Notes under the pieces: generated by a model | The model's input: only the letters and a program-made list of their open reading frames with translations | Told to the model about the DNA's origin: nothing | The model's database searches: none | Sequence record: KP869111 | Length of the DNA stretch: 64,000 nucleotides | From: Escherichia coli O157 typing phage 13 | Strand: one strand, 5' to 3' | Made by a program: the position numbers and the translations under genes | In this document: positions 1-64,000 of the stretch, piece after piece | How the letters are laid out: the number at the start of each line of letters is the position of its first letter | Position numbering within the stretch: position 1 is the first letter of the stretch

Positions 1-2
1 CA

Positions 3-578
3 ATGTTGGAATCTCATGATGGAAAAGATTCTGGCTTAAAACCAGGGCTTTATATAGAAGGTATTTTTCTTCAGGCAGAGGTTGTTAACCGAAATAAACG
101 TTTATATCCTAAACGTGTTTTGGAAAAAGCCGTAAGCGACTATATTAAAGAACAAGTCGCAACCAAACAAGCCCTTGGAGAATTAAATCATCCACCTCGT
201 GCAAATGTTGACCCTATGCAAGCCGCTATCATTATTGAAGATATGTGGTGGAAAGGAAACGATGTATATGGACGTGCTAGAATTATTGAAGGCGACCATG
301 GTCCCGGCGATAAATTAGCTGCTAATATACGAGCTGGTTGGATTCCAGGTGTTTCCTCTCGTGGTCTTGGTTCTTTAACCGACACCAATAAAGGGTACCG
401 TATCGTGAACGAAGGATTTAAATTAACCGTCGGTGTAGATGCCGTATGGGGTCCTTCTGCTCCAGATGCTTGGGTTACTCCTAAACAAATATCAGAATCA
501 GAAAATTCGGTGGAAATCACCAAAAACAGTGCTGATGAAGCATTTAAAGCTCTCGCAGAGAGTTTAAAAGCATTATAA
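3..578 (+). CDS. 21: prohead core protease gp21 (5-prime partial, starts outside window)
   Basis: ORF open from window edge; translation matches T4 gp21 C-terminal region; followed by genes 22 and 23 in T4 order. Confidence 0.9.
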   Translation: MLESHDGKDSGLKPGLYIEGIFLQAEVVNRNKRLYPKRVLEKAVSDYIKEQVATKQALGELNHPPRANVDPMQAAIIIEDMWWKGNDVYGRARIIEGDHGPGDKLAANIRAGWIPGVSSRGLGSLTDTNKGYRIVNEGFKLTVGVDAVWGPSAPDAWVTPKQISESENSVEITKNSADEAFKALAESLKAL

Positions 579-581
579 ATA
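574..581 (+). promoter_or_regulatory. T4-type late promoter (TATAAATA) for gene 22
   Basis: exact TATAAATA about 30 nt upstream of gene 22 start codon. Confidence 0.55.
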
Positions 582-611
582 ATAATGTAATCTAAACCAC
601 AGGACACTAAA

Positions 612-1424
612 ATGATCAAAGAACAACTTTTGAAAGAAGCTCAGAACATCGAGACTTCAGTTGCTCTTAATAGTGTTTTCGAATCAGTAGAACTGTCTCC
701 GGACGTTAAAGCTAATTTCAGCACTGTATTCGAAGCCACCGTTAAGCAGGAAGCAGTCAAACTGGCTGAATCTCATATCAAAGCCATCGCCGAAAAGGCC
801 GAAGAAGAAGTTGAAAAGGCTAAAGAAGATGCTGAAGAGAAAGCTGATAAAAAATTGGCTGAACAAGCTTCTAAATTCCTAGACCATCTTGCAAAAGAAT
901 GGCTCGCAGAAAACCAAATCGCAGTTGATAAAGGCATTAAAGCTGATTTGTTCGAATCCATGCTTGGTGGTCTGAAAGAACTGTTTGTTGAACATAACGT
1001 TGTTGTTCCAGAAGAATCTGTAGATGTTGTAGCAGAAATGGAAGAAGAGCTGGCCGAACATAAAGAAGAAACCGCTCGTTTGTTCGAAGAAGTTACCAAA
1101 CGTGATGCATATATCAATTACGTTCAGCGTGAAACCGCTATTAATGAAAGCGTGAAAGACCTGACTGAATCTCAGAAAGAAAAAGTTATTGGCCTGGTTG
1201 AAGGTATGGATTATTCTGACGCATTTGGTACTAAGTTAACTGCTATTGTAGAAATGGTTAAAGGTTCTACTAAAGAAGAAGCCGCTATTACCGAAAGTAT
1301 AAATACAGTTGACAATGACGCTGCCGGTCTTAATTTTGTTGCCGAAGCAGTTGACACTACCACAACTCAGGTAGAACAGAATTCTAATGTAAGTTTATAT
1401 GCGAAAGTCGCATCTCGTTTCTAA
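612..1424 (+). CDS. 22: prohead core scaffold protein gp22
   Basis: 270 aa acidic Glu/Lys-rich coiled-coil protein; position between 21 and 23; matches T4 gp22 in length and sequence. Confidence 0.9.
   Translation: MIKEQLLKEAQNIETSVALNSVFESVELSPDVKANFSTVFEATVKQEAVKLAESHIKAIAEKAEEEVEKAKEDAEEKADKKLAEQASKFLDHLAKEWLAENQIAVDKGIKADLFESMLGGLKELFVEHNVVVPEESVDVVAEMEEELAEHKEETARLFEEVTKRDAYINYVQRETAINESVKDLTESQKEKVIGLVEGMDYSDAFGTKLTAIVEMVKGSTKEEAAITESINTVDNDAAGLNFVAEAVDTTTTQVEQNSNVSLYAKVASRF
1298..1305 (+). promoter_or_regulatory. possible late promoter (TATAAATA) inside gene 22, upstream of gene 23
   Basis: exact TATAAATA motif; distance to gene 23 start about 137 nt so assignment uncertain. Confidence 0.3.
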
Positions 1425-1441
1425 TTTAAAGGTTAACACAA

Positions 1442-3004
1442 ATGACTACTATCAAAACTAAAGCTCAGCTCGTAGACAAATGGAAAGAACTGCTGGAAGG
1501 TGAAGGCCTGCCGGAAATCGCTAATAGCAAGCAGGCTATTATCGCTAAAATCTTCGAAAACCAGGAAAAAGATTTCGAAGTATCCCCTGAATATAAAGAC
1601 GAGAAAATCGCTCAGGCATTTGGTTCTTTCTTGACCGAAGCTGAAATTGGTGGTGACCATGGTTATAATGCTCAGAACATCGCAGCAGGTCAAACCTCTG
1701 GTGCAGTAACCCAAATTGGGCCAGCAGTTATGGGTATGGTTCGTCGTGCTATTCCTAATCTGATCGCTTTTGATATTTGTGGTGTTCAGCCTATGAACAG
1801 CCCTACCGGTCAGGTATTTGCTCTCCGTGCAGTATATGGTAAAGACCCTATCGCTGCTGACGCTAAAGAAGCTTTCCATCCGATGTATGCTCCAGATGCG
1901 ATGTTCTCTGGTCAGGGTGCTGCTAAGAAATTCCCAGCTCTGGCTGCTAGCACACAAACCACAGTAGGTGATATCTATACTCACTTCTTCCAGGAAACTG
2001 GTACTGTATATCTGCAAGCTTCTGTTCAAGTAACAATCGATGCGACCGATGCTGCTAAATTAGATGCCGAAGTTAAGAAACAAATGGAAGCTGGTGCACT
2101 GGTAGAAATCGCTGAAGGTATGGCTACTTCTATCGCTGAACTCCAGGAAGGTTTCAACGGTTCTACCGATAACCCATGGAATGAAATGGGCTTCCGTATC
2201 GATAAACAAGTTATTGAAGCTAAATCTCGCCAGCTGAAAGCTGCTTACTCTATCGAATTAGCACAAGACCTCCGTGCAGTACACGGTATGGATGCTGATG
2301 CTGAACTGAGCGGTATTCTGGCTACAGAAATTATGCTAGAAATCAACCGTGAAGTTGTTGATTGGATTAACTACTCAGCACAGGTTGGTAAATCTGGTAT
2401 GACCCTGACTCCGGGTTCTAAAGCTGGTGTATTTGACTTCCAGGACCCGATTGATATCCGTGGTGCTCGTTGGGCCGGTGAAAGCTTTAAATCTCTGTTG
2501 TTCCAGATTGATAAAGAAGCAGTTGAAATTGCTCGTCAAACCGGTCGTGGTGAAGGTAACTTCATTATCGCTTCCCGTAACGTAGTTAACGTACTGGCTT
2601 CAGTTGATACTGGTATTTCTTACGCTGCACAGGGTCTGGCTTCCGGTTTTAATACCGACACTACTAAGTCTGTATTTGCCGGTGTACTTGGTGGTAAATA
2701 CCGCGTATACATCGACCAGTATGCTAAACAGGATTATTTCACCGTTGGTTACAAAGGCGCTAACGAAATGGATGCAGGTATTTACTATGCTCCTTACGTT
2801 GCACTTACCCCACTGCGTGGTTCTGATCCTAAGAACTTCCAGCCGGTAATGGGCTTTAAAACTCGTTACGGTATCGGTGTTAACCCGTTTGCTGAAAGTT
2901 CCCTGCAGGCTCCAGGTGCTCGCATCCAGTCCGGTATGCCATCTATCCTGAACAGCCTTGGTAAGAACGCTTACTTCCGCCGTGTATATGTAAAAGGCAT
3001 CTAA
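1442..3004 (+). CDS. 23: major capsid protein gp23
   Basis: 520 aa; near-identical to T4 gp23 over its length (T4 is 521 aa). Confidence 0.97.
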   Translation: MTTIKTKAQLVDKWKELLEGEGLPEIANSKQAIIAKIFENQEKDFEVSPEYKDEKIAQAFGSFLTEAEIGGDHGYNAQNIAAGQTSGAVTQIGPAVMGMVRRAIPNLIAFDICGVQPMNSPTGQVFALRAVYGKDPIAADAKEAFHPMYAPDAMFSGQGAAKKFPALAASTQTTVGDIYTHFFQETGTVYLQASVQVTIDATDAAKLDAEVKKQMEAGALVEIAEGMATSIAELQEGFNGSTDNPWNEMGFRIDKQVIEAKSRQLKAAYSIELAQDLRAVHGMDADAELSGILATEIMLEINREVVDWINYSAQVGKSGMTLTPGSKAGVFDFQDPIDIRGARWAGESFKSLLFQIDKEAVEIARQTGRGEGNFIIASRNVVNVLASVDTGISYAAQGLASGFNTDTTKSVFAGVLGGKYRVYIDQYAKQDYFTVGYKGANEMDAGIYYAPYVALTPLRGSDPKNFQPVMGFKTRYGIGVNPFAESSLQAPGARIQSGMPSILNSLGKNAYFRRVYVKGI

Positions 3005-3028
3005 TCTTAATTGATTAAATCTTATTTT

Positions 3029-3046
3029 GGGAGACTTCGGTCTCCC
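3029..3046. terminator. GGGAGACTTCGGTCTCCC hairpin (UUCG tetraloop) plus T-run after gene 23
   Basis: perfect 7-bp stem with TTCG loop followed by ATTTTTGGTTTT. Confidence 0.7.
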
Positions 3047-3056
3047 ATTTTTGGTT

Positions 3057-3326
3057 TTATTTCTGTGCAATTTTGATGTAAGTTTTCAAAATATTTTGCC
3101 AATTAGGCATACCTTCTTGGACATATGCCGGAGAACCATCTTTGTTTTTGAATGATGCAAGTTTATCAGTGGCCCAATAACCTTTAGCTCGAGCTTCAGA
3201 ATCAACTTTCATCCATACTTTGTTGAAGGCATTACCATTAACTTTTGCACCATATTTTTCTACTAACTTAACTGCTTCAGCTTCCAGAACTTTTAAAGTA
3301 TCTCGTAAGAAACGTGCTTTAGTCAT
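3057..3326 (-). CDS. hypothetical early protein, antisense to capsid genes (position of segD in T4)
   Basis: 89 aa ORF with Shine-Dalgarno GAGGAG and upstream early-type promoter; no nuclease motifs. Confidence 0.5.
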   Translation of the reverse strand: MTKARFLRDTLKVLEAEAVKLVEKYGAKVNGNAFNKVWMKVDSEARAKGYWATDKLASFKNKDGSPAYVQEGMPNWQNILKTYIKIAQK

Positions 3327-3352
3327 TTTGTTTACTCCTCTGTAGTTGATAA

Positions 3353-3386
3353 GTCTATAGTATCACATACCAAATACGTTGTAAAC
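3353..3386 (-). promoter_or_regulatory. early-type promoter (GTTTAC -35 box, TACTAT-like -10)
   Basis: GTTTAC on minus strand, 17-nt spacer, A/T-rich -10; same architecture recurs at more than 15 sites. Confidence 0.55.
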
Positions 3387-3392
3387 AATCTT

Positions 3393-3400
3393 TATAAATA
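3393..3400 (+). promoter_or_regulatory. late promoter (TATAAATA) for gene 24
   Basis: exact TATAAATA 28 nt upstream of gene 24 ATG. Confidence 0.55.
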
Positions 3401-3427
3401 ATCTATATCACATAAGGAAAAAATGCA

Positions 3428-4711
3428 ATGAGTAAAATCCAAAAATTATTGCGTGAATCTACAACGTCTACTAGCAACTCAATTGGTCGCCCAAATCTCG
3501 TTGCTTTGACTCGCGCTACGACTAAATTAATATATTCTGACATTGTAGCAACACAAAGAACTAATCAACCTGTTGCTGCTTTTTATGGTATCAAATATCT
3601 TAACCCAGATAACGAATTCACATTTAAAACCGGTGCTACTTATGCTGGCGAAGTTGGATATGTAGACCGAGAAAAAATTACTGAACTCACAGAAGAATCA
3701 AAAGTCACACTAAATAAAGGTGATTTTTTCAAATATAATAATATCGTCTATAAAGTGTTAGAAGATACACCATTTGCAGATATTCAAGAAAGTGATCTAG
3801 AATTAGCTCTTCAGATTGCAGTCGTTCATTTAAAGGTACGGTTATTTTCAGATGCAGCGGTAACAAGCAAATTTGAAAGCTCTGATAGCGAAATTTCTGA
3901 TGCAAGATTCCAGATTAATAAATGGCAAACTTCAGTCAAATCTCGCAAACTTAAAACTGGTCTCACGGTTGAATTAGCGCAAGATTTGGAAGCGAATGGA
4001 TTTGATGCCCCTAACTTCTTAGAGGATTTGCTTGCTACTGAAATGGCTGATGAAATTAATAAAGATATTCTTCAGTCTTTAATTACTGTATCGAAACGTT
4101 ATAAAGTTACTGGAATTACTGACACCGGATTTATTGACTTGAGCTATGCATCCGCTCCAGAAGCAGGTCGTTCATTATATCGAATGGTGTGTGAAATGGT
4201 ATCACACATTCAAAAAGAGACAACTTATACTGCAACGTTTTGTGTAGCCTCAGCTCGTGCAGCTGCTATTCTTGCTGCTTCCGGTTGGTTAAAACATAAG
4301 CCAGAAGATGACAAGTATCTTTCACAAAATGCTTATGGATTCTTGGCAAATGGATTACCTCTTTACTGCGATACCAACAGTCCGTTAGATTATGTTATTG
4401 TTGGTGTTGTAGAAAATATCGGCGAAAAAGAAATTGTAGGGTCCATCTTTTATGCTCCATACACTGAAGGAGTAGATTTAGATGACCCGGAACATGTTGG
4501 TGCATTTAAAGTTGTAGTTGATCCAGAAAGCTTGCAACCGTCTATCGGATTATTGGTTAGATATGCTTTATCAGCAAATCCTTACACAGTAGCAAAAGAC
4601 GAAAAAGAAGCGAGAATAATTGATGGTGGGGACATGGATAAAATGGCAGGACGTTCAGACTTGTCTGTTTTACTCGGTGTTAAATTGCCTAAAATTATTA
4701 TAGATGAATAA
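3428..4711 (+). CDS. 24: capsid vertex protein gp24
   Basis: 427 aa, same length as T4 gp24; gp23 paralogue downstream of 23. Confidence 0.95.
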   Translation: MSKIQKLLRESTTSTSNSIGRPNLVALTRATTKLIYSDIVATQRTNQPVAAFYGIKYLNPDNEFTFKTGATYAGEVGYVDREKITELTEESKVTLNKGDFFKYNNIVYKVLEDTPFADIQESDLELALQIAVVHLKVRLFSDAAVTSKFESSDSEISDARFQINKWQTSVKSRKLKTGLTVELAQDLEANGFDAPNFLEDLLATEMADEINKDILQSLITVSKRYKVTGITDTGFIDLSYASAPEAGRSLYRMVCEMVSHIQKETTYTATFCVASARAAAILAASGWLKHKPEDDKYLSQNAYGFLANGLPLYCDTNSPLDYVIVGVVENIGEKEIVGSIFYAPYTEGVDLDDPEHVGAFKVVVDPESLQPSIGLLVRYALSANPYTVAKDEKEARIIDGGDMDKMAGRSDLSVLLGVKLPKIIIDE

Positions 4712-4722
4712 ACAAAAAAAAA

Positions 4723-4738
4723 GGGACCTTACGGTCCC
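4723..4738. terminator. bidirectional hairpin GGGACCTTACGGTCCC between gene 24 and rnlB
   Basis: stem-loop flanked by A-run and T-run between convergent genes. Confidence 0.65.
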
Positions 4739-4745
4739 TTTTTCG

Positions 4746-5744
4746 TTATGATACTAATTCAATCCATGCAGGACGCAGAACATCTTGCACCATTCGGACT
4801 AATTCTTTCTTAACAAGATTCGGATTATCGGATGATGTTAATACAATACCTTCACGAGAAGTTTCTTCCAGAATATCTTGAACAGTCAATCCCATCACTT
4901 TGCCAAAATCTTTTGGCGTTACAGTCCCAATCTTAGAAATCACATTATTAACACGGTTTAATGTAACATAACAAGCTAGGACATCAAGCAAGTTTTTGTC
5001 AATTTCGGTTAATGGAACCTGAGTTTTAATAGGCTTATCAGACTTTTTCTTTTCACTGAATTTAGAGTTCTTACACTTAATAGCTACACGAGTACCGTTT
5101 GGCAGCCATTTAGGGAAACAAGGCTTCAGAACATAACCTTCTGCTGTATTATCACCAATAACATTAGCATCAAATACGCAATTATTTGCTTCGACAAGGT
5201 CTTCTGACGCAGTAGCATTATAAGCGGCTAAGACGGAATCAAGGTCGTTTGGAATCATGATAAGAGCATCAAATGTGCCACGACCAAGCATTGGTGCCAT
5301 TTTAAAACCGAATTCATTACAGAAATCTTGCATTTCGTAATCAGTCAAATACGTATTATCACCACTTTCTGTATTGATAATGATATCGAACACATAAAAA
5401 TCTTTTTCACCGTAGTCAACACCTTTCTGGATTCCACCACCAGCGAATTCACCGAATACTTGATATGATACGGCTCGAGCTGTGTACATGAATTCCTGAA
5501 CGGCTTTAATAGCTTTATCATACTTCTTGAGTACGATTTCATAACCATAAAAATCTTCTGCTGGAAGAATAGGGCCTGTGCGCTTGGCGCATGTGACGTT
5601 GTCACGTTCAATAATTAAACTAAAGTTGGTCCCATGGATTTTCTCACGTGCTACCCAAACACCAGTAGTCAAACCATTAGTGTAGAGTTTTTCAATAAAC
5701 TTAGAGTTGTAGTGGTTTTCAAGACTGCTGTATTTCTTAAACAT
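4746..5744 (-). CDS. rnlB: RNA ligase 2 (Rnl2)
   Basis: 332 aa; KIHGTN nucleotidyltransferase lysine motif near N-terminus; T4 position after gene 24. Confidence 0.9.
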
Positions 5745-5835
5745 AAATCACCATTATAAATAATAATATCAAAATAATTAGCAGAGACTCTGTCTCCGAC
5801 CCGATGTTTAATTTGAATGGATAGAACCTAGATTC

Positions 5836-5861
5836 ATTATACCATCAAAAAATGTAAAGCA
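5836..5861 (-). promoter_or_regulatory. candidate MotA-dependent middle promoter upstream of rnlB
   Basis: minus strand reads TGCTTTA, 13-nt spacer, TATAAT. Confidence 0.45.
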
Positions 5862-5863
5862 TA

Positions 5864-6115
5864 TTAGAACTTGATTTCTATCCAATGCCCATCACGTTGG
5901 TCATGATTAATTTTGTACTGAAAGCCGTTATCACGAAGCCATTGACCGACTTGCTCGGTGATAGTTAAATCATTCTTTGATGGATAGTACGTGAATTGTG
6001 TCTGGCCTTTGTCAGCGGCTTTCTCTGCCATCACAGAGAAGTTAGTAATAAAATCACTCAACAAATTGGCTTTAGTGGCCAGAGCCCTTTCTCTTAATTC
6101 CTGTGCAAAACTCAT
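5864..6115 (-). CDS. hypothetical protein (24.2-like position)
   Basis: 83 aa ORF between rnlB and hoc, codirectional. Confidence 0.5.
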   Translation of the reverse strand: MSFAQELRERALATKANLLSDFITNFSVMAEKAADKGQTQFTYYPSKNDLTITEQVGQWLRDNGFQYKINHDQRDGHWIEIKF

Positions 6116-6312
6116 TTCTTCACCTTTTTGTTAATCAAACGTTTACGGTATACAACTTTTTCTTTTGCTTTAAACTTTGACCGAGCTGTCTCGGCTTTAG
6201 TCCATAGTAATCCAACTTCTTTAGGTTGTAAACCGATTTTTTGAGCAATTTCTACGAATGAAAATCCCGCCTCATGTAATGTATAAACTTCAACTTCAGC
6301 TCTCATAATCAA
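6112..6312 (-). CDS. small hypothetical protein with helix-turn-helix-like segment (24.3-like position)
   Basis: 66 aa basic ORF; overlaps downstream gene by 4 nt. Confidence 0.45.
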   Translation of the reverse strand: MIMRAEVEVYTLHEAGFSFVEIAQKIGLQPKEVGLLWTKAETARSKFKAKEKVVYRKRLINKKVKK

Positions 6313-6387
6313 TCCAGTATTATTTGGTTTGTGCCATTATATACATCAATCTCAAGATGTGTTTTGTATGCTTTAAAAACGAAGAAA

Positions 6388-6401
6388 GGGGCCGAAGCCC
6401 C
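6388..6401 (-). terminator. GGGGCCGAAGCCCC hairpin after hoc
   Basis: GC stem with CGAA on plus strand (UUCG on minus transcript). Confidence 0.55.
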
Positions 6402-6407
6402 TTACGA

Positions 6408-7823
6408 TTATGGATATGTATAGATGATACCAGTTTCTAAAGCAGTTTTATGGATGATGTATCCATTACGTGATTCTTGAACATCAACTTCTGGATAGTC
6501 TTTCATCATCTTCTGAAGAGTGTAACGATGCAGGTAGTATTTACTATCTGGATCGTCAATTTTCCAATCTTTACCTTCTTCAGTCATTTTTTGTATTTCA
6601 TCCATAACCCACCAACCGCACCAGATGTAAGCTGAAGTACGATGTGGAAGAGGATGAACATAAGGTAATTCACCTTCTGGTTCAATTGGAGTCCGTTCAG
6701 CAATAACAACTTCAGCGGTTGAACTAATTGTCTTTGAAGTATAATTATCTTTAGTTAATACTGCTTCAACTTTAATTGTATGAGTACCCGCTGAGGAGGT
6801 ATCAATACTGTAAGTATTGGTAGAATTACTTTCTGCTACGTTGTCTTTCTTCCAAGAATATACAATATTAGTATCACCTGGAGCACCAGTAACAGATGCT
6901 GTTAAAGTTGCAGTTCCACCAACAGTAGTATTAACTGATGGCGGAGATAAAGAAATGGTGGCACTATTAAATGTCGCATTATTAGTTACTACTGTTGCTT
7001 CTGCTGAAATTTCTTTTGTAACATAATCTGTTGCAGAAACAGATACGGTGCATTTAAGAGTTTTACTTCCGACCTCGGTTGGAGTGAATTTATACGTAGC
7101 AGAAGTTGCATCCGGAATATTACTGTCATCCATTGACCACTGGAATGATGTAGTAGCACCTGGAGGTGCACTAGAGACATTTGCAGTTAAAGTAATAGGA
7201 ACACCAAAGACCGTAGTCGGAGACTCAGGCGTAATTTTTAGTGTTGAAGAATTAGCCTTTTTATTTACAGTCAAAGAAACCGCTGATGATTCTACTGTTT
7301 TATCAACGTAATCAGTTGCAGTCACTGTGACAGAACAAGTTATAGACTTAGTTCCTTCGGATGTTGGTATATATTCAAAGGTTGATTGCTTTTGACCATC
7401 AACAGCGACCCCGTCAACTTTCCATGTATAAGCAATAGCAGCACCACTAGGTTGATTGCTTACATTAGCAGTGAATGTTGTTGCTGTTCCAATTTCTACT
7501 GCCGCCGGAGAAGCCGGAGTAACAGCGACGGTAGAATTATTTTCTTTCTTATTAACAGTGATAGTTGTTGACGCTTCAGCTATTTCCGGATCTCCTGCGG
7601 AAAGTGTATTAGTTGCAACCACTTTAATTTTTTTTGTTCCTGCTGGAGAAGCAAGAGTATAATCCATTGTAGCAGCCGTAGAATCCTGTGCTATATCATC
7701 TACAGTCCAGACGTATGTAATAGTACCATCCGGAGTTTCACCTGCAGGTGTAGCAGTGAATGTTTGTGAACCTCCAATAACCCCTGTAGGAGTTATTGGA
7801 GATAACGTGACAGTGAATGTCAT
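6408..7823 (-). CDS. hoc: highly immunogenic outer capsid protein Hoc with four Ig-like repeats
   Basis: 471 aa; four tandem Thr/Ser-rich Ig-like modules of about 95 aa plus C-terminal capsid-binding region; T4 position. Confidence 0.8.
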   Translation of the reverse strand: MTFTVTLSPITPTGVIGGSQTFTATPAGETPDGTITYVWTVDDIAQDSTAATMDYTLASPAGTKKIKVVATNTLSAGDPEIAEASTTITVNKKENNSTVAVTPASPAAVEIGTATTFTANVSNQPSGAAIAYTWKVDGVAVDGQKQSTFEYIPTSEGTKSITCSVTVTATDYVDKTVESSAVSLTVNKKANSSTLKITPESPTTVFGVPITLTANVSSAPPGATTSFQWSMDDSNIPDATSATYKFTPTEVGSKTLKCTVSVSATDYVTKEISAEATVVTNNATFNSATISLSPPSVNTTVGGTATLTASVTGAPGDTNIVYSWKKDNVAESNSTNTYSIDTSSAGTHTIKVEAVLTKDNYTSKTISSTAEVVIAERTPIEPEGELPYVHPLPHRTSAYIWCGWWVMDEIQKMTEEGKDWKIDDPDSKYYLHRYTLQKMMKDYPEVDVQESRNGYIIHKTALETGIIYTYP

Positions 7824-7832
7824 AAGTTATCC

Positions 7833-8501
7833 TTATTTTAATGTTATGAAAGAAGAATTACGAGTTTCACGAATTAGAACTGATCCGTCGCGATTAATAT
7901 AATAAATTAAGCTAAATAATGTTTGGTGAGCAGAAGCATGTACAAAACTAGTTGGGCGAGATTTCCAATCTGGGGTTTCGGCTATCCATTGATAAATCCA
8001 CCAAGGAACAGTAACATACCCTGGGCCTTTGCCTAATTTAATGAGTGTAGGACTAAAATTTTCAGGCAGAACAAATTTTACTTCTTTATTTACCTCTGAC
8101 TCAGGCTCTTTTTCAGATTCAACAACCTGAGTAATTGCTTCTTCGAATTTATCATGGTCGAATTCTTTTTCTTGTTCGACAACTTCTAATACTTCAACTT
8201 GTTCTGTTGGAGAATCAAACAACAGAATAGCTTCTTCTTTAACTTCTTCGTTGGTGAAATTAACACCATCCACATCATCTGCGGCAGTAATTAAATCAGT
8301 GATAGATAATCCATCAGTTTCAGGTAATGGTTCATCAGCCAGTGCGTTAAGAGCTTCTTCGATATCAATAACAATATTATCGAATGATTTTGTTTTCTTA
8401 ACACTAATGCCAAATTGTTTCGCATATTCGAACAGTTTAGCTTTGGCTTCCTTTTTATCAGAAAGAGCACGTAACTCTTCAATATAGTCTTTATCGATCA
8501 T
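7833..8501 (-). CDS. inh: Inh (inhibitor of prohead protease)-like protein
   Basis: 222 aa acidic protein between hoc and uvsW, as in T4 (226 aa). Confidence 0.65.
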   Translation of the reverse strand: MIDKDYIEELRALSDKKEAKAKLFEYAKQFGISVKKTKSFDNIVIDIEEALNALADEPLPETDGLSITDLITAADDVDGVNFTNEEVKEEAILLFDSPTEQVEVLEVVEQEKEFDHDKFEEAITQVVESEKEPESEVNKEVKFVLPENFSPTLIKLGKGPGYVTVPWWIYQWIAETPDWKSRPTSFVHASAHQTLFSLIYYINRDGSVLIRETRNSSFITLK

Positions 8502-8513
8502 GGTATTTCCTCA

Positions 8514-8521
8514 TTATAAAT
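8514..8521 (+). promoter_or_regulatory. late promoter (TATAAATA) for uvsW
   Basis: exact TATAAATA 30 nt upstream of uvsW ATG. Confidence 0.5.
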
Positions 8522-8551
8522 ATAACTATATTTATTACATGGTAATTTGAC

Positions 8552-10066
8552 ATGACTGACATTAAAGTACATTTTTATGATTTTAGTCACGTGCGCATTG
8601 AATGCGACGAAAGTACGTTTTATGAACTTCGTGACTTTTTTAGCTTTGAAGCTGACGGGTATAAATTTAACCCAAAATATCGCTATGGGCAATGGGATGG
8701 TAGAATTCGACTTTTAGATTACAATCGTTTGTTACCATATGGACTTGTAGGACAAATAAAAAAGTTCTGTAACAATATGAGTTATTCTGTATGGATTGAC
8801 CCTAAAATCTTTGAGACTGAAGACCTTACCAGGGAAGATTTTGACGCATGGCTTTCTAAACAAGAAATTTATTCGGGCAACACCAAAATCGAACCACATT
8901 GGTATCAAAAAGATGCAGTATATGAAGGACTAGTTAATCGTCGTCGAATTTTAAACCTTCCGACATCAGCAGGTAAATCACTAATCCAAGCACTTTTAGC
9001 TCGGTATTATTTAGAGAACTATGAAGGTAAAATTCTCATTATCGTCCCTACAACAGCATTGACAACCCAAATGGCTAATGATTTTGTTGATTATCGCTTG
9101 TTTAGTCATTCGATGATTAAGAAAATTGGCGGTGGTGCTGATAAAGCGGACAAATCTAAAAACGACGCTCCAATTATTGTTGGCACATGGCAAACGGTAG
9201 TTAAGCAGCCTAAAGAATGGTTCTCTCAGTTCGGTATGATGATGAACGATGAATGCCACTTAGCAACAGGCAAAAGTATTTCTTCAATCATCGCAGGATT
9301 AAATAATTGCATGTTTAAATTCGGTTTATCCGGCTCATTAAGAGACGGAAAAGCCAATGTAATGCAGTACGTAGGTATGTTCGGCGAAATCTTCCGTCCT
9401 GTTAGCACGTCTAAATTAATGGAAGACGGACAGGTAACTGAGCTTAAGATTAATAGTATTTTCCTTCGTTATCCGGACGAATTCACCGTTAAATTAAAAG
9501 GTAAAACATACCAAGAAGAAGTTAAAATTATTACCGGACTAAAACGTCGTACAAAGTGGATTGCTCAACTTTCGGTCAAATTGGCTAAGAAAGACGAGAA
9601 CGCCTTTGTAATGTTTAAACACGTTACACACGGTAAAGAAATATTTGAAGCTATTAAAGAGCTTGGATACGAAAAAGTTTATTACGTATCAGGTGAAGTT
9701 GATACTGAAACACGTAACGCGCTTAAAGTCATGGCAGAAAATGGTAAAGGCATTATTATTGTCGCATCATATGGAGTATTCTCTACTGGTATTTCAGTCA
9801 AGAATCTTCATCATGTTATTTTTGCTCATGGTGTTAAATCAAAAATTATCGTACTTCAAACCGTAGGTCGTGTGCTTCGCAAGCATGGTTCTAAAGCTGT
9901 TGCTACAGTTTGGGATCTCATCGACGATGCAGGTGTAAAACCTAAATCATTAAATACTAAAAAGAAGTATACTCATCTTAATTACTTGTTAAAACACGGT
10001 ATTGATCGTATCCAACGTTACGCTGATGAGAAATTTAACTATGTAATGAAAACAATTAATTTATAA
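8552..10066 (+). CDS. uvsW: UvsW SF2 DNA/RNA helicase
   Basis: 504 aa; Walker A PTSAGKS, DECH box, helicase C motifs; matches T4 UvsW. Confidence 0.95.
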   Translation: MTDIKVHFYDFSHVRIECDESTFYELRDFFSFEADGYKFNPKYRYGQWDGRIRLLDYNRLLPYGLVGQIKKFCNNMSYSVWIDPKIFETEDLTREDFDAWLSKQEIYSGNTKIEPHWYQKDAVYEGLVNRRRILNLPTSAGKSLIQALLARYYLENYEGKILIIVPTTALTTQMANDFVDYRLFSHSMIKKIGGGADKADKSKNDAPIIVGTWQTVVKQPKEWFSQFGMMMNDECHLATGKSISSIIAGLNNCMFKFGLSGSLRDGKANVMQYVGMFGEIFRPVSTSKLMEDGQVTELKINSIFLRYPDEFTVKLKGKTYQEEVKIITGLKRRTKWIAQLSVKLAKKDENAFVMFKHVTHGKEIFEAIKELGYEKVYYVSGEVDTETRNALKVMAENGKGIIIVASYGVFSTGISVKNLHHVIFAHGVKSKIIVLQTVGRVLRKHGSKAVATVWDLIDDAGVKPKSLNTKKKYTHLNYLLKHGIDRIQRYADEKFNYVMKTINL

Positions 10067-10078
10067 GGGCTTCGGCCC
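10067..10078 (+). terminator. GGGCTTCGGCCC hairpin after uvsW
   Basis: UUCG tetraloop hairpin directly after stop codon. Confidence 0.5.
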
Positions 10079-10091
10079 TTAGGAGATAAAA

Positions 10092-10322
10092 ATGGTACTT
10101 GAATTTAAACAATTTTTATACGAAGCATCTATTGACGAATTCATGGGTAAAATTGCTAGTTGTCATACCCTAGAAGGGCTTGAAGAATTGGAAGCTTATT
10201 ATAAGAAACGTATAAAAGAAACGGAATTAAAAGATACAGATGATATTTCTGTCAGGGATGCCTTAGCAGGTAAGCGTGCCGAACTTGAAGGCGATGATGA
10301 GGATGTGGAAGAAGACTTCTAA
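10092..10322 (+). CDS. uvsW.1: UvsW.1 acidic small protein
   Basis: 76 aa acidic ORF directly after uvsW, as in T4. Confidence 0.7.
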   Translation: MVLEFKQFLYEASIDEFMGKIASCHTLEGLEELEAYYKKRIKETELKDTDDISVRDALAGKRAELEGDDEDVEEDF

Positions 10323-10333
10323 TTAAAAAAAAA

Positions 10334-10356
10334 GGCCCGACCTTTTTGGAAGGGCC
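10334..10356. terminator. bidirectional hairpin GGCCC...GGGCC flanked by A-run and T-run
   Basis: between convergent uvsW.1 and minus-strand small gene. Confidence 0.55.
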
Positions 10357-10382
10357 AAAAACCATAGGCAAAAAAGGTAACA

Positions 10383-10550
10383 CTATAGTAAAAGTTGGGT
10401 TTCGTTCAATTGCTCTTCTGAACTTTCTGAAACCGGCAATTGTTGGACATAATTATAACAAGGACCAGGATGTGCTGGACCTTTGTCTGTTTCAACAACC
10501 AATGCAGAATCGATTGGAGTTTTACAGACAACACAAATCTTATCTGACAT
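10383..10550 (-). CDS. small Cys-containing protein (uvsY.-2-like position)
   Basis: 55-codon ORF with AGGAGG Shine-Dalgarno; below ORF-track size cutoff; preferred over overlapping plus-strand 68-aa ORF. Confidence 0.4.
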   Translation of the reverse strand: MSDKICVVCKTPIDSALVVETDKGPAHPGPCYNYVQQLPVSESSEEQLNETQLLL

Positions 10551-10579
10551 GATTGCCTCCTAAGTTGAAATTACATATC

Positions 10580-10587
10580 TATTTATA
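10580..10587 (-). promoter_or_regulatory. late promoter (TATAAATA on minus strand)
   Basis: exact reverse-complement TATAAATA about 30 nt upstream of the small minus-strand gene. Confidence 0.4.
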
Positions 10588-10807
10588 CAACTCTCATATG
10601 CATATCAATGCCCATATCTTTAGAATAAAAATATTCATCAAGATATCCGGCAAATTTTCCTTTAATATAAAGGACGTCTTCACCACACGGGTGGTCTGCC
10701 AGGATACGAATATCCTGACGACGTAGACGATACTTTTCCATTAAGAATTTAATTTCAGTTTCAAATTCTTCGTCATTATTAAAGGCATCTTCAATTGAAT
10801 AACGCAT
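10583..10807 (-). CDS. hypothetical protein (uvsY.-1-like position)
   Basis: 74 aa ORF immediately downstream of uvsY. Confidence 0.55.
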   Translation of the reverse strand: MRYSIEDAFNNDEEFETEIKFLMEKYRLRRQDIRILADHPCGEDVLYIKGKFAGYLDEYFYSKDMGIDMHMRVV

Positions 10808-11223
10808 TATTGCCCCGCTTCAAATTCTCGCATATCCTGGATATGTTTAAGTGCAAAACTACGAGACTTAACCGCGTCAAGTGCACCACTACAGAACTCA
10901 AGTAAAATTCCCCAGTATTGTAAAGTAGTCTCTATTTTAAGCACATCTTTATCTGCAGCCAGGACAGTTTTCATTTCAGATTTCTCATATCGGTCCATAC
11001 TGAATTCATCACCGTCACCTCGTCCCGAGTAGTAGTCTAATCTTGCTTTTAGAGCAGTTTTCTTCTGAGTCTCTATACGCAACATTTCTTTACGAATAAA
11101 TGAGTGCTTACGTAGCCATTTGCTGTATAACTTAACATTATTCGCCGTCTCATATTGCAACTTTGTCGTATCAATAGCTAAGTCTGCGTCTAACTCTTCC
11201 TGTAAATCTTCCAGCTTCATAAT
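10807..11223 (-). CDS. uvsY: UvsY recombination mediator
   Basis: matches T4 UvsY from internal Met (MKLEDLQEEL...); start set by homology and upstream middle promoter rather than the longest ORF. Confidence 0.9.
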   Translation of the reverse strand: MMKLEDLQEELDADLAIDTTKLQYETANNVKLYSKWLRKHSFIRKEMLRIETQKKTALKARLDYYSGRGDGDEFSMDRYEKSEMKTVLAADKDVLKIETTLQYWGILLEFCSGALDAVKSRSFALKHIQDMREFEAGQ

Positions 11224-11275
11224 ATTCTCTCTTTTAACTAATAATCTCCCGGCTGTATCGGAAGGACCTAAAACC

Positions 11276-11300
11276 ATTATACATAGGTTGCCTTGAAGCA
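11276..11300 (-). promoter_or_regulatory. MotA-dependent middle promoter for uvsY
   Basis: minus strand reads TGCTTCA, 12-nt spacer, TATAAT. Confidence 0.6.
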
Positions 11301-11699
11301 TTACACTCTATTGCTTGACGCTAACTGAAGTTTAATTTGTTCAATATCGTCAGGGTTGTCTACGACCGAAAATCTAATCTCTACTATAACCGTATAGTCA
11401 TCATATACTGGCGTTACACTTACAGAAAGTTTGTCGATGCGTGGCTCATAGTTACGAACAGCTGCCTGGATATTACGCTCAATCGTATCGGCTGTAAGTG
11501 GTGTCATGTTCTCGAAAAGTTCATCGACCAAATCACATCCAAATTCAGGGTCGAAGGGGCGTGAGCCTTTTCTAGTTGTCACTATGCCAAGAAGACTATT
11601 TTTAATAGAACGAAGTCCTACAGAACGAGCAACGTCCTTGTTCCAATCCATACGCATTTCTGGGTCGATATCTGAATAAAGTTTATTGATATTAGACAT
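11301..11699 (-). CDS. 25: baseplate wedge protein gp25
   Basis: 132 aa, same length as T4 gp25; high similarity. Confidence 0.9.
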   Translation of the reverse strand: MSNINKLYSDIDPEMRMDWNKDVARSVGLRSIKNSLLGIVTTRKGSRPFDPEFGCDLVDELFENMTPLTADTIERNIQAAVRNYEPRIDKLSVSVTPVYDDYTVIVEIRFSVVDNPDDIEQIKLQLASSNRV

Positions 11700-12325
11700 T
11701 ATAGTAACTCAAAGAATTCTTTGAGGCCTCGTATTGTGTGAACGTGTGACGCCCCACATTTGGGACATTTAATAGGGGTTGCTAGATAAATTGATGGTGA
11801 TACTAAAAGATTTTTAATATTGATCATGTCATCTTCCGTTATAAGGCCATAAAGGTCGTTTATTTCTGCTTCAGTTAAATCTTCAACAGGGATGGACTCT
11901 CCATTGACAAAAACGGCCTCAATACATGAAGCAATCATTAATGCGATATTTTTATCGTCAAATAATTTAGGTTGACGGAACTTAATTTTAATACCGCTGA
12001 ACGAATACCAGGGATCGGCCTGTTCATCTAATTGAGTGTGCAATAAATTCATATAGACTTGAAATGAATGCCCACAGGAACAATTCCAGGTGTGTTCTTG
12101 ATTCACTTCACCTAATGAATGTGCCCACAGATTTACCAACAATAACTCGGCTTCTTGTTTAGTCAAGTTTTTAGCATTAGAGCAATTAGTGATAATATTG
12201 TTCACTGCTGATTCAATAGTACCGGTAGCCCGCGCACCTATGAGTCCTAAATATTCTTTTAAAGTAAAGGCTCTACAATTCACTTCTTTATCGCCTAAAC
12301 GTACGGTAAACGTATATTTGTACAT
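11699..12325 (-). CDS. 26: baseplate hub subunit gp26
   Basis: 208 aa as T4 gp26; synteny 25-26-51. Confidence 0.85.
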   Translation of the reverse strand: MYKYTFTVRLGDKEVNCRAFTLKEYLGLIGARATGTIESAVNNIITNCSNAKNLTKQEAELLLVNLWAHSLGEVNQEHTWNCSCGHSFQVYMNLLHTQLDEQADPWYSFSGIKIKFRQPKLFDDKNIALMIASCIEAVFVNGESIPVEDLTEAEINDLYGLITEDDMINIKNLLVSPSIYLATPIKCPKCGASHVHTIRGLKEFFELL

Positions 12326-12343
12326 GTTAACTCCTTTATTGTG

Positions 12344-12355
12344 TATTTATAAATA
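12344..12355. promoter_or_regulatory. overlapping divergent late promoters (TATTTATAAATA) for genes 26 and 51
   Basis: TATAAATA readable on both strands within 12 nt between divergent genes. Confidence 0.5.
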
Positions 12356-12372
12356 ATAGAAAAGGAGTAATT

Positions 12373-13125
12373 ATGGCTAATATAATTCGTTGTAAATTAC
12401 CGGATGGTGTTCATCGTTTTAAGCCGTTCACTGTGGCGGATTATAGAGACTTTTTACTAGTTAGAAATGATATCGAACATCGTTCGCCGCAAGAACAAAA
12501 AGAAATAATTGCCGATCTGATTGATGATTATTTTGGCGAGTACCCTAAAACATGGCAACCATTTATATTCCTGCAAGTTTTTGCAGGCTCTATAGGCAAA
12601 ACAAAAGTTCCCGTTATTTTCACTTGCCCTAAATGCTCTAAAGAAAAAACTGCACCATTTGAGATATATCAAAAAGAACTAGTCGAACCTGAACTTGATG
12701 TTGCTGGTATAAAAATACGTTTTTCTTTCCCTGAAAAGTTTTATGACAATAAAGCATTAATGATAAGTGAAAACATAAAAGAAATATATTATAATGATGA
12801 ATGGTACCCATGGAATGATTTGACTGAAGAGAACCAAATCCAAGTAATAGAAGCAATAGACATTGACTCGCTCGAGAAGGTTATTGCTTCTATGAATCCT
12901 ATTAATTTGACCCTTAGATTAGGTTGTTGTGAACGTCATGTTAAAACATACACTGATATCTTAGAGGTTTTTAAATTGTTAGTTAACCCTGATGAGATTT
13001 TTACATTCTATCAGATAAACCATTCACTAGTAAAGAGTCAATACACATTGGATTCTATTATGCAAATGATTCCTGTTGAACGTGGTATTGCTTTAACATT
13101 AGTAGAAAAGGACCATAAAAAATGA
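12373..13125 (+). CDS. 51: baseplate hub assembly protein gp51
   Basis: 250 aa; T4 position between 26 and 27. Confidence 0.85.
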
Positions 13126-14294
13126 CAGTATTCCAACGTCCAGGATATCCTAACTTAAGCGTTAAATTATACCAAGATTATTCTGCTTGGCAAGAAAATA
13201 GATACGTTGAACTCGCAGCAACAATAACAACTTTAACCATGCGAGATTCACTATATGGAAGAAATGAAGGGATTCTTCAATTTTATGACACTAAAAACAT
13301 CCACACTAAAATGGATGGTAGACAGATAGTTCAAATCTCTGTTTCAAATTCAAACACACCTCTCCAAGTTAGAACTCGAATTTACGGATGTAGACATTAT
13401 TCTGTGTCTGTGGACTCAAAAGGCGACAATATTATTGCAATTGAGCTTGGAACAATACATTCTATAGAGAACCTTAAATTTGGGCGTCCATTCTTCCCAG
13501 ACGCAGGCGAATCTATACGTGAAATGTTAGGTGTCATATACAAAGACCGTACGTTAATTACTCCGCCAATAAACACTATTAATGCTTATGTTCCTGATAT
13601 TCCTTGGACAAGCACATTTGATGATTATTTGGCATATGTCAGAGAATTAGGACTTGCTACAGCGAGTGATAAGTTCGTATTCGTATGGCAAGATATTTTA
13701 GGCGTAAACATGATTGACTACGATACTCTTATTGGTCAAGAAGGCATTAAGATGATTGTAGGCGAGCCAAATACTGTAGGTCAGTATATTCAAGAGCTTG
13801 AGTATCCATTAGTATGGGATTTCACCTGGATGACTAAAGCCAACCAATTTACAAGAGACCCTATTAAAAACGCCACAATATTCGCTCATTCATTTTTAGA
13901 TACATCTATTCCGGTTATTGTTACAGGCGATGGTGATAATGCTATTGTTGTGTCAAGATCCGGCGGATATTCCGAAATGACCTATCGTAATGGATTTGAA
14001 GAAGCAAGTCGTCTTCAGACAATGGCTCAATATGATGGATATGCTAAATGCACTACTACAGGCAATTTTAACATAACGCCTGCTACTAAAATTATATTTG
14101 TTGACCAAAAGAACCAATTCAAATCCGAATTTTACGTAGATGAAGTTATTCATGAGTTATCAAATAACAACTCACAAACTCATCTGTACATGTTTACCAA
14201 CTCAATGGTGTTAGAACCTGTTAACCCAGTTAAGGTTAAAAATGAACTTAAATCTGATTCTACCTCTAAAGAAAATAATTCTACCACAGTCTAA
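13122..14294 (+). CDS. 27: baseplate hub subunit gp27
   Basis: 390 aa (T4 391); synteny. Confidence 0.9.
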
Positions 14295-14775
14295 TAAAAA
14301 GGTAATGATTCCCAAATTAGGGCTCAAACATTATAATCTTTTAAAGGACGTTAAAGGCCCTGATGAAAACATGAAAATCTTAGCTGATTCTATTTGTAAA
14401 AATATGAGTCCCGCAGATTTTGATTTTGCATGTCTACACATATTGGAATTTAATAACAAACTTAAGTCTGAAGTTGAAAAAGACGGATTCACATATAAGC
14501 TAGATGACGTCTATGTATGCCAACGAACAGAATTCCAATTCCAAGGCAATACTTTTTATTTTAGACCTCCAGGCAAATTTGAACAATTCGCTACAATCAG
14601 TGAAATGCTATCAAATTGCTTAATAAAAGTTAATGACGAAGAGAAAGAAATTTCTTTCCTTGAGATGCCTGCTTTTGTAATCAAATGGGCAGAAGACCTT
14701 TCGACAACTATTGCTATTCCAGGCCCTAATGGTCCTATTAAGGGTATAGCAGAAATTATTGGATTGCTTGAATGA
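14242..14775 (+). CDS. 28: baseplate hub distal subunit gp28
   Basis: 177 aa as in T4; overlaps end of gene 27. Confidence 0.8.
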
Positions 14776-16544
14776 AACCTGAAGAAATGAAATCCATGCG
14801 TAGAAATAAGGTCATTGCCGATAATAAACCACAAAAAGTAGCTGCAACAGCAGCTACCGATTCATTAGAAGCATTGAATAACATTTCATCAAAACTAGAC
14901 GATGTCCAAGCTGCGTCTGAACTCACATCACAAAGTGTAGAAGATAAAGGCAATGGAATTATTGAATCAATTGGAGACTTAAAGAATTCGACAGATAATA
15001 CTGCTGAAGGCACAGAGCTTATCGCAGAAGTTATTGAAAAACAAACTGAAGTCACTAAAAGTATAAACGAAGTTTCTAATGCAATAAACTCTAAGTTAGA
15101 CCGATTAGCTACATTATTAGAGCAAAAATTACAAACATCTACCGCTATTCAAAATACAGGAGGCACCTCTCTTGAAGTAATTGAGAACGCAATACCTGTT
15201 AAAGTGGTTGAGAACGAAACTTCTGATGAGTTGTTTAAAGCATTACCTACACCTGAAAAGATTGATAATAAGCCAGACGAAGATTTCTTCCCAGCGCCGG
15301 TTCAAGAAAGTGCTAATTCTACTTCCGATTCTAAAGGCGGAATTAGCTTTAAATTGAGCGATAAAATTGCAATGCTCACCAAAACAGTTCAAGCCGGGTT
15401 TAATAAATCAATATCCATTTCAGACAGAATTGCTGGAATGCTTTTCAAATACACTATAACGGCTGCTATTGAAGCAGCAAAAATGGCTGCACTTATTCTT
15501 GGTATTGTTATTGGTATTGATTTATTGATAGTCCATTTCAAATATTGGACAGACAAGTTCACTTCTGCCTGGGATTTATTTGATGAAAACTTTACTAAAT
15601 TCTCCGATGAAGCTAAAGAGTGGGGTAAATTCTTAAGTGATATATTCACTTCTATTGACTCGATAAAACAATTGTGGGAAGCTGGAGACTGGGGTGGTTT
15701 AACCGTTGCTATTGTCAAAGGTGTAGGAACAGCATTAATGAACTTAGGTGAACTAATTCAATTAGGAATGGCTAAACTCTCCGCGTCTATATTGCGTGCT
15801 ATAGGTTTTGGTGATACCGCTGACGAAATAGAAGGACGTGCTTTAGAAGGATTCCAAGAAACTACTGGGAACAAATTAAAGAAAGAAGACCAAGAGAAAG
15901 TCGCTAAATATCAAATGAAGCGTGACGATGGGGAATTAGGAACCGTTTCTAAAGGTCTTGATATGTTACAACGCGGCAAAACATTCGTTACTAACTGGGT
16001 TCGTGGTAATGACAATAAAGAAGAGTTTAGTACAAGTGATGAGCGCGCTGCGGAATCAGCAAAATTAAAAGAGTTACCTGAAGAGGAACGTAAAGAGGCG
16101 TACATAAAAGCGAATGAAACTCGTGCTGCACTGGTTAGATTTGAGGATTATATCGATAAAATCGATATGACTAATCCAGAAAATGCTAAAAACGTCGAGA
16201 AGTCTTATGCTGATTTAAGTAAACTTATTAAAGACCCTGAACTTAATAAAACTCCTGTTGTTAAAAAGGAAATAGATGCTAGATTTGAAAAGCTAAATAA
16301 TAAAATGGCTGAAGCCAAAAAGGCTCAGACAACAGTTAAGCCTGAATCTTCGACTAAATCTCCGGAAGCAAAACAAGTTCAGTCAATAGAGAAAGGACGT
16401 GCTTCTGAATCTAAACAACAGCAACCGGTAGCGGCGATTAGTAACACAAATAATGTCGTCAAAAAGAATACCGTAGTCCAGAATATGACCCCTGTAACAA
16501 GTACAACGGCTCCTGGAATTTTCCATGCCACCGGTGTTAATTAA
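14772..16544 (+). CDS. 29: baseplate hub / tail length determination protein gp29
   Basis: 590 aa as in T4 gp29. Confidence 0.9.
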   Translation: MKPEEMKSMRRNKVIADNKPQKVAATAATDSLEALNNISSKLDDVQAASELTSQSVEDKGNGIIESIGDLKNSTDNTAEGTELIAEVIEKQTEVTKSINEVSNAINSKLDRLATLLEQKLQTSTAIQNTGGTSLEVIENAIPVKVVENETSDELFKALPTPEKIDNKPDEDFFPAPVQESANSTSDSKGGISFKLSDKIAMLTKTVQAGFNKSISISDRIAGMLFKYTITAAIEAAKMAALILGIVIGIDLLIVHFKYWTDKFTSAWDLFDENFTKFSDEAKEWGKFLSDIFTSIDSIKQLWEAGDWGGLTVAIVKGVGTALMNLGELIQLGMAKLSASILRAIGFGDTADEIEGRALEGFQETTGNKLKKEDQEKVAKYQMKRDDGELGTVSKGLDMLQRGKTFVTNWVRGNDNKEEFSTSDERAAESAKLKELPEEERKEAYIKANETRAALVRFEDYIDKIDMTNPENAKNVEKSYADLSKLIKDPELNKTPVVKKEIDARFEKLNNKMAEAKKAQTTVKPESSTKSPEAKQVQSIEKGRASESKQQQPVAAISNTNNVVKKNTVVQNMTPVTSTTAPGIFHATGVN

Positions 16545-16552
16545 GGATTATT

Positions 16553-17662
16553 ATGATTAGTGTAAAAGAAATAGTAGTAGATGCAAAGGATTTAAATAAA
16601 GCAATCCCAGTCTCAGAAAGTGCTGGGCAAAGCACTAAAACCGAAACAACTACTAAAACTTATGTTGCTCAATTTCCTACAGGAAGAGCAGCCGGAAATG
16701 ACTCCACAGGAGACTTCCAGGTAACAGACCTTTATAAGAATGGATTATTATTTACCGCGTACAATATGTCTGCACGCGATTCAGGATCCCTCAGGAATTT
16801 ACGTCCGGCATACGCCGGGACTTCATCTAATGGTATCATATCAGATTTAACTGATAATGTGAAAGATGCAGTGACTAAATTCTCAAACGGATTGCTTCCT
16901 GCCGGAGCTAATAAATCTACTATAAATAAAACTCCTGTTGCTAATATACTTTTGCCACGTTCCAAATCTGACGTTGATACAACTTCACATCGTTTTAATG
17001 ATATCGGTGATAGCCTTATTACTAAAGGTGGAGGTACTGCTACGGGTGTTTTAAGTAACATTGCTTCTACTGCAGTTTTTGGTGCATTAGATTCTATTAC
17101 TCAAGGGCTTATGGCTGATAATAACGAACAGATTTATACGACTTCTCGTAGTATGTATGGCGGTGCTGAGAACCGTACTAAAGTCTTTACATGGGATTTA
17201 ACTCCGCGTTCAACTGAAGACCTTATGGCTATTATAAACATTTACCAGTATTTTAACTATTTCTCATATGGTGAGACCGGTAAATCACAGTACGCCCAAG
17301 AGATTAAAAGTTATTTAGACGAATGGTACCGTTCAACGTTTATTGAGCCTATGACGCCAGATGATGCAGTAAAAAATAAGACATTGTTTGAAAAGATTAC
17401 TGCGTCATTAACAAACGTATTAGTTGTAAGCAACCCTACAATTTGGATGGTTAAAAACTTTGGTTATACATCTAAATTTGATGGATTAACTGACGTATTT
17501 GGTCCATGCCAAATTCAAAGTGTACGTTTTGATAAAACTCCAAATGGACAATTTAATGGTCTCGCTGTTGCTCCTAACTTACCGTCAACATTTACGTTAG
17601 AGATAACAATGCGAGAAATTATTACATTAAACCGTTCTTCACTTTATGCGGGGACTTTCTAA
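16553..17662 (+). CDS. 48: baseplate tail-tube junction protein gp48
   Basis: 369 aa; synteny 29-48-54. Confidence 0.85.
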   Translation: MISVKEIVVDAKDLNKAIPVSESAGQSTKTETTTKTYVAQFPTGRAAGNDSTGDFQVTDLYKNGLLFTAYNMSARDSGSLRNLRPAYAGTSSNGIISDLTDNVKDAVTKFSNGLLPAGANKSTINKTPVANILLPRSKSDVDTTSHRFNDIGDSLITKGGGTATGVLSNIASTAVFGALDSITQGLMADNNEQIYTTSRSMYGGAENRTKVFTWDLTPRSTEDLMAIINIYQYFNYFSYGETGKSQYAQEIKSYLDEWYRSTFIEPMTPDDAVKNKTLFEKITASLTNVLVVSNPTIWMVKNFGYTSKFDGLTDVFGPCQIQSVRFDKTPNGQFNGLAVAPNLPSTFTLEITMREIITLNRSSLYAGTF

Positions 17663-18624
17663 TGTACTCTTTAGAAGAATTTAATAACCAAGCTATAAAT
17701 GCAGATTTCCAACGAAACAATATGTTTAGTTGTGTATTTGCTACTACACCATCGACTAAATCATCTTCACTAATTTCGTCAATTGGTAGTTTTGCTTATA
17801 ATAACTTAGGGTTGGATTCTGATTGGTTAGGATTAACTCGAGGTGATATCAATCAGGGTGTAACAACCCTGATTACAGCAGGAACACAGAAATTAATTCG
17901 AAAATCAGGTATAAGTAAATATCTGATTGGAGCAATGAGTCAACGTACGGTACAAAGCTTGTTAGGTGAGTTCACAGTCGGAGCTTATCTGATAGACTTC
18001 TTCAATATGGCATATAATAATACAGGTTTAATGATTTATTCTGTAAAAATGCCTGAGAACCGATTATCGTATGAAACAGATTTCAACTATAACTCCCCGA
18101 ACATCCGAATTACCGGTCGTGAAATGGACCCGTTAGTAATAAGCTTTAGAATGGATTCCGAAGCATCTAACTTTAGAGCAATGCAAGACTGGGTAAACTC
18201 GGTCCAAGACCCTGTAACAGGTCTTCGTGCTTTACCACAAGACGTCGAAGCGGATATTCAGGTTAATTTACATGCACGAAATGGTTTACCACATACCGCT
18301 GTCATGTTCACTGGATGTATTCCTGTTAGCGTCTCTTCTCCTGAGTTAACGTATGATGGTGATAACCAAATAACAGTTTTTGACGTAACATTTGCTTATC
18401 GCGTTATGCAATCAGGTGCTGTAAATAGACAGGCTGCTTTAGAATGGCTGGAATCAGGACTTATTAGTAGTGTTTCAGGAATGTTTGGGAATAATCAAAA
18501 TGATTCTGGGCTAGGAAGTGCAGTATCAAGACTTTCTAGATTAGGTGGGACTGCTGGAGGTGTGTCTAATATAAACACATTGACAGGTGTGGTGAATTCT
18601 GCATCAAGAGTTTTAGGTCTATAA
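17662..18624 (+). CDS. 54: baseplate tail-tube initiator gp54
   Basis: 320 aa as in T4 gp54. Confidence 0.85.
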   Translation: MYSLEEFNNQAINADFQRNNMFSCVFATTPSTKSSSLISSIGSFAYNNLGLDSDWLGLTRGDINQGVTTLITAGTQKLIRKSGISKYLIGAMSQRTVQSLLGEFTVGAYLIDFFNMAYNNTGLMIYSVKMPENRLSYETDFNYNSPNIRITGREMDPLVISFRMDSEASNFRAMQDWVNSVQDPVTGLRALPQDVEADIQVNLHARNGLPHTAVMFTGCIPVSVSSPELTYDGDNQITVFDVTFAYRVMQSGAVNRQAALEWLESGLISSVSGMFGNNQNDSGLGSAVSRLSRLGGTAGGVSNINTLTGVVNSASRVLGL

Positions 18625-18634
18625 GAAAAAAAAA

Positions 18635-18651
18635 GGGAGACGTTGTCTCCC
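18635..18651. terminator. hairpin GGGAGACGTTGTCTCCC flanked by A-run and T-run
   Basis: between convergent gene 54 and minus-strand gene. Confidence 0.65.
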
Positions 18652-18660
18652 TTTAGGGGT

Positions 18661-18954
18661 TTATTTACGGAATGAAAGAAATGCTGGTGCTCGGAATGGA
18701 GTATCATCTTTAGAGTATTTAACTAATACGACCATTGGTACCTCTGTTTCTAAATGACCTGTCAGTACACCGATAAAAATTTGATCAGTGTGTTCAGGGT
18801 CACGAAAGTTTTTAAGAGGTTCCATAGCAATATGGAATGCACCTGGGAATACTCGATTCAATTCGTCAATCACAGCTTCGTTAAAAACATCATCCGCTGG
18901 GATAGCATCTTCAACTACTAGTTCTTGACCATTAAAGCGAAGCATAGATTTCAT
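18661..18954 (-). CDS. hypothetical early protein (alt.-1-like position)
   Basis: ORF with GAGGAG Shine-Dalgarno; start chosen at internal ATG downstream of early promoter. Confidence 0.5.
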   Translation of the reverse strand: MKSMLRFNGQELVVEDAIPADDVFNEAVIDELNRVFPGAFHIAMEPLKNFRDPEHTDQIFIGVLTGHLETEVPMVVLVKYSKDDTPFRAPAFLSFRK

Positions 18955-18975
18955 AACGTTCTCCTCATGTTGTTG

Positions 18976-19013
18976 ATAGGATGATAGTATCACACATCCA
19001 TGTGCTTGTAAAC
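18976..19013 (-). promoter_or_regulatory. early-type promoter (GTTTAC box)
   Basis: GTTTAC, 17-nt spacer, ATACTAT; overlaps 3-prime end of alt. Confidence 0.5.
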
Positions 19014-21100
19014 TATCCTTGAACAAATTTAAACGGAACCGATTCCAAATCCATTAAAGATGCTAACAGTTTCAATCCTTTAGGAGCACTAGTTTTTTCT
19101 ACAAATGAGGAGAACGATACCGGCTCATCCGATTCGATTTCACCCGTCATAGCAACCACCTCGCCTGTTTCCATGAGAACATCACCATCGTAAATTACAG
19201 CTTCGTCCAACTGGTCTGAGGACATAACTTCAGCTTGAATAAATTTAAGGTTGGATTCTAAACCTGCACCAGTGTCAGATGACGCATCTGTAATTTTATT
19301 TATCTGCAAGAGAATGCCTCTAGGCAAAATAATTTCTTGCTCATTAGGGTGATTACTCAACTGTCCTGGATAAATCACGTTAACTTTATGGGCGCCGTCA
19401 ATAGCCCATCCAACGTTAACACGGATTTGTTCTGGTGCATGCATAGCTGTTCTTACTTGACTAGGAGAAATAGTAACACCTTCGTCATTATTGTCAATGT
19501 TAAGCTCTTTGCGAACTTCTTCAGGAGCAAGTCCAAGGGCAACGTTCTCTTTAAACCCGCCAAAAATAATAGGAGCTAATGAAGTAGAAACATAGTTTCT
19601 GAAGTAGAATACCTTATTTTTAACCATTGCTTCGTAAATAGGCATTCTGATAGACTGGGCTCTATACAACGTTAGTCCTTCAGGTAAACGGTCTCCATTT
19701 AAAAACGCCGAATCAAGACCATCAATAGCGCGTTTAACTTCATCTTCATCTGCAACATCATAAAAATCCGGTTTATAACGGCCTAACAACATATTATTGA
19801 TATCGGTATACGCAGAAGAGGCATATTCACGAATAGCTCGTTTTTCAGCAACAGAGTATTGTTTAGGGTCCCGATTCATTGTTATATTAAAGGTGCCTCT
19901 AGCCGATTCTCGTGCATAAGTATACATCACATTAGACAAGAACGCTGATTTACGTTGTTTCCAAGTTTTTTCAGATACTTCAGCTAAAACGTCGTCAGCC
20001 AGTTGGAAATTATCTCGTCTAAAATCTTCAAACCATTCGTCTTTAATAGAGTCTGCAATTTCGTTTGCAGCTTCAACAAAAGCAGCTAATGCTTTAACAG
20101 ATGTTGTTTTTTCAGTTTTAATTTTCTTAGCAAACTTTTCTAAAGTTGGCTTAATAACACTACCATAAGAAACTTCATCAGCAAATCTAAAGGATTCATC
20201 AATACGATTATAAATCTTATTTTCGATATCAGCAACTAGAGTGCCTTTTGCTGTAGACGATGCCTGGGCTAGTACGATTTCATATGCTTCAGGAAGTAAT
20301 TCAGCTGTAGCTGGGCCACTAACTTCTTTAGCAGAATTTTCGTATTTCTGGAATAACTCGCCTTCTTGGCGGTCAGCTTCTAAAGATTGACTTGCTGCAA
20401 TAGCGCGACGAGAAATTTTAGTACGAGCAATAACAGGCTTATCTTTACGTTTTTCTTCTACAGCAGCAATAGAACCAGCGATAGCCGTTTCTTTGGTGAC
20501 TTTTTCGCCAGTCTTTTTACTCACATAAACTTCACCAACATCAGAATCTACTTTCGTGTACAACTCTGTGTTAATGTTAGGGATGCCTTTAATATCTTCA
20601 ATGTTGGCATTTTTACGAACCATCATCACATAGGTGTGTTTACCTGTGAATTGATACATTGCAGACAATACTTTAAAACGACCACCAGTTTTAGTAGAAA
20701 CTAAACGAGCAAGAAGAGTTTGAAGTTGTTGTCCACGTCCTTTCAATTTCTTGGTAGGGAATCGGAACAAAACTGCATCCATACGAAGAGCTTTAACCTG
20801 TTCATACACTGTATTGAAAATGGTGTTGATTGCATCAATAGGAGCAGGACCAAGACCATTTTTTAATTCAGCGAGATTACCCTTTTCAGAAAGACTCATA
20901 ATAACGACATGAGCGTATTTGTCACCAAGTTTAACTTGTTTTACAGCATCGCCTTCGGAAAGGTAAGAGAATAAACGAACTACGATGTTTGTATCGATAT
21001 CACCAATTTTCCAGACTTGTGGAACTTTAGCTTTAGGGTTCAAATTGACGACAGGAAGACTGCCTTCAGATTCAAACACTTCATTTAATTGTTCAGACAT
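19013..21100 (-). CDS. alt: Alt ADP-ribosyltransferase (packaged in head)
   Basis: 695 aa (T4 682); T4 position between 54 and 30. Confidence 0.85.
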   Translation of the reverse strand: MSEQLNEVFESEGSLPVVNLNPKAKVPQVWKIGDIDTNIVVRLFSYLSEGDAVKQVKLGDKYAHVVIMSLSEKGNLAELKNGLGPAPIDAINTIFNTVYEQVKALRMDAVLFRFPTKKLKGRGQQLQTLLARLVSTKTGGRFKVLSAMYQFTGKHTYVMMVRKNANIEDIKGIPNINTELYTKVDSDVGEVYVSKKTGEKVTKETAIAGSIAAVEEKRKDKPVIARTKISRRAIAASQSLEADRQEGELFQKYENSAKEVSGPATAELLPEAYEIVLAQASSTAKGTLVADIENKIYNRIDESFRFADEVSYGSVIKPTLEKFAKKIKTEKTTSVKALAAFVEAANEIADSIKDEWFEDFRRDNFQLADDVLAEVSEKTWKQRKSAFLSNVMYTYARESARGTFNITMNRDPKQYSVAEKRAIREYASSAYTDINNMLLGRYKPDFYDVADEDEVKRAIDGLDSAFLNGDRLPEGLTLYRAQSIRMPIYEAMVKNKVFYFRNYVSTSLAPIIFGGFKENVALGLAPEEVRKELNIDNNDEGVTISPSQVRTAMHAPEQIRVNVGWAIDGAHKVNVIYPGQLSNHPNEQEIILPRGILLQINKITDASSDTGAGLESNLKFIQAEVMSSDQLDEAVIYDGDVLMETGEVVAMTGEIESDEPVSFSSFVEKTSAPKGLKLLASLMDLESVPFKFVQG

Positions 21101-21140
21101 AGTGTTTTCCTTTTAGTAATAATTTATATTTATGCCAAAA

Positions 21141-21156
21141 AGAGCCCGAAGGCTCT
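21141..21156 (-). terminator. hairpin AGAGCCCGAAGGCTCT
   Basis: CGAA on plus strand gives UUCG loop on minus transcript; upstream of alt. Confidence 0.5.
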
Positions 21157-21344
21157 TAATCCACAATCAGGAACAAAGTACGATAAACTTCAAAATTAGG
21201 GCCTTTTTCGTACTTATCAAAATTGTCCATAAAAATATTATAGGAATCGTTATTAGGAAAATCTAATACAATTTGGGAACAAGAGGTGGAAACGTCACCA
21301 CCATCTTTATTAGCGACAACTACTGTTTCTAAATAAGCTTTCAT
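21156..21344 (-). CDS. hypothetical small protein
   Basis: 62 aa ORF whose ATG overlaps the ligase stop (TAATG). Confidence 0.4.
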   Translation of the reverse strand: MKAYLETVVVANKDGGDVSTSCSQIVLDFPNNDSYNIFMDNFDKYEKGPNFEVYRTLFLIVD

Positions 21345-22837
21345 TATAAACCTGTCTGGGACCACGGTCCAAATACGTCTTCAAATGAATCCGCTTCTGT
21401 TTTATCAAAACGGAACCCTTTAATAATTGGAAGGAAAATACCTACAGTACCTTCACGGCCTTTAGAATGAACCCAACCATTACATTCGCAATCAGCAATA
21501 CGTCCAATCAATTTACCTTCACGAGCTTCAGCCATTAATCGTTCACGGTCTAAATCATGACGCTCATCTAAAGGAATAAGAACCTTTACACCATCAACTG
21601 TTTTATGAGTTGTATCTTTAAACCCTGAACCACAATCGGTTGTAATACGACGACAACGTGATACGAGTTCGACACCACCTAATTTGTTAGGGTCTTTAGA
21701 GTGTTCGTAGTATCCTACAACTTCTAAAGCGATATCAATAACTTCTTTAAATTTAATTAGGTTCTTAGAGCGTTTGTTTTCCCAATATGAATCACGGTTT
21801 TTAAGGATAATACCTTCAAGACCTTGGTCAACATATTTTTTATAAACCACTTTAGCTTCGTCAAGATTACGAACTAACTGATTTTCAATTGGCTCAATTC
21901 GCTTAAAGCCTTCAGCCATATTTTCAAGAGCAGCAAAACGAACATCGTATTTCTGACCTTTAATTTTGCCATCAGAATAGACTTCATCTAAAGGAACATA
22001 GTCCCAGGCTTGAAGAACCATACCTTCCGCTTCTTTAGGAGAAATAGTCCCTTGAAGAGATTTATTTGCTAAACCGTTTGAAGTGCTACGGTCTGCAACT
22101 TGTACTTCTTCAGATTCTTCATTATCGCCAAATAAGAACGACAGGTCATTTCCTGAGCTCACAGCCTTTTTAATATCAAATGAATGATAAACCAATTCAC
22201 CGTCGATTAAAACCCCATTAGGGTGTCTTTCACGGGCTTCTTTAGTCATTTCCATTAGTTCATCTGCTAATAGGGTAAGACCATGGTATTCATTACCAGC
22301 ACGAGAAAAGAATTGAACACCGTCATCACGAACTTCAGCGAAACAACGAGCACCATCTGCCTTTAATTGAGCAAATGCAGGCCATTTAATATTTTTAGTA
22401 ATCAATTTCTCGTCATATGCAGATGCTAACATCTGCGGTTGCAATTGAATAAGTCCAGGCCATACCTTATTCGCGATAGACACTGAAGCACCTACTTCAA
22501 GGTCTCGCATCATTACACGGCGTAGTACTTCAACATCATCAGGTTTACCGTCGGCGATATAACCCATGAGCTCTTTAATTGCTGCATTACCAGTGAGTTT
22601 ACGAGTGGCCAATGTGAACTCAATAAAATCCAACATGTCATCTAATTCAAGAAGGCCATACGCTTGAGACCTTTCACCTGGTCCTGGCCATTTCTTAATA
22701 TAATACTGAATGCCACGTGCATACGTTAAACGATATACACGTTCAAGTAATTTGTTGTCCTTATTTTTCTTAAGGATTTCCTGTTTTGTTTTAGTAGAAC
22801 CGATCGCAGCTATTTGGTTTAAAATATCTAAAATCAT
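21344..22837 (-). CDS. 30: ATP-dependent DNA ligase gp30
   Basis: 497 aa; KADGARC adenylation motif; T4 position. Confidence 0.95.
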   Translation of the reverse strand: MILDILNQIAAIGSTKTKQEILKKNKDNKLLERVYRLTYARGIQYYIKKWPGPGERSQAYGLLELDDMLDFIEFTLATRKLTGNAAIKELMGYIADGKPDDVEVLRRVMMRDLEVGASVSIANKVWPGLIQLQPQMLASAYDEKLITKNIKWPAFAQLKADGARCFAEVRDDGVQFFSRAGNEYHGLTLLADELMEMTKEARERHPNGVLIDGELVYHSFDIKKAVSSGNDLSFLFGDNEESEEVQVADRSTSNGLANKSLQGTISPKEAEGMVLQAWDYVPLDEVYSDGKIKGQKYDVRFAALENMAEGFKRIEPIENQLVRNLDEAKVVYKKYVDQGLEGIILKNRDSYWENKRSKNLIKFKEVIDIALEVVGYYEHSKDPNKLGGVELVSRCRRITTDCGSGFKDTTHKTVDGVKVLIPLDERHDLDRERLMAEAREGKLIGRIADCECNGWVHSKGREGTVGIFLPIIKGFRFDKTEADSFEDVFGPWSQTGL

Positions 22838-23103
22838 TTGATATCCTCGATTTTGGTTACGGTTCTATTATAAGCCACTTCATCTAGAAGCGATTTCAGC
22901 GTTTTCTGATAAGTGGTAATCCATTTACCGAGTCCTTCAACATAATATTCTGAAATGTAGATGAACCCTTGTTCAACACACTCTTTAAATATTTCTGCGT
23001 CTTTTACTGAACGAAACACCGGCCAGTCTCGAAAGAACATGTTAACATGACCGTAGTCACGTGTGGTGTTTTTGCCATCTGTAATATCATGAACTACAAA
23101 CAT
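22834..23103 (-). CDS. hypothetical protein (30.1-like position)
   Basis: 89 aa ORF overlapping ligase start by 4 nt. Confidence 0.5.
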   Translation of the reverse strand: MFVVHDITDGKNTTRDYGHVNMFFRDWPVFRSVKDAEIFKECVEQGFIYISEYYVEGLGKWITTYQKTLKSLLDEVAYNRTVTKIEDIK

Positions 23104-23112
23104 AATTAGCCC

Positions 23113-23928
23113 TTAACAATTTATAGACCAAGTCCATTTAGACGAATCTAAAGGAAAGTTTTGAATCGTCCACCATGGCTGCATATCGGTTGGTCCTGGA
23201 GTTCGCCAAGTATACGGATTCGACGGAGTGCCAATTTGATTAGGCCATGCACCTGGACTTGTTGCACCAGATTCTTTAAGCAAATCTGCCAATCGTTTTA
23301 AAAGGTCTTCACGATCTGAATCTGAATTATGCTCTGGCGGAACTAAACGAGATTCAATATCATCCCATGTGTGTACACGTTGTGCAGTGCGAGGAATATC
23401 ATCACGTTCACCACGAGCCAACCAATAAATCGGTACATTAAGAATTTCTGCCGCATGGTCACAGTGATGAGCTAAATCGTCAACGTAACAAATCACGTTA
23501 TACTTTGTTTTGGCTAGTTCGAATAATTGTTCTTTTGAAGAATCATGACCACACATCATTACTTCAGAGAAAGCGCCTGGGAACAAAGCATTCAAATTAA
23601 ATTGTCTATTCAATCGAGCATCAATTGAATCGCCTAGTGCCGTCACGGCTACAAAATTATAGTCTTCTTTTAGTTTATTGATAACTCGAAGAGCATCTGA
23701 ATAAGGCGCTAAGTAACGAATAAAATCAGAGCTATTATATTTTTCTATTAATTGTTTACCAAGGTTATCGTCGGTATTGAACAGTTTACCAGGAGAAATA
23801 AATTTTTCGTCCTGAATCATTTTTAAAATATGTTCTAATGGAAGATTATATTTTTGGGCAAAATAAGGAAGTCCAGATTGCCAACTTAAACATACACCAT
23901 CAATATCAGTCAAAATAGTAGGCTTCAT
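23113..23928 (-). CDS. HAD-superfamily hydrolase-like protein with Trp/Pro-rich C-terminal tail (30.2-like position)
   Basis: N-terminal LTDIDGV motif typical of HAD phosphatases; 271 aa. Confidence 0.55.
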   Translation of the reverse strand: MKPTILTDIDGVCLSWQSGLPYFAQKYNLPLEHILKMIQDEKFISPGKLFNTDDNLGKQLIEKYNSSDFIRYLAPYSDALRVINKLKEDYNFVAVTALGDSIDARLNRQFNLNALFPGAFSEVMMCGHDSSKEQLFELAKTKYNVICYVDDLAHHCDHAAEILNVPIYWLARGERDDIPRTAQRVHTWDDIESRLVPPEHNSDSDREDLLKRLADLLKESGATSPGAWPNQIGTPSNPYTWRTPGPTDMQPWWTIQNFPLDSSKWTWSINC

Positions 23929-24392
23929 AAAGAGTCTCTTAATAGGTTTAACACATCAATAAATTCAGCTTCAGTTAGTATTGTATCATCTTTTGTTAGG
24001 TGGCTAGCCATGCTGTGCTTCAAAATTTTTCCTTTAGAGGCTTGTAAGGCATCACGAAACCCCTTATTTTGGATCGCGGCTTCAAAATATGCATTTGTGT
24101 ATAATTCTTTCCACGCTTCGGAGTATCTTGAAAATGGAACTCCTAACCAGAAGAGAGTCCCACGGTCCTGAGCTCTTGCATAAGACCTTCCAGCTTGCTG
24201 TGCAGCCAATCCAGACAACCCAAATATACGTCTTTGTTGTTCAACATTTTTCACCTTACATCCTTGGAGAAATCCTTCAAGACCTCCGAATTGAATACCA
24301 TCCATAACAAAAGGCCATTGAGCAAAGTTACTTAATGCACATGACGGCCACTTGAAATTACTTCTTATTTCTAATTCAGACATCTTTAACAC
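23925..24392 (-). CDS. NADAR/YbiA-like (DUF1768) protein (30.3-like position)
   Basis: SNFAQWPFVMDG...GLEGF segment resembles the YbiA family signature; 155 aa. Confidence 0.7.
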   Translation of the reverse strand: MLKMSELEIRSNFKWPSCALSNFAQWPFVMDGIQFGGLEGFLQGCKVKNVEQQRRIFGLSGLAAQQAGRSYARAQDRGTLFWLGVPFSRYSEAWKELYTNAYFEAAIQNKGFRDALQASKGKILKHSMASHLTKDDTILTEAEFIDVLNLLRDSL

Positions 24393-24591
24393 TTATAATT
24401 TCAACATCAGCCCAATGGTCGTATCCGGGTATACGGTCTTCGATAGATAAATTTCCGTCATTTTTAGGTAGTTTAATCGATGTGATATACGGTTCTAAAT
24501 GGTCTTCTGTATGCGGAGAAACGTCTGTCACACGATAAGTAACTTCAACCATTTCCGTACCAAACAATTTCTGGATTAGTTTATTCAACAT
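24376..24591 (-). CDS. hypothetical protein
   Basis: 71 aa ORF; ATG overlaps the upstream gene stop. Confidence 0.45.
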   Translation of the reverse strand: MLNKLIQKLFGTEMVEVTYRVTDVSPHTEDHLEPYITSIKLPKNDGNLSIEDRIPGYDHWADVEIISVKDV

Positions 24592-24750
24592 GTTTCAACC
24601 CTTTAATAGGAGATAACTCTTTACCCATACGTATGTCAGAAGTCCCATCAACCCATTGAACAGCATACGCTTCATTGATAATTCCAGCGGCGGTTTTAAA
24701 TTCATGGAGAACTTTAAAAATCATCCCAGGGATTCCAACACCTTTTAATT
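24581..24750 (-). CDS. 3-prime fragment of a gene whose 5-prime part lies in the N-run
   Basis: open frame from the N-run to TAA at 24581-24583; GTTTAC promoter box just upstream of the N-run. Confidence 0.3.
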
Positions 24751-24884
24751 NNNNNNNNNNNNNNNNNNNNNNNNNNNNNNNNNNNNNNNNNNNNNNNNNN
24801 NNNNNNNNNNNNNNNNNNNNNNNNNNNNNNNNNNNNNNNNNNNNNNNNNNNNNNNNNNNNNNNNNNNNCGTCCTTGGATGTAAA

Positions 24885-25499
24885 CTACTTAACGAAATTA
24901 ATTTCTACCGGATGAACGACAGGTTGAGCAGTGATATATTGAGTAATTGCTTTCATGACTAGAGCTTCAGAACCAGGATTTTTCTCAACGAATTCACGTG
25001 CTTGGTTATGAGCTTCAAGTTCACTTAGTAAACCACTTCGTTGGCATCCACGGTCTTGAGTACCCTGTTCAGATAAAAAGACGACGATGTATTTTTCATC
25101 GTCATACGGTTTAGACGGTTGAGCAAATGTTCCTTTACTTCCGAAAGGAGAGTTATGACGCCACATATCGCCGTGAGGAGTTTCAACCTTCGTATATTCG
25201 TGCGGGCCATTTTTCTTAATTTCTTGATGTGGAACTTCATAGATCTTAGGGTTAGGACATTCAATAAAATGCTCATCTAAATCAGTCGAGAATATTAAAG
25301 TAAAACAATTACTGAATTTACCGACACCTGCCTGATAAATTTTACCTTCAGAAGTTCTAATTTCACAAACTGAGCCGGCATCAGTAACTTCTAAAACTTC
25401 AAAAGGCTCGATAAGGTCATATGAGAACATGTTTTTAAGGCGTGGAGTAATATCCCCATTTTTAAAATTCATTTTATAAAAAGTATTAACTTTAAACAT
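24885..25499 (-). CDS. hypothetical protein, 204 aa
   Basis: long ORF in the 30.x cluster; no motif recognised. Confidence 0.55.
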   Translation of the reverse strand: MFKVNTFYKMNFKNGDITPRLKNMFSYDLIEPFEVLEVTDAGSVCEIRTSEGKIYQAGVGKFSNCFTLIFSTDLDEHFIECPNPKIYEVPHQEIKKNGPHEYTKVETPHGDMWRHNSPFGSKGTFAQPSKPYDDEKYIVVFLSEQGTQDRGCQRSGLLSELEAHNQAREFVEKNPGSEALVMKAITQYITAQPVVHPVEINFVK

Positions 25500-25510
25500 A
25501 ATTTCCTCAG

Positions 25511-25528
25511 TGGGAGCCGAAGCTCCCA
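25511..25528 (-). terminator. hairpin TGGGAGCCGAAGCTCCCA
   Basis: 8-bp stem with UUCG loop on minus transcript. Confidence 0.55.
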
Positions 25529-25534
25529 GTTAAA

Positions 25535-25900
25535 TTAGATATCAAATTCATTAAGAACTACATCAAAGATTGCTTCAAGATGTTCAGGTTTAGCTCGATG
25601 ACTCAGGATATGACGAATCCAAGTTTTAACCAGAAGTTCACGATTATCACCATTCCAGCAAGGATGAGTACCTAAATCGCGCTGACGGAAATCATCATCT
25701 AATGCAATTTTAAAATTTGAACCTTCCATCGTGATTGAAACCGTGATGCCATTTTCAAATCGCATATAAACGTAATTAGGAGTCATGCACTGTTCGATTT
25801 CACAAACTGTACCGTTTTCGTGTTTCCATAAGCAAATAACTTCAGAAGAACCAGCGATACCGTTAGAAACATATTTACGTTCGAAGTTGATGTAGTTCAT
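25535..25900 (-). CDS. hypothetical protein, 121 aa
   Basis: ORF downstream of early promoter. Confidence 0.5.
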   Translation of the reverse strand: MNYINFERKYVSNGIAGSSEVICLWKHENGTVCEIEQCMTPNYVYMRFENGITVSITMEGSNFKIALDDDFRQRDLGTHPCWNGDNRELLVKTWIRHILSHRAKPEHLEAIFDVVLNEFDI

Positions 25901-25937
25901 TTTATTCTCCGGATGTTTAAGTTGTTTGTTGGTACAG

Positions 25938-25970
25938 GTCTATAATAACATAACCTGTACCAAAGTAAAC
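25938..25970 (-). promoter_or_regulatory. early-type promoter (GTTTAC box) with inverted repeat around the -10
   Basis: GTTTAC on minus strand; GGTACAGGT...ACCTGTACC palindrome flanks the TATAAT-like element. Confidence 0.5.
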
Positions 25971-25974
25971 TGTT

Positions 25975-26343
25975 TTATGCAACTTTAATCCAATTGTCTA
26001 AATTTAAAACACCTTTGGCTTTCATTTTTTCGATCAGGTTATCTGCTGTAATGCGTCCATTTTGATACCATGTAACATCTTCAGAGTAACCAGTTTCTTC
26101 GTCAACATATGTTTCTGAACGAATTTTACCGGTAATAATAGTTTTTAATTCGTATGTGTCACCTGTGAAAAAGTTTGCTAACACAATTTTCCAAGAGAAA
26201 TCATTTGAAGGACCTTCAGGGGTCATACAACTTACGAACTCAAATTGCTCTTTGTATAACATCCACTGGAATTCTTTAATTTCGATAGCTTTATAACCGT
26301 CGTGGTCTTTACATTTGATGTATGAGTTCAGATTGATTTTCAT
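25975..26343 (-). CDS. hypothetical protein, 122 aa
   Basis: ORF downstream of early promoter. Confidence 0.5.
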   Translation of the reverse strand: MKINLNSYIKCKDHDGYKAIEIKEFQWMLYKEQFEFVSCMTPEGPSNDFSWKIVLANFFTGDTYELKTIITGKIRSETYVDEETGYSEDVTWYQNGRITADNLIEKMKAKGVLNLDNWIKVA

Positions 26344-26380
26344 TTTATTCTCCGGTTGTTTTATTGATTAGGTGGTACAA

Positions 26381-26413
26381 GTCTATAGTAACACATCCTA
26401 CAGGAGAGTAAAC
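26381..26413 (-). promoter_or_regulatory. early-type promoter (GTTTAC box)
   Basis: GTTTAC, spacer, TACTATAG-type -10. Confidence 0.5.
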
Positions 26414-26449
26414 ATCTTTTTAATCTTTTTCTGCCCTAAACGCACAAAA

Positions 26450-26467
26450 GGGAGACCGAAGTCTCCC
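26450..26467 (-). terminator. hairpin GGGAGACCGAAGTCTCCC (identical 18-mer at four sites)
   Basis: perfect 7-bp stem, UUCG loop on minus transcript. Confidence 0.65.
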
Positions 26468-26472
26468 TAAAA

Positions 26473-26652
26473 TTATGCAACAACCTTTCCAAAACGAGAA
26501 GCATCATCTCGAAGAACTGCACGTGCTCTGCGCATGATCTTCTCAACTGTTTGATTAATACGAGAGTTCGACCCACGCTTGTATCCAGCGCGTTTAGAGG
26601 TACCATCAACTTTCTTTTCAACTGCTTTCTTTGCTTTAGCTTGTTTTGCCAT
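26473..26652 (-). CDS. small basic protein, 59 aa (MAKQAKAKKAVEKK...)
   Basis: ORF just below 60-aa cutoff with terminator hairpin directly downstream; preferred over the 61-aa ORF in another frame. Confidence 0.45.
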   Translation of the reverse strand: MAKQAKAKKAVEKKVDGTSKRAGYKRGSNSRINQTVEKIMRRARAVLRDDASRFGKVVA

Positions 26653-26920
26653 TATAAATTCTCTTTAAATGAAAATGCAGGACTTATTGACATTGCCTGC
26701 GCAAGCCCTCAAGGGGAACATAGGTTTTGGATATTTAACGACAGGATAACCATAAACCCGTCATCATACCAACCACGACTTAGACAGATAACCTTTTTCT
26801 GACGCGTGATAGTACAAAATACATTCAAGAGGTACACCGTAAAATTGTCGGGGCGGTACTTCTAAAACATACCGATTCGCAAATCGATAATCAGACAATT
26901 CGACGGCTCCTCGATTTAAC

Positions 26921-27169
26921 TTACTTCAGGGTAATAATAAAATGACGTACTGCTTTACGAGCTGCTGAAGCCAGAGGCTTAGCATATTTCAGTTCATCTT
27001 TTGCTTCCAGTTCAGCAGCCAGAGTAGCCTGAGCAGGATTCAGATGTTTGAAATATCGCAGGATTTCCAGTGCTTCGGCTTCAACATCAATTGAAGCGCC
27101 GTAGTTTTCGTGACCGTTATTCCATGCGTTGCGTTGCAGTTCAAGAGCGTGTTGTAATTGTTTAATCAT
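26921..27169 (-). CDS. rIII: rIII lysis-inhibition accessory protein
   Basis: 82 aa as in T4 rIII; located immediately upstream of gene 31. Confidence 0.75.
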   Translation of the reverse strand: MIKQLQHALELQRNAWNNGHENYGASIDVEAEALEILRYFKHLNPAQATLAAELEAKDELKYAKPLASAARKAVRHFIITLK

Positions 27170-27293
27170 TTTAAATTCTCAATTCGAGATAATATTTAGT
27201 AGCCACGTTCGTCTGAATTTCACCTTCTTTCGACAGGTCTCTCAGTTGTAGGCTACCGCTTAGAAGAGTGTTCTCTTCATATAGTTATTTATA

Positions 27294-27626
27294 TCACTTA
27301 TAAAGACACGGAATAGCTTTATAGTGGCATGTTACGAATTTCTGTTTAATTTCTTTAGGTTGTTTAAGTCCCAAAGCCACAAATGGATGTGGAACATTTC
27401 GAATTTGTCCAACTGGTAGTGGAGTCAAATCACCGACTTCAACAAAACCTTCAGGAACATCAGGACCTACAGAATGAACTACACATAGTTCAGGAACTTC
27501 ACCTTGAACACGTTTACCGATCACAAGTCCTGATTCGGTAACTTCTTCATCACCTGCTTGAGCGGGTTCAGAAACCAGAATGACATATTCACCAACAGCA
27601 CGAATTGGGAGTTGTACTTCAGACAT
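27294..27626 (-). CDS. 31: co-chaperonin gp31 (GroES analogue)
   Basis: 110 aa; matches T4 gp31. Confidence 0.9.
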
Positions 27627-27683
27627 CTTATTTCCTTGTTGTTTGACGATAGATTAATAATACCATACTATTCGTAAAGCATA

Positions 27684-27980
27684 TTACATAAGAAGCAAAC
27701 GTTCTACCGGAGTACCATCAACCGAAATTACTTTATCAAGGCGGAAAGAACGCCACTGGCCTAACTTGGTATCGAATGCTCGAACTGATTCACGAGGTTC
27801 AGAACGAACTTCTGTTGCCGGATTGTTATTTTCATATTTGACTTCAAGTTCATCACGCGAAGCAAACATAGTGCGTACCTCGCCGTTAGCCTTTTCAAAT
27901 ACAACACAATGAACGCCTACAGACAGAATAGTTTTAATACGTTCACGAAGAACCATAGTTTCTTGTTCAGTTAAAATCAT
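27684..27980 (-). CDS. hypothetical protein (31.1-like position)
   Basis: ORF between 31 and cd; start set at first ATG. Confidence 0.45.
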   Translation of the reverse strand: MILTEQETMVLRERIKTILSVGVHCVVFEKANGEVRTMFASRDELEVKYENNNPATEVRSEPRESVRAFDTKLGQWRSFRLDKVISVDGTPVERLLLM

Positions 27981-27981
27981 A

Positions 27982-28563
27982 TTATTCACCACAAAAGTTT
28001 CGGATTTGTTCCCAATTCAGAGAACGAAGATTATTACGAGAGTACTGAATTACTTCAATACCGGCTTGTTTTAGAATGTCTGCCCAATTTTCAGGAGATC
28101 TGTCATATAATTCTGCGTATACAACCTTTTTAATACCTGACTGTGTAATAGCTTTAGTGCAATCAGGACATGGAGAAAGTGTCGTATACAACGTAGCACC
28201 TTCAATAGAATTACCTTTACGAGCTGCAAACAAAATTGCATTCAGTTCCGCATGGATTTCGTTATTAGCGGACCATGCACTATGAGCAGCCCGATGTTCT
28301 TTAGCCAAAACAAAATTATCCACCCGTCCAAATGCTGTAGTGCCTTCTTTATGCCCAGCAACGATGACCGGGCTTGGTTTATTCTTCAACCAACCGTTTT
28401 CGGATGCATGTTCACAACAGTTAACACCACCGGCCGGGCTACCGTTATACCCAGTAGAGATAATGCGTCCATCTTTTTCAATGACGGCACCAACTTTCCA
28501 TGAACAACATTTTGATTCTTGAGAAATCAAATAAGCAATTTGAAGATATGTGCTAGCTTTCAT
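27982..28563 (-). CDS. cd: dCMP deaminase
   Basis: 193 aa; HAELNAI and PCPDC zinc-binding deaminase motifs. Confidence 0.95.
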   Translation of the reverse strand: MKASTYLQIAYLISQESKCCSWKVGAVIEKDGRIISTGYNGSPAGGVNCCEHASENGWLKNKPSPVIVAGHKEGTTAFGRVDNFVLAKEHRAAHSAWSANNEIHAELNAILFAARKGNSIEGATLYTTLSPCPDCTKAITQSGIKKVVYAELYDRSPENWADILKQAGIEVIQYSRNNLRSLNWEQIRNFCGE

Positions 28564-29555
28564 TATTGAACCTTATTAATATAAGTTAACAGCTCTTTAG
28601 TTTGTTCCCAACTGATGCACGCATCGGTAACGGAAACGCCATAGGACATATTATCAGAAATTTTTTGATTTCCTTCATGTAGGAATGATTCTATCATAAT
28701 TCCTTTGACCAAATCATTAGCTGCTAAATTTTTACCAATACCAATTTGATTGCTATAATGCCCATCAGCGTTTGCATGGCTACAGTCAACCATTACATAA
28801 TGATTCAGACCTACTGCCCTTGCTTTGTTAGAAGCTTCTTGAATATCAGAAGAATGATAGTTCGGGCCGTTGGTCCCGCCACGCAATACGATATGCGTAT
28901 TCTGATTACCTTCAGCTTCAACAATGCCTACAGTACCATCGACGTCCATACCCATATACCGATGAGGCCAGGCGGCACTATACATCGCGTCTGTAGCTAC
29001 TTTAATAGAACCATTGGTTGCGTTCTTGAAGCCTACGCACATCGGTAGACCTGAAGCAATTTCACGATGTGTCTGACTTTCAGTCGTACGGGCGCCAATA
29101 GCAACCCATGAGAAAATACCAGAAAGATACTTAATCGTGAATGGGTCTAATACTTCAGTTGCTAATGGAAGTCCCATACGTAGAAGTTTACGACACAATG
29201 TTCGTGCAACTATAAGACCGTGGTTCATATCAAAACTTCCGTCAAGATATGGATCATTTACAAGACCTTTCCAACCTACGGTAGTTCGAGGCTTTTCAAA
29301 ATAAACGCGCATCACTAACAGAACATTAGGAAGACGAGTTTGAAGTTCAGCCAGACGTTTGCCGTATTCAACAGCAGCAATAGGGTCATGAATTGAACAA
29401 GGACCTACAACAATAAGTTTGCGTGGGTCTTCACCGTTCATAATCGAATTAACTTGTTCGCGATGAGAAGCCACTTGTGATGCGTAAGCTTCCGACAAAG
29501 GAATAATCTCAGCCAGTTCTTTTGGAGAAATAAGTTTTCCGACGACAGGTAACAT
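28563..29555 (-). CDS. 3-deoxy-D-arabino-heptulosonate-7-phosphate (DAHP) synthase, class I-alpha (AroG/AroF/AroH-like)
   Basis: 330 aa; GPCSIHDP, KPRTTVGWKGL, GARTTESQ, DCSHANA, ESFLHEGNQ and TDACI motifs in AroG-like order. Confidence 0.9.
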   Translation of the reverse strand: MLPVVGKLISPKELAEIIPLSEAYASQVASHREQVNSIMNGEDPRKLIVVGPCSIHDPIAAVEYGKRLAELQTRLPNVLLVMRVYFEKPRTTVGWKGLVNDPYLDGSFDMNHGLIVARTLCRKLLRMGLPLATEVLDPFTIKYLSGIFSWVAIGARTTESQTHREIASGLPMCVGFKNATNGSIKVATDAMYSAAWPHRYMGMDVDGTVGIVEAEGNQNTHIVLRGGTNGPNYHSSDIQEASNKARAVGLNHYVMVDCSHANADGHYSNQIGIGKNLAANDLVKGIMIESFLHEGNQKISDNMSYGVSVTDACISWEQTKELLTYINKVQ

Positions 29556-29675
29556 AACAATCCTTAGGAGATATAAACAGATTCTGATTCAACAATACCT
29601 TTAACCGGATTAGACAGGCTAAGTTGGTAGTGCTCAGATTTATGACCATTCTCGATAGTAATGAGATAGCTCTCA

Positions 29676-29912
29676 TTATAGTGTTCCATATACTCGAGTT
29701 GCTTCAACAAGACCATCACTGCCTAATTTAAGATTAGTAATTTGGTCACCATCTTTAGGATTAACGATTATGAGAAAAGAACGTGGAGATTCTTGAATAA
29801 CTCGTAATGTTGCATCTTGGAAACGTTCAGACACTTTATTGATGAGTGCTTGAGCAAATTCTTTTACTTTAATCTGAAATTCGTGTACTGTAATTGGGTT
29901 TTCACTTAGCAT
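29676..29912 (-). CDS. hypothetical protein, 78 aa
   Basis: ORF downstream of early promoter. Confidence 0.45.
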   Translation of the reverse strand: MLSENPITVHEFQIKVKEFAQALINKVSERFQDATLRVIQESPRSFLIIVNPKDGDQITNLKLGSDGLVEATRVYGTL

Positions 29913-29937
29913 TTCTATTTCCTCATTTGTTGGTAGA

Positions 29938-29970
29938 GTTATAGTATCACAACTCCACCATGTTGTAAAC
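29938..29970 (-). promoter_or_regulatory. early-type promoter (GTTTAC box)
   Basis: GTTTAC, spacer, ATACTATA -10, followed by a GAGGAA Shine-Dalgarno. Confidence 0.5.
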
Positions 29971-29972
29971 CA

Positions 29973-30248
29973 TTAAATTGCTTTGCATTCAATTTTTTGT
30001 GTACCGAAATTGATATCACACTGGATAACTAAATCGCCGTCAAGATCAAATACCACTATGACGTGTGCAGACCCAGGGAGAAGAGTAATAGCAATAGAAT
30101 CTACTTGGTCTGGGAGCAAAGCATTGAGTACATGAGTTAGTTGAGCATGAACTCTGAGTTCGGCTGCATTATCAAGCACTTCAAACATATTATTAGCAAT
30201 AATCTGACTGAAGACTACCTTTACAATTTCAGAATAAGTTGGGAACAT
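29973..30248 (-). CDS. hypothetical protein, 91 aa
   Basis: ORF in the cd-pseT interval. Confidence 0.45.
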   Translation of the reverse strand: MFPTYSEIVKVVFSQIIANNMFEVLDNAAELRVHAQLTHVLNALLPDQVDSIAITLLPGSAHVIVVFDLDGDLVIQCDINFGTQKIECKAI

Positions 30249-30255
30249 AATTACC

Positions 30256-30480
30256 TCAGTGTACAGTATTTACTTTAACTCGAACAACAAATCGCTCGGT
30301 CGGTTCACCTACAGGAACAAACTCTACATGATATTCACCTTTGTAACGAGTATTCAGATCATTACGAATTCCTGCGAGTTTGTTGATTAATGTAGGACTC
30401 ATATTAAGTCCCACTAGTTTACGAAGCATTTTGTATGCTTCATCTTCGATTTCATGATGTTTATCGTACATAGTTTTCAT
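30256..30480 (-). CDS. hypothetical protein, 74 aa
   Basis: ORF in the cd-pseT interval. Confidence 0.45.
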   Translation of the reverse strand: MKTMYDKHHEIEDEAYKMLRKLVGLNMSPTLINKLAGIRNDLNTRYKGEYHVEFVPVGEPTERFVVRVKVNTVH

Positions 30481-30651
30481 TTAACCATTCAATTGCCTGG
30501 TCGACGTTATCAAATATACCGCCGTCCAAACGTTCTTCATGCTCATAGTCCAGCACATCAATACCGAACTGTCCATTTACTAAAGGCCAGGCTACAAACA
30601 AATATTCTTTATGCTGTTCGATGGCCTCAATCACTTCATATAATCGTTTCA

Positions 30652-30652
<1 letters not shown>
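30461..30652 (-). CDS. hypothetical protein, 63 aa
   Basis: ORF immediately downstream of pseT. Confidence 0.4.
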
Positions 30653-31716
<1,064 letters not shown>

Positions 31717-31739
<23 letters not shown>

Positions 31740-32040
31740 TATTTATTCCTAAGAAAGTTTCAAGAATACGAATGTTATGCTCGCGCCGGTCTTTATTAAT
31801 TTCAGCAACGTTTTTATTAATTGACGTACTTCTAACGTTTGAAGAAATAAATTTAATCATATGACTTTTGAGTTGTTGCAAATCCAACCCTTTTTCTTTA
31901 GCAGCTTTACGAAGAGCTTTACCTGCTTCATCTAGGGCCTTTGCCGCATCTTTGTCATAATTGACAAGTGACGACGTTCCACGACAGATATCAATATACT
32001 CATCAGACCGTTTGATGTAATTCTCTAGTAATGTTTTCAT
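31717..32040 (-). CDS. hypothetical protein, 107 aa
   Basis: ORF in the pseT-alc interval. Confidence 0.45.
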
Positions 32041-32097
32041 TTAGATTTCCTCAATTATCCATAGGAGCATTATACTCTGCTCCCGAGAGTTTGTAAA

Positions 32098-32322
32098 CTA
32101 TTTTACTAAAGATTCAATATACTCATGAAGAGCTTTAGTCGCTACTGCCCACTTATTCTGATATTCATTTTTCAGATTAGCACGAGACTGAACTAACAAG
32201 CGGTCATTAGTCGGAGGCAAAGATTCTAATCGTTGAATCTGGCGCCCATAAATCATAGCCGCCATTTCAGATTCATAGATAAGCCCTTTAATGTATTCAT
32301 GCTGTTCTTTAGTCATTGGCAT
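32098..32322 (-). CDS. hypothetical protein, 74 aa
   Basis: ORF in the pseT-alc interval. Confidence 0.45.
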   Translation of the reverse strand: MPMTKEQHEYIKGLIYESEMAAMIYGRQIQRLESLPPTNDRLLVQSRANLKNEYQNKWAVATKALHEYIESLVK

Positions 32323-32603
32323 TTTTCCTCTTTTAAACCACTACGATAATAACATAACATAGTCTTCTGGTCATGTATATATCTTTTTACGTCGTTTAAC
32401 CAGATACGAAATTCTTGAGAGTCTTCAAATGGCATTCCAACCCATGGATTACCATCAATAACCTTTACTTGCCATTTCTGGTTATATTCAACAATAGATT
32501 CAGGCCATGGCGGATGTAAAGTTTCTTTAGGGCTTAAGGGCACATCCTGGGCACATCCAGCCAAAATGCCAATAGATAATACAACTGCGATTAATTTAAT
32601 CAT
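32313..32603 (-). CDS. outer-membrane spanin lipoprotein (Rz1-like; pseT.2 position)
   Basis: 96 aa with signal peptide and lipobox LAGC; paired with upstream membrane coiled-coil protein. Confidence 0.6.
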   Translation of the reverse strand: MIKLIAVVLSIGILAGCAQDVPLSPKETLHPPWPESIVEYNQKWQVKVIDGNPWVGMPFEDSQEFRIWLNDVKRYIHDQKTMLCYYRSGLKEEKCQ

Positions 32604-32956
32604 TCTGAGAGCTTCCTGAGGTCTTCTGCAAAGGAATCGAAGGACCTGTTGATTTGTTTTTCGACCAATCCTGGTTTACTTGCCACCACGTTCTTCTTCT
32701 TCGAATCCTTACGGAGCTTTTCATTTTCGGCCTTAAGTTGGTCAACTAAAACACGGTTCTTATAAGTCATTTCTTCGATTGACTGATATTGAACCTTGAA
32801 GTCGTCTAATACTTTAGCATTGTTTTTAGCGGTCTCTTTGACAGAAGCTAATTCAGTATTCAACGAATCAACTTTGTTGTTTAAGACAACTATTGTTACC
32901 GTAGAAACTAGAGCAAAAGCTGCTACTATAGCGTAAATCGGATTTACTTTAAGCAT
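32600..32956 (-). CDS. inner-membrane spanin (Rz-like; pseT.3 position)
   Basis: 118 aa; N-terminal transmembrane helix then charged coiled-coil; overlaps lipoprotein gene by 4 nt. Confidence 0.6.
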   Translation of the reverse strand: MLKVNPIYAIVAAFALVSTVTIVVLNNKVDSLNTELASVKETAKNNAKVLDDFKVQYQSIEEMTYKNRVLVDQLKAENEKLRKDSKKKNVVASKPGLVEKQINRSFDSFAEDLRKLSE

Positions 32957-33444
32957 GTTTTAATAATCCCAATGATTTCATCTCGGGATAATCCATTGAT
33001 AAGAACGGTTTTCAAACCATCGCACTGGATTTTGTATGATTCAAACAATACACACAACTCTTCTGCTGTATGATATGGACTTGAGATTCCGAGACGGTTG
33101 AATTTGTCGGTAAGAGGGTCGCAAATAATGTAGAATTTTATACCTGCGATATGTACGTTTGGTTGACTAATATTAATGAACACATTAGCGTCATATTTAG
33201 TCAAATTGTTTTGAAGAAATTCTACCATGGCATTAACTGCTTCCGGCATTGCTTCACGTTTCTCTTCGGTGTAACGTGTTGAATATTCCTTTTGCTTTAA
33301 CTTCTTTTTAGCATTTTTCGCTAGAGTAGTACGAAGGTCCGTAAGATAACCAACTGCACGGCCTTTCTTAAAGACCCGGATTCCATCTGTAGAATCACCA
33401 AATGCTGCCACAACCATATCGTTAGTAATCAATTGCATATTCAT
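32944..33444 (-). CDS. alc: Alc-like protein (host transcription inhibitor) by position
   Basis: 166 aa ORF between spanins and rnlA, as in T4 (167 aa); early promoter upstream. Confidence 0.6.
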   Translation of the reverse strand: MNMQLITNDMVVAAFGDSTDGIRVFKKGRAVGYLTDLRTTLAKNAKKKLKQKEYSTRYTEEKREAMPEAVNAMVEFLQNNLTKYDANVFINISQPNVHIAGIKFYIICDPLTDKFNRLGISSPYHTAEELCVLFESYKIQCDGLKTVLINGLSRDEIIGIIKTCLK

Positions 33445-33469
33445 AATTTTCTCCTCGTGTTATTGATAA

Positions 33470-33504
33470 AAGCCATAGTAACACCATCCTTGGTGTTTGT
33501 AAAC
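33470..33504 (-). promoter_or_regulatory. early-type promoter (GTTTAC box)
   Basis: GTTTAC, spacer, TACTAT -10 upstream of alc. Confidence 0.5.
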
Positions 33505-33506
33505 CA

Positions 33507-34640
<1,134 letters not shown>

Positions 34641-34655
34641 TCAGTTAGTTTTTTT

Positions 34656-34687
34656 AAATTGTACCACAATCCTTGTGGTATGTAAAC
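34656..34687 (-). promoter_or_regulatory. early-type promoter (GTTTAC box, TACAAT -10)
   Basis: GTTTAC, 18-nt spacer, TACAAT upstream of rnlA. Confidence 0.5.
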
Positions 34688-35097
34688 TACTTTTTCTTAT
34701 GTTGGATATTCCAAGGCGGGTTGAACTTTTTGATAAAAAGCGGTTCTTCAAGGTCCATTGTTGCGATGGTCATTGAACCAAGTTCGTTGGTGACTGAAAG
34801 GTCAAAACATTGGCGGGCCCAGAATTCAACCTTTTTGCCTTGCATTAAGGCATCCAAAATCATAAGTGATTTTCTTGAATCTGAAGTCTGGTCTTTTCGA
34901 TTTATGGCTGTTCGATAGTAGTTAATGCGTTTCTTTAAATTCTTGGTTTTACCAATATACACAAGTTCGTCATCTATAGCAATAGCGTATATGACATTTT
35001 TCTTATTAGGGACATCAACTGTTTTAATTGTTGCATCTTCTAATAGCTCCAATTCTGTATATTTAATAAAGGAATATTCGGCGGCAATATCTTTCAT
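34687..35097 (-). CDS. denA: endonuclease II (GIY-YIG)
   Basis: 136 aa; VIYAIA...YIGKT GIY-YIG motif; T4 position. Confidence 0.85.
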   Translation of the reverse strand: MKDIAAEYSFIKYTELELLEDATIKTVDVPNKKNVIYAIAIDDELVYIGKTKNLKKRINYYRTAINRKDQTSDSRKSLMILDALMQGKKVEFWARQCFDLSVTNELGSMTIATMDLEEPLFIKKFNPPWNIQHKKK

Positions 35098-35105
35098 AAT
35101 AAAGT

Positions 35106-35119
35106 GGGACCGAAGTCCC
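35106..35119 (-). terminator. hairpin GGGACCGAAGTCCC
   Basis: UUCG loop on minus transcript between nrdB and denA. Confidence 0.5.
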
Positions 35120-35123
35120 GTCC

Positions 35124-36299
35124 TTAGAAATATTTTTTGTATGAATTGATTACATTTTGGTCTACATCATTATCAATTTGTGCGACAAGATAAGAACTGA
35201 TTTCAACTTCCTGAGGAGCTGCTTGAACTAAATCGGAGTTCAGATATTCACGAATCCAAGGATACGGATGCTTGGTCGGAGCATCAGTGATTGGGCATGG
35301 CAAACCACACTGTTTCATACGAGACACAGTCAAGTAATCAACAAAAGCACACATACTCTGTGTATTGATACCTGGGCATGTACCTTCTTTAAAGAGGTGT
35401 GCAGCCCATTCCTTCTCTTGACTATTTACTTCCATAAAAATGTCAACTGCTTCTTGTTCACATTCTTTAGCAATTCGAACCCACTCATCGCCATCAGTAC
35501 CAGATTGAAGTTGACGGATAATGTACTGAGTACCCTTGAGGTGGAGTTGTTCGTCACGAGCAATGAACTTCATAATCTTTGCATTACCTTCCATAATTTC
35601 CATATTTTTATGGAAGTTGAAAGTACATGCAAATGATACGTAAAAACGAATAGCTTCTAAGGCATTGATAACATGCAAACAGAGATAAAGAGACTTCATT
35701 AAATCACGCTTGGCGTTAAACATTATTTCTTCGTACATCTCAATATCATTCTGCTGGCATGAGCCTATTGAACACTCATAAACTTCCTTAGCATTTTCCC
35801 AACGACGAGTCTTGTCTAGAACATCATCGTAATATTTACCTATTGATTCGGCTCGTTTCATGATTGCTTCGTCTAATACAATCTCATCAAATACTTTGGA
35901 TGGATCAGTATAAAGATTTCGCATAATATGAGTATATGAACGAGAGTGAATAGTTTCACTGAATGTCCATGTTGCAACCCACGTATCTAATGAAGGGTCG
36001 GAAATCAGTGCCATAAGTACCGCAGATGGGGCCCTGCCTTGGATAGAATCTAATAATGATTGATACTTAAGATTGTTTGTAAAAATGTCCTGTTGGAACT
36101 GAGGAAGCTTATTGAACTGTGCAGAGTCCAACATCAAGTTTACCTCTTCGGGGCGCCAGAAAAATGACAAGGATTTTTCTATAAGTTCTTCAAAAACTTT
36201 ATGTCGTTGAATATCGTAACGTGCAAGACCAAGACCGGAACCAAAGAACATCGGTTCGTTCAAAACATCGACTTGTTGTGTATTAAAAACTGTACTCAT
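35124..36299 (-). CDS. nrdB: ribonucleotide reductase small subunit, uninterrupted
   Basis: 391 aa continuous ORF with di-iron ligand pattern; no intron. Confidence 0.95.
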   Translation of the reverse strand: MSTVFNTQQVDVLNEPMFFGSGLGLARYDIQRHKVFEELIEKSLSFFWRPEEVNLMLDSAQFNKLPQFQQDIFTNNLKYQSLLDSIQGRAPSAVLMALISDPSLDTWVATWTFSETIHSRSYTHIMRNLYTDPSKVFDEIVLDEAIMKRAESIGKYYDDVLDKTRRWENAKEVYECSIGSCQQNDIEMYEEIMFNAKRDLMKSLYLCLHVINALEAIRFYVSFACTFNFHKNMEIMEGNAKIMKFIARDEQLHLKGTQYIIRQLQSGTDGDEWVRIAKECEQEAVDIFMEVNSQEKEWAAHLFKEGTCPGINTQSMCAFVDYLTVSRMKQCGLPCPITDAPTKHPYPWIREYLNSDLVQAAPQEVEISSYLVAQIDNDVDQNVINSYKKYF

Positions 36300-36353
36300 T
36301 ATATTTTCTCACTTAGTTATAACTCATCCATGAGTAAATTATAATCAAAAGTC

Positions 36354-38609
36354 TTAAAGCTTACAAGCAGAGCAATCTTCAGCTTTAGGTGTTTCTAATT
36401 CGTAGTCATCTGTACCTGACCCATCACGAGTGTTATGATAGTAGAGGTTTTTTCCGCCAAAGTACCAGAAGTAAAGCAGATCGTCAAGCATTACCGACAT
36501 TGGCACTTTACCTTTCTCAAATACTGCAGGGTCATAGTAAGTATTAGCAGAAGCAGATTGGCACACCCATTTCAACATGATAGCAACTTGGGTCAAATAA
36601 GGTTTATTACCTTTCTTAGCAAGTTTCCACGCATAGTCGTAAAGACTCATGTTATGTTCGATATTAGGAACAACCTGTCGGAAGTTGCCTTCTTTAGATT
36701 CTTTAATACTTACTGGACCGCGTGGTGGCTCAATCCCGTTTGTAGAGTTTGATACTTGACTGCTTGACTCACAAGGCATGAGTGCAGACAACGTTGAGTT
36801 ACGAATTCCATGTTCTTTGAGTTCAGCTCGAAGTTCTTCCCAGTCACAGACGTAGTTCGGGGCTGCGATTTGGTCAATCTTTTTATTGTACCAGTCGATA
36901 GGTAATTCGCCTCTAGACCATTTAGTGTCTGAATAATACTCGCAACATCCTTTTTCTTTGGCGAGTTTGATTGATGCTTTGATAAGGCCATATTGCAATC
37001 TCTCAAACAATTCATGAGTCAAATCGTTAGCGTCTTCATATGAAGCGAAGTTAGAAGCTAACCATGCGGCATAGTTCGTAACACCGACACCGAGGTTTCG
37101 ACGCTTTTTAGCTTTTAAAGCTTCTGGAACCGGATAATCTTGATAGTCTAACAGGTTATCAAGTGCACGTACTTGTACTTCAGCAAGTTCATTAATTTTA
37201 TCTTGGTCTTGCCAATCAAATTTATCTAATACAAAAGCAGATAATGTGCATAAACCAATTTCAGCATCAGGACCATTCACATCATTAGTTGGAATAGCGA
37301 TTTCACAACATAAGTTACTCTGACGAATTGGAGCTTTTTCACGAATAAATGGAGTGTAGTTGTTCGTGTTATCAACGAATTGTGGATAAATTCGAGCAGT
37401 ACCAGAGCGTTCAGTCATGAACAATTCAAAGAGTTCTAGTGCTTTGATTCTTTTCTTTCTGATTGACGGGTCTTTTTCAGCTTTCTCATAAAGCTCACGG
37501 AATTTATCTTGATCTTCAAAGAACGAGTAGTATAGTTCGCCTGACATTTCGTGAGGGCTAAATAAAGTAATATAATCATTTTTACCAAGGCGTTCCATCA
37601 TAAGGTCATTAATCTGAATTCCGTAGTCCATATGTCGAATACGGTTTTCATCCACGCCTTTGTTATTTTTCAGAACTAATAGGTTCTCTACTTCTAAGTG
37701 CCACATCGGATAATACGCTGTAGCAGCACCACCACGAATACCACCTTGAGAACAAGATTTTACTGCAGTTTGGAAATGTTTCCAGAATGGAATAACACCT
37801 GTATGTCGAACTTCACCCATACCAATCTTAGAACCTTCTGCACGAAGCATACCAACGTTGATACCAATACCAGCTCGTTTAGAAATATATTCAATAATTG
37901 ATGCTGAAGTTTTGTTAATAGATTTTAACGAATCACCGGCTTCAATAACTACACAACTAGAGAACTGGCGAGTTGGAGTACGAGCACCTGCCATAATTGG
38001 AGTAGGCAATGAAACTTGATGAGTAGAAACGGCGTCATAAAAACGAATAATATGTTTCAAACGGTCATGAGTTTCGTCTTGATGTAAGGCCATGCCAATA
38101 GCCATGATAGCAAACTGTGGAGTTTCATAAATCTTCCCAGTTGTTTTATCTTTAACTAGATATTTTTCTTTAAGCTGCATAGCACCAGCATAAGTCAGGT
38201 CAAAGTCTCGTTCATGTTTAATCTGTGAATCGAGATAAATGATTTCTTCTGCTGAATATTGAGACAACAGCTCAGGGTCATATTTGCCTTCATTAACACA
38301 GTAAGAAATATGGTCGATAAAAGCAGGCGGTTCAAACTGCCCATATACATCTTTACGAAGTGCAAACATTAGCCCTTTGGCGGCGACATACTGATAATCA
38401 GGTTCTTCGACAGAAATCGAGTTAGCTGCAACTTTAATACAAATCTTCTGAATATCTTTGGTGCTCATCCCATCGACAAGATGGGTCTTAATTTCTTCGT
38501 ACAATTCATATGGGTCAATTTGTGTTCCTTCACACTGCCAAGTTAAGACTTGAATAATTTTCTGTGCATCAAAATTTTGGGATACCCCACTGCTCTTAAT
38601 TACTTGCAT
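36354..38609 (-). CDS. nrdA: ribonucleotide reductase large subunit
   Basis: 751 aa; class I RNR motifs including the NLCxE active site and a C-terminal Cys pair. Confidence 0.95.
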   Translation of the reverse strand: MQVIKSSGVSQNFDAQKIIQVLTWQCEGTQIDPYELYEEIKTHLVDGMSTKDIQKICIKVAANSISVEEPDYQYVAAKGLMFALRKDVYGQFEPPAFIDHISYCVNEGKYDPELLSQYSAEEIIYLDSQIKHERDFDLTYAGAMQLKEKYLVKDKTTGKIYETPQFAIMAIGMALHQDETHDRLKHIIRFYDAVSTHQVSLPTPIMAGARTPTRQFSSCVVIEAGDSLKSINKTSASIIEYISKRAGIGINVGMLRAEGSKIGMGEVRHTGVIPFWKHFQTAVKSCSQGGIRGGAATAYYPMWHLEVENLLVLKNNKGVDENRIRHMDYGIQINDLMMERLGKNDYITLFSPHEMSGELYYSFFEDQDKFRELYEKAEKDPSIRKKRIKALELFELFMTERSGTARIYPQFVDNTNNYTPFIREKAPIRQSNLCCEIAIPTNDVNGPDAEIGLCTLSAFVLDKFDWQDQDKINELAEVQVRALDNLLDYQDYPVPEALKAKKRRNLGVGVTNYAAWLASNFASYEDANDLTHELFERLQYGLIKASIKLAKEKGCCEYYSDTKWSRGELPIDWYNKKIDQIAAPNYVCDWEELRAELKEHGIRNSTLSALMPCESSSQVSNSTNGIEPPRGPVSIKESKEGNFRQVVPNIEHNMSLYDYAWKLAKKGNKPYLTQVAIMLKWVCQSASANTYYDPAVFEKGKVPMSVMLDDLLYFWYFGGKNLYYHNTRDGSGTDDYELETPKAEDCSACKL

Positions 38610-38696
38610 ATATTCCTCAGTATAGGTTGATAGACATTACTCCAAACGGGATAGTATTTATCCCGTTAATTTATTATACACTTTTAAACTGAAGCG

Positions 38697-38951
38697 TTAA
38701 TTATCCTCAGCAATAATTTCTTTGTATTCTTTAGGAGTCAAGACCGTAATATCGAAATAAACCAATGGTTCTTTTTCCATACCGTAACCACCACAAAATT
38801 CACGATATTCATAAATTCGTTCATGTGAATAACAAATGAATCGTTCACCTTTAACTGTGATTTCACTATTTGGTGAAGGGATATCCAGTTCACTTGGATT
38901 TTTCATTTCAAAAATTGTGGTGCCATATGAATTAATAAAACGTAAAATCAT
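38697..38951 (-). CDS. hypothetical protein (nrdA.1-like position)
   Basis: 84 aa ORF between td and nrdA. Confidence 0.45.
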   Translation of the reverse strand: MILRFINSYGTTIFEMKNPSELDIPSPNSEITVKGERFICYSHERIYEYREFCGGYGMEKEPLVYFDITVLTPKEYKEIIAEDN

Positions 38952-40635
<1,684 letters not shown>

Positions 40636-40644
40636 TGTATTTCC

Positions 40645-40887
40645 TCAAACAGACTTTTTCACAATTTTCCAATCAGCTTTAAATTGGTCGACATCCGAGT
40701 GATAAATCCAGAATCCGGATGATATACCATCTTCGTAGAGTGGACATCCATCACATTCTTCATTCCATCCCATTTCACGTAAAGCTTCTTCAGCTTGTTC
40801 AAGGAGTTCAGCATCTTTACCAACGACGTTGAAGTACCATTTACCTCTAACTTCTGAATCTTTGATGCTCTGGCGTTGCAATCTCAT
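40645..40887 (-). CDS. hypothetical protein (frd.2-like position)
   Basis: 80 aa ORF downstream of early promoter cassette. Confidence 0.45.
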   Translation of the reverse strand: MRLQRQSIKDSEVRGKWYFNVVGKDAELLEQAEEALREMGWNEECDGCPLYEDGISSGFWIYHSDVDQFKADWKIVKKSV

Positions 40888-40912
40888 TTTATTCTCCTCT
40901 TCACTTTTATTT

Positions 40913-40951
40913 GATAGGACTACTATAACATAGCCCTATCTTGTTATAAAC
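40913..40951 (-). promoter_or_regulatory. early promoter cassette with near-palindromic 28-mer (PeSL-like)
   Basis: GTTTAT -35, TATAGT -10; 28-mer at 40913-40940 is the exact reverse complement of 45597-45624. Confidence 0.55.
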
Positions 40952-41343
40952 TACTTTTTAAAAGTTTTTTGCAAAAGTTTGATGATTTCGTCGACGTTGG
41001 TTTCATCTACGATACAATGGATTTTTGTTACACCTAAAGTTATACCTTCGTTAGTAGGTTGAGGCTTTACTAAATCTACCTCAGTAAAGTATTTGAACTC
41101 GTCAGGATAAATCTCAAAATAAGTTTCAATTTCACCACCGGCAGAACATACAGTACCATCTTCCATAGTTACACTTACTACGTTTGACATATCGCTATCA
41201 TAATCAGGTTCCATTCCGTTTACAACAAAACTAGGCCCGTGGAGTTCAATCAATTTTAACATCTTAGCGTTATTGTGTGGTGCTTCTTGAACAAAGTCAT
41301 CTTTAAATAAAGGGTTAATGATATAAGATTTTCCGATTTCCAT
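40951..41343 (-). CDS. hypothetical protein (frd.3-like position)
   Basis: 130 aa ORF. Confidence 0.5.
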   Translation of the reverse strand: MEIGKSYIINPLFKDDFVQEAPHNNAKMLKLIELHGPSFVVNGMEPDYDSDMSNVVSVTMEDGTVCSAGGEIETYFEIYPDEFKYFTEVDLVKPQPTNEGITLGVTKIHCIVDETNVDEIIKLLQKTFKK

Positions 41344-41367
41344 TTTGATTTCCTCATGTTGTTGATA

Positions 41368-41401
41368 AGTCTATACTAACACATCCAGGGAAGAAGTAAA
41401 C
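41368..41401 (-). promoter_or_regulatory. early-type promoter (GTTTAC box)
   Basis: GTTTAC, 17-nt spacer, TAGTAT -10, GAGGAA Shine-Dalgarno. Confidence 0.5.
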
Positions 41402-41433
41402 AACTTTTTTTGGCAATTTACAGATACTCAAAA

Positions 41434-41451
41434 GGGAGACCGAAGTCTCCC
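41434..41451 (-). terminator. hairpin GGGAGACCGAAGTCTCCC after gene 32
   Basis: identical 18-mer to 26450 and 62212. Confidence 0.65.
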
Positions 41452-41457
41452 AATTTA

Positions 41458-42357
41458 TTATAGACCAGCTAACAGGTCATCGAGGTCGCCATCGTCAGAA
41501 GACGAGGAACTCATGAAGTCATCTTCAGTTTTTGCAGAACTAAAGGCTTCCATGTCTTTATCAAAATCGTCAAGGTCAGAAGCAACTTTATCTGCAACAG
41601 AAGCTGCGGCAGCTGCTGCACCGCCCAGAGCGGCAGTACCAAGAACTTGATTAAATTTAGTATTCAATTCTTCAAACGATTTGAACTTATCTTTAGAAGT
41701 CATTTCAGAAAGGTCAACCATTTGTTCGAACAATTCTTTCTGGAAAGATTCATCATCAATGTTTGGAATCGCAGATTGATTCAGGAATTTAGATTCGTCG
41801 TAGTTACTGAAACCAGAAACCTGTTTAACTTTCAGCACAAAGTTAGCACCTTCCCATGGGCAAGTTACATCAACAGGAGTTTCACCCATTTCAGTATCAA
41901 CTGCAATCATTGCATTGATTTTGTCCCAAATCTTTTTACCAAAACGGTATTTGAATACTTTACCTTCATTATCTGGAGCTTGAGGGTCTTTAACAACCAG
42001 AATATTAGCCCAATAAGAAGTTTTACGTTTCAGTTGAGAATATTCAGTTTTGTTGGTATTGTACAGGTCATTTTTACTAATGTACTGACATACAGGACAA
42101 GAGTCATAATCGCCGTGTGTAGATGAACAGGTTTCAATATACCATTTGCCATTTTTCTTGAACCCGTGGTTAACAAGAATTGCAAATGGAAGTGCGTCAT
42201 CTGTTTTTGCCGGCAGGAAACGAATTACCGCTTGACCATTACCGGATGCGTCGAGTTTCAGCTTCCATTCACCTTTATCTTCTGAAGAGAAACCTTTGTT
42301 ACCATTCAGTTTAGCCATCTGAGCAGCGAGGTCAGCAGTAGATTTACGTTTAAACAT
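41458..42357 (-). CDS. 32: single-stranded DNA-binding protein gp32
   Basis: 299 aa; matches T4 gp32 including acidic C-terminal tail. Confidence 0.95.
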
Positions 42358-42426
42358 TATATTTACCTTTATTTAGATTATTTAATTTATTTACAGTTGG
42401 TTGCTACGACACTTATACCTCGTAGC
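42358..42426 (-). promoter_or_regulatory. gene 32 translational operator (A/U-rich leader plus upstream hairpin)
   Basis: repeated UAAAU units before the AUG and a GCUACGA/UCGUAGC stem upstream, as expected for gp32 autoregulation. Confidence 0.4.
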
Positions 42427-42436
42427 TGGTATGTTT

Positions 42437-42444
42437 TATTTATA
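42437..42444 (-). promoter_or_regulatory. late promoter (TATAAATA on minus strand) upstream of gene 32
   Basis: exact reverse-complement TATAAATA. Confidence 0.4.
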
Positions 42445-42473
42445 CGGTAATTCTAACATAGATAAAATAAAGC

Positions 42474-43127
42474 TTAATACTTACATGATTTGATTGTTTC
42501 TATGAACAATTTCTTAGCAGCATTTCCATCGATTTGAAGTATTTTTCGATATGCCTTTAATTTAGTAGAATAATTTTGCCAGACTAAGTTATCGGTGAGT
42601 TCGTCGTGCTTATCTATAATATTCAAAAATGAGTCCAACAATAAGAAAGTCTCAAATGAAATTATATTGCTTTGTAGCAATTTGAATATGTAGCTCGTCT
42701 GAACGTTGTTATTATAATCAAATATCTCTTGAAGCGCACTAACTTCAACTTTCTTACTGAAATAGTAGATGTTACGTACGTCTTCAGCAAACGTCTCTTT
42801 AGCTTGTTTGAGACGTCCAATATATTCCCTATAGAAAACTAATGCATCAGCGTCTGATATCTCACCAATCCATGCGTCTTGGTTAGCAACTAAGTTGCTT
42901 ATGAATATCAAGGTGAGTTCCTTCAATTTATATTTCTCTGCTAGTTTTTCAAAGAAATATTTATCTCGGCGTTTTTGATACGCATTATCCGAAACACGCA
43001 TGCACCAGTTATATTTGATTACGTCATACCGACCATTAAAATGTTGTTTGCACATCAAGTATAGTTTGTATACCGATTTTCCGTTAATATAACGTTCTCC
43101 ATCAGGAGGCATGCGTATTTTAATCAT
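42474..43127 (-). CDS. 59: helicase loader gp59
   Basis: 217 aa as in T4 gp59. Confidence 0.9.
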   Translation of the reverse strand: MIKIRMPPDGERYINGKSVYKLYLMCKQHFNGRYDVIKYNWCMRVSDNAYQKRRDKYFFEKLAEKYKLKELTLIFISNLVANQDAWIGEISDADALVFYREYIGRLKQAKETFAEDVRNIYYFSKKVEVSALQEIFDYNNNVQTSYIFKLLQSNIISFETFLLLDSFLNIIDKHDELTDNLVWQNYSTKLKAYRKILQIDGNAAKKLFIETIKSCKY

Positions 43128-43462
43128 AATAAGAAATCTAACGTATTAGTTTTTTCACCACGAGCAACTGATGGGCGAAGCATGTTTTCGTCAATTGCTT
43201 CGCTTGTAATTTTTTCAACAATTCCTGTAGGAATAAATTTAGCAAATTGTGTTTCTGGAATAGAATTTTCTTCCAAGAAAGCAGTTGTTGCTTCTAAATA
43301 AGACATACCAAATTGTTCAACCATGGATTCGATAATGAATCCGTTTTCTTGTCGGTCAAGCAATTTAGCGATATCATCTTTATCGTGTTTTACTGCTAAT
43401 TCTTGTTCAGATAAACCGGCCTCATCAACCGGTTTAATATCACTTAGTGAAAACTGTGTCAT
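43124..43462 (-). CDS. 33: late transcription co-activator gp33
   Basis: 112 aa as in T4 gp33; synteny 59-33-dsbA. Confidence 0.85.
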   Translation of the reverse strand: MTQFSLSDIKPVDEAGLSEQELAVKHDKDDIAKLLDRQENGFIIESMVEQFGMSYLEATTAFLEENSIPETQFAKFIPTGIVEKITSEAIDENMLRPSVARGEKTNTLDFLL

Positions 43463-43709
43463 AAAGCTCGACTACCTCTTCGTTTTCAGCTTCAAATTGG
43501 TCACGAGCGTCTTTATGATAAAGAGCTAACAAACGATTAAACATTTTTCCATCGACGCCAAGTTCTTCTTTAGCACGAGTACGAATGTCTTTAATCAGTT
43601 CATTATAACCAGAAATTTTAAGTTTGTTATCGGAAGCTTCCTTGACTAGTTTAGCCAGTTCTTCACCATGCACATCTTGATTAAATTCAACTGCTTCTTT
43701 CTTAGCCAT
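43440..43709 (-). CDS. dsbA: double-stranded DNA-binding protein DsbA
   Basis: start set at internal MAKKE giving 89 aa as in T4. Confidence 0.75.
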   Translation of the reverse strand: MAKKEAVEFNQDVHGEELAKLVKEASDNKLKISGYNELIKDIRTRAKEELGVDGKMFNRLLALYHKDARDQFEAENEEVVELYDTVFTK

Positions 43710-43716
43710 GTTTACC

Positions 43717-44634
43717 TCAGAATTCATTAATTACACTTGTTAATTTAGAAAGACCAGATTTTACAAAATATGAATAAATCTTGCCTTTAGGTTGTTGTTT
43801 ATATGAGTTATAATACTCTATAATGGTTGAAGCAATATTATCAGGGATATAATCAAAATCAATGAGAACCAAATTTTCTTGATACCGTTTATATTCTTCT
43901 GCACTTAATAATACTTCAGCTTGAGAACGGTCATTGGCAATTGCTTCAATAATCGATGTTTTCATGCTCGGAGTTCGTTCACCATCAACTCTGGTAAACC
44001 AGAAGTCGCCACGAACTCGAACAGATGCAACACCATCCTTACGGTCACCTTTAAGAATTTTAGTCATGCAATCAATTTCAGCAGAACCGTTCTTAATTTT
44101 AACCCATTTTTTCTGTGGTGGCGACCACTGTTTAACATTAGGATATTTGTGTAATTGTGTAAAGTCACCATCTGATGCAACAATACATACCTTATGACCG
44201 GCTAATGACAAATATTTAGTTAATACACCGATATGGTCATCCGCTTCATACTTGTCAATATCCATTACAACGTATGGCATGTATTTCTTAATCTCATCAA
44301 CAACTTGATGGAGTGCAGTAAAATATCCTTCCCAATCCCACTTTGAAGCTTCACGATCGGTTTTACGATTTTTCTTGTAATAGTAAGCAAAATCACGTCG
44401 CCAATAACCTGAAGTAGCATTATCCATACACAATACAAATTTTGTATAGCCTTGCTTACGGAACATCACCACGTTTTTACGAATTGAATTCAAGATTACA
44501 TGTCGAACCATTGGAACAGTAATTTTATCGCCATCTTCAAAGTTGTTTAATGCGGCTGCCAATGCAATGTTACTAAAGTCAGCAAGTGCAATACCTTCTT
44601 TGTAATCTTCATCCAACATCATTTCTAAATCCAT
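43717..44634 (-). CDS. rnh: RNase H (5-prime to 3-prime exonuclease / flap endonuclease)
   Basis: 305 aa as in T4 RNase H. Confidence 0.9.
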   Translation of the reverse strand: MDLEMMLDEDYKEGIALADFSNIALAAALNNFEDGDKITVPMVRHVILNSIRKNVVMFRKQGYTKFVLCMDNATSGYWRRDFAYYYKKNRKTDREASKWDWEGYFTALHQVVDEIKKYMPYVVMDIDKYEADDHIGVLTKYLSLAGHKVCIVASDGDFTQLHKYPNVKQWSPPQKKWVKIKNGSAEIDCMTKILKGDRKDGVASVRVRGDFWFTRVDGERTPSMKTSIIEAIANDRSQAEVLLSAEEYKRYQENLVLIDFDYIPDNIASTIIEYYNSYKQQPKGKIYSYFVKSGLSKLTSVINEF

Positions 44635-44660
44635 ATGAACCTCTTGTTCAGTTAGTCAAC

Positions 44661-44696
44661 TTGTCTATAGTAACACACTCATTTGAAAGCGTAAAC
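44661..44696 (-). promoter_or_regulatory. early-type promoter (GTTTAC box) for rnh
   Basis: GTTTAC, 17-nt spacer, TTACTAT. Confidence 0.5.
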
Positions 44697-44699
44697 TGG

Positions 44700-44707
44700 T
44701 ATAAATA
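44700..44707 (+). promoter_or_regulatory. late promoter (TATAAATA) for gene 34
   Basis: exact TATAAATA 30 nt upstream of gene 34 ATG, divergent from the rnh promoter. Confidence 0.55.
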
Positions 44708-44737
44708 AGTATTATTGAAACAATAAAGGAAAAACGA

Positions 44738-45383
44738 ATGGCCGACATCAAACGTAAGTTCAGAGCCGAAGACGGTCTGGACGCCGGTGGCGACAAGATT
44801 GTTAACGTAGCATTAGCCGACCGTACAGTAGGTACTGATGGCGTAAACGTTGACTTCCTGGTACAAGAAAACACCGTTCAAGTATATGATTCTACGCGTG
44901 GATATAACAAAGGATTTGTTGTTCTTTATGACAACCGTTTATATCAAGCAATAAATGATATCGTGTCTCCTTCCGGGGCATTTAACCTTTTACAATGGCG
45001 TGCAGTTCGTACCGATGCACAATGGATAACTGTCGCTTCTGGGACTTATCAACTTTCTTCAGGTGAATCTATTTCGGTTAACACTGGTGCCGGCAATGAT
45101 ATGGTTTTCACGTTGCCAAATACGCCGGTTGATGGTGATACTGTTGTTTTGGCTGATATTGGTGGAAGAACCGGGACAGTTAAAGTACAGATTAACGCGT
45201 CTGTGCAGAGTATTTTAAACTTTAGAGGTGAACAAGTTCGTACAGTTTTAATGACGCGCCCACGTTCACAACTATTGTTTGTGTTTAGTAATCGTTTGTG
45301 GCAGATGTATATTACCGATTATGGTAAAGAATCAATCACTGTTACACCTGCGACACCATATCAAGCACAAGCAAATGATTTTA
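44738..45383 (+). CDS. 34: long tail fibre proximal subunit gp34, N-terminal fragment truncated by an N-run
   Basis: first about 215 codons match the T4 gp34 N-terminus; sequence after the N-run is unrelated. Confidence 0.85.
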
Positions 45384-45483
45384 NNNNNNNNNNNNNNNNN
45401 NNNNNNNNNNNNNNNNNNNNNNNNNNNNNNNNNNNNNNNNNNNNNNNNNNNNNNNNNNNNNNNNNNNNNNNNNNNNNNNNNNN

Positions 45484-45582
45484 GCTACTATTGTTATCTC
45501 TCCGGCTGAAGAGACCGCACTGTTTAAAGCTAAGCATATTTCTGTAGCTCAGCTTAAAATTATTGCAAAAACTCTTCTGTAA
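45484..45582 (+). CDS. C-terminal fragment of an unidentified protein (5-prime part in N-run)
   Basis: open frame from the N-run to TAA, ...AKHISVAQLKIIAKTLL; not gp34. Confidence 0.25.
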   Translation, partial: ATIVISPAEETALFKAKHISVAQLKIIAKTLL

Positions 45583-45585
45583 GTA

Positions 45586-45616
45586 GTTTACATCTTGATA
45601 GGGCTATGTTATAGTA
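45586..45616 (+). promoter_or_regulatory. early promoter cassette with near-palindromic 28-mer (PeSL-like)
   Basis: GTTTACA, 18-nt spacer, TATAGT; inverted repeat GATAGGGCTAT / ATAGTAGTCCTATC. Confidence 0.55.
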
Positions 45617-45643
45617 GTCCTATCAAAACAAATAGAGTCCACA

Positions 45644-45883
45644 ATGATTTATTACGAAAGTATCGGAACCAAAGTGGTTGGTAAAACCATTACTCGTGAA
45701 AAGTTTGCAAAGATATTCGATATGCGTTATAAAAAATCTGAACACAAAGGCATCCGATTCGAAGATGCGCACTGTACAATTTGCCCTTATAATGAAGACA
45801 TAAACGGTACAATCGTTCCATTGGTAGAGGCTTCACATGATGACCTCTGGGATGAATATAATATCGCATGTCGTGAAATTTAA
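45644..45883 (+). CDS. hypothetical early protein, 79 aa
   Basis: ORF downstream of PeSL-like promoter. Confidence 0.5.
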   Translation: MIYYESIGTKVVGKTITREKFAKIFDMRYKKSEHKGIRFEDAHCTICPYNEDINGTIVPLVEASHDDLWDEYNIACREI

Positions 45884-45911
45884 GTTAATGAATTAATCCG
45901 AGGAAAATATT

Positions 45912-46903
45912 ATGATGTTAGTTATTGGTTCTCGTGCACTTCACTATCACGGTCTTATTGATTCTAGCGCTATTAAAAATAGTGATTGGGACTTTATTGC
46001 GGACCAAGGTTCTTGGAATGCATTCAAAAATCAAATGATGGGTGTATATGTTCACCAAGATAACCCTGATGTCCAAGTTTTCAAATGCTTCCATAATGGA
46101 CGCGAAACTCATTTTGAAGCATATATTGTTCCGGCAATCACTAATGTCCGTGAATTAGTCGGTGAACTCACTCCTGAAGATTTCACGTCTTCTTATGACC
46201 TTTTAAAATACGCCAAGAAAAATTTGACTAAAGACCGTTTGAACGGGTTTTACTGGGCAACTCCTGAGATATGTCTTGCAATTAAGATGTCTCATCGTTT
46301 CAAGAAAAATAATCCATTCTTTTTAAAGACTATGAACCATATTCAGTATCTTCGTGGTAAAGGTGTTACACTTAACGATGAACTTACTGAAATTATGCTG
46401 AAACGNNNNNNNNNNNNNNNNNNNNNNNNNNNNNNNNNNNNNNNNNNNNNNNNNNNNNNNNNNNNNNNNNNNNNNNNNNNNNNNNNNNNNNNNNNNNNNN
46501 NNNNNNNNNNNNNNNNNNNNNNNNNNNNNNNNNNNNNNNNNNNNNNNNNNNNNNNNNNNNNNNNNNNNNNNNNNNNNNNNNNNNNNNNNNNNNNNNNNNN
46601 NNNNNNNNNNNNNNNNNGAAGTTTGAATCACTTCCGGAAATGGTCAAATTGGCCGGTGTATATGAAGAAACATGTGTACTAGCGTTAGAACGTTCTCAGA
46701 TTCCTAATGGCTTTGAAATCCATCCTCGTGATAGTTTTATGATGGCATTAGAAAAGGTCTGTACTTCAATCACATCAGGCTGGTTCCGTGAGTATGCCTG
46801 GGAGAACTATGGCAAAGTAGTAAGTATGTATCAAAGCTTAGGACACGACGATTACGTCAAGCGTTTCAAACAAAATTTTCATATGGTAAAACCTTTCAAA
46901 TAA
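45912..46903 (+). CDS. hypothetical protein with possible nucleotidyltransferase-fold N-terminus (interrupted by N-run)
   Basis: N-terminal IGSRALHYHG...SDWDF resembles the GS...DxD pol-beta-type NTase motif; frame resumes after the 212-nt N-run. Confidence 0.45.
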
Positions 46904-46915
46904 TTTCACCAAACT

Positions 46916-46948
46916 GTTTACAAGGTCTGTAGTTGTTGATACTATAGA
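46916..46948 (+). promoter_or_regulatory. early-type promoter (GTTTAC box)
   Basis: GTTTACA, spacer, TACTATAG. Confidence 0.5.
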
Positions 46949-46961
46949 CCTATCAAAACAA

Positions 46962-47183
46962 ATGAGTGAATGGAGATACAAAATGACTACTTTGAATAAA
47001 CGTTTCGGTAAAGCTAAACCTGGCTGTGCAGCAGAACGTCGTTACATTTTCGCTCAGTTAGAAGATGTAGAGTATCAGATTAATCAAGTTCACATTACTG
47101 GCATCGAGCCTATGTGTGGCCTTGAAGCTCTTCGTGAAGTTCGTGACGGGTATCGTCGTGATATCGAAGAAATGTCAAAATAA
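46962..47183 (+). CDS. hypothetical early protein, 73 aa
   Basis: ORF downstream of early promoter. Confidence 0.45.
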   Translation: MSEWRYKMTTLNKRFGKAKPGCAAERRYIFAQLEDVEYQINQVHITGIEPMCGLEALREVRDGYRRDIEEMSK

Positions 47184-47184
47184 G

Positions 47185-47214
47185 TGTACAAACTGATAGG
47201 ACTATGTTATAGTA
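47185..47214 (+). promoter_or_regulatory. early promoter cassette (PeSL-like variant)
   Basis: GTGTAC -35 variant, TATAGT -10, inverted repeat GATAGGACTAT / ATAGTAGTCCTAT. Confidence 0.5.
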
Positions 47215-47241
47215 GTCCTATTAAAACATGAGGAGAATATT

Positions 47242-47341
47242 ATGAAATTAGGCGAAACCAACCGAATTGGTCTTTTAACAATATTTGTATCACTTTTTTA
47301 CGCAGCTCTTTCTGTTGCAGTATTACAAAAGGCTTACAGTA
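47242..47341 (+). CDS. N-terminal fragment of a putative membrane protein (runs into N-run)
   Basis: hydrophobic N-terminus MKLGETNRIGLLTIFVSLFYAALSV. Confidence 0.3.
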
Positions 47342-47441
47342 NNNNNNNNNNNNNNNNNNNNNNNNNNNNNNNNNNNNNNNNNNNNNNNNNNNNNNNNNNN
47401 NNNNNNNNNNNNNNNNNNNNNNNNNNNNNNNNNNNNNNNNN

Positions 47442-48971
47442 GAACGTGGTAATATCATGGCTGTTTATGGCGGTATTGTATATCCAATCGGAAGTGTTAT
47501 TAAAGAACAAACATGGATGATGACGCGATGCACTACAGCTTATATTAAATTCCCTATGGGTGAACTAGATGTAGCCCCGTCTCGTGAAGCATTGTCATTT
47601 GATAAACGTACAGTAGCAAATATCCATAAACGCGTTGCAGAAATCGATGCTAAATTGTTTGCTGAAGATTCTAAGAAATGGATTGATTGTAAATACCCAC
47701 GTCATGTGTTCCGTGAAATTGATTCTCTTGGCTATACCGCTCGTAAATACATGGAAAAGGCCGGGTCTAATATTGAATCACTGAAATACTCTAAAGAACA
47801 ACTAACTTATTCTGAGTTGTACAAACGTTTTAAAATGGGGCCTGAGTGGTGTAATCTTGGCGTCGTATACGATATCGTTGAATCCCCTCGTCTTCGTCGT
47901 ATTCGTGAAAGTGGTAGCTCATCATCAACCATTTCAATTAACAGCCTGATTGGCATTAACATTAAAAACGTTGAAATTGTTATTGACGACGTTAAGGGAC
48001 GCGTTCCATTAATGCGAGCTCTTAATTCAATTGAAATGTCTAAAGACGAGGTTAAATTAACTGGTAAAGTTCCACGTGGTTTTGGTAAAAGCGTACTATT
48101 CGTTGACCCTACAGACGAAGATGCAATGAAACTTCTGGAACGCCTTAAAGTTATCTTTGATGGCGACAACATTAACATGTACAAGACTTCAGAGCTTTTA
48201 CAAATCGTTAAGCCATGGATTGAAGTCAGGAAACGAACTAATGAGCCTCGTCCTAAATCCCCAAGTGCTCATCGGTTCTTTAAGAATGAAAATGATGTTT
48301 GGGTATCAGAAGATCTCTTTATTCCGGCAAGTGAAGCAGATGAAATCCAAGGTTATGCTATAGTTCGTAATCGTTCTAATGCTGAATGTCTTGACGCAGA
48401 TAAAGGTTGGTTGAATTATGATTCTAATTTCTTGACTCGTATTGCCGATTTGTCAGGTATTAAAGAGTTCACTGTAGTTCGCCCACAGATTGCTAAGAAA
48501 GTTCGTAAACTTGGTGAAGTAGAATGCTTGTTCGAAAAATCAATTAATGACTATATTACGCTAATTGATAAAGTGGATTATGATGAGTATGTATCACCAA
48601 GTCGTAGAGCACAGCCTTATTTGAATCATATTACTCGTAATGAAGAGCTTAACTTCCTTAGTAAGTATTTTAGCTCTAAGAACAAAGAAATCAGTAAAGA
48701 TTTTGCAAAACTTTCAACAGTAAATAATCGTTGGGGATGGAATCGATTCGCAGGTGCTGATAACAGAGACCTGAACAGGAAGTTAGAATTGTGTGCTAAA
48801 ATTTTCGATAAGCTTAAAGATAATGCTTACGATTATGATGATAAAATGGTTATTGAATTTGAAACCAATTATCATATTGTGTCAGAATACATGGGACGAC
48901 GTGGTACTCTTTCCAAAGAACAGGTCACTCAAATCGTTAAATTCATGAAGGCTGTGGAAGCAGCCAAATAA
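47442..48971 (+). CDS. rIIA: rIIA membrane-associated protein, C-terminal about 70 percent (5-prime part missing in N-run)
   Basis: frame open from the N-run; ...YGGIVYPIGSV...FPMGELDVAPSREALS matches the T4 rIIA mid-region; followed by rIIB. Confidence 0.85.
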   Translation, partial: ERGNIMAVYGGIVYPIGSVIKEQTWMMTRCTTAYIKFPMGELDVAPSREALSFDKRTVANIHKRVAEIDAKLFAEDSKKWIDCKYPRHVFREIDSLGYTARKYMEKAGSNIESLKYSKEQLTYSELYKRFKMGPEWCNLGVVYDIVESPRLRRIRESGSSSSTISINSLIGINIKNVEIVIDDVKGRVPLMRALNSIEMSKDEVKLTGKVPRGFGKSVLFVDPTDEDAMKLLERLKVIFDGDNINMYKTSELLQIVKPWIEVRKRTNEPRPKSPSAHRFFKNENDVWVSEDLFIPASEADEIQGYAIVRNRSNAECLDADKGWLNYDSNFLTRIADLSGIKEFTVVRPQIAKKVRKLGEVECLFEKSINDYITLIDKVDYDEYVSPSRRAQPYLNHITRNEELNFLSKYFSSKNKEISKDFAKLSTVNNRWGWNRFAGADNRDLNRKLELCAKIFDKLKDNAYDYDDKMVIEFETNYHIVSEYMGRRGTLSKEQVTQIVKFMKAVEAAK

Positions 48972-48980
48972 GGAAACATT

Positions 48981-49928
48981 ATGTACAATATCAAATGCTT
49001 GTCCCAAGAAGAACAGTTAGAAGCTTACGGCCTGGTTGAATCAGGCAAATGGACTCGTAAAGAAATTGCCGATTACTTCGACATTTCAACAGATACTCTT
49101 CGTAAGATTGTTAAGAATTTTAAAGCAGAAGGCGTTGTCCCTGAAGCAAACGATGCCTCTTATGTAATCGAAGAAGTTCCAGAAAATGATGAACCTATTA
49201 TCGGCGGACATCGTCCTGAAATCGTATGGAACGCGTCATCTAAATTTATTTCAATTATTGAAGGACGCGTAGCATACAATGCGACCCCATCAAGTCATGC
49301 AAATTTTGAAGAAATTAAAGCTAATCTGGTCGCAGGAAACCTTAGTAAAGCTGTCGAACTTATTAACATCAAGAAAGCTATTACTAAGTTTGTTGATGGT
49401 AATGTTACTATTGAAGGTGGTAGTTTATTTTATCAAGGTATAGAGATTCGTTCAGGGCTGGTTAACCGTATTATTGATTCCATGGAAAAAGGTGAAGACT
49501 TTAAATTCTATCTGCCATTCCTTGAAAACCTGTTAGAAAACCCAAGCGAAAAAGCTGTACAACGTTTATTCGACTTCTTGGTTGCAAACGATATTGAAAT
49601 CACTGAAGATGGGTATTTCTATGCATGGAAAGTAGTTCGTAAGGACTATTTAGACTGCTATAGTGGTACATTTGATAACTCCCCAGGTAAAGTTGTTTCA
49701 ATGCCTCGTACTCGAGTTAACGACGATGATACTCAAACCTGTTCTCGCGGTCTCCACGTTTGTGCTAAATCTTATATTCGCCACTTTGGTTCAAGCTCAG
49801 ATAAAGTTGTGAAGGTTAAAGTTCATCCACGTGATGTTGTATCCATCCCAGTTGACTATGGTGATGCTAAGATGCGTACTTGTCGTTATGAAGTAATTTC
49901 AGACGTTACTGAATTATTTGCAGAATAA
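48981..49928 (+). CDS. rIIB: rIIB protein
   Basis: 315 aa; MYNIKCL... matches T4 rIIB (312 aa). Confidence 0.9.
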   Translation: MYNIKCLSQEEQLEAYGLVESGKWTRKEIADYFDISTDTLRKIVKNFKAEGVVPEANDASYVIEEVPENDEPIIGGHRPEIVWNASSKFISIIEGRVAYNATPSSHANFEEIKANLVAGNLSKAVELINIKKAITKFVDGNVTIEGGSLFYQGIEIRSGLVNRIIDSMEKGEDFKFYLPFLENLLENPSEKAVQRLFDFLVANDIEITEDGYFYAWKVVRKDYLDCYSGTFDNSPGKVVSMPRTRVNDDDTQTCSRGLHVCAKSYIRHFGSSSDKVVKVKVHPRDVVSIPVDYGDAKMRTCRYEVISDVTELFAE

Positions 49929-49933
49929 TAATT

Positions 49934-49949
49934 GGGGACTTCGGTCCCC
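49934..49949 (+). terminator. hairpin GGGGACTTCGGTCCCC plus T-run after rIIB
   Basis: UUCG tetraloop hairpin followed by TTTTTTTT. Confidence 0.7.
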
Positions 49950-49971
49950 TTTTTTTTCTTTAGGGGTAATT

Positions 49972-50259
49972 ATGATTCATCCATTTGACGTATCAGAATC
50001 CAAAATTGCTAATCTTCGTGGTCATCATAAGTGTAAATCAGTTTATTGTGCTAAATTGGTAAAACATCCTGGCGATGCACACTATGGCTGGTTAGAATGT
50101 GACGAAGTTGTTATTGAAATCCCACCGGTAGATGCAGAATATCTTGAAGAAGGTGACCGCATTTATTTTGGCGAACTACACATTAGAGGTATCTATGGTA
50201 AAGACGAACTTGGGACTGTTGAGGCTGAAGAGTCTTCCGACATTTATCCTGTCGAATGA
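49972..50259 (+). CDS. hypothetical protein, 96 aa
   Basis: ORF after rIIB; start set at first ATG after the terminator. Confidence 0.45.
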   Translation: MIHPFDVSESKIANLRGHHKCKSVYCAKLVKHPGDAHYGWLECDEVVIEIPPVDAEYLEEGDRIYFGELHIRGIYGKDELGTVEAEESSDIYPVE

Positions 50260-50275
50260 GTTTTTGACTAGCGAA

Positions 50276-50752
50276 ATGAAGGTTAAGATCGCTGATACTG
50301 CTCGGTACTCGTTGAAACAAGATCCAGGTCAAATAAAAGAAGACGTTGTTCGACGTTGTAAGGTTGCAGTCTTTGCAGAGTATGTAGTAGCAAATTGGCT
50401 AGACGGATATGTTAATAAAGGTAATGAAGACGTAGAAGACCCGTACACGTATGCATGGGACGTTTTAGCTCATCCTAAGTACTGTGGTCTACGCGTAGAA
50501 GTAAAGACCCATCAGATGGATTCGAAATGGATTTCGGTTACCACAGGATACGGTGGTGATTATCCAGGTGGCAACGGAATCAACATAGGGCCCTTCTTGA
50601 ACCATCGAGTCGCAGATTGCATTATTATATTAGATGTCAAAGAAACCTCACCTGACGTCTTCTCTTATTCTATAAAGTTCGTGGGAGACCATGAAGACCT
50701 AAAGAAAATCGTCCGCAAGAGCAACTACAACGGGTGGTATCTTCATCTTTAA
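50276..50752 (+). CDS. hypothetical protein, 158 aa (position where T4 has denB; identity not confirmed)
   Basis: start set at internal ATG just after the previous stop; synteny only. Confidence 0.4.
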   Translation: MKVKIADTARYSLKQDPGQIKEDVVRRCKVAVFAEYVVANWLDGYVNKGNEDVEDPYTYAWDVLAHPKYCGLRVEVKTHQMDSKWISVTTGYGGDYPGGNGINIGPFLNHRVADCIIILDVKETSPDVFSYSIKFVGDHEDLKKIVRKSNYNGWYLHL

Positions 50753-50764
50753 TTTCATAAAAGT

Positions 50765-50795
50765 GTTTACAACTAAGTAGGACTATGATATAGTA
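50765..50795 (+). promoter_or_regulatory. early promoter cassette (PeSL-like)
   Basis: GTTTAC, spacer, TATAGT with flanking inverted repeat GTAGGACTAT / ATAGTAGTCCTAT. Confidence 0.5.
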
Positions 50796-50820
50796 GTCCT
50801 ATCTAAAAGAGGATAACATC

Positions 50821-51084
50821 ATGAAATTTAAATTTTTCTACGCAAAACATAAAGTAACAGGCGAATTTGTTTCAATGTACAACACTGCAGATGACGAAGG
50901 GATGATTTATACCCATTTGGGTCTATCTCATTGGGACTCAGACGTGCCTTATATGTCATCTGAAGCCGAAATAACTCGTTTAGTTAATGGACATATGAAC
51001 GACCATTTTAGTGTTATCCTTTCTAAAGACCTTAAAGAGGTTATCAACAAAGGATATATGGAACTCGCGGAAGTTGAGATATGA
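50821..51084 (+). CDS. hypothetical early protein, 87 aa
   Basis: ORF downstream of promoter cassette. Confidence 0.45.
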   Translation: MKFKFFYAKHKVTGEFVSMYNTADDEGMIYTHLGLSHWDSDVPYMSSEAEITRLVNGHMNDHFSVILSKDLKEVINKGYMELAEVEI

Positions 51085-51276
51085 GCTCTAAAATGTGGAT
51101 CGGAATATGGTTGCTTAGTATCCCAATGATTTGTATAATATTTTCAATTGTGTTGAGGTACTTATGAAAAATGCACTTCTTATTGTACTAAGATCAATTT
51201 GTGATACGGGTTTTTACATTGCATGTTCGTTCACTGGAACATGGTTGGCTTTAACATATTTTAATGTAATTTAATT

Positions 51277-51307
51277 GTTTACAACAAGGTAGGATTATGG
51301 TATAGTA
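51277..51307 (+). promoter_or_regulatory. early promoter cassette (PeSL-like)
   Basis: GTTTAC, spacer, TATAGT with inverted repeat GTAGGATTAT / ATAGTAGTCCTAC. Confidence 0.5.
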
Positions 51308-51334
51308 GTCCTACTGAAACATGAGGAACACAAA

Positions 51335-51535
51335 ATGGCTAAGCTTTTTAAAGATGTTGAAATTGGTGAAAAATTTGTTCTGAATAATGGTCAGCAGCTT
51401 ATTCGTGTAGCTTCTATCGCCGGACAAACTCATAACTGTATCGCCCCAACGTGTTGGACTCGATTTTTTATTGAAGATGACACTGAATGTTTAACTGTTG
51501 AAGAGCTTTTTGAACGTTCTGATATGACCGAATAA
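51335..51535 (+). CDS. hypothetical early protein, 66 aa
   Basis: ORF downstream of promoter cassette. Confidence 0.4.
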   Translation: MAKLFKDVEIGEKFVLNNGQQLIRVASIAGQTHNCIAPTCWTRFFIEDDTECLTVEELFERSDMTE

Positions 51536-51537
51536 AA

Positions 51538-51569
51538 TTGTACAAACTCTTGAGAGCAGAGTATAATGC
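51538..51569 (+). promoter_or_regulatory. early-type promoter (TTGTAC -35, TATAAT -10) with flanking inverted repeat
   Basis: TGAGAGCA...TGCTCTCA palindrome around the TATAAT. Confidence 0.45.
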
Positions 51570-51611
51570 TCTCATGGATTACAAAAACATTAATCAATTG
51601 AGGAAATTAGC

Positions 51612-52058
51612 ATGTCCAAATATTTAACTCGTAAAGACCTTCTGGCAGTTGGCGGTGAAGTTGTTGCAGTAGTTCGTAATGGCGAATACGGTTCTGAAGT
51701 TTCTAAAGAGTTTCGTTCTCGTGAAGGTTTTTACTTCTTTGTTAAAGGTTCATCTGATTGGCGACAAGTAGCAGCACGATTCTTTGTAGGACGTCAACGT
51801 TCTAAACAAGGGTTGGATGCAATTCTTTCTCACATTCGTCAAGGCCGTTCGCAACTAGCCCGTACCATGGGCACTAATAATATTGAATATGATGTAATCT
51901 TTGTTGCAGCTAAGAACATGAAACCACTGACCACCGGTTATGGTAAAGGTCAATTGGCTCTGGCATTCACTCGCAACCATACATCAGAATATCAAACACT
52001 CACTGAAATGAACCGTCTTCTGGCTGATAATTTCAAATTCATTCTGCAGAGTTACTAA
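51612..52058 (+). CDS. ndd: nucleoid disruption protein Ndd
   Basis: 148 aa; ...[30 protein letters not shown]...[13 protein letters not shown] matches T4 Ndd. Confidence 0.8.
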
Positions 52059-52111
52059 TTTATACAGGCCCTATTAAGTTAGGCCTTTAATTTATTTTTG
52101 AGGTAATTAAA

Positions 52112-52258
52112 ATGGTAGCATGGATTATTGCATTGCTGTGTTGGTCGTTTTTATTCGTTAACACTTTAGTTACAGGCGAAACAACAGTATTTCAACAGGC
52201 CGTATCACAAGGTACCTTAGCGGTCTTAGCTCTTATTAACGTGTTAAAAGGCGAGTAA
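52112..52258 (+). CDS. small hydrophobic membrane peptide, 48 aa
   Basis: ORF below size cutoff with a single transmembrane-like segment; T4 has small ORFs ac, stp and 52.1 here. Confidence 0.3.
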   Translation: MVAWIIALLCWSFLFVNTLVTGETTVFQQAVSQGTLAVLALINVLKGE

Positions 52259-52398
52259 TGATTAAGAAAATCTTAGCAGGAGCCTTCGGGCTCTTGTTGT
52301 TGCTTACGGTTCTGTACTACGGTGTGATGTTTGGACTAATCCAAGTAGTGCTTTTCATTTCAGATGTTATAATGGATATTCGTTCATTAATATGGTGA
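52258..52398 (+). CDS. small hydrophobic membrane peptide, 46 aa
   Basis: ORF overlapping the previous stop (TAATG); hydrophobic core. Confidence 0.3.
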   Translation: MIKKILAGAFGLLLLLTVLYYGVMFGLIQVVLFISDVIMDIRSLIW

Positions 52399-52402
52399 AA
52401 AT

Positions 52403-53811
52403 ATGCAATTGAATTCTCGTAATCTAAAAAGTATTATTGATAACGAAGCCTTAGCATATGCGATGTACACCGTTGAAAACCGTGCAATCCCAAACATGAT
52501 TGATGGATTTAAGCCGGTTCAACGTTTTGTGGTCCATCGTGCGTTAGATTTGGCTCGTGGTAATAAAGAAAAATTTCATAAACTTGCGTCAATTGCAGGC
52601 GGTGTTGCAGATTTAGGTTATCACCATGGTGAATCTTCTGCACAAGATGCAGGTGCATTGATGGCTAACACATGGAACAACAACTATCCACTGTTAGATG
52701 GCCAAGGCAACTTTGGTTCTAGAACAGTCCANNNNNNNNNNNNNNNNNNNNNNNNNNNNNNNNNNNNNNNNNNNNNNNNNNNNNNNNNNNNNNNNNNNNN
52801 NNNNNNNNNNNNNNNAAAGCTGCAGCATCTCGTTATATTTTTGCTCGTGTAAGTAAAAATTTCTATAACGTATATAAAGATACTGAATATGCTCCAGCTC
52901 ATGAAGATAAAGAACACGTTCCACCAAAATTCTATCTTCCTATTATTCCGACAGTTCTTTTGAATGGTGTATCTGGTATTGCAACCGGTTACGCAACAAA
53001 TATTCTGCCTCATAGTTTTAAATCGGTAAAAAAGGCTGTATTACAAGCTCTTCAAGGTAAAAATGTCACTAAGCCAAAAGTTGAATTCCCGGAATTCCAT
53101 GGTGAAGTACATGAAGTTGATGGGCGTTATGAGATTCACGGAACATATAAGTTCACATCTCGCACTCAAATGCAGATAACTGAAATCCCATATAAATTCG
53201 ACCGTGAAACGTATGTGAGTAAGGTTCTTGACCCGTTGGAAGACAAAGGTCTAATCTCATGGGAAGATGATTGTGGTGAACACGGCTTTGGGTTTAAGGT
53301 GAAGTTCCGTAAAGAGTACTCGCTTCCTGATGATGAAGAGCTACGTCATGAAAAAATCATGAAAGATTTTAGTCTCATCGAACGTCGTTCACAAAACATC
53401 ACAGTGATTAATGAAAAGGGTAAATTAGCAGTCTACGATAACGTAGTGGACTTAATCAAAGATTTTGTTGAAGTCCGTAAGACTTACGTTCAGAAACGTA
53501 TTGACAACAAAATCCTTGAATCTGAAAAAGCATTTAAACTGGCTTTTGCTAAGGCACACTTCATCAAAAAAGTTATCAACGGTGAAATCGTGATTCAGGG
53601 CAAGACTCGTAAAGCTTTGACTGAAGAGCTAGCACAAATCGAAATGTATAAAGAACATGTCGATAAACTGGTAGGTCTTAACATCTTCCATATCACTTCC
53701 GATGAAGCACGTAAACTAGCAGAAGAAGCTAAAGCTAAGAAAGAAGAAAATGAGTATTGGAAGTCTACTGATGTTGTGACAGAGTACACTAAAGACTTGG
53801 AGGCACTTTGA
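52403..53811 (+). CDS. 52: DNA topoisomerase II medium subunit gp52 (interrupted by N-run)
   Basis: IPNMIDGFKPVQRFV GyrA-type motif; both flanks of the N-run match T4 gp52; frame differs across the N-run. Confidence 0.9.
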
Positions 53812-53887
53812 GTGCTATAGCCTTAGGATTTCTCGGTGCAATAGCTGTACTAGTGATTTGGCTGTATTGGTTGGACAAACATGATTA

Positions 53888-53903
53888 GGGAGCTTCGGCT
53901 CCC
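53888..53903 (+). terminator. hairpin GGGAGCTTCGGCTCCC plus T-run
   Basis: UUCG tetraloop hairpin downstream of gene 52. Confidence 0.6.
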
Positions 53904-53918
53904 TTTTGTGCATTTTTC

Positions 53919-53950
53919 TCACAAAACAGTTTACATGCGCTTCAATCATG
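53919..53950 (+). promoter_or_regulatory. early-type promoter (GTTTAC box) for motA
   Basis: GTTTACA, spacer, TATTATAG. Confidence 0.5.
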
Positions 53951-53996
53951 ATATTATAGACCTATCAAAACAAAACAACCAAATTGGAGAAATAAA

Positions 53997-54629
53997 ATGT
54001 CTAAAGTTACTTACATCATCAAAGCTTCTGAAAACGCTCTGAATGAAAAAACTGCTGCAATAATGGTTTATATCATTAAGAACAACTTCACCACTGCTGC
54101 CAATGTCCGTGAAGCTCTGGAAGCAGAATACAATGCATCAGTTGTTAACTCTAACATTGGTGTATTGATTAAGAAAGGTTTAGTCGAAAAATCTGGTGAT
54201 GGACTTGTGGCAACCGGCGAAGCAATGGATATTATCCAAAAAGCTGCAGACCTATTTGCTCAAGAAAATGCTCCAGAACTTCTTCAGAAACGTAACACCA
54301 GAAAAGCACGTGGAGTTACTCCTGAAATGCATGAATTAGCAAACTTTGTTTTTGAAAATATTAAAGATAAAGTTGAAGTTAAAGAAATTGGTGAAAACCG
54401 TAGTAACTTAGAAGTTCGATTTGCAAAACGAGTTCTAGGCATTCGCCAAATTGAAATTCGACGAGATGGCGCTCTTAGAATCTTTGCATACAACATGTCA
54501 GAAACTGAATCAAAGCTGTTTACTTCTCTTGAAAATGATGTTAAGATTAAGATCGGTGGTAAATATACTTACATTGACTTCCCTAATGTGTCCAAAGAAA
54601 TCATTACCCTTGTAACTAACGTACTGTGA
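53997..54629 (+). CDS. motA: middle-transcription activator MotA
   Basis: 210 aa; MSKVTYIIKAS...NSNIGVLIKKGLVEKSGDGL matches T4 MotA. Confidence 0.9.
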   Translation: MSKVTYIIKASENALNEKTAAIMVYIIKNNFTTAANVREALEAEYNASVVNSNIGVLIKKGLVEKSGDGLVATGEAMDIIQKAADLFAQENAPELLQKRNTRKARGVTPEMHELANFVFENIKDKVEVKEIGENRSNLEVRFAKRVLGIRQIEIRRDGALRIFAYNMSETESKLFTSLENDVKIKIGGKYTYIDFPNVSKEIITLVTNVL

Positions 54630-54639
54630 GGAATACGTA

Positions 54640-54969
54640 ATGAATAAGCTGAATATTATTAACGAACTTCGTAAATGTGCAGAACCTACTCAGGAAGGAT
54701 GGGATATTTGGTACCACGGTGCTTATTTAGGGACAATTGTAAAGATTAAAGCAGGCCAATATACGGTTATTCGTGAAAATAATGACGCGCCATTTGGTCT
54801 TCGTAAAAACTACATGGCAGCGATCAGTTCGTTTGTTGATGCAGCTTACGAAATCTATAAAGAAGATTATAAAGAGTATCAGCAGTCACAACCGGTTATT
54901 CGTTCGATTGGTGTAAATAAACAAGCACAAAAATCTATTTGGCAACGTATTAAGGAATGGTTTAAATGA
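54640..54969 (+). CDS. hypothetical early protein, 109 aa
   Basis: ORF in the motA-asiA interval. Confidence 0.45.
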
Positions 54970-55427
54970 AATCATTTAAAGAACGTTTAGAGCTATTAGA
55001 TTTGGCCTTGTCTCGTGAGACTCCTGAAAGTCTAGCAGAAAAATTCCAGTCCTACGGTTATAATTATTCTGCTGATGATATAATGAATGAAGTTCCTGAA
55101 ATCTGTTGGCAAACGTGCTATTGGAACAATGACCAAAAAGTTCAACGTGTTATAGTATGTGCAGCTAATAGGTTTAAATTGAAGAGCGGTGGAACTCTGG
55201 TTATTCCTGGAGTTCGTCATTACTCTAAAGATATGGCTGAAGTACTTGATATAGTTGGTCCTCAATTAGTCTCGCAACAAGTTTGTGGCGATGACCAAGG
55301 CTTTATCGACCAATACTCTAATTACTGGACTCGTGAAGAAGCAATGATTATTGCAACATATGCTGGACAGGTACGTATTGAACGTGGCGGAAGTGAGAAA
55401 GAACTTTATTCAGAGGACCTTTATTAA
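54966..55427 (+). CDS. hypothetical early protein, 153 aa
   Basis: ORF overlapping neighbours by 4 nt and 1 nt. Confidence 0.5.
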
Positions 55428-55708
55428 TGAATATTAAACAACTCCAGAAAGATGCTATTGAATCACGTATCCAAGATATCAAACGTCTTAATCATATGAT
55501 GGAAGAAAACTATGGTATGTATGCTAATCAGCCTGGTTGGGATGCTTTAGACCATCCTTATTTGGTTAATTTATGTAAAGGTGATACGTTAGCAATTATT
55601 CGTGATGGGTTAAAACCTTTCTTGCGTGACATGTATATTAAAATGAACGAAGAAATTATTAGCTCGTTGCAATATCAATTAAGGAAATTAGATGATGAGA
55701 ATAATTGA
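55427..55708 (+). CDS. hypothetical early protein, 93 aa
   Basis: ORF in the motA-asiA interval. Confidence 0.45.
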   Translation: MNIKQLQKDAIESRIQDIKRLNHMMEENYGMYANQPGWDALDHPYLVNLCKGDTLAIIRDGLKPFLRDMYIKMNEEIISSLQYQLRKLDDENN

Positions 55709-55910
55709 TTCTAAAGCGGATTATTTTAATTCTGTTAATGATAAGAATAAAGCTTTAATTCGCCACTTTATTACTGAGATGGGATATACCGACTCTAAAG
55801 ATTTGAAAGAGCACATTATCGAATGTTCTGTGGCTAAAAAGTTTTCTTTCACAGACAAATGTTTAAACGAGGTTATAAATCATTATGAACAATCTTGTAG
55901 CAAAACATGA
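55692..55910 (+). CDS. hypothetical early protein, 72 aa
   Basis: ORF in the motA-asiA interval. Confidence 0.4.
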   Translation: MMRIIDSKADYFNSVNDKNKALIRHFITEMGYTDSKDLKEHIIECSVAKKFSFTDKCLNEVINHYEQSCSKT

Positions 55911-55993
55911 TTTCAATAAGGCTTCTGTCCATAAGGACAAGAAGAAATCAGAACTTCAATCTAAACGCAAACAAAAACATAAGGGTAAAGACT

Positions 55994-56293
55994 ATGCTTA
56001 CTAAAATCAAAGAAAATCCTGCCACTGAACTTGTTATTCGATGTGAAGAACTTGCAGAGCTTTATCAGGTTAACCGAGAAGTGTGTCGTAGTGTTATCGT
56101 AGATATGGCAGACGAAGTATGTTCTCGTATTCCTTTTAGTGTCGATTTCAATCACATGAAGCCTGGTGAAATCACTATCGTCTTTGGTTCTGACTATACT
56201 GAAGAACGGGCTCTTAATGTCCTAGAATATGAAATGTCATTCTTCGACATACAGGACTACATTGATAGTTATAAGGAACAATATGAGTCATAA
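55994..56293 (+). CDS. hypothetical acidic early protein, 99 aa (Arn-like by position only)
   Basis: start set at internal ATG with upstream AAGGG Shine-Dalgarno; acidic composition. Confidence 0.4.
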   Translation: MLTKIKENPATELVIRCEELAELYQVNREVCRSVIVDMADEVCSRIPFSVDFNHMKPGEITIVFGSDYTEERALNVLEYEMSFFDIQDYIDSYKEQYES

Positions 56294-56444
56294 TCTTCAG
56301 AACGTAGTAGAGGCCGAACGTGAGCGTGAGGCTTTAGTCTATAATGAACTATTAGTTCCATTCTTGGCCTTACACTCGTATGAACAGGAAGACTACATTG
56401 ATTACGTTAAAAGCGTAGAAAAAGCCGTTTACAATCAACACTGA
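56283..56444 (+). CDS. hypothetical small protein, 53 aa
   Basis: ATG overlaps the previous stop; below size cutoff. Confidence 0.3.
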   Translation: MSHNLQNVVEAEREREALVYNELLVPFLALHSYEQEDYIDYVKSVEKAVYNQH

Positions 56445-56490
56445 TAATGGTACTATATCCATATCAACTAAGTGGAATGAATAAAACGTT

Positions 56491-56763
56491 ATGAATAAAG
56501 ACATTGAAATCGTACGTGAAATTATTACTATTGCTTCTATTTTGATTAAATTCTCTAGGGAAGATATTGTTGAAGACCGAGCAAGTTTCATCGGATTCTT
56601 GAATGAGATTGGAATTAAAAAAGATGGTCGGCAGCTAAATCAGAATTCGTTCAGAAAACTAATTACAAATTTAACTGCCGAAGAAAAGAAAACACTGATT
56701 AGTGAATTCAATGAAGGTTTTGAAAATATTTATCGTCATTTAGCGATGTATTCTAACAACTAA
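56491..56763 (+). CDS. asiA: anti-sigma-70 factor AsiA
   Basis: 90 aa; MNKDIEIVREIITIASILIKFSREDIVE... matches T4 AsiA. Confidence 0.9.
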   Translation: MNKDIEIVREIITIASILIKFSREDIVEDRASFIGFLNEIGIKKDGRQLNQNSFRKLITNLTAEEKKTLISEFNEGFENIYRHLAMYSNN

Positions 56764-57423
56764 TTATTTAGCCCTTCCTAGTATTCGGATCGCTTGGTTG
56801 CATATAGCCGCTAAGCGATCTTCCTCAAGTATATTACTCCCCTTATACCAATACATCGTCACAGTTCCAGCATAGATGTTATCCAAATTAAAGTATGGAC
56901 AACTATACATATAAGAAAGTTCGGCAGTCTTAGATTTTGTAGGCAAAAATGCAAATTCTGATTTAGATGAGAAATGACGGCCACTTAAATGAATTATATA
57001 TTCATTGGCCGTTTTATCCACTGGGAATCCGCCAAGGGACTTTTCAGAAATTGTGCTAGGTAGTTTGCCTTCATAAGCTATAAGGTCGACAAAATAATTT
57101 AAGTTTTTAGGTCTGAAAGAATACACAGCACTAAAATCTGCACCAGATGAGATATGAACTATTTGCAGTTGTTCTAGAGCCGCAGATTCAAAACGTAAAG
57201 CTCGTTCTTTTTGGATTATTTCAGTATAAGTATCATACTTAGCTCTTACATAATAATCCAGCAAAATACTTCCTTTGTACCATATTAGTGCCATTAGGAA
57301 CAAAAGAATAATTACCGCTACTCGGGACATTAAAACCTTTCCAGTAGCGTTATCTTTGAAAATACGATCTAGCAACCCAAATAGAATATCACTAGGCGAA
57401 AATGATACTTTTGGTGTTGCCAT
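56764..57423 (-). CDS. t: holin t
   Basis: 219 aa; N-terminal transmembrane segment and large periplasmic domain; matches T4 holin (218 aa). Confidence 0.9.
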   Translation of the reverse strand: MATPKVSFSPSDILFGLLDRIFKDNATGKVLMSRVAVIILLFLMALIWYKGSILLDYYVRAKYDTYTEIIQKERALRFESAALEQLQIVHISSGADFSAVYSFRPKNLNYFVDLIAYEGKLPSTISEKSLGGFPVDKTANEYIIHLSGRHFSSKSEFAFLPTKSKTAELSYMYSCPYFNLDNIYAGTVTMYWYKGSNILEEDRLAAICNQAIRILGRAK

Positions 57424-57432
57424 AATACCTCC

Positions 57433-57984
57433 TTACTTAAAGATATTTATAATCGCTTTGATAATAGATTTGTTTTCAAGGTCAGGGAATTTAGGGAATT
57501 CGCCGCCAAGATGTTCATGTTTTTCTAAAAGGGCAAAGAATTTTTTGAGCTCTTTAAATTTTCGTTTTTCTTCTCTACTAGCAACCTCTGCGTCAATAAG
57601 AGAACTTAAAACACTGAATAATTTATAGAGTTCATGAATTTTCTTATCACGTTGAACTACGCGTTTATATGCTTCATCTTCCTTCCACCCGTCGTCGGTC
57701 CAAATGTCAAATTCACCGGGTTCTTCTGTAGTAACATTTTGAAGAGCACCTGGAGTGTCAATAACAATTTTTTGCTTATCATAAGTCCATACCGTTTTTC
57801 CACGATGGTCTTCAACATATACCCATTCTTGCTCGCGTTCGTCAAATATAACAGCATAGCCTTCTTTAGGGTCTAAAGGTTTTTTTGGTGTCGAATGAGC
57901 CGGAAATCCTACGCCTTTTAATGGTTTATAATTTTCTTCTTTGTAAAATTCTTTAGTGTCAAAATAATAGTGATAGAGTTTCAT
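57433..57984 (-). CDS. 38: gp38, tail fibre assembly chaperone (T4-type)
   Basis: start set at MKLYHYYFDTKEFYKEENYKP giving 183 aa as in T4 gp38. Confidence 0.85.
   Translation of the reverse strand: MKLYHYYFDTKEFYKEENYKPLKGVGFPAHSTPKKPLDPKEGYAVIFDEREQEWVYVEDHRGKTVWTYDKQKIVIDTPGALQNVTTEEPGEFDIWTDDGWKEDEAYKRVVQRDKKIHELYKLFSVLSSLIDAEVASREEKRKFKELKKFFALLEKHEHLGGEFPKFPDLENKSIIKAIINIFK
57444..57451 (-). promoter_or_regulatory. late promoter (TATAAATA on minus strand) for holin t
   Basis: exact reverse-complement TATAAATA 21 nt upstream of the t start codon. Confidence 0.5.
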
Positions 57985-57995
57985 ATTATAAAAAA

Positions 57996-58009
57996 GGGAC
58001 ATAAGTCCC
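57996..58009 (-). terminator. hairpin GGGACATAAGTCCC between genes 37 and 38
   Basis: stem-loop followed by a T-run on the minus transcript; sits between gene 37 stop and gene 38 start. Confidence 0.5.
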
Positions 58010-58015
58010 TTCTCC

Positions 58016-61000
58016 TTATGCTAAACGAACGATATAGTTAAAAGCAACGTTTTTAACTGTGTTTTCTGTATTTCCTGTGGCATTTACAGTTATTGTATGT
58101 CCATGGGAACCAATTGCAACAGTATGAGAATGAGCACCAATACCTACCGAATGGGTATGAGCACCAATACCCACAGTATGAGCATGGTTACCTGTGGTAC
58201 TTGTGGTTCCTGACCAAGAGTGTGTATGGTTACCTTCTGAAGAAGTTTTGGCTATATTCGACCCTGCAGTAGCACCGTTCACGGTTCCAGTGAATTTAGC
58301 GTTGGCGTTTGCACCTACACTATTATATCCGTCATAGAATATGTTATTGGGTATGCCAGCTTGTATCTGAGGACCTGAGCGCGCATGTTGGTGGTTACCT
58401 GCAGCACTTGTAGTTCCACNNNNNNNNNNNNNNNNNNNNNNNNNNNNNNNNNNNNNNNNNNNNNNNNNNNNNNNNNNNNNNNNNNNNNNNNNNNNNNNNN
58501 NNNNNNNNNNNNNNNNNNNNNNNNNNNNNNNNNNNNNNACCGTATGGTTATGGTTACCTGTGGTATTACTGGTTTTAGTACCATAATCAAAGCTTGAAGA
58601 TGTTTTAGTACCATAATCAAAGCTTGATGTGGTTTTAGTACCTAAATCAGTATTAGATGCTGAAGCACTATGGTTATGAGACTTAATACCATCAGCTTCT
58701 GTACTTAATACATCACGCCCAGATGGTTTACCTTTAATCGTCTGACCACGCATATCGGGCAGAGTGCCGGAAGGATACACCGCAGCTAACTTAGGATACA
58801 AGCCAGTATCAAATGTTTGACCTTCCATTATGGCATAACCTTCAGGAGGTGTATCAGTAGGCCAAGGAATCGGAGCACCAATAGGATAACTTGAGACAAT
58901 ATCTGTCTTAAGGTTATTTATTGTGGTATTCAAGTTAGCAAAATTACCAGAACCGCCGGTGATATTACCATCAGTACCAATACGAACATTACCAGCGCCT
59001 AATTTACCAGGAGAGTANNNNNNNNNNNNNNNNNNNNNNNNNNNNNNNNNNNNNNNNNNNNNNNNNNNNNNNNNNNNNNNNNNNNNNNNNNNNNNNNNNN
59101 NNNNATCACCGTTTTTATTAAATTCCCAACCTAAATCCTTTATAATTGCGCCAGTAGAAACGCCGTCACCACCTTCGTGATAGTGAACTCTAAAGTTACC
59201 ACCATTAATTAAAGTACCAATAGAATAGCAACTATTATTTTGAACGTATCTTTGTTTCACAATAGGAACATAAGTGCTTGTATCTGTTCTATCAATATTC
59301 ATATAGAACGGAGCACGAACGTTTTCATTATTCTGAGAAGCAAAAGAACCGGCTCCAGCAGGTCGTGCAGTATCAGTACATTCAGCGTCGATATATGCCG
59401 ATTGTCCTAATTGCATACGGTAATTAGGAGAAATGCGACTATGACTAGTTATAACAACAAGTTTATTATCATTATCAACGGTCACCATATTACCGCCAGC
59501 ACCATCATCACCTAACGTAACAGAATGGCGCATTTGAACCATACCGTTGTTAAGAGAAACACTCAATGGGCGAAGGTTAGAAATACCACCATTTTCACCT
59601 GCATCTTTAAGTGTAGGTATAATATGCAAAGACGCTTCAGAACGACGGAAAATAGCTCCATATTCAGCATTGTAAATACGGAAAGCATCTGCGGTATTGC
59701 CGATTTTAACTTGACCGGTAATAGAACCACCGCCGGATAAAACAAGCCCGTTATCCATAGTAACTTGTCCGGATAATGTACTTAATCCATTAACTCTAAG
59801 ACTTCCATCGGTGATAATGCTCCCTCTTGCATTCAGTTGTCCATTAATTTGTGTTACAACAGGTCCCACAGTTTCTGAACCGGTTGGAGCTACGCGCTGA
59901 GAATAAAAATAATATCCCTGGCCGTCAGCTACTTCAAAAACTGTTTCACGATTACGATCGCCAGATGCGTTAAATGAATTACCCCATGCTTTAACAGTTA
60001 CATAGCTTTTATTCTGACCAGCACGAGTACCGCCTTCCCACAAAATTTGCTTAGTGCCATCAATTGTAGTAGTTGGAGCGAATGTTAGCCCAGCAGTAGA
60101 ATTATTAGCTGCTAAATATATGCCGTTATATATTGAAAGCTGCTTAACAGATGTAATACCGCCATCAGCATAAAACATTACATTATTAGAGCCAGTTACT
60201 AGTTTAAGAATACCCGGGTTAATTTCCATACCTTGTTGGGTATTGATATTCATCTGACCTGTACCACGGAAATAGTGGTTCATTTTACCACCAGCATTGT
60301 ACCCGATATGGGTTTGTCCGTCTCCAGCATTGTTATTATCAGCTTGTGTTTGAACAGACAAGAGAGCAGCATTTGTACCAGGCATAATCCATGTGGTGCC
60401 TTGGTCCTCGGAACGACCAAATATACCTTTACGAGTACTACGGAAACTGTCAGGAGTAATAGAAGCAACAGAATTCCAATTACCTACTAAATCATAAACA
60501 CCCTGCTTAATGTATTTTAAACCAGTGGCAGCATCACCCAAAGCAATATATCTTTCTCCCATTGGAGTAGGAGAGCCGTAGTTATTGGTATTTTCATCAG
60601 TGGTAATTGTGCCAATAGCAAGTGAACGACGTAATACCATTGCGCCATCATTACGAAGACCCATTAATTTAGTAGTAAGTGTATTTCCGGTCCACCAAGA
60701 AATTTCATCATTCTTACCAGTTTGAGCTGAAGCGATTTCATGGTAAATAGTTCCACCTGATTTAGCTCGAACTTTACGAAGATAGTTTATACCATTTTCT
60801 TCACCTGTTCCAGGATAAACATATTGAACTAATGACTGTGAATCATATTGTCCGAATGCTTTTGTGTCTAAAACAATGGTTTTCGTATTAACTTGTGGAG
60901 CAGAAACTATACCATTAGCGGAGTTAATATTGCCTGACGCAGAAATATTACCTGCGCGGACCTCAATACTACCAGAATCTACAATAAAATTACCATTACG

Positions 61001-61498
61001 GTTAAAGACCCAGTGTTTAGAATTGTCTGGAGCTGTAGAATCAATATAATGAACTCTAAATGAGCCTTCGCTTACTAATGTACCTACTGAAAAAGTACCG
61101 TCTTTATAACGTTGCTTAATCAAAGGGTGGTATTCAGAAGTTGAAGTAGTTGAACTCAAATCTGTAAAGATAGGGGCTTTATTTGTGTGTTGGTTAGCCC
61201 AAGCGCCATTTCCAGCAGTTTTTGGCAAGAATTCAATATACTTTCCTGCATAAACAAACTGGTTTCCATTAAGATTATACGTGCCGTTTTGTAAATAATC
61301 ACCATTTTGAGTTACATTACCGTTAATATCCCCGCCCTTAGCAAAGCCTAGGCTAATAATATTACCGAGGTCATCTTTAGTAAAAAGAGTTCGATCTTTT
61401 AAGTTTATCGCTAATTCGCCTTCGGCTAATTGTGCTGCAGTAGGATTAACTCCTGCTACTTTGCTTCTTTTAAATTGTATCTGTTTTAATGTAGCCAT
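58016..61498 (-). CDS. 37: long tail fibre distal subunit gp37 (receptor-binding), contains two N-runs
   Basis: 1160 aa; C-terminal HxH repeat region ending ...[15 protein letters not shown] as in T4 gp37. Confidence 0.9.
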
Positions 61499-61506
61499 AA
61501 GTCCTC

Positions 61507-62172
61507 TTAATAATAGCCGAAATCTTGAACAGAATCTTTAATTACAATCTGGTCGAAACGAGGAACATGATTAGCCTCAGACGCCGGATTCTGTGAGAAA
61601 AAGTTTGGTGCTGTTAAAGTACCAGTCATGGTATCGCCTTTACGCAATACACGGGAATTTGCGTTATCCGTAACAATATTTATTCGTCCATCAACATAAT
61701 CTTTTCTAGTAAGGTCATTCGCTGCTATAGGAGCAGCCGCATCACTTCTTACTTGACCAGCTGCCGACACAACGCCTTTTGTATTAATATCACCATTACG
61801 TGTATTAATTACTACAGTTCTACCCGCTGTTCCTTGTGATGATTTAAAACCAATACCATACCACGAAACAATATCAATATTTGCTGTAACAAAAGTAGCT
61901 GCATCTCCATTACCAGGATAAATACCAGATTGATTTGTATTGTTTATAGCATATGGTATTTGAACACCGCCGTTAAATGTTACCTTTGATGCATAAGTAC
62001 CACCATTTGCTTTAGAAACGAAATCATTATCAGCAGCTTGTGGCTTATTATATTCTGAATAGAGTTTAAACGTTTTATACAGGACGTCATCACCTGCTGG
62101 CATTAAAGGGAAATTACCTTGATGCCATATAACGGCACCGCCAGTTGTACTACCAGCTTTTAAATCGGCCAT
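61507..62172 (-). CDS. 36: long tail fibre distal connector gp36
   Basis: 221 aa as in T4 gp36. Confidence 0.85.
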
Positions 62173-62196
62173 AGTTGTCTCCTTATATGTATACCA

Positions 62197-62204
62197 TATT
62201 TATA
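62197..62204 (-). promoter_or_regulatory. late promoter (TATAAATA on minus strand) for gene 36
   Basis: exact reverse-complement TATAAATA between the terminator hairpin and the gene 36 start. Confidence 0.45.
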
Positions 62205-62211
62205 CAAAAAT

Positions 62212-62229
62212 GGGAGACCGAAGTCTCCC
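62212..62229 (-). terminator. hairpin GGGAGACCGAAGTCTCCC after gene 35
   Basis: identical 18-mer to 26450 and 41434. Confidence 0.6.
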
Positions 62230-62234
62230 TAAAT

Positions 62235-63426
62235 TTATTCTGGTGCTTCTTTAAATTCTTGACCAAATACCTTACCAGTATCAGTTGAAGATTGAGTAGG
62301 TAATGTCATTATGTCTGGAGCACTTAAAGATTCTGAAACATAATTTACACGAATACCATTCGTACCAAACTCAGCAGGTTTTGAAACGCTTCCATTACAT
62401 GATACTTCAGTGAATATAACGTTTCTTAATCCACCTTGCCCGACTGGAGCTGTACGATAACAATAAATCGTGAACCCGTCAGCACCAGCAGGAATTTCTA
62501 CGTAGTCTTCATATATCTTCCATTCACCTGCAGCCCCATCAAAGTTTATATCCTTAAATGAAATAGGTGAAGTAGAAGGAGATTTAAAGAAACGAATAGA
62601 AAGTCGTGTCGTCCCTTGTGCTAACAAATCGGCATCGGCCATTAGTTGGAATTTCATATAAAGGAAATCTCCAGGCTTCAATTTATACCCAGCGAGAGGT
62701 GTAATAACAGATGCTGTAGGCATCCTTTTAATTTCGTTATTAGTACCTCCAATGGCAGATAAAAATGTGTCTGACGATTCATACGTACGTCTAGGGAAGC
62801 CGGTAGCACCAATATCATCGATCGTGTCGTACACAACATCAAGTGGTGTACTATAGTCGGTTGAAGTTTTCTTATTACTATACTTAATATGTTCTAGTGC
62901 TATAGCATTCTTACCAGAAATATAAAATGCAGAATAAGAAATGTCCACTATATTTAAAACTTGTTGAGCTAATGGAATAGCAGAACTCCCAGCTTTAGTA
63001 AACCATGCAAGAACTTCTGGTGGAAAGTTTGTTTTAGCGTTAGTAACAAGAGCAAATATAAAATTTGAAGCATATGTGTCCATGAAAGTAACAAATGCAC
63101 TTGACGTGGCGTCGTTTTCAGTAGAGAAATTATATGTCTTAGATTCAACTACTGCACCTGTTGTAGGATTTATTACACGAACGTTTAATCCAACGGAAAA
63201 AACCTGGGACCCAAGTGGATTATCCTGGAACTTAATATAAGCAGGAGATGTTGATNNNNNNNNNNNNNNNNNNNNNNNNNNNNNNNNNNNNNNNNNNNNN
63301 NNNNNNNNNNNNNNNNNNNNNNGGGCAAGAGCCCGCTATGCTTAATTTAAATCGTACTGAATTGCTTTCCGATAAAAATGGCGTTTGGACGTATCCTTGT
63401 CCAAACTTAGCCATAAATTTTTCCAT
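62235..63426 (-). CDS. 35: long tail fibre hinge connector gp35 (interrupted by N-run)
   Basis: N-terminus MEKFMA... and C-terminal part both match T4 gp35; frame offset across the N-run. Confidence 0.85.
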
Positions 63427-63434
63427 AATACCTC

Positions 63435-64000
63435 TTATTCAATCCACTCGAATTTAACAGATTTATTCACAGGGTCTGGAATAATGCGGACATTACCAAT
63501 CCTTAAGAAATCCCTTATTGTCAAGTTTCCGATTGTTGCATTATCAGAAGGTAAAGCACCAATATCAGATGGCTGAGGAGGGTTACCCCCATCAAATACT
63601 TGAACAAAACTTGACCAAGAATTTTTAGTTTTCTGCCATGTACGAGTCCAACGGGTTGTACGTGCTTCTGGGGTTGTTGGATAAGTAATCCAATCTTGGT
63701 AAAGTGAATCAAGTGTATTACCAAACTGAGTCAATGTACCAGGAGATTTAACTTCTTCGCCACGTTCTAAGTATGGAAGCCCAGTCACTTCATTAGTTTT
63801 TTCAACCATTTTAAAATAACCTGGGAACTGGTTATAAGTGGCTGAATCGTTAATATCAATTGACCAGAATCCTACATTATCAGATGTTGGCGCACGGGTA
63901 TATAAATCGGATGTTTTAGTACCCTGAGAACGAATTCTCGAGTTAACAGTCAAACCGCCAGAATTTATAGTAGCACCATTGGCAATGATTAAGCCTTCAC
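63435..64000 (-). CDS. 34: long tail fibre proximal subunit gp34, C-terminal fragment (gene continues beyond window)
   Basis: final about 170 codons match the T4 gp34 C-terminus (...DPVNKSVKFEWIE). Confidence 0.9.
   Translation of the reverse strand, partial: EGLIIANGATINSGGLTVNSRIRSQGTKTSDLYTRAPTSDNVGFWSIDINDSATYNQFPGYFKMVEKTNEVTGLPYLERGEEVKSPGTLTQFGNTLDSLYQDWITYPTTPEARTTRWTRTWQKTKNSWSSFVQVFDGGNPPQPSDIGALPSDNATIGNLTIRDFLRIGNVRIIPDPVNKSVKFEWIE

Follow-up and report, generated by a model that had tools for sequence, protein, structure and literature searches.

An intact adfN (gene 30.3) in a Mosigvirus phage and its neighbor, a predicted NT5C-like HAD phosphatase gene

The gene 30.3 product of phage T4 was renamed AdfN (anti-DarT factor NADAR) by Johannesman et al. 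(Nat Commun 2025; PMC11825919). According to work published in 2024-2025, T4 AdfN is a NADAR DNA ADP-ribosylglycohydrolase that is necessary, and also sufficient, in counter-defense against DarTG1. When adfN was deleted, T4 and T2 could not form plaques on hosts carrying DarTG1, and ectopic AdfN rescued RB69 (PMC11825919). Purified T4 AdfN stripped ADP-ribose from DarT1-modified DNA, an activity that was lost in an E36A mutant, and the protein was weakened by both the E36A and the K43A substitution (PMC11825919). Ahel's group has reported that T4 gp30.3 hydrolyzes guanine-ADP-ribose in vitro (PMC11125620, PMC11543638, PMC12945103) and has defined the gp30.3 proteins as a phage NADAR subfamily, distinguished by a histidine in the last strand (PMC11125620, PMC11543638).

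Uninfected cells were not shielded from DarT1 by T4 AdfN, which rescued non-T-even phages only in part, and a further T-even factor has been inferred from these observations. In RB69, an extra T at nucleotide 411 of gene 30.3 removes the last 15 residues of the protein, and the phage is sensitive to DarTG1 as a result (PMC11825919).

Gene layout of the 30.3-30.2 region

The window (the whole 64,000-nucleotide stretch of phage DNA that was analyzed) comes from a Mosigvirus, a T4/RB69-like coliphage of the family Straboviridae. The 2-kb stretch around the genes described here was 100% identical to the corresponding sequence of E. coli O157 typing phages 3 and 6 and 96 to 98% identical to that of many other Mosigvirus genomes. 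On the minus strand the genes are ordered alt, alt.1, 30 (DNA ligase), 30.1, 30.2, 30.3, and 30.4 onwards, which matches the order in T4 and RB69.

Two minus-strand open reading frames had been called in the first-pass annotation, and both proved to be real. The smaller, adfN (gene 30.3; 23925..24383, minus strand), encodes a phage-type NADAR protein of 152 amino acids, as assigned from PF08010, T4 orthology, and fold. The larger, gene 30.2 (23113..23928, minus strand), encodes a 271-amino-acid protein that resembles HAD phosphatases, with NT5C as the closest family. The matches to PF08010 and phrog_420 identify gp30.3 and gp30.2 as products of conserved genes rather than chance open reading frames. 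Public records of the phage label both genes "hypothetical protein." The smaller frame had initially been read as 155 amino acids, a length that is obtained from a GTG at position 24392 (23925..24392). The frame itself stands, but its start does not: the annotation and the N termini of homologues support the ATG at 24383, from which a protein of 152 amino acids is read. The segment SNFAQWPFVMDG corresponds to residues 18 to 29 of gp30.3. The 30.2 frame opens with MKPTILTDIDGV, in which DIDGV represents residues 8 to 12.

The immediate upstream neighbor of adfN is gene 30.4 (24376..24591, minus strand), which overlaps the adfN start and encodes a 71-amino-acid protein that matched phrog_2042 (E = 2.8e-34). 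The gene for the Alt ADP-ribosyltransferase, which modifies host RNA polymerase, was located from the RefSeq annotation of an identical record (alt; 19013..21100, minus strand); it lies ∼2.8 kb downstream, past the ligase gene.

Genes 30.3 and 30.2 are co-transcribed and are possibly also translationally coupled. Direct reading of the sequence showed that the stop codon of 30.3 and the start codon of 30.2 overlap in an ATGA at 23925..23928 (minus strand). This overlap was considered as a sign of functional coupling and rejected. Neighboring genes in this region normally overlap (30.4 and 30.3 by 8 nucleotides, 30.1 and 30 by 4 nucleotides), and thus the 30.3/30.2 overlap says little about function. 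A scan for sigma-70 promoters and terminators between 21 and 27 kb gave 19 sites compared to 17.5 expected from shuffled sequence; because this was no better than shuffled sequence, operon boundaries were not drawn. No minus-strand open reading frame of at least 40 amino acids that might correspond to the T4-style internal frame 30.3' was found within adfN.

The gp30.3 protein as a phage NADAR

The window gp30.3 matched the Pfam family PF08010 (Phage_30_3) over all 138 profile positions (1-138; E = 1.9e-69; 232 bits, cut-off 36) and was 97% identical to T4 gp30.3/AdfN across all 152 residues. In order to relate the protein to NADAR enzymes, indirect evidence was required. The Pfam NADAR profile PF08719 had no match to the window protein at E ≤ 0.1. 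PF08719 was matched by 7 of 54 members of the gp30.3 family (best E = 1.5e-7), and the gp30.3 family profile matched E. coli YbiA (2b3w; E = 0.0011) over the SNF...E..Q..K signature.

A search of the PDB with the single gp30.3 sequence found no match, so that it was necessary to turn to the family profile and to a structure model. The AlphaFold model, which was built from 54 sequences, had a mean pLDDT of 93.6. When this model was compared to the PDB with Foldseek, the top three matches were the NADAR structures 2b3w (E = 5e-5; TM, 0.67), 8bau, and 8bat, each with a probability of at least 0.96. Of these, 2b3w is YbiA, 8bau is the Phytophthora enzyme PnNADAR in complex with ADP-ribose, and 8bat is the NADAR of Geobacter lovleyi. 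The remaining PDB matches had E values greater than 4 and probabilities of 0.02 or less, which leaves the three NADAR structures as the only credible matches. Through this combination of transitive and model-based structural links, the window gp30.3 can be assigned to the NADAR superfamily, as had been proposed from the sequence.

The features on which AdfN function depends in T4 could also be recognized. E36 and K43, the residues that are catalytic in T4, were conserved, and the C-terminal helix (residues 138 to 152) was present and predicted to be helical. H123, which lies in the sequence LKHS and is the histidine by which phage NADARs are defined, was invariant among 54 homologues. A pN/pS of 0.04 among Mosigvirus alleles indicated strong purifying selection on adfN. 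RB69 is the closest species-level relative, and its gene is nearly identical to that of the window at the DNA level. However, the window adfN did not have the RB69-type T insertion and was full length, as were the adfN alleles of five other Mosigvirus genomes. Judged by its sequence, the window gene is an intact allele, and the smaller gene can safely be renamed adfN. With an intact allele, and by analogy with T4, the window phage should be resistant to DarTG1, unlike RB69. Resistance of this Mosigvirus versus sensitivity of RB69 represents a simple host-range prediction.

The proposed function of gp30.3 follows that of the T4 protein. It would be a minimal NADAR-fold hydrolase, acting during infection, that would cleave the N-glycosidic bond joining ADP-ribose to guanine in phage DNA modified by host DarT1, and the resulting de-ADP-ribosylation would restore replication on hosts carrying DarTG1. 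We infer this activity for the window AdfN from its near identity to the T4 protein. The NADAR and anti-DarT role that the first-pass annotation suggested for gp30.3 is thus correct, but it was already known through the T4 orthologue (PMC11825919).

It is conceivable that the main substrate of gp30.3 is instead some other ADP-ribosylated nucleic acid, such as RNA carrying guanosine-ADP-ribose, or a soluble immune signal derived from ADP-ribose, and that resistance to DarTG1 is only one facet of its function. In vitro, all NADAR families tested, the T4 protein included, cleared both RNA and DNA of guanosine ADP-ribose (PMC12945103), soluble ADP-ribose derivatives were proposed by Iyer et al. 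as the main targets of phage NADARs, and the lack of antitoxin activity of T4 AdfN in uninfected cells is consistent with such a role. However, the requirement for the gene under DarTG1 is direct and very strong, both in the deletion phenotype and in the published transposon data for T4 (control versus DarTG1), in which 30.3 had a log2FC of -7.25 (Data S6). Furthermore, the T4 protein leaves ADP-ribosylation of cytidine and thymidine unreversed, and there is no report of a soluble-signal phenotype. Thus, it seems unlikely that a substrate other than DarT1-modified DNA is the main one.

The gp30.2 core and its linkage to adfN

The gp30.2 protein was 99% identical to RB69 gp30.2 and 73% identical to T4 gp30.2 and matched phrog_420 (E = 1.9e-78), a family that has no assigned function. 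It is made up of a core (residues 1 to 195), a linker helix (residues 202 to 221), and a disordered tail. The core had the Rossmannoid fold of HAD proteins, in which a cap insertion follows motif I, and all four HAD motifs were conserved, which bears out the earlier HAD call for this protein. D8, D10, K132, D150, and D151 were invariant in 53 homologues and T96 was present in at least 90%; D8, D10, and K132 were still invariant in relatives with only 20 to 38% identity. The second aspartate of HAD motif I is typical of phosphatases, not dehalogenases.

Curated models were less informative. The Pfam HAD_2 score of 16 bits (E = 0.013) was below the cut-off of 23.8, that for NCBIfam TIGR01428 was 12.7 bits compared to a cut-off of 125.4, and the NCBIfam search gave nothing useful for either gp30.3 or gp30.2. 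The gp30.2 family has diverged too far to be recognized by these models, and its HAD membership therefore rests on fold and motifs rather than on a profile match.

Several observations point to the NT5C nucleotidases as the closest relatives. The best PDB sequence match of gp30.2, although weak, was the mitochondrial deoxyribonucleotidase 2jao; when PDB sequences were searched with the family profile, the sole match was a spurious one, to an amidase. The NT5C profile PF06941 did not match the window protein, but it matched 2 of the 53 close homologues and, with a best E of 4.2e-10, 23 of the 68 distant relatives that were tested from the 1017 clusters recovered by an exhaustive profile search at E ≤ 1e-3. 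Two distant viral relatives scored 24.0 and 23.3 bits compared to the PF06941 cut-off of 24.8, and many of the viral fold neighbors of gp30.2 in BFVD carry the name 5' nucleotidase. These results suggest that gp30.2 is a HAD phosphatase that is closest to the NT5C nucleotidases rather than to an ADP-ribose enzyme. With its C1 cap and full DxD catalytic set, it would most likely, by inference, act on (deoxy)nucleoside monophosphates as an NT5C-type phosphatase.

A literature search for gp30.2 and "gene 30.2" did not find a functional study or biochemistry on a homologue. In the published T4 transposon data, of which sheet Data S6 and the first resampling sheet were covered, 72 of 72 sites in 30.2 carried insertions, indicating that the gene is non-essential. 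The log2FC of 30.2 under DarTG1 was -0.12 (P = 0.61; 71 sites), which is neutral (Data S6). Growth in the laboratory thus does not depend on gene 30.2, and neither does counter-defense against DarTG1. Neutral results were also obtained for alt (log2FC, -0.01) and adfA/61.2 (log2FC, -0.34) (Data S6). The only significant gene other than 30.3 was 30.4 (log2FC, -1.79; adjusted P = 0.014; Data S6), and this signal is plausibly a polar effect on adfN.

In order to evaluate the linkage of the two genes in other phages, IMG/VR loci were searched over a range of 4 kb with profile HMMs of the NADAR and gp30.2 families. A NADAR gene was found within this range in 36 of 78 gp30.2 loci, and gp30.2 was found near 21 of 80 NADAR genes, all of them on T4-like contigs. 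Therefore, the 30.2-30.3 neighborhood was not conserved across lineages, just as the T4 transposon data did not show a requirement for each of 30.2, 30.3, and alt in counter-defense. Taken together, the neighborhood and transposon data make it look as though 30.2 and 30.3 are linked through inherited early-region synteny rather than as one functional unit. The two are very probably co-transcribed early accessory genes with functions that are independent on current data, 30.3 being AdfN and 30.2 an NT5C-like HAD phosphatase.

The first-pass annotation had grouped the pair with alt as a compact ADP-ribose-handling cluster. In such a module, ADP-ribose would be freed from DNA by the NADAR enzyme and then processed, as such or in a phosphorylated form, by the HAD enzyme, with Alt on the transferase side. 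The three genes do lie close together on one strand, with the 30.3 stop overlapping the 30.2 start, and in the 36 gp30.2 loci with a nearby NADAR gene, which include distant Straboviridae, that gene was at most 1.6 kb upstream. Early expression of NADAR genes of T4-like phages together with ADP-ribosyltransferases has also been described (Iyer et al.). However, only 30.3 and 30.4 were significant under DarTG1, the remaining 42 of 78 gp30.2 loci had no NADAR gene nearby, and 59 of 80 NADAR loci had no gp30.2 nearby. Several of the genomes without a nearby NADAR gene did have one, ∼55 to 60 kb from gp30.2. The affinity of gp30.2 for nucleotidases also argues against the module, as does the target of Alt, since T4 Alt modifies proteins, not DNA. 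For DarTG1, the grouping is largely refuted, and as a general explanation of the locus it is improbable. In the available data alt is not functionally tied to adfN, and neither alt nor the HAD neighbor should be taken as part of an anti-DarT module.

The proposal that gp30.2 is the T-even factor needed for full AdfN activity, for example through a tail that tethers or stabilizes AdfN, was considered and rejected as very improbable. The authors of the AdfN study do infer a potentiating factor encoded by T-even phages, and gp30.2 is a possibly translationally coupled neighbor that is intact in RB69, a phage in which AdfN supplied ectopically is fully functional. However, insertions at 71 sites in T4 30.2 left fitness under DarTG1 unreduced, whereas a signal in the transposon screen would be expected of a required cofactor. 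Nor did the presence of the Trp/Pro-rich tail follow NADAR adjacency: many phages with an adjacent NADAR gene lacked the tail, and many with a distant NADAR gene had it. Probably, gp30.2 is not the T-even potentiator of AdfN.

With the two genes regarded as functionally independent, gp30.2 represents a widely conserved yet dispensable NT5C-like phosphatase of T4-like phages, and interest centers on its substrate and on the partner of its tail.

The C-terminal tail of gp30.2 and comparison with known systems

The C-terminal extension of gp30.2 (residues 196 to 271 and the stop codon; 23113..23343, minus strand) consists of an amphipathic helix followed by a Trp/Pro-rich tail that is predicted to be disordered and contains WRTPG. 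There are 6 tryptophans and 10 prolines in these 76 residues. In the structure model, residues 202 to 221 formed a confident helix and the pLDDT was below 55 from residue 223 on. Among 100 clusters of the gp30.2 family, 59 had a tail of at least 40 amino acids and 36 ended within 20 amino acids of the core. The long tails were richer than the core in tryptophan (3.5% versus 1.4%) and proline (10.9% versus 4.3%). The motif W[RKV]x[PT][GDM] was found ∼40 residues past the core in 17 of the 59 long tails, with WRTPG as its form in both the window and T4, and a GIEYL motif was found in 15 of the 59 but was absent from the window gp30.2. The recurring motifs W[RKV]xP[GD] and GIEYL are those cited in the docking proposal that is discussed below.

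Among 7 Mosigvirus alleles, the tail had a pN/pS of 0.12, and the sole indel was 9 nucleotides long and in frame. The possibility that the tail is an artefact, in which a frameshift or sequencing error has lengthened a HAD gene of ∼200 amino acids, is barely credible and was rejected on the basis of this purifying selection and in-frame indel: family clusters that stop close to the core, the predicted disorder, and database entries with truncated or fused tails might suggest it, but the same frame with nearly the same tail occurs in RB69 and five other Mosigvirus genomes, and the WRTPG-type motif lies at an equal distance from the core in T4 and many other genera. The tail, which the first-pass annotation had suspected of reflecting a frame error, is a real disordered extension that is under purifying selection and is missing in some lineages.

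What the tail does is a matter of speculation. A fast-evolving Trp/Pro-rich tail would, in one speculative reading, dock gp30.2 to a partner. It is possible, although doubtful, that gp30.2 is a tethered counter-defense phosphatase, the tail of which docks on a phage or host partner while the enzyme hydrolyzes a specific phosphorylated nucleotide, such as a signal derived from a defense system or a toxic nucleotide. If true, this would make gp30.2 a new kind of tethered counter-defense phosphatase rather than a housekeeping nucleotidase. In a weaker variant of this reading, support of AdfN would be shared between gp30.2 and a further, redundant factor, and the neutral transposon result would be accounted for.

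The closest described counterpart of the window gp30.3 is T4 AdfN. The two genes occupy the same position between 30.4 and 30.2, and the proteins share E36, K43, H123, and the C-terminal helix. They differ by five substitutions (K11R, E89P, I120V, M125I, and H128G, with the window residue first) and come from phages of different genera, Tequatrovirus for T4 and Mosigvirus for the window. The NADARs associated with DarG1/DarT1 (G. lovleyi; 8bat) and YbiA (2b3w) have the NADAR fold and the SNF...E..Q..K signature in common with the window gp30.3. According to the literature, DarG1-type NADARs and YbiA also share guanine-ADP-ribose hydrolase chemistry with the phage NADAR. However, DarG1 has an N-terminal extension, whereas phage gp30.3 is a bare core without one, and the last-strand residue is histidine in phage gp30.3, aspartate in DarG1, and glutamate in YbiA. 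Unlike the DarG1-type antitoxins, phage gp30.3 is encoded by an orphan gene without a toxin partner, and T4 gp30.3 does not neutralize DarT1 in uninfected cells. For gp30.2, the nearest named family is that of the NT5C 5'(3')-deoxyribonucleotidases (PF06941), which includes human cdN/mdN (6g2n and 2jao) and the S. epidermidis protein 3bwv.

Gene 30.4 and the interior of adfN

Gene 30.4 (24376-24591, minus strand, 71 aa) lies upstream of adfN. In the published transposon screen of T4, 30.4 was, besides 30.3, the sole gene with a significant effect under DarTG1 (log2 fold change, -1.79; adjusted P = 0.014). Polarity on adfN and a genuine role of 30.4 could each explain this depletion. In T4, an out-of-frame open reading frame (ORF), 30.3', is annotated inside 30.3 (8403-8630 of the T4 comparison locus, L002). 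A scan of adfN in the window (23925-24383) for internal minus-strand ORFs of at least 40 aa found none, and thus 30.3' is not conserved here.

Variation among gp30.3 and gp30.2 homologues

Many T-even-type database entries encode gp30.3 products cut to 86 to 126 aa, some within fusions (truncated or fused homologue proteins P0103 to P0106, P0112, P0113, P0116, and P0150). Because such entries are numerous, adfN decay like that in RB69 may be common. Phage UGJNEcP4 encodes a 91-aa gp30.3 together with a 212-aa gp30.2 that lacks the tail. P0016, a database protein of 302 aa in which the gp30.2 core is joined to gp30.1 (DUF3045) sequence, is a read-through fusion of the adjacent 30.2 and 30.1 genes, whether natural or assembly-derived.

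The gp30.3/AdfN orthologue of Escherichia phage NRG-P0074 (PQ480333; 1126-1584 of comparison locus L164) carries the annotation "virion structural protein." Were proteomic data the source of that annotation, AdfN might travel in the virion and enter the host with the DNA, a route that Iyer et al. have suggested for certain phage NADAR proteins by packaging and injection.

Sequence gap and differences from T4

A run of 118 N (24751-24868) interrupts the 5' end of a 30.5-like ORF (24581-24724 and beyond). RefSeq record NC_041863, which is elsewhere identical to the window, has 66 nt at this position, so that window coordinates downstream of the run are offset by 52 nt from those of NC_041863. 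A 204-aa ORF (24885-25499, minus strand) sits where T4 carries gene 30.6 and RB69 a 30.6-like gene. It belongs to phrog_17531, a family with no assigned function, had no match in a Pfam search, and looks like a lineage-specific replacement within the hypervariable early region.

The dCMP deaminase gene adjoins a 330-aa ORF (28563-29555, minus strand), whose product is given in the identical RefSeq record as an aroF-like phospho-2-dehydro-3-deoxyheptonate aldolase (DAHP synthase). The corresponding position in T4 is occupied solely by small cd.x genes, and therefore the DAHP synthase-annotated ORF is an auxiliary metabolic gene absent from T4.

A possible independent pairing of gp30.2-like and NADAR genes

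The 166-kb viral contig IMGVR_UViG_2786546475_000015 carries a divergent gp30.2-like HAD gene (match E value, 3e-17) and a NADAR gene (2736-3293 and 4001-4438 of comparison locus L115), which may be an independent instance of the two genes occurring together. The HAD gene in this contig is upstream of the NADAR gene, the reverse of the order in T4.

Follow-up and report, generated by a model that had tools for sequence, protein, structure and literature searches.

Points of reference for the feedback control of DAHP synthases are the Tyr-sensitive AroF (PDB 6agm/6agl) and the Phe-sensitive AroG (PDB 1kfl/1qr7) of Escherichia coli. Gln151/Gln152 and Ser180/Ser181 bind the main chain of the inhibitor, Asp155 contributes a stabilising salt bridge to the inhibitor site, and the substitutions P150L, S180F and F209A/S give feedback resistance (PMC9529685). 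The N-terminus of the partner subunit is part of the inhibitor cavity, and the yeast counterpart of Gln151 binds the inhibitor amine (PMC10349828); both papers (PMC9529685, PMC10349828) cover what Gln151/Gln152 do, as well as the P150L mutant. Bacteria can also carry a further enzyme, PhzC, which one account presents as an extra DAHP synthase of phenazine clusters, distinct from aroF/aroG/aroH (PMC8772962). In phages, genes have been annotated as ‘phospho-2-dehydro-3-deoxyheptonate aldolase’ in Kanagawavirus KLB31 (PMC11845039) and for ORF64 of phiC120 (PMC8022965); in the literature that we searched, we found no functional study (of activity, inhibition or expression) of any phage DAHP synthase.

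The locus that we describe lies in a 64,000-nucleotide stretch of E. coli O157 typing phage 13 (KP869111), here called the window. The DAHP synthase gene occupies 28563..29555 of the minus strand, and the 330-aa ORF that the original prediction placed there matches the ORF list exactly, with an ATG start. The gene itself is nothing new to the databases, despite the novelty implied by that prediction: the window here matches E. coli O157 typing phage 3, a Mosigvirus, at 100% identity, that record (RefSeq NC_041863) already names the gene aroF (FDG79_gp028), and the protein matches PHROG 5045 over residues 1-330 (E=3.2e-182), which PHROGs lists as an auxiliary metabolic gene. DAHP synthase genes, with the ORF intact, are found in 212 phage records, the window gene being one of ~139 near-identical Mosigvirus copies. 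The slot between pseT and cd also holds a DAHP synthase in Kanagawavirus, Marfavirus and Bragavirus, and the gene adjoins cd in four genera; as a member of PHROG 5045, in the same genomic slot and the same clade, the window gene shows no difference of substance from the other phage genes of that family. We rejected ‘Acinetobacter phage MD-2021a’ as an independent phage example, since cobS and further bacterial genes lie on this contig, which has the look of bacterial sequence. A homologue is also present on an unannotated faecal contig named ‘Bacteriophage sp.’, a putative phage.

By family, and with every catalytic residue present, the 330-aa protein is, on its sequence and predicted structure, an intact class I-alpha DAHP synthase. 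Profile searches gave strong matches to Pfam PF00793 (E=5.2e-75; 252 bits, cutoff 25.5), NCBIfam TIGR00034 aroFGH (427.7 bits, cutoff 173.2) and NF009395 (455 bits, cutoff 343); a KDO8P synthase or other PF00793 member was set aside, since the aroFGH equivalog model is passed by 250 bits and KPRT is present. The six motifs on which the original prediction relied are all there: GPCSIHDP (aa 51-58; 29382..29405, minus strand), which holds the metal ligand Cys53 (AroG Cys61); KPRT (aa 88-91; 29283..29294, minus), where Lys88 and Arg90 correspond to AroG Lys97 and Arg99 in substrate phosphate binding; GARTTESQ (aa 154-161); and DCSHANA (aa 257-263; 28767..28787, minus), ESFLHEGNQ (aa 289-297; 28665..28691, minus) and TDACI (aa 310-314; 28614..28628, minus), which contain the metal ligands His260, Glu289 and Asp311. 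The metal tetrad (C53, H260, E289 and D311, for AroG C61, H268, E302 and D326) is thus kept and, with KPRT, is invariant in both homologue alignments (A1 and A2). The PEP/E4P-binding residues are kept as well (R83, K88, R90, R156, K177 and R225, for AroG R92, K97, R99, R165, K186 and R234). An AlphaFold2 model of the protein (pLDDT 89.5), a (beta/alpha)8 barrel, retains the beta6a/beta6b hairpin (strands 198-203 and 209-214) and gave Foldseek TM scores of 0.94-0.96 against the Neisseria meningitidis, E. coli and yeast DAHP synthases. This retention of all the residues for productive catalysis, in what is the normal pathway entry enzyme, speaks against the idea that the protein serves as a sink draining PEP and/or erythrose-4-phosphate, rewiring central carbon with its products irrelevant. 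Marine phages do carry central-carbon auxiliary genes, and that precedent is what the idea draws upon, nothing specific to it having been found here; a drain on erythrose-4-phosphate would, besides, take carbon from the pentose pool needed for nucleotides, and we consider such a role very improbable.

Among the E. coli isozymes it is AroF, and not AroG as the ‘AroG-type’ label of the original prediction had it, that stands closest to the phage protein. Identity is 51% to AroF, 47% to AroG and 44% to AroH, with distances of 0.77, 0.87 and 0.98, respectively, and the best solved-structure match is AroF (PDB 6agm, E=5e-105; AroG, E=4e-91). We therefore rejected an AroG assignment on the lower identity, on the score for the AroG equivalog NF006723 (363 bits, below the cutoff of 568) and on the pocket residues, where AroG Met147, Pro150, Gln151, Ser180, Phe209 and Ser211 are Pro, Ile, Lys, Pro, Tyr and Gly in the phage protein; nor is the AroH subfamily model NF009396 passed (386 bits, cutoff 463). 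The Gly at the AroG Ser211 specificity position is as in AroF, and the AroF-type Pro148 and Gly212 are present as P138 and G202. The phage protein nevertheless shares its catalytic residues and its class I-alpha fold with AroG (TM 0.95), as it shares the fold and the metal and substrate ligands with AroF. The end-to-end alignment with AroG that had been claimed does not hold, as phage residue 8 pairs with AroF residue 17, there are two internal deletions (of 5 aa and 3 aa) and the C-terminus is ~9 residues shorter than in AroF.

The phage protein further departs from AroF, with Lys for Gln152, Pro for Ser181, Ile for Pro151, Tyr for Phe210, Gly for Asp156 and Ala for Thr224, and without the first ~9-11 residues, including Asn7/Asn8. 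The Ile141-Lys142 codons (29130..29135, minus strand) replace Pro150-Gln151 of the AroG inhibitor-binding loop, and the Pro171 codon (29043..29045, minus) replaces AroG Ser180/AroF Ser181, an inhibitor main-chain contact. The shortened N-terminus (29535..29555, minus) places 7 residues (MLPVVGK) before the conserved core, compared with 14-16 in AroF/G/H, so that AroG Asp6/Asp7 and AroF Asn7/Asn8 have no counterpart and the phage protein has no N-terminal extension of the kind that contributes to the partner subunit's allosteric site. Since every listed ORF begins at the earliest start codon that follows a stop, this ORF cannot be extended upstream; residues 1-10 are coil in the AlphaFold2 model. 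A short N-terminus is general in the phage group, with 5-9 residues before the core in 24/24 phage homologues tabulated and at least 13 in 95/95 of the nearest bacterial homologues. The earlier reading of the sequence had overlooked this remodelled allosteric site, which is the gene's most informative feature.

Because the feedback-control pocket is altered, the enzyme may escape feedback control. The alternative is an ordinary Tyr-regulated AroF-like isozyme, from which the phage would gain extra enzyme dosage after host transcription shut-off and no more. This would accord with AroF being closest by identity and by PDB match, with the retention of the beta6a/6b hairpin and of the AroF-type Pro (AroG position 147) and Gly (position 211), and with purifying selection on the pocket residues. 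However, the contacts by which AroF binds Tyr are not reproduced, Lys142 standing for Gln152 and Pro171 for Ser181 with the Asn7/Asn8 segment absent, so that three contacts to the amino-acid moiety of the inhibitor are gone; AroG substitutions at the lost-contact sites give feedback resistance; and the nearest bacterial homologues keep Gln151 (95/95) and Ser180 (94/95). We think continued Tyr regulation unlikely, while according it some weight.

A group comparison of 25 phage with 96 nearest bacterial sequences puts these changes into perspective. Conservation reaches at least 90% within each group at 104 columns, and at only 6 of these do phage and bacteria differ (in AroG numbering P150I, Q151K, D155G, S180P, F209Y and T223A). 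Five of the six (all but T223A) are among 8 conserved positions linked in the literature to feedback inhibition (hypergeometric P=3.6e-6), although the six changes may stem from one ancestral event, in which case they should not be counted as independent. The replacement residues Ile, Lys, Gly, Pro, Tyr and Ala are themselves conserved in 24-25 of the 25 phage sequences (96-100%), which fits a pocket that may still be doing something, such as holding a different ligand or supporting the structure, and fits simple loss less well.

In one reading, the remodelled pocket would bind some other effector (for instance a carboxylate of the kind of prephenate or chorismate, or a metabolite linked to phage nucleotide synthesis), the enzyme being re-regulated and not deregulated. 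Conservation of the replacement residues in a clade diverged to 56% identity would agree with this, as would a Lys in place of a neutral hydrogen-bond acceptor and the constant position of the gene beside or near cd, an allosteric enzyme according to the T4 annotation. However, any candidate ligand is a proposal from sequence, the conservation could come from structural coupling to active-site loops, and variation at the pocket positions is common across the family; re-regulation is, in our judgement, quite unlikely. Taken further, the phage clade might represent an anciently fixed natural regulatory variant, whose rebuilt pocket (an Ile-Lys loop, Pro171, Tyr200, Gly146 and Ala214, with no N-terminal lid) is blind to aromatic amino acids and senses an infection-relevant metabolite, coupling the supply of chorismate, aromatic and folate precursors to the early nucleotide-metabolism programme; we offer this as a speculation with a slim chance of being right.

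The wider family tempers all such readings. Across 121 class I-alpha representatives (50%-identity clusters), Gln151 is present in 64 and Ser180 in 73, while 21 have Pro at 180, 5 have Lys at 151, and short N-termini also occur. We could thus rule out a Lys151/Pro180 signature unique to phage: as these ‘diagnostic’ positions vary among the 121 broad representatives, the pocket substitutions are not phage-specific, and our confidence in deregulation is lowered accordingly. The regulatory site is the labile part of the class I-alpha family in general. In favour of deregulation, a separate DAHP synthase from Aeromonas phage HJ05, an unrelated phage, also carries Q151H, S180P, P150A, D155P and F209V.

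The gene lies, as originally proposed, between cd, the dCMP deaminase gene (27982..28563, minus strand), and pseT (30652..31551). It is directly upstream of cd, and the only promoter or terminator match between the two is a weak sigma-70-like one (9/12) that spans their junction, but the supposed ATGA overlap of its stop codon with the cd start is in fact TAATG, with one shared nucleotide at 28563. A Shine-Dalgarno-like AAGGA, read from the sequence (29561..29565, minus), is 5 nt 5′ of the ATG and overlaps the stop codon of an upstream small ORF. T4 indeed lacks the DAHP synthase gene and has cd.1 at the equivalent position; no cd.1 homologue was found in the window. Two other ORFs, of 100 aa on the antisense strand (28746..29048, plus) and of 55 aa in an alternative frame (29509..29676), were dismissed for lack of family matches.

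Upstream, a sequence scan found a probable early promoter (29941..29969, minus: TTTACA, a 17-nt spacer and TACTAT, with an extended TG), which in the T4 and RB69 intergenic alignment is homologous to Pe133295, an early promoter that in T4 separates cd.3 from cd.2. It is the nearest upstream candidate for cd.2, the small ORF, the DAHP synthase gene and cd, and no late promoter or MotA box was found directly upstream of the DAHP synthase gene. With a position in the early block, a conserved T4-type early promoter upstream and abutment to cd, the enzyme should appear soon after infection, and we infer early expression.

The same gene block also encodes dihydrofolate reductase (frd), thymidylate synthase (td) and nrdAB along with cd, and chorismate is the precursor of p-aminobenzoate and folate. 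The benefit to the phage might then be chorismate-derived cofactors, above all p-aminobenzoate and so folate for frd and td, and not aromatic amino acids. Yet the annotation of the examined part of the genome shows neither pab nor fol genes, nor others of the shikimate pathway; folate demand is catalytic and small beside the flux from a deregulated DAHP synthase; and location is weak evidence here because the slot is hyperplastic, being filled by small ORFs of no relation in T4 and empty in RB69. We regard the folate explanation as decidedly improbable.

The DAHP synthase gene and the small ORF form a cassette of 1094 bp (28567..29660, minus strand) which is absent from RB69: in the RB69 annotation cd.2 abuts cd at this site, and by blastn the flanks are ~97% identical while the cassette has no match. 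The small ORF (41 aa; 29564..29689, minus; phrog_15876, annotated as a 50-aa ORF from GTG 29719) repeats the C-terminal half of Cd.2 in diverged form, being 51% identical to the C-terminal end of the cd.2 homologue in Entb_45, and the cd.2 homologue of the window itself (DUF7320; 29676..29912, minus) is 96% identical to RB69 Cd.2. A 13-nt junction repeat is present as an upstream copy, ATAATGAGAGCTA (29667..29679, minus), which matches at 12/13 positions the downstream copy, ATAATGAAAGCTA (28554..28566, minus), the latter spanning the DAHP synthase stop and the cd start. The site is empty in RB69 and ~10 other records (~11 Mosigvirus records in all, with JK36 and moha among the naturally empty phages), so that the gene is dispensable.

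Dispensability is what a decaying passenger gene without function would show, but the conservation data effectively refute this. The gene is under purifying selection: dN/dS is 0.14-0.20 against three other genera (within Mosigvirus, the genes of the window and phi25-307 have only 8 differences, too few for an informative dN/dS), the catalytic residues are all kept across 25 phage sequences diverged to 56% identity, and the ORF is intact throughout the 212 records. The phage DAHP synthases are monophyletic in an NJ tree (200 bootstraps, numpy implementation), which set them against bacterial homologues and gave a phage-only clade at 200/200, and the best identity to any bacterial protein is ~55%. 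Composition is AT-rich and phage-like, as predicted, with GC 0.413 and GC3 0.296 compared with 0.518 and 0.504 in E. coli aroF. The long residence that had been proposed is borne out by this old phage-only clade without a closer bacterial relative; recent capture from a host was rejected on the same identity, GC3 and clade, and also because divergence tracks that of the neighbouring cd.

We propose that this is a functional, phage-inherited DAHP synthase, made early and acting as a feedback-insensitive entry enzyme that feeds the shikimate pathway, an explanation that we consider probable though well short of certain. From its place in the early-transcribed nucleotide-metabolism block, translationally abutted to cd, the enzyme would be made early. 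With its catalytic machinery intact, the inhibitor pocket of an AroF-like ancestor remodelled and the pocket-closing N-terminal segment missing, it would add an entry enzyme that host Tyr, Phe and Trp could not shut off; and because the gene would be phage-transcribed, neither host TyrR/TrpR repression nor host shut-off should affect it. Carbon could then keep flowing to chorismate and to aromatic amino acids for phage protein synthesis. Enzymatic activity, insensitivity to feedback and benefit to the phage are all predicted here from sequence.

What the locus raises is the question of why lytic T4-like enterobacterial phages have for so long retained the enzyme that guards entry to the shikimate pathway. 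An intact core with a specifically rebuilt feedback site makes this a concrete and cheaply testable case, and natural presence or absence within one genus (O157 typing phage 3 versus RB69) offers a convenient comparison. Should it prove insensitive to feedback, the enzyme would clearly illustrate, for a non-marine phage, how host metabolic control can be overridden where a pathway begins, and it would also be a ready-made, natural feedback-resistant DAHP synthase for aromatic-compound engineering.

Among known systems, PhzC, which we take to be a type II DAHP synthase, differs in being bacterial and encoded in a biosynthetic cluster, whereas the phage DAHP synthase is viral. The logic is nonetheless the same, PhzC being described as an additional, pathway-dedicated DAHP synthase that gives most of the flux (PMC8772962). 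The aroG(fbr) and aroF(fbr) alleles of metabolic engineers (aroG P150L, S180F, F209A/S and D146N among them) embody the trick that we propose for the phage enzyme. The phage changes fall at the same positions 150, 180 and 209, plus Gln151 and Asp155, and by analogy the expected outcome would be the same, with carbon entering the shikimate pathway unchecked; in contrast to the engineered alleles, however, the phage protein has several changes at once, which are of natural origin and of other kinds (Ile, Pro, Tyr, Lys and Gly), and its N-terminus is naturally truncated as well.

The gene under study lies at window positions 28563..29555 on the minus strand and, exactly as the original prediction had it, encodes from an ATG start a 330-aa protein, the phage DAHP synthase (DAHPS). 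All six catalytic motifs quoted in that prediction are present (aa 51-58, 88-91, 154-161, 257-263, 289-297 and 310-314), and profile searches put membership of the DAHP synthase family beyond doubt, with matches to Pfam DAHP_synth_1 (E=5.2e-75) and, in NCBIfam, to TIGR00034, the aroFGH equivalog (427.7 bits; cutoff 173), and NF009395 (455 bits; cutoff 343). Conservation of the catalytic residues was upheld on alignment, the metal ligands (AroG C61, H268, E302, D326) and substrate ligands (AroG R92, K97, R99, R165, K186, R234) being complete. AlphaFold2, supplied with 37 homologues, produced a model (pLDDT 89.5, pTM 0.90) with TM scores of 0.94-0.96 against the solved N. meningitidis, E. coli and yeast DAHP synthases; it retains the beta6a/6b hairpin, and residues 1-10 are coil. 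The supposed end-to-end alignment with AroG does not hold, for AroG or for AroF: phage residue 8 pairs with AroF residue 17, there are internal deletions of 5 aa and 3 aa, and the C-terminus is shorter.

The label "AroG-type" also had to be abandoned. The nearest characterised enzyme is AroF (51% identity, with 47% to AroG and 44% to AroH of E. coli), and the top solved-structure match is AroF 6agm (E=5e-105; AroG at 4e-91). At the position distinguishing Tyr- from Phe-type enzymes (AroG Ser211/AroF Gly212) the phage protein has Gly, and at AroG Met147/AroF Pro148 it has Pro, sharing the AroF-type residue at both. Scores fell below the cutoff for the AroG equivalog model (363 vs 568 bits) as well as for that of AroH (386 vs 463 bits). 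Judged by these comparisons, class I-alpha DAHP synthase of an AroF-like lineage is the accurate label.

The finding is sound, but the gene has already been annotated, and the novelty implied for it falls away. Over a 2.4-kb region the window shows 100% identity to Escherichia coli O157 typing phages 3 and 6 (Straboviridae, Tevenvirinae, genus Mosigvirus), where RefSeq names the gene aroF, "phospho-2-dehydro-3-deoxyheptonate aldolase"; PHROG 5045 matches DAHPS over its full length (E=3e-182); and by tblastn 212 phage records encode the protein. Mosigvirus-like records with at least 95% identity account for about 139 of these; the protein also occurs in Enterobacter and Edwardsiella Kanagawavirus (77%), in phages of Klebsiella, Serratia and Erwinia (66-69%) and in Proteus Bragavirus (58%). 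The gene is mentioned as an annotation for phiC120 ORF 64 (PMC8022965) and in the Kanagawavirus KLB31 paper, which speculates on aromatic amino acid supply (PMC11845039); our full-text literature searches turned up no experimental study of a phage DAHP synthase. Its auxiliary status was rightly called: PHROG 5045 is categorised as "moron, auxiliary metabolic gene and host takeover". Names in public records are noisy around this locus, with cd called "ribD/riboflavin biosynthesis protein" or "tRNA-specific adenosine deaminase", the 31.1 homologue "tail fibers protein" and one HX01 neighbour "olfactory receptor-like protein".

The flanking genes are those originally proposed, cd (27982..28563) and pseT (30652..31551), and the four conserved small ORFs between them represent the cd.2-cd.4 region. 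An overlap of DAHPS with cd does exist, but as TAATG with one shared nucleotide and not as ATGA. T4 indeed lacks the gene, having the unrelated cd.1 at that site, and RB69 (also Mosigvirus) has nothing there, its cd.2 stop overlapping the cd start. The gene is accessory, or dispensable: the site is empty in about 11 Mosigvirus records, against the 139 or so with the insertion. What RB69 is missing is a 1094-bp cassette (28567..29660; flanks 97% identical) of a small ORF plus DAHPS, bracketed on the minus strand by a 13-nt imperfect direct repeat, ATAATGA(A/G)AGCTA (29667..29679 and 28554..28566), a stop/start junction sequence through which cassettes might be gained or lost at gene junctions. 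The small ORF (41 aa, phrog_15876; 29564..29689, minus strand; annotated as a 50-aa ORF from GTG 29719), just upstream of DAHPS, repeats, in diverged form, part of the C-terminal half of Cd.2 (DUF7320), with 51% identity to the Kanagawavirus cd.2 homologue at the C-terminus of the latter, and the full cd.2 adjoins it. It looks like a recombination scar with its reading frame still open, from import of a donor cd.2 3′ end plus DAHPS out of another T4-like phage; or else recombination between the repeats may have removed the cassette from RB69. The cd.2-cd site is empty in vB_Eco_mar005P1 records (among LR027383-LR027391), and Mosigvirus mar005p1 record OZ035759 matches in two separated places, as though the cassette were present; this could be a presence/absence polymorphism inside one named species.

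The suggestion of long residence, made from composition, is supported. The GC (0.413) and GC3 (0.296) of the gene are near those of adjoining phage genes (E. coli aroF: 0.518 and 0.504). Its top database matches comprise 24 proteins of 319-343 aa at 56-98% identity, of which all the named ones are phage, and bacterial proteins of 341-388 aa at 55% or less; in a neighbour-joining tree the phage group is a clade in 200/200 bootstraps. Kanagawavirus, Marfavirus and Bragavirus carry the gene in the identical slot, downstream of pseT and upstream of cd, DAHPS and cd diverge in step (77/79%, 68/77% and 58/62% identity, respectively), and dN/dS for DAHPS against these three is 0.14-0.20; these results favour long residence of DAHPS and show purifying selection. 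That the gene is a relic is contradicted by this dN/dS, and we regard it as next to impossible.

DAHPS sits in the early nucleotide-metabolism block. In the gap separating the homologues of cd.3 and cd.2, a promoter candidate (GTTTACA, 17 nt, TACTAT with extended TG; 29941..29969, minus strand) can be aligned with Pe133295, annotated in T4 as an early promoter; from there to the DAHPS start we found no terminator-like site, MotA box or late TATAAATA box, and a Shine-Dalgarno-like AAGGA lies 5 nt upstream of the DAHPS ATG. From these signals our best inference is that cd.2, the small ORF, DAHPS and cd would be co-transcribed early. With frd and td enzymes as neighbours, DAHPS could serve chorismate-derived folate supply for them, which seems to us distinctly improbable. 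Within DAHPS, a strong antisense sigma-70-like match (28731..28759, plus strand; TTTACC, 17-nt spacer, TATAAT with TG, 10/12) is probably due to chance; the antisense 100-aa ORF that overlaps it (28746..29048) matches no family. Upstream of gene 31 (27294..27626), a MotA-box-like TATGCTTTA followed by a TAnnnT -10 element (~27650..27683, minus strand) fits a middle promoter for this co-chaperonin gene. The late-promoter core TATAAATA of T4 occurs 15 times in the whole window (7.2 expected; 0/100 shuffles reached 15), one copy (27286..27293, minus strand) lying immediately downstream of gene 31 and preceding rIII.

Comparison of the 25 phage-clade sequences (24 homologues and the window protein) with the 96 nearest bacterial sequences indicates that the allosteric site of phage DAHPS is specifically rebuilt. 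Only six of the 104 columns at least 90% conserved in both groups differ between them (P150I, Q151K, D155G, S180P, F209Y and T223A; AroG numbering, bacterial residue first), and five of the six are among eight conserved feedback-linked positions defined from the literature (hypergeometric P=3.6e-6). In AroG, P150L, S180F and F209A/S lead to feedback resistance; bound Phe or Tyr is held through main-chain hydrogen bonds to Q151/Q152 and S180/S181 (AroG/AroF), and a D155 salt bridge stabilises the inhibitor site (PMC9529685). The partner subunit contributes its N-terminus to the inhibitor cavity, and the yeast counterpart of Q151 binds the amine of the inhibitor (PMC10349828). Ahead of the conserved core there are 5-9 residues in 24/24 phage homologues and likewise in the window protein, against at least 13 in 95/95 bacterial neighbours, so AroG Asp6/Asp7 (AroF Asn7/Asn8) have no counterpart in phage DAHPS.

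This signature is not unique, since the diagnostic positions vary in a set of 121 diverse class I-alpha representatives clustered at 50% identity. Of these, 64 retain Q151 and 73 retain S180; 21 have Pro at 180 and five have Lys at 151, and short N-termini are present in some. On this sampling the regulatory site is the labile part of the class I-alpha family generally. The six changes may stem from a single ancestor. DAHPS might be an extra isozyme regulated in the normal way, which we think unlikely. The replacement residues are 96-100% conserved inside the phage clade; this speaks against mere decay and would allow for a pocket put to a new use. A pocket re-tuned to a new effector strikes us as quite unlikely. 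The top match in the representative search, P0121 (799 aa), aligns with the query in two stretches and is apparently a metagenomic DAHP synthase in double form, tandem or fused; several further representatives, 600-770 aa long, also suggest fusion architectures.

The unrelated 79-kb Aeromonas phage HJ05 (OQ594355) encodes a DAHP synthase (3899..5062, 387 aa, 38% identity) annotated "hypothetical", with a long His-rich N-terminal extension. It carries Q151H, S180P, P150A, D155P and F209V, at regulatory positions also altered in the phage clade, and is probably an independent acquisition. In CAKLQH020000056, "Acinetobacter phage MD-2021a", aroF lies beside cobS, a histidine phosphatase and alpha-ribazole phosphatase; this contig looks like bacterial chromosome mislabelled as phage.

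DAHP synthase is the control point for carbon entering the shikimate pathway (Herrmann and Weaver, cited in PMC11845039). On balance we think it probable that the phage makes its own enzyme soon after infection, beyond switch-off by host Tyr, Phe or Trp. Being phage-transcribed, the enzyme would also escape TyrR/TrpR repression and the shut-off of host transcription, and would sustain the synthesis of chorismate and of aromatic amino acids for making phage proteins. That DAHPS acts as a sink for PEP and E4P is, in our estimation, highly improbable. The remaining interest lies in a prediction that can be tested, namely that DAHP synthases of the phage clade are naturally deregulated or re-regulated; the manipulation that we propose for phage DAHPS is the same as that made in engineered fbr alleles.

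Follow-up and report, generated by a model that had tools for sequence, protein, structure and literature searches.

Near-palindromic repeats recur between positions 40,913 and 51,307 of the DNA of Escherichia coli O157 typing phage 13 (KP869111), and they raise the question of what such an element does: whether it starts transcripts, ends them, or serves the exchange of the genes beside it. The window considered here is the whole 64,000-nt stretch. It is scaffolded draft sequence of a Mosigvirus (RB69-like, T4-type) and, across the aligned stretches, matches tp3 (E. coli O157 typing phage 3) with 100% identity. Judged by their sequence, the repeats are strong T4-type early promoters of an RB69-like phage with a built-in hairpin.

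The Repeat Family and Its Scaffold Context

Exact matches to the 28-mer GATAGGGCTATGTTATAGTAGTCCTATC lie at 45597-45624 (+) and, in reverse complement, at 40913-40940, and 100 dinucleotide shuffles contain no match to it. A further copy with 2 mismatches is found at 47195-47222, and two more distant family members, at about 50776 and 51288, differ at 4 and 6 of the 28 positions. These are the close variants that a sequence-only reading of this DNA had placed near 47196, 50775 and 51288. The promoter parts recognised in that reading (a GTTTAC-type −35, a TATAGT −10 and an inverted repeat spanning it) are present in all five copies. The −35 box is GTTTAC, except for GTTTAT at 40946-40951 and GTGTAC at 47184-47189; an 18-nt spacer with TGn at its end follows, and then TATAGT in every case. 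The −10 lies within or beside the loop of the inverted repeat, and the five copies fold as RNA with dG of −13.2 to −18 kcal/mol (z −3.1 to −7.0). Small ORFs of unknown function lie downstream of cassettes, which agrees with the proposal that they adjoin novel ORFs. The cassettes of this region are listed below (dG in kcal/mol).

40888..40971, − strand: cassette with a frd.1-like ORF (40645-40887) downstream; −35 GTTTAT 40946-40951, −10 TATAGT 40922-40927, arms in 40913-40940 (exact 28-mer); dG −16, z −6.0; equals tp3 4826-4853, RB69 orthologue Pe:145300
45566..45643, + strand: cassette with a 79-aa ORF (45644-45883) downstream; −35 45586-45591, −10 45610-45615, hairpin 45595-45626, exact 28-mer 45597-45624; dG −18, z −7.0
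46896..46961, + strand: cassette whose stem differs, AGGTCTGTAG / CTATAGACCT (including one G·T pair), with ORF 46962-47183 downstream; −35 46916-46921, −10 TACTAT 46940-46945, hairpin 46923-46951; dG −15.5, z −4.3
47164..47241, + strand: cassette whose downstream ORF, from 47242, is cut by a gap at 47342; −35 GTGTAC 47184-47189, −10 47208-47213, hairpin 47194-47223, 2-mismatch 28-mer 47195-47222; dG −15.5, z −5.6
50745..50820, + strand: cassette in the interval between denB and an 87-aa ORF (50821-51084); −35 50765-50770, −10 50789-50794, hairpin 50777-50802; dG −13.2, z −3.1; RB69 orthologue Pe:165795, the best score among RB69 early promoters
51257..51334, + strand: cassette with a ndd.1-like ORF (51335-51535) downstream; −35 51277-51282, −10 51301-51306, hairpin 51288-51315 (one U·G pair); dG −13.6, z −3.7; RB69 Pe:165283
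51518..51611, + strand: cassette with ndd (51612-52058) downstream; −35 TTGTAC 51538-51543, −10 TATAAT 51562-51567, unrelated stem GAGAGCA / TGCTCTC; dG −13.9, z −3.8; RB69 Pe:165022

Part of this arrangement belongs to the assembly. The window contains eight runs of N, two of which are exactly 100 N long:

45384-45483, no strand: scaffold gap between a gene-34 fragment and a small contig
47342-47441, no strand: scaffold gap separating the small contig from a 5′-truncated rIIA

Because these two exact 100-N gaps border it, the segment 45484-47341 is a separate contig of 1.86 kb, flanked by a tail-fibre gene 34 fragment on one side and the truncated rIIA on the other. The contigs on either side align to tp3 in mutually opposite orientations, and tp3 itself carries three exact copies of the 28-mer (4826, 75140, 82077), all on one strand. 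The opposite orientations of the 28-mer, and the cassettes that seemed to bracket a gene island at 45.5-47.3 kb, therefore result from the way in which the scaffold was joined. This calls for caution in genome scans, since cassette repeats adjoin contig breaks and scaffold joins can mimic gene islands.

Promoter Identity

A position matrix trained on the window's promoters was scanned against the complete tp3 genome and a shuffled genome, and it found 42 sites in the former and none in the latter. Every one of the 42 lies on the early-gene strand, and nearly all stand directly 5′ of a ribosome-binding site and ATG. They are intergenic sigma-70-type promoters with an AT-rich upstream region, a stop codon on the 5′ side, and a ribosome-binding site and start codon on the 3′ side. 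A generic sigma-70 scan ranks the cassettes at the top, with 10/12 matches plus TG. The features of T4-type early promoters (GTTTAC, TGn-extended TAnnnT, an A-rich upstream element and early-gene orientation) are all present. We infer promoter activity, start sites and RNA 3′ ends from such features.

For RB69, 58 early promoters have been predicted (Nolan et al. 2006, PMC1524935), and the supplement to that work already lists orthologues of the cassettes (Pe:165795, Pe:165283, Pe:69254, Pe:67959 and Pe:145300). The consensus is the same, with A-rich upstream sequence, GTTTAC, a −10 extended by TGn, and positions −3 to −1 rich in C, and the RB69 orthologues of the cassettes first noted carry the highest scores in the list. 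The words "hairpin" and "palindrom" do not occur in Nolan et al. 2006, and no inverted repeat is described there; the hairpin layer is what the present analysis adds.

Other early promoters in the window include some with unrelated stems, and others in which a hairpin is weak or absent:

25942..25970, − strand: early promoter, 11-bp unrelated stem TTGGTACAGGT / ACCTGTACCAA around the −10; dG −17.9, z −4.8; T4 orthologue is the early promoter at 129918, hairpin kept
29941..29970, − strand: early promoter, stem TGGTGGAGTT / AACTCTACCA (G·T pair); dG −16.9, z −5.3; T4 orthologue is the cd.3 promoter (133331), hairpin kept via wobble-compatible changes
32069..32098, − strand: early promoter, stem GGAGCA / TGCTCC around TATAAT; z −2.95
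33475..33504, − strand: early promoter, hairpin entirely within the spacer (ACACCAaggaTGGTGT)
34658-34687, − strand: early promoter resembling the preceding one (spacer hairpin)
3357..3386, 6204-6233, 18984-19013, 26385-26413, 41373-41401 and 44667-44696, − strand: early promoters of the same consensus, hairpin weak or absent
53929-53957 and 56427-56456, + strand: early promoters of the same consensus, hairpin weak or absent

Selection on the Hairpin

The pairing of the hairpin is under selection. A stable stem-loop lies within or beside many of the promoters: 20 of the 42 in tp3 have a −10-spanning hairpin, 6 have one inside the spacer and 5 have none, while in the remaining 11 the spacer pairs with the ribosome-binding-site region (strongly in 4). 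Genome-wide in tp3, 23/42 promoters have z below −2. Mean z is about −2.6 to −2.9, with −2.6 for the 32 unique promoters (p ~1e-6). The two arms of a promoter pair with each other at −8.7 kcal/mol, compared with −5.6 ± 0.6 for arms swapped among promoter families, and none of 7316 permutations reaches the observed value. At least five unrelated stem sequences maintain this pairing. Among 91 unique promoters from IMG/VR the average is −8.5 kcal/mol, against −3.7 with shuffled and −5.2 with swapped spacers, and the −10-spanning layout is also found in T4 and Acinetobacter phage Acj61. The sense strand outfolds the antisense strand in 16/21 tp3 and 40/42 IMG/VR promoters, and the interruptions in long helices are 12 G·T and no A·C. 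One RB69 cassette does have an A·C mismatch within its stem. A search of 40000-57000 with Rfam covariance models (E up to 1) gave no relevant match. The pairing register varies among promoters, and about half of them lack a −10-spanning hairpin, so the hairpin appears dispensable for promoter function.

These observations are probably best explained by sigma-70 early promoters of Mosigvirus whose hairpin acts on read-through RNA and whose cores provide homologies for recombination. Each cassette occupies an entire intergenic gap of about 60 nt, in the order stop codon, A-rich upstream element, GTTTAC, 18-nt TGn-ended spacer and TATAGT/TACTAT, followed by a conserved start-site stretch (about GTCCTATCAA), the ribosome-binding site and ATG. 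In roughly half of the promoters, the spacer is complementary to the stretch just 3′ of the −10, so RNA arriving from upstream would fold into a hairpin of 10-13 bp that holds the −10 in its loop. RNA started locally would begin at or beyond the 3′ arm and form no hairpin. The hairpin may act on read-through transcripts as an attenuator or as a 3′-end or processing barrier. Whatever its role in RNA, the identical cores of 27-36 nt are short homologies with which the phage recombination system would delete, insert or swap the small genes in between.

It is possible, although speculative, that the hairpins mark where a transcript originated, with one subclass serving as a lock on the ribosome-binding site and the −10-spanning class as punctuation, in a design conserved from coliphages to Acinetobacter phages. 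A hairpin could report origin because its 5′ arm lies inside the promoter spacer and only read-through RNA folds. In four tp3 early promoters, the start of the spacer pairs with the promoter's own ribosome-binding site over 11-13 bp:

tp3 86655 (before denV), 89608 (before regB), 131011 and 144056 (both before unknown ORFs): early promoters pairing with the ribosome-binding site

The T4 genes e, soc, 49 and I-TevI have a hairpin that hides the ribosome-binding site in read-through RNA and not in RNA started inside the hairpin. Here too the promoter is inside the hairpin and only upstream transcripts would fold. The known T4 hairpins use late promoters, however, and the 28-mer-type cassettes (class I) leave the ribosome-binding site uncovered. 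If the marker idea is right, genes of the subclass would be translated from their own early promoter only, giving strictly early expression after early-promoter shut-off, and the −10-spanning class would divide long early transcripts into segments, each with a stability of its own.

Alternatively, these might be plain early promoters, in which a functionless palindrome is the by-product of the consensus and of recent duplication or gene conversion. Nine tp3 promoters share a TAGGACTAT...ATAGTCCTA core, three of them with 35-36 identical bases, as copying would produce; the right arm also overlaps the conserved start-site stretch, and such a hairpin is absent from half of the promoters. We nevertheless regard this as unlikely, since unrelated stems pair equally well and own arms still pair better than swapped ones when each family contributes a single representative. 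Moreover, right arms that deviate from the consensus are matched by corresponding changes in the left arm (window 25942 and 29941; T4 129918 and 133331), and the 12:0 ratio of G·T to A·C is unexpected without selection on one strand.

The element could instead act in DNA, as the operator of a dimeric protein from phage or host (e.g., a factor for early-promoter shut-off) or as a cruciform that helps to melt the −10. A dyad over the −10 and start site is in the classic position for a repressor, near-identical half-sites (GATAGGAC ... GTCCTATC) occur in Mosigvirus and Acj61, and AsiA does not explain the shut-off of T4 early promoters (Hinton 2010, PMC2988021). An operator would have the same half-site at a fixed spacing with no strand preference, whereas stem sequences and registers differ among promoters and the sense strand is favoured, which fits a structure and not one recognition sequence. 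The G·T wobbles worsen the antisense fold by ~3 kcal/mol; a cruciform or symmetric site would favour neither strand. The likeness across genera would follow from a conserved start-site element in the right arm that the left arm simply complements. Action in DNA is accordingly improbable.

Cassettes and Terminators

Cassettes sit directly after the upstream stop codon, where a terminator would be expected, and in phi1 the stem-loop of PeSL211/210, a promoter-early stem-loop (PeSL) cassette, cut lacZ expression as much as rrnB T1 (Arbiol 2010, PMC2839356). It is nonetheless very unlikely that the hairpins are true Rho-independent terminators and the cassette a full terminator plus promoter unit, as in one phi1 PeSL. 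An intrinsic terminator has a GC-rich hairpin and a U-run on the transcribed strand, while the cassette stems are AT-rich (those of phi1 are G/C-rich) and are followed by A-rich sequence with no U-tract. A terminator scan called no cassette on the sense strand, the stem at 50778-50801 being called on the antisense strand only, and none of the 31 TransTerm terminators of RB69 coincides with a cassette. The phage also has a separate family of GC-rich terminators, GGGAGACTTCGGTCTCCC followed by T's, e.g., at 41434-41451 (−) and 49934-49949 (+). Given the better sense-strand fold and the absence of a U-tract, the preferred reading remains that of an RNA hairpin on read-through transcripts and not a classical terminator; the missing U-tract also makes a 3′-end or processing barrier separating neighbouring messages likelier than an attenuator.

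Recombination at Cassettes

Hybrid cassettes are found at joints between close relatives. The cassette at 45566..45643 is a recombinant joint, with its left flank from the tp3 ipI-side cassette and its right flank from the gp258-side cassette, and the small contig lacks 6.9 kb relative to tp3 at this point. A hybrid at a typing phage 6 joint, where 8.2 kb is missing, has as its right-hand partner the cassette that lies at 47164..47241 in the window. RB69 has a hybrid at 134c|133c, and single-ORF indels relative to RB69 have a cassette at both flanks. Crossovers within cassettes account for the two deletions and the single-ORF indels.

Cassettes are present at ~18% of gene junctions. Against this background, 8/15 tp3/RB69 events touch a cassette (p = 0.09), 3/15 have one on both sides (p = 0.012) and 7/15 have none at either end. 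With the two typing-phage deletions, which rest on short-read assemblies, 5/17 are flanked on both sides (p = 2e-4). The typing phages of Cowley 2015 were assembled with Velvet at k = 90-120, at which a 27-35-nt repeat should not collapse, although the window's project may differ. There is a modest excess of junctions at cassettes once the gene-boundary ends of indels are allowed for. The proposed modular exchange is borne out by hybrid cassettes at real joints in the ipI-e region and in the typing phage 3, typing phage 6 and window comparison, with modest enrichment. It does not extend to the surroundings of ndd, where the window is collinear with RB69 and has no indel.

Several indels involve genes that open with the IP capsid-targeting motif MKTY(K/Q)EFI (tp3 gp098 and gp247, RB69 ORF156c and ORF125c); these genes adjoin ipI or denV and have early promoters and AT-rich stems.

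It is extremely unlikely that each cassette is a mobile element in its own right, whether MITE-like or served by a dedicated site-specific recombinase: the cassettes are near-palindromic, multi-copy and located at indel borders, and a specific DNA-binding or recombination protein has been speculated on (Arbiol 2010, PMC2839356), yet all 42 copies point the same way and occupy the promoter position of a gene, neither a transposase nor a target duplication was seen, and crossover points vary within the shared identity (27 nt, 35 nt, or the −35/spacer interval), as in homologous recombination.

Relation to Known Systems

Through short promoter repeats, 7-8-kb blocks with the tRNA genes among them can be lost between otherwise identical stocks, which bears on the stability of phage preparations. 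The exchange of small genes through cassette homology corresponds to the PeSL model (Arbiol et al. 2010, PMC2839356; Comeau et al. 2014, PMC4122927); the first of these papers described PeSLs in phi1/RB49, the second in PST/T4 and nt-1/KVP40. The resemblance to PeSL cassettes proposed in the sequence-only reading holds for layout, small ORFs and hybrid joints, while the terminator half does not pass a sequence test for intrinsic terminators. Shared features are an intergenic AT-rich upstream region, −35 and −10, stem-loop, ribosome-binding site and ATG; a stem-loop over the −10 (one of the two commonest layouts in Arbiol et al. 2010) or in the −35/−10 interval, with G·T pairs; many genomic copies before small genes of unknown function; and hybrid cassettes at indel joints between close relatives.

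There are also differences. The promoter here is T4-type GTTTAC, as opposed to the near-perfect TTGACA of RB49, and stems are of the AT-rich GATAGGACTAT type without a U-tract, in contrast to poly-G/poly-C stems, which makes terminator activity of the cassettes doubtful. The published PST/T4 stems lie just 5′ of the promoter, while those described here, from sequence alone, span the −10. The elements that shuffle the T4 internal-protein (IP) locus (Repoila et al. 1994, cited in Arbiol 2010) are similar, as far as they are described there, in that IP-motif genes occur in indels beside ipI/denV, whereas the present cassettes are genome-wide and extend beyond IP loci.

Mosigvirus is outside the coverage of the PeSL papers, and the PeSL idea is here extended to RB69-like phages, a group with many members in use for typing and therapy. 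Compared with the PeSL descriptions consulted, the statistics for selection of the stem-loop, and on the sense strand, are new. The understanding of T4-type early transcription is unchanged: the cassettes are PeSL-kind elements of a design already described in T4 relatives, real but mostly ordinary.

The 28-mer and its early promoters

The 28-mer is found in two exact copies on opposite strands of the window (45597-45624, +; 40913-40940, -) and in a third copy with two mismatches, and it occurs in none of 100 shuffles of the sequence. The sequence-only reading had listed close variants at 47196, 50775 and 51288. This is accurate for the first, which is the copy with two mismatches, while the family members near 50776 and 51288 are less similar, with 4 and 6 differences. 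The -35 box, TATAGT -10 and inverted repeat described for each copy were confirmed in all five, which share a layout of -35 box, 18-nt spacer, TGn and TATAGT. Each of the five folds as a 10-13-bp hairpin (ΔG -13.2 to -18 kcal/mol; z -3.1 to -7.0), with the -10 in the loop and 3′ arm. The opposite orientation of the exact copies is true of the window sequence but has no biological meaning, since the complete genome of E. coli O157 typing phage 3 (tp3) carries exact copies at 4826, 75140 and 82077, all on the same strand.

A position matrix made from the window promoters finds 42 sites in tp3, all on the early-gene strand, and none in a shuffled genome, a positive outcome for the genome-wide motif search that had been suggested as a check. 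Nearly all 42 sites have a ribosome-binding site and an ATG within about 25-45 nt downstream. The cassettes occupy the entire intergenic gap, with the stop codon of the upstream gene 0-15 nt before the -35 box, and the genes 3′ of them are small and of unknown function. A generic sigma-70 scan is informative in its top-ranked matches only; by count, it was no better than chance (68 sites vs 58.5 ± 6.4). In RB69, 58 early promoters have been predicted (Nolan et al. 2006, PMC1524935), in a paper that does not mention hairpins. The RB69 orthologues of the cassettes are among the highest scorers in that list (Pe:165795, 165283, 165022, 69254, 67959, 76459 and 145300).

Scaffold structure of the window

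Megablast assigns the region to the genus Mosigvirus (RB69-like T4-type phages), where the aligned stretches match E. coli O157 typing phages 3 and 6 at 100% identity, and it found no single record covering the whole region in one piece. The window contains eight N runs.

N runs and contigs in the window
1-45383: first contig, tp3 in reverse complement, with its end in tail-fibre gene 34 (tp3 383)
24751-24868: N run
45384-45483: N run, exactly 100 N
45484-47341: separate small contig
46406-46617: N run
47342-47441: N run, exactly 100 N
47442-64000: right-hand sequence, tp3 149951-166161, forward, beginning inside rIIA
52732-52815, 58420-58538, 59018-59104 and 63256-63322: N runs right of 47442

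The N runs right of 47442 stand for just 1-3 tp3 bases, with both flanks perfectly identical to tp3; this marks the window as a draft scaffold in which gap sizes were misjudged. The N-terminal part of gene 34 (44738-45383, +) closes the first contig and the C-terminal part (63323-64000, -) closes the window; the opposite strands of the two parts show that contig joining did not keep a consistent orientation. The order of gene 34, the island and rIIA might suggest an inversion or a mosaic genome, a reading rejected because of the 100-N runs. Cassettes had been said to bracket the ORFs of a 45.5-47.3 kb island; this falls away, because contig joining accounts for the island and its neighbours and for the relative gene orientation. 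ORFs that span N runs (44738-45547, 45912-46682 and a 504-aa 'rIIA' at 47457-48971) are artefacts. As a statement about sequence the original observation is correct; the context in which it was set is in part an artefact of scaffolding. Separately, tandem 27-30-nt periodic repeats at 58100-58665, in the distal tail-fibre gene region, adjoin two scaffold gaps.

Selection on the hairpin

The inverted repeat exceeds what chance or the promoter consensus produces. The mean folding z of 32 unique promoters is -2.6 (p about 1e-6), and z is below -2 in 23 of the 42 promoters genome-wide. The main stem family, GATAGGRCTAT / ATAGTCCTATC, has nine tp3 copies; other stems are AGGTCTGTAG / CTATAGACCT, TTGGTACAGGT / ACCTGTACCAA, TGGTGGAGTT / AACTCTACCA and GGAGCA / TGCTCC. 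When each sequence family is represented by one promoter, pairing between the two arms of the same promoter gives -8.7 kcal/mol, compared to -5.6 ± 0.6 for arms exchanged between promoters, and the own-arm value was matched by 0 of 7316 permutations. Likewise, 91 unique IMG/VR promoters, retrieved with a pattern that leaves the spacer unspecified, have a mean ΔG of -8.5, compared to -3.7 after shuffling of the spacer and -5.2 when spacers are exchanged. The pairing register is variable: the commonest, i+j = 49, is used by 21 of these 91 promoters and others occur, which rules out one fixed register. About half of promoters have another hairpin arrangement or none. An Rfam search of 40000-57000 gave no relevant match at E up to 1.

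The same hairpin layout is found in T4 at promoters near 146143, 133331 and 129918. Those near 133331 and 129918 are orthologous to the promoters at 29941 and 25942 in the window, and their hairpin persists despite sequence changes. Acinetobacter phage Acj61, from a different subfamily, carries GTTTACTTTTTGATAGGACTATGTTATAATGGTCCTATCAAAAC, and a 53-nt cassette matches 51 Acinetobacter phage records.

Acj61 (L011) early promoters with nearly the same dyad, TGATAGGACTATG..ATAATGGTCCTATCA
20006-20050
35679-35725
38303-38350

The T4 record describes a 14-nt segment at 133300-133313 (14397-14410 of L012, from T4) as 'inverted complement of previously reported sequence'. This segment is exactly the loop TTGTGATATTATAG, which holds the -10, between arms GGTAGAG / CTCTACC of the cd.3 early promoter, and the inversion could be an old sequencing error at the hairpin or a real flip of the loop.

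The folding molecule and the question of termination

In 16 of 21 tp3 and 40 of 42 IMG/VR hairpin-bearing promoters, folding is more stable for the sense strand than for its complement, by about 3 kcal/mol, and helices with at least 8 Watson-Crick pairs contain 12 G·T interruptions and no A·C. Neither this strand bias nor a 12:0 ratio would be expected of a cruciform or of a symmetric protein-binding site. Both features are what selection on sense-direction RNA would leave. The predicted start site is about 7 nt past the -10, so the promoter's own transcript would lack the 5′ arm, and only RNA derived from upstream would be able to fold the hairpin.

This hairpin is probably not a classical terminator. 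The stem is followed by A-rich sequence (CAAAACAA), a terminator scan of the window called no cassette on the sense strand, and none of the 31 RB69 TransTerm terminators coincides with a cassette. A distinct family, a repeated GC-rich hairpin consisting of GGGAGACTTCGGTCTCCC followed by T's, looks like the real intrinsic terminators of the phage.

GGGAGACTTCGGTCTCCC-type hairpins followed by T's in the window
3025-3059
26437-26476
41427-41460
49929-49966
52279-52306
62205-62238

One of these, at 41434-41451, is directly upstream of a separate early promoter. The A-rich 3′ flank, the lack of a TransTerm call and the separate terminator family therefore favour, with moderate confidence, a role for the cassette hairpin on read-through RNA that would be attenuating or, more likely, that of a 3′-end or processing barrier.

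Two further promoter types carry complementarity of other kinds. At four tp3 early promoters, the spacer opens with 11-13 nt (TTCTCC...) that form a perfect complement to the ribosome-binding-site region of the gene that follows, and each of these pairings ranks first among 40 such regions tested; a helix hiding the ribosome-binding site could form there in read-through RNA only. A third type has a short hairpin entirely within the spacer, with loop AGGA (CACCAaggaTGGTG).

Promoters of the other two types (L003 and L004 are tp3 segments)
L003 36655-36715 (tp3 86655): spacer/ribosome-binding site, before denV
L003 39608-39665 (tp3 89608): spacer/ribosome-binding site, before regB
L004 31011-31066 (tp3 131011): spacer/ribosome-binding site
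L004 44056-44111 (tp3 144056): spacer/ribosome-binding site
Window 33475-33504, -: spacer-internal hairpin
Window 34658-34687, -: spacer-internal hairpin
L003 28759-28788: spacer-internal hairpin

Recombination at the cassettes

In the window's small contig, the ipI-side flank of one tp3 cassette is joined to the gp258-side flank of another by a crossover within 35 identical bases. Compared to tp3 this is a 6,937-bp deletion, which would remove both tRNA genes together with about 17 ORFs (gp098-gp102, gp270-gp259). Typing phage 6 has an 8.2-kb deletion relative to tp3 that takes out the two tRNA genes along with about 20 small ORFs. At its joint (L005 5047-5106 = 85047-85106), two other cassettes are combined into a precise hybrid, the crossover falling within 27 identical bases. 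Both joints come from short-read assemblies, and assembly collapse alone may have made that of the window's contig, for which arithmetic from the contig's start point gave no consistent assembler k-mer size. Collapse is unlikely for typing phage 6: Velvet was run with k = 90-120 (Cowley et al. 2015), longer than the 27-nt repeat, and should not merge such repeats, so this joint is probably real.

Early regions of tp3 and Sanger-sequenced RB69 differ by 15 indel or replacement events. Cassettes are in contact with 8 of these, on both sides in three (tp3 gp098, tp3 gp256 and RB69 ORF156c), and at neither end in 7; in RB69, the cassette at 134c|133c is hybrid between the two that lie either side of gp256 in tp3. 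With a baseline of about 18% of gene junctions bearing a cassette, enrichment is weak for any contact (p = 0.09) and stronger for both sides (p = 0.012, or 2e-4 including the two typing-phage deletions). From rIIB to gene t, including ndd, the window is collinear with RB69, which gives no support to the modular exchange proposed around ndd. The idea that cassettes mark recombination junctions thus holds in part: they are a frequent substrate of rearrangement, neither sole nor obligatory.

Some variable small genes start with MKTY(K/Q)EFI, the start that targets internal head proteins to the capsid, and this coding start plus the promoter provides the homology at some indel joints.

Genes starting with MKTY(K/Q)EFI
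L003 25191-25220: tp3 gp098
L003 37134-37165: tp3 gp247
L009 (RB69): ORF156c and ORF125c

Comparison with known PeSLs

Promoter-early stem-loops (PeSLs) were described as intergenic motifs of promoter plus stem-loop located at indel joints, with the stem mostly between the -35 and -10 or over the -10 and with G·T pairs present (Arbiol et al. 2010, PMC2839356). They were then extended to T4/PST and KVP40/nt-1 and suggested for all T4-like phages (Comeau et al. 2014, PMC4122927); RB69-like phages are treated in neither paper. The window cassettes share the structural and comparative features of PeSLs; what sets them apart is that their stems are AT-rich and lack a U-tract. The likeness first drawn from the sequence was right in substance, with terminator function doubtful and the link to rearrangement real but partial. 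The cassettes are best filed as PeSL-type elements, an already known kind, here in an RB69-like phage.

Follow-up and report, generated by a model that had tools for sequence, protein, structure and literature searches.

By NCBI submission convention, a gap of unknown length is written as a spacer of 100 N. Draft records concatenated with such spacers have non-neighbouring flanks and truncated genes on both sides of a spacer, and their pieces stand in arbitrary order and orientation. The gaps within their scaffolds are irregular and of estimated length. T4-type genomes are circularly permuted and terminally redundant, which gives a circular assembly graph and a record that can be opened anywhere. 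Inverted tail-fibre genes are known from the Mu G and P1 C systems, in which the serine invertases Gin and Cin swap alternative C-termini. In T4, gp34 is needed for long tail fibres and hence for infectivity. The use of 100 N as a common spacer where the gap length is unknown is described elsewhere (PMC8360199). For the E. coli O157 typing phages, the reads of one pooled MiSeq run were put through VelvetOptimiser at k 90-120, which gave 1-7 contigs per phage (PMC4429339).

The window analysed here is the whole 64,000-nucleotide stretch of E. coli O157 typing phage 13 (KP869111). The ~20-kb inversion that splits its gene 34 is very probably an artefact of scaffold concatenation with 100-N spacers, as judged by comparison with sibling records and assembled reads. 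The phage itself almost certainly has an ordinary T4-type gene order.

Source of the window and its relatives

The window represents draft sequence from a coliphage of the RB69-like type (Mosigvirus). Every stretch between its N-runs agrees with two E. coli O157 typing phages of the species Mosigvirus 0157tp3, namely typing phage 3 (TP3, KP869101) and typing phage 6 (TP6, KP869104), at 100% identity or only a few bases short of this. There is 1 substitution relative to TP6, and there are 1 gap and 3 substitutions relative to TP3, with the gene 34 fragments 100% identical to both. These records come from the same project and the same assembler, but they are single contigs in canonical order that open inside gene 34, whereas the window consists of several scaffolds. 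The window probably belongs to the assemblies that Cowley et al. 2015 produced with Velvet.

Gene names were taken from the RefSeq annotation of APCEc01 and from Pfam lists. Two contigs of the read-only Logan assemblies were central to the analysis, namely L041 (SRR1391165, 9131 nt) and L042 (SRR1391162, 8593 nt). These runs are tied to the typing-phage project by SRA run numbering and 100% identity only. The project paper contains no table of runs, and the numbers follow no evident order by individual typing phage.

N-runs and scaffold joins

There are eight N-runs in the window and, as stated in the initial annotation, two of them are exactly 100 nt long (45384-45483 and 47342-47441). The following features mark the split of gene 34 and the joins.

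44738..45383, + strand: gene 34 nt 1-646 (proximal subunit of the long tail fibre), end of scaffold A; identical in L041, 100% to TP3 and TP6
45384..45483, no strand: 100-N spacer, join 1, scaffold A/scaffold B; flanks are gene 34 nt 646 and the ipI 3' end
46406..46617, no strand: 212-N within-scaffold gap; TP3 has 177 nt there
47342..47441, no strand: 100-N spacer, join 2, scaffold B/scaffold C; flanks are TP3 83786 and TP3 149951
63435..64000, - strand: gene 34 nt 3311-3876, made up of the 188 C-terminal codons and the stop codon; the final 566 nt of gene 34 in L041 are identical

Both runs of exactly 100 nt have flanks that are not neighbours in the relatives, and those of join 1 lie ~66-81 kb apart in TP3, TP6 and APCEc01. 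All six irregular runs have colinear flanks. Spacer length is fixed at both non-colinear joins and distinct from that of the colinear gaps (67-212 N). For eight runs, the chance that the split by length matches the split by colinearity is 1/28. Each rearrangement breakpoint lies on an N-run, and both joins are pure N without any junction sequence.

The irregular runs of 67-212 N replace only 1-177 nt of TP3, TP6 or APCEc01 (84 N for 1 nt, 119 for 2, 87 for 3, 67 for 3, 118 for 66 and 212 for 177). Five of them lie inside 44738-64000 and are ordinary within-scaffold gaps. Logan contigs span the runs at 58420-58538 (L034) and 63256-63322 (L019), and the run at 59018-59104 is spanned only by TP3 and TP6.

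These lengths bear on the idea that the N-runs are post-assembly masks of real sequence and that the written order is real, which we regard as vanishingly improbable. The presence of Ns, and nothing more, speaks for it. Masking in the pipeline was rejected because the run lengths do not match the sequence replaced, as in the case of 84 N standing for a single nucleotide. In addition, a 100-nt mask has no room for the 684 nt missing from rIIA or the 2664 nt missing from gene 34.

Gene 34

Window positions 1-45383 make up scaffold A, whose sequence is colinear with TP6 114849-160179. It had been noted at the outset that the gp34 N-terminus is on the + strand at 44738-45383 and the C-terminus on the - strand at 63435-64000. 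Both placements are accurate, and the two fragments are exact parts (nt 1-646 and 3311-3876) of one intact 3876-nt gene that is present in L041 and in the sibling records. The 1291-aa product of the L041 ORF matches PF21446 (Gp34_trimer) and PF21560 (Gp34_2nd) and, by these matches, the split gene is that of gp34, the proximal subunit of the long tail fibre. Gene 34 continues beyond the window end, and a Logan contig (L019) reaches 163 nt past position 64000.

Contigs L041 and L042, which were recovered with gp59 as a query more lineage-specific than RNase H, each carry (36')-35-34-rnh-dsbA-33-59-32-frd2 on one contig with gene 34 intact (1291 aa). A third Logan contig was flagged as similar to these two. 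Both L041 and L042 are 100% identical to both gene 34 fragments of the window, and they join the separated pieces canonically, from window 45383 to window 64000. In L041, positions 4659-9131 correspond to window 45383 to 40911 and positions 1-1994 to window 61943-64000, each at 100%. The 2664 nt that separate these matches are the middle of gene 34, which is absent from the window. The initial annotation had offered as one alternative that contigs were joined the wrong way round with 100-N placeholders, and the intact gene 34 of these read-only assemblies bears this out.

The same arrangement is found more widely. In all ten places listed, which are contigs with an identical RNase H (long contigs of other phages), t-38-37-36-35-34 adjoins rnh and gp34 is 1277-1292 aa long. 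Furthermore, in the TP3 and TP6 records the two ends share 288-298 nt of gene 34 sequence (nt 741-1028/1037), and gene 34 is therefore continuous there.

Gene 34 nt 883-893 are discordant between record ends and between runs. Scaffold A ends at gene 34 nt 646, which is outside the zone of contig ends in TP3 and TP6 (nt 741-1037). A discordant or polymorphic site at about nt 883-893 may be the reason why the graph was opened within this gene during assembly. Internal repeats of gene 34 were considered as a cause of the break and rejected, because those of APCEc01 are only 44-48 nt long with 79-86% identity and are too short to matter at k >=90.

Scaffold C

The third piece extends from rIIA to gene 34 and includes the following genes.

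47442..48971, + strand: rIIA nt 685-2214, start of scaffold C; TP3 149951-151480, within rIIA 149267-151480; RIIA of APCEc01
48981-49928, + strand: rIIB
51612-52058, + strand: ndd
52403-53811, + strand: gene 52, topoisomerase subunit, with an 84-N run at 52732-52815
53997-54629, + strand: motA, with small ORFs between it and asiA
56491-56763, + strand: asiA
56764-57423, - strand: t, holin
57433-58002, - strand: gp38, tail-fibre assembly
58016-61498, - strand: gene 37, with N-runs at 58420-58538 and 59018-59104 that replace 2 and 3 nt
61507-62172, - strand: gene 36
62235-63426, - strand: gene 35, with an N-run at 63256-63322 that replaces 3 nt

Scaffold C starts at 47442 with rIIA, rIIB, ndd, 52, motA and asiA on the + strand and continues with t, 38, 37, 36, 35 and the C-terminal part of 34 on the - strand. 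When reverse-complemented, it shows the canonical order of APCEc01, TP3 and TP6. Window 48981..56763 is colinear with TP3 151490-159189 at 100% identity. Thus, the earlier description of the entire block as the reverse complement of the T4 order is correct from 47442 onwards, but does not apply to 45484-47341, which is scaffold B and derives from a distant region.

The first 684 nt (228 codons) of rIIA are absent from the window. These were initially thought to be missing within the run at 47342-47441, but 684 nt cannot fit in 100 N, and the 5' cut of rIIA is therefore a scaffold end. Logan contigs obtained by rIIB look-up begin within rIIA at window 47518, 47849 and 47850, and none crosses rIIA nt 685. 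On the basis of TP3, TP6 and relatives only, rIIA is predicted to be continuous across this position.

Scaffold B

The piece between the two 100-N spacers contains part of the ipI-e hyperplastic region.

45484..47341, + strand: scaffold B, 1.86 kb, ipI-e hyperplastic region; matches TP3 and TP6
45484-45582, + strand: ipI 3' end
45586-45631, + strand: PeSL-like promoter/stem-loop
45644-45883, + strand: 79-aa gene
45912-46903, + strand: 318-aa DUF7277/DUF7275 gene, interrupted by Ns
46983-47183, + strand: 66-aa gene
47242-47341, + strand: 101-aa gene, first 100 nt only

Window 45484-45631 matches TP6 85534-85387 at 100%, and window 45585-47341 matches TP3 82065-83786 at 99.6-100%. In all ten places listed, this gene set is located upstream of nudE/e (NUDIX, lysozyme). 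Judging from these neighbours, scaffold B is unrelated to the inverted block and belongs elsewhere in the genome. The ipI-e region of TP3 is ~6.9 kb longer than scaffold B implies, whereas TP6 lacks the scaffold B genes. The region is present in differing deletion forms in TP3, TP6 and the window.

A genuine rearrangement as an unlikely alternative

A genuine ~19-kb inversion with breakpoints in gene 34 and rIIA, and with the 1.86-kb ipI-e piece translocated into one of them, would agree with the layout present in the sequence as written, but we consider it extremely unlikely. Three independent breakpoints would be needed, each located exactly on a placeholder N-run, and a foreign mini-scaffold (scaffold B) lies at one supposed breakpoint. 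The written orientation breaks reading frames, cutting gene 34 at nt 646 and rIIA at nt 685, and the event would truncate gene 34 (essential for tail fibres), rIIA, ipI and the 101-aa gene. There is no inverted or direct homology above 12 nt, on either strand, among the ends of gene 34, rIIA and scaffold B, and homology of <=12 nt is at chance level, leaving the supposed ends without inverted homology. No resolvase or recombinase is found in the Pfam matches for the genes from dda to gene 37 (L031) or from 34 to frd2, and no invertase or recombinase is annotated in APCEc01, TP3 or TP6, such that a recombinase family is absent from both the matches and the annotations. Moreover, gene 34 is intact in near-identical siblings and in three read-only contigs, and the order is canonical in 10 of the 10 relatives listed. 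The other alternative of the initial annotation, a real inversion of about 20 kb, is contradicted by a gene 34 that is intact and flanked by 35 and rnh in the read-only assemblies, the canonical siblings, the missing inverted homology and the foreign mini-scaffold.

Similarly, there is very little chance that a ~19-kb inversion with its ends in gene 34 and rIIA, together with a translocated ipI-e fragment, is truly present in this typing-phage stock or a sub-population of it, with the junctions hidden by the 100-N runs. Genomes inverted in this way would give no long tail fibres and would depend for their persistence on complementation by co-infecting wild type. A minority of rearranged, defective genomes whose junctions were caught by the assembler is likewise highly improbable. 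Hints of heterogeneity, namely the discordance at gene 34 nt 883-893 and the differing ipI-e deletion forms of TP3, TP6 and the window, are compatible with such a minority. However, the junctions consist of Ns only and nothing is assembled across them, whereas a captured junction would be represented by sequence.

Proposed assembly model

We therefore regard concatenation of scaffolds as the very probable source of the written order. The window would be a multi-scaffold short-read draft whose scaffolds were strung together with 100-N spacers, in arbitrary order and orientation. Scaffold A terminates within gene 34, and scaffold C, from rIIA to gene 34, would be its true successor but entered as the reverse complement. 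The 1.86-kb scaffold B would have been inserted between them. The true order would then be rnh | 34-35-36-37-38-t | asiA...motA-52...ndd...rIIB-rIIA, with gene 34 intact at 3876 nt.

The significance of this explanation is one of quality control only. Read at face value, the record shows a structural variant and a split gene 34 that are both false, along with truncated gene models for rIIA, ipI, 35, 52 and 37. These false models would enter comparative and host-range analyses of the O157 typing phages. With its pieces re-ordered, the genome would show canonical synteny and be ordinary for an RB69-like phage.

Comparison with known systems

The likeness of the window to the Mu G and P1 C systems is superficial and is limited to inverted tail-fibre genes. 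Unlike these systems, the window has neither an invertase gene nor inverted crossover sites. Its apparent inversion destroys the fibre gene instead of exchanging C-termini, and it also covers 19 kb including early genes. Circular permutation of T4-type genomes is consistent with a record opened in gene 34. However, permutation shifts the start point only and never the relative orientation, and the flip in the window would thus stem from the concatenation step. Draft records concatenated with 100-N spacers offer the closest likeness. The window has the same non-neighbouring flanks, the same genes truncated on both sides, the same arbitrary order and orientation and the same irregular gaps within scaffolds, and it is an ordinary instance of such a record in which nothing differs.

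Organization of the gene 34 fragments

The initial annotation described a split gene 34, with its N-terminus on the + strand, its C-terminus on the - strand and a reversed rIIA-to-35 block between them, and this layout is present as judged by exact gene 34 matches and colinearity. From 47442, the window is colinear with typing phage 3 (TP3, KP869101; 149951-166161) and with the RB69-like relative APCEc01 (15567-31865), and relative to the gene 34 N-terminus this block carries the canonical order as its reverse complement. The claim that everything between the fragments is inverted holds from 47442 but not for 45484-47341, which is distant material from the hyperplastic ipI-e region.

Features of the rearranged part of the window
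44738-45383, +, exactly gene 34 nt 1-646
45484-47341, ipI 3' end and intergenic element, then (by match to TP3 82065-83786) 79-aa gene, 318-aa DUF7277/DUF7275 gene, 66-aa gene and start of a 101-aa gene
47442 onward, +, rIIA (from nt 685), rIIB, ndd, 52, motA and asiA, by colinearity with TP3 and APCEc01
after asiA, -, t, 38, 37, 36, 35 and 34, by the same colinearity
63435-64000, -, exactly gene 34 nt 3311-3876

Two kinds of N-runs

There are eight N-runs in the window.

N-runs of the window
24751-24868, 118 nt, irregular, stands for 66 nt
45384-45483, 100 nt, between gene 34 nt 646 and the ipI 3' end
46406-46617, 212 nt, irregular, stands for 177 nt
47342-47441, 100 nt, between nt 100 of the 101-aa gene and rIIA nt 685
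52732-52815, 84 nt, irregular, stands for 1 nt
58420-58538, 119 nt, irregular, stands for 2 nt
59018-59104, 87 nt, irregular, stands for 3 nt
63256-63322, 67 nt, irregular, stands for 3 nt

In TP3, typing phage 6 (TP6, KP869104) or APCEc01, the sequences on either side of each of the six irregular runs are colinear, and contigs assembled from raw SRA reads (Logan) span three of the six with exactly 1, 2 and 3 nt. From these alignments, the irregular runs are over-long gap estimates within scaffolds. Only at the two 100-nt runs are the flanking sequences nowhere adjacent. Writing 100 N for a gap of unknown length is an NCBI submission convention. Such a spacer is common between unlinked scaffolds (PMC8360199). 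It follows that the window consists of scaffold A (1-45383), scaffold B (45484-47341) and scaffold C (47442 to past 64000), with a 100-N spacer at each join. The proposal that the two 100-nt runs are placeholders holds; the remaining N-runs there differ from them in having colinear flanks. Nor does the missing N-terminal part of rIIA lie within 47342-47441, because the absent 684 nt are too long for 100 N.

The irregular runs also displace the reading frame in genes 52 and 35 and in the 318-aa gene. Gene 37 stays in frame across its N-runs by chance, yielding a false 1160-aa ORF in place of the real 1093-aa product.

Gene 34 is intact in other assemblies

A lineage-specific gp59 protein, used as the look-up query for contigs, retrieved just the records of TP3 and TP6 plus three Logan contigs of 5-10 kb (two shown, the third flagged as similar). 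L041 (SRR1391165) and L042 (SRR1391162) each carry (36')-35-34-rnh-dsbA-33-59-32-frd2 within a single contig, and gene 34 is an unbroken ORF of 3876 nt (1291 aa) matching Gp34_trimer and Gp34_2nd. Window 45383 back to 40911 equals L041 4659-9131, and window 61943-63255 and 63323-64000 equal L041 1-1313 and 1317-1994, all at 100%. The 2664 nt missing from the middle of gene 34 lie between these parts. Therefore, gene 34 connects window positions 64000 and 45383 head-to-head. By this sequence evidence, the real neighbour of scaffold A is scaffold C, which has been entered the wrong way round. The SRA runs behind the Logan contigs are tied to the typing-phage project by run numbering, exclusive gp59 sharing and 100% identity rather than by metadata.

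The final 1037 nt of the TP6 record are gene 34 nt 1-1037 and its first bases are nt 741 onward, giving a 298-nt overlap with two mismatches; TP3 is alike, with a 288-nt overlap. Both single-contig assemblies close on themselves within gene 34. In addition, t-38-37-36-35-34 adjoins rnh in all ten places shown among contigs encoding an identical RNase H (NCBI, ENA and Logan), where gp34 is 1277-1292 aa long. The Logan contigs stop short of rIIA nt 685, so continuity at that point rests on TP3, TP6 and relatives.

As 'complete genome' records, TP3 and TP6 carry this 288-298-nt terminal duplication with 2-3 mismatches at gene 34 nt 883, 884 and 893, and they annotate the gene only as a 943-aa 'hypothetical protein'.

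Scaffold B

The first 148 nt of 45484-47341 comprise the ipI 3' end and a downstream intergenic element (100% to TP6 85534-85387), and the remainder equals TP3 82065-83786. In TP3, TP6 and APCEc01 this region lies tens of kb (~66-81 kb) from gene 34 and rIIA.

In scaffold B, the ipI 3' end is fused straight to the 79-aa gene (junction 45586-45631) via an element resembling a promoter/stem-loop (PeSL), which consists of TTTACA, 17 nt and TATAGT overlapped by the inverted repeat GATAGG...CCTATC. The crossover falls within a 35-nt core common to the copy downstream of ipI and that upstream of the 79-aa gene, with ~6.9 kb lost relative to TP3 (75027-82075). In the corresponding part of TP6 (84947-85534), a different PeSL copy links an 87-aa gene to the 101-aa gene, leaving TP6 ~8.2 kb shorter than TP3. 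On sequence grounds, both junctions resemble deletion variants produced via PeSL (PMC2839356, PMC4122927) in typing phages that otherwise barely differ. Because k and the read length both far exceed the 35-nt core, the reads themselves probably contain the scaffold B junction.

Relationship to the other typing phages

By megablast against public phage records, all stretches between N-runs are identical to, or a few bases different from, TP3 and TP6 (species Mosigvirus 0157tp3), and against further RB69-like phages such as APCEc01, mar005P1 and p000y the window shows 94-99% identity. It is distinct from both TP3 and TP6 because of scaffold B, and is presumably the phage 13 record (KP869111). 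The source study of TP3 and TP6 (Cowley et al. 2015, PMC4429339) placed typing phages 3, 6, 7 and 13 in one group, with 6 and 13 as the closest pair, pooled the libraries on one MiSeq run, and assembled them by VelvetOptimiser (k 90-120) into '1 to 7 contigs for each phage'.

Within 47442-52731, one base differs from TP6, and TP3 and the shorter SRR1391162 and SRR1391172 contigs agree with the window. The SRR1391165 contig also has one mismatch to the window in this stretch, which suggests that this run may be the phage 6 library. Runs SRR1391162, SRR1391163, SRR1391165 and SRR1391172 all hold sequence 100% identical to the window's Mosigvirus, whereas this type is represented by three typing phages only (3, 6 and 13), with phage 7 (KP869105) filed as Tequatrovirus. 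Library cross-talk on the pooled run, or mixed stocks, could account for this count.

Candidate causes of the assembly breaks

T4-type genomes are circularly permuted, which makes the assembly graph circular, with its opening at the weakest point. The two ends of the TP3 record, and likewise of TP6, are mutually discordant near gene 34 nt 883-893, where nt 884 is T or G between L041 and L042 (G in relatives). Perhaps this is a polymorphic or error-prone site where assemblies open; a high-k de Bruijn graph would be broken at such a site. The variation might come from index cross-talk between near-identical phages pooled on one run, and true gaps of 1-3 nt beneath irregular N-runs would fit unresolved variant bubbles. 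However, scaffold A stops somewhat upstream, at nt 646, and the variant site leaves this exact position unexplained.

rIIA (47442-47850) is a further place where several independent assemblies end, and some property of the typing-phage libraries breaks assemblies there too.

Assembly ends within rIIA
47442, scaffold C
47518, SRR1391165
47850, SRR1391162
47849, SRR1391172

Artefact or genuine inversion

Of the two explanations initially offered, contigs joined in the wrong orientation with 100-N placeholders is supported by L041 and L042, by the TP3 and TP6 ends and by all ten identical-RNase H places. The apparent inversion is almost certainly a concatenation artefact of an ordinary multi-scaffold draft and not a real feature. 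A genuine rearrangement in the typing-phage stock or a sub-population, disrupting gene 34, retains a very small residual probability. Gene 34 is intact elsewhere, and the ends of gene 34, rIIA and scaffold B share no inverted or direct homology beyond chance (maximum 12 nt). Recombinase families are absent from the Pfam matches and annotations of the block. Moreover, the arrangement as written would truncate rIIA, ipI, the 101-aa gene and also gene 34, which T4 long tail fibres require. A real event would need three breakpoints, every one coinciding exactly with a placeholder. The joins contain no junction sequence, and thus nothing was truly assembled across them.

Membership among invertible tail-fibre segments is likewise ruled out, all three defining traits having been tested and found absent. 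In contrast to the Mu G and P1 C segments, the block lacks inverted crossover sites and an invertase, and it does not maintain functional ORFs in both orientations as those two segments do.
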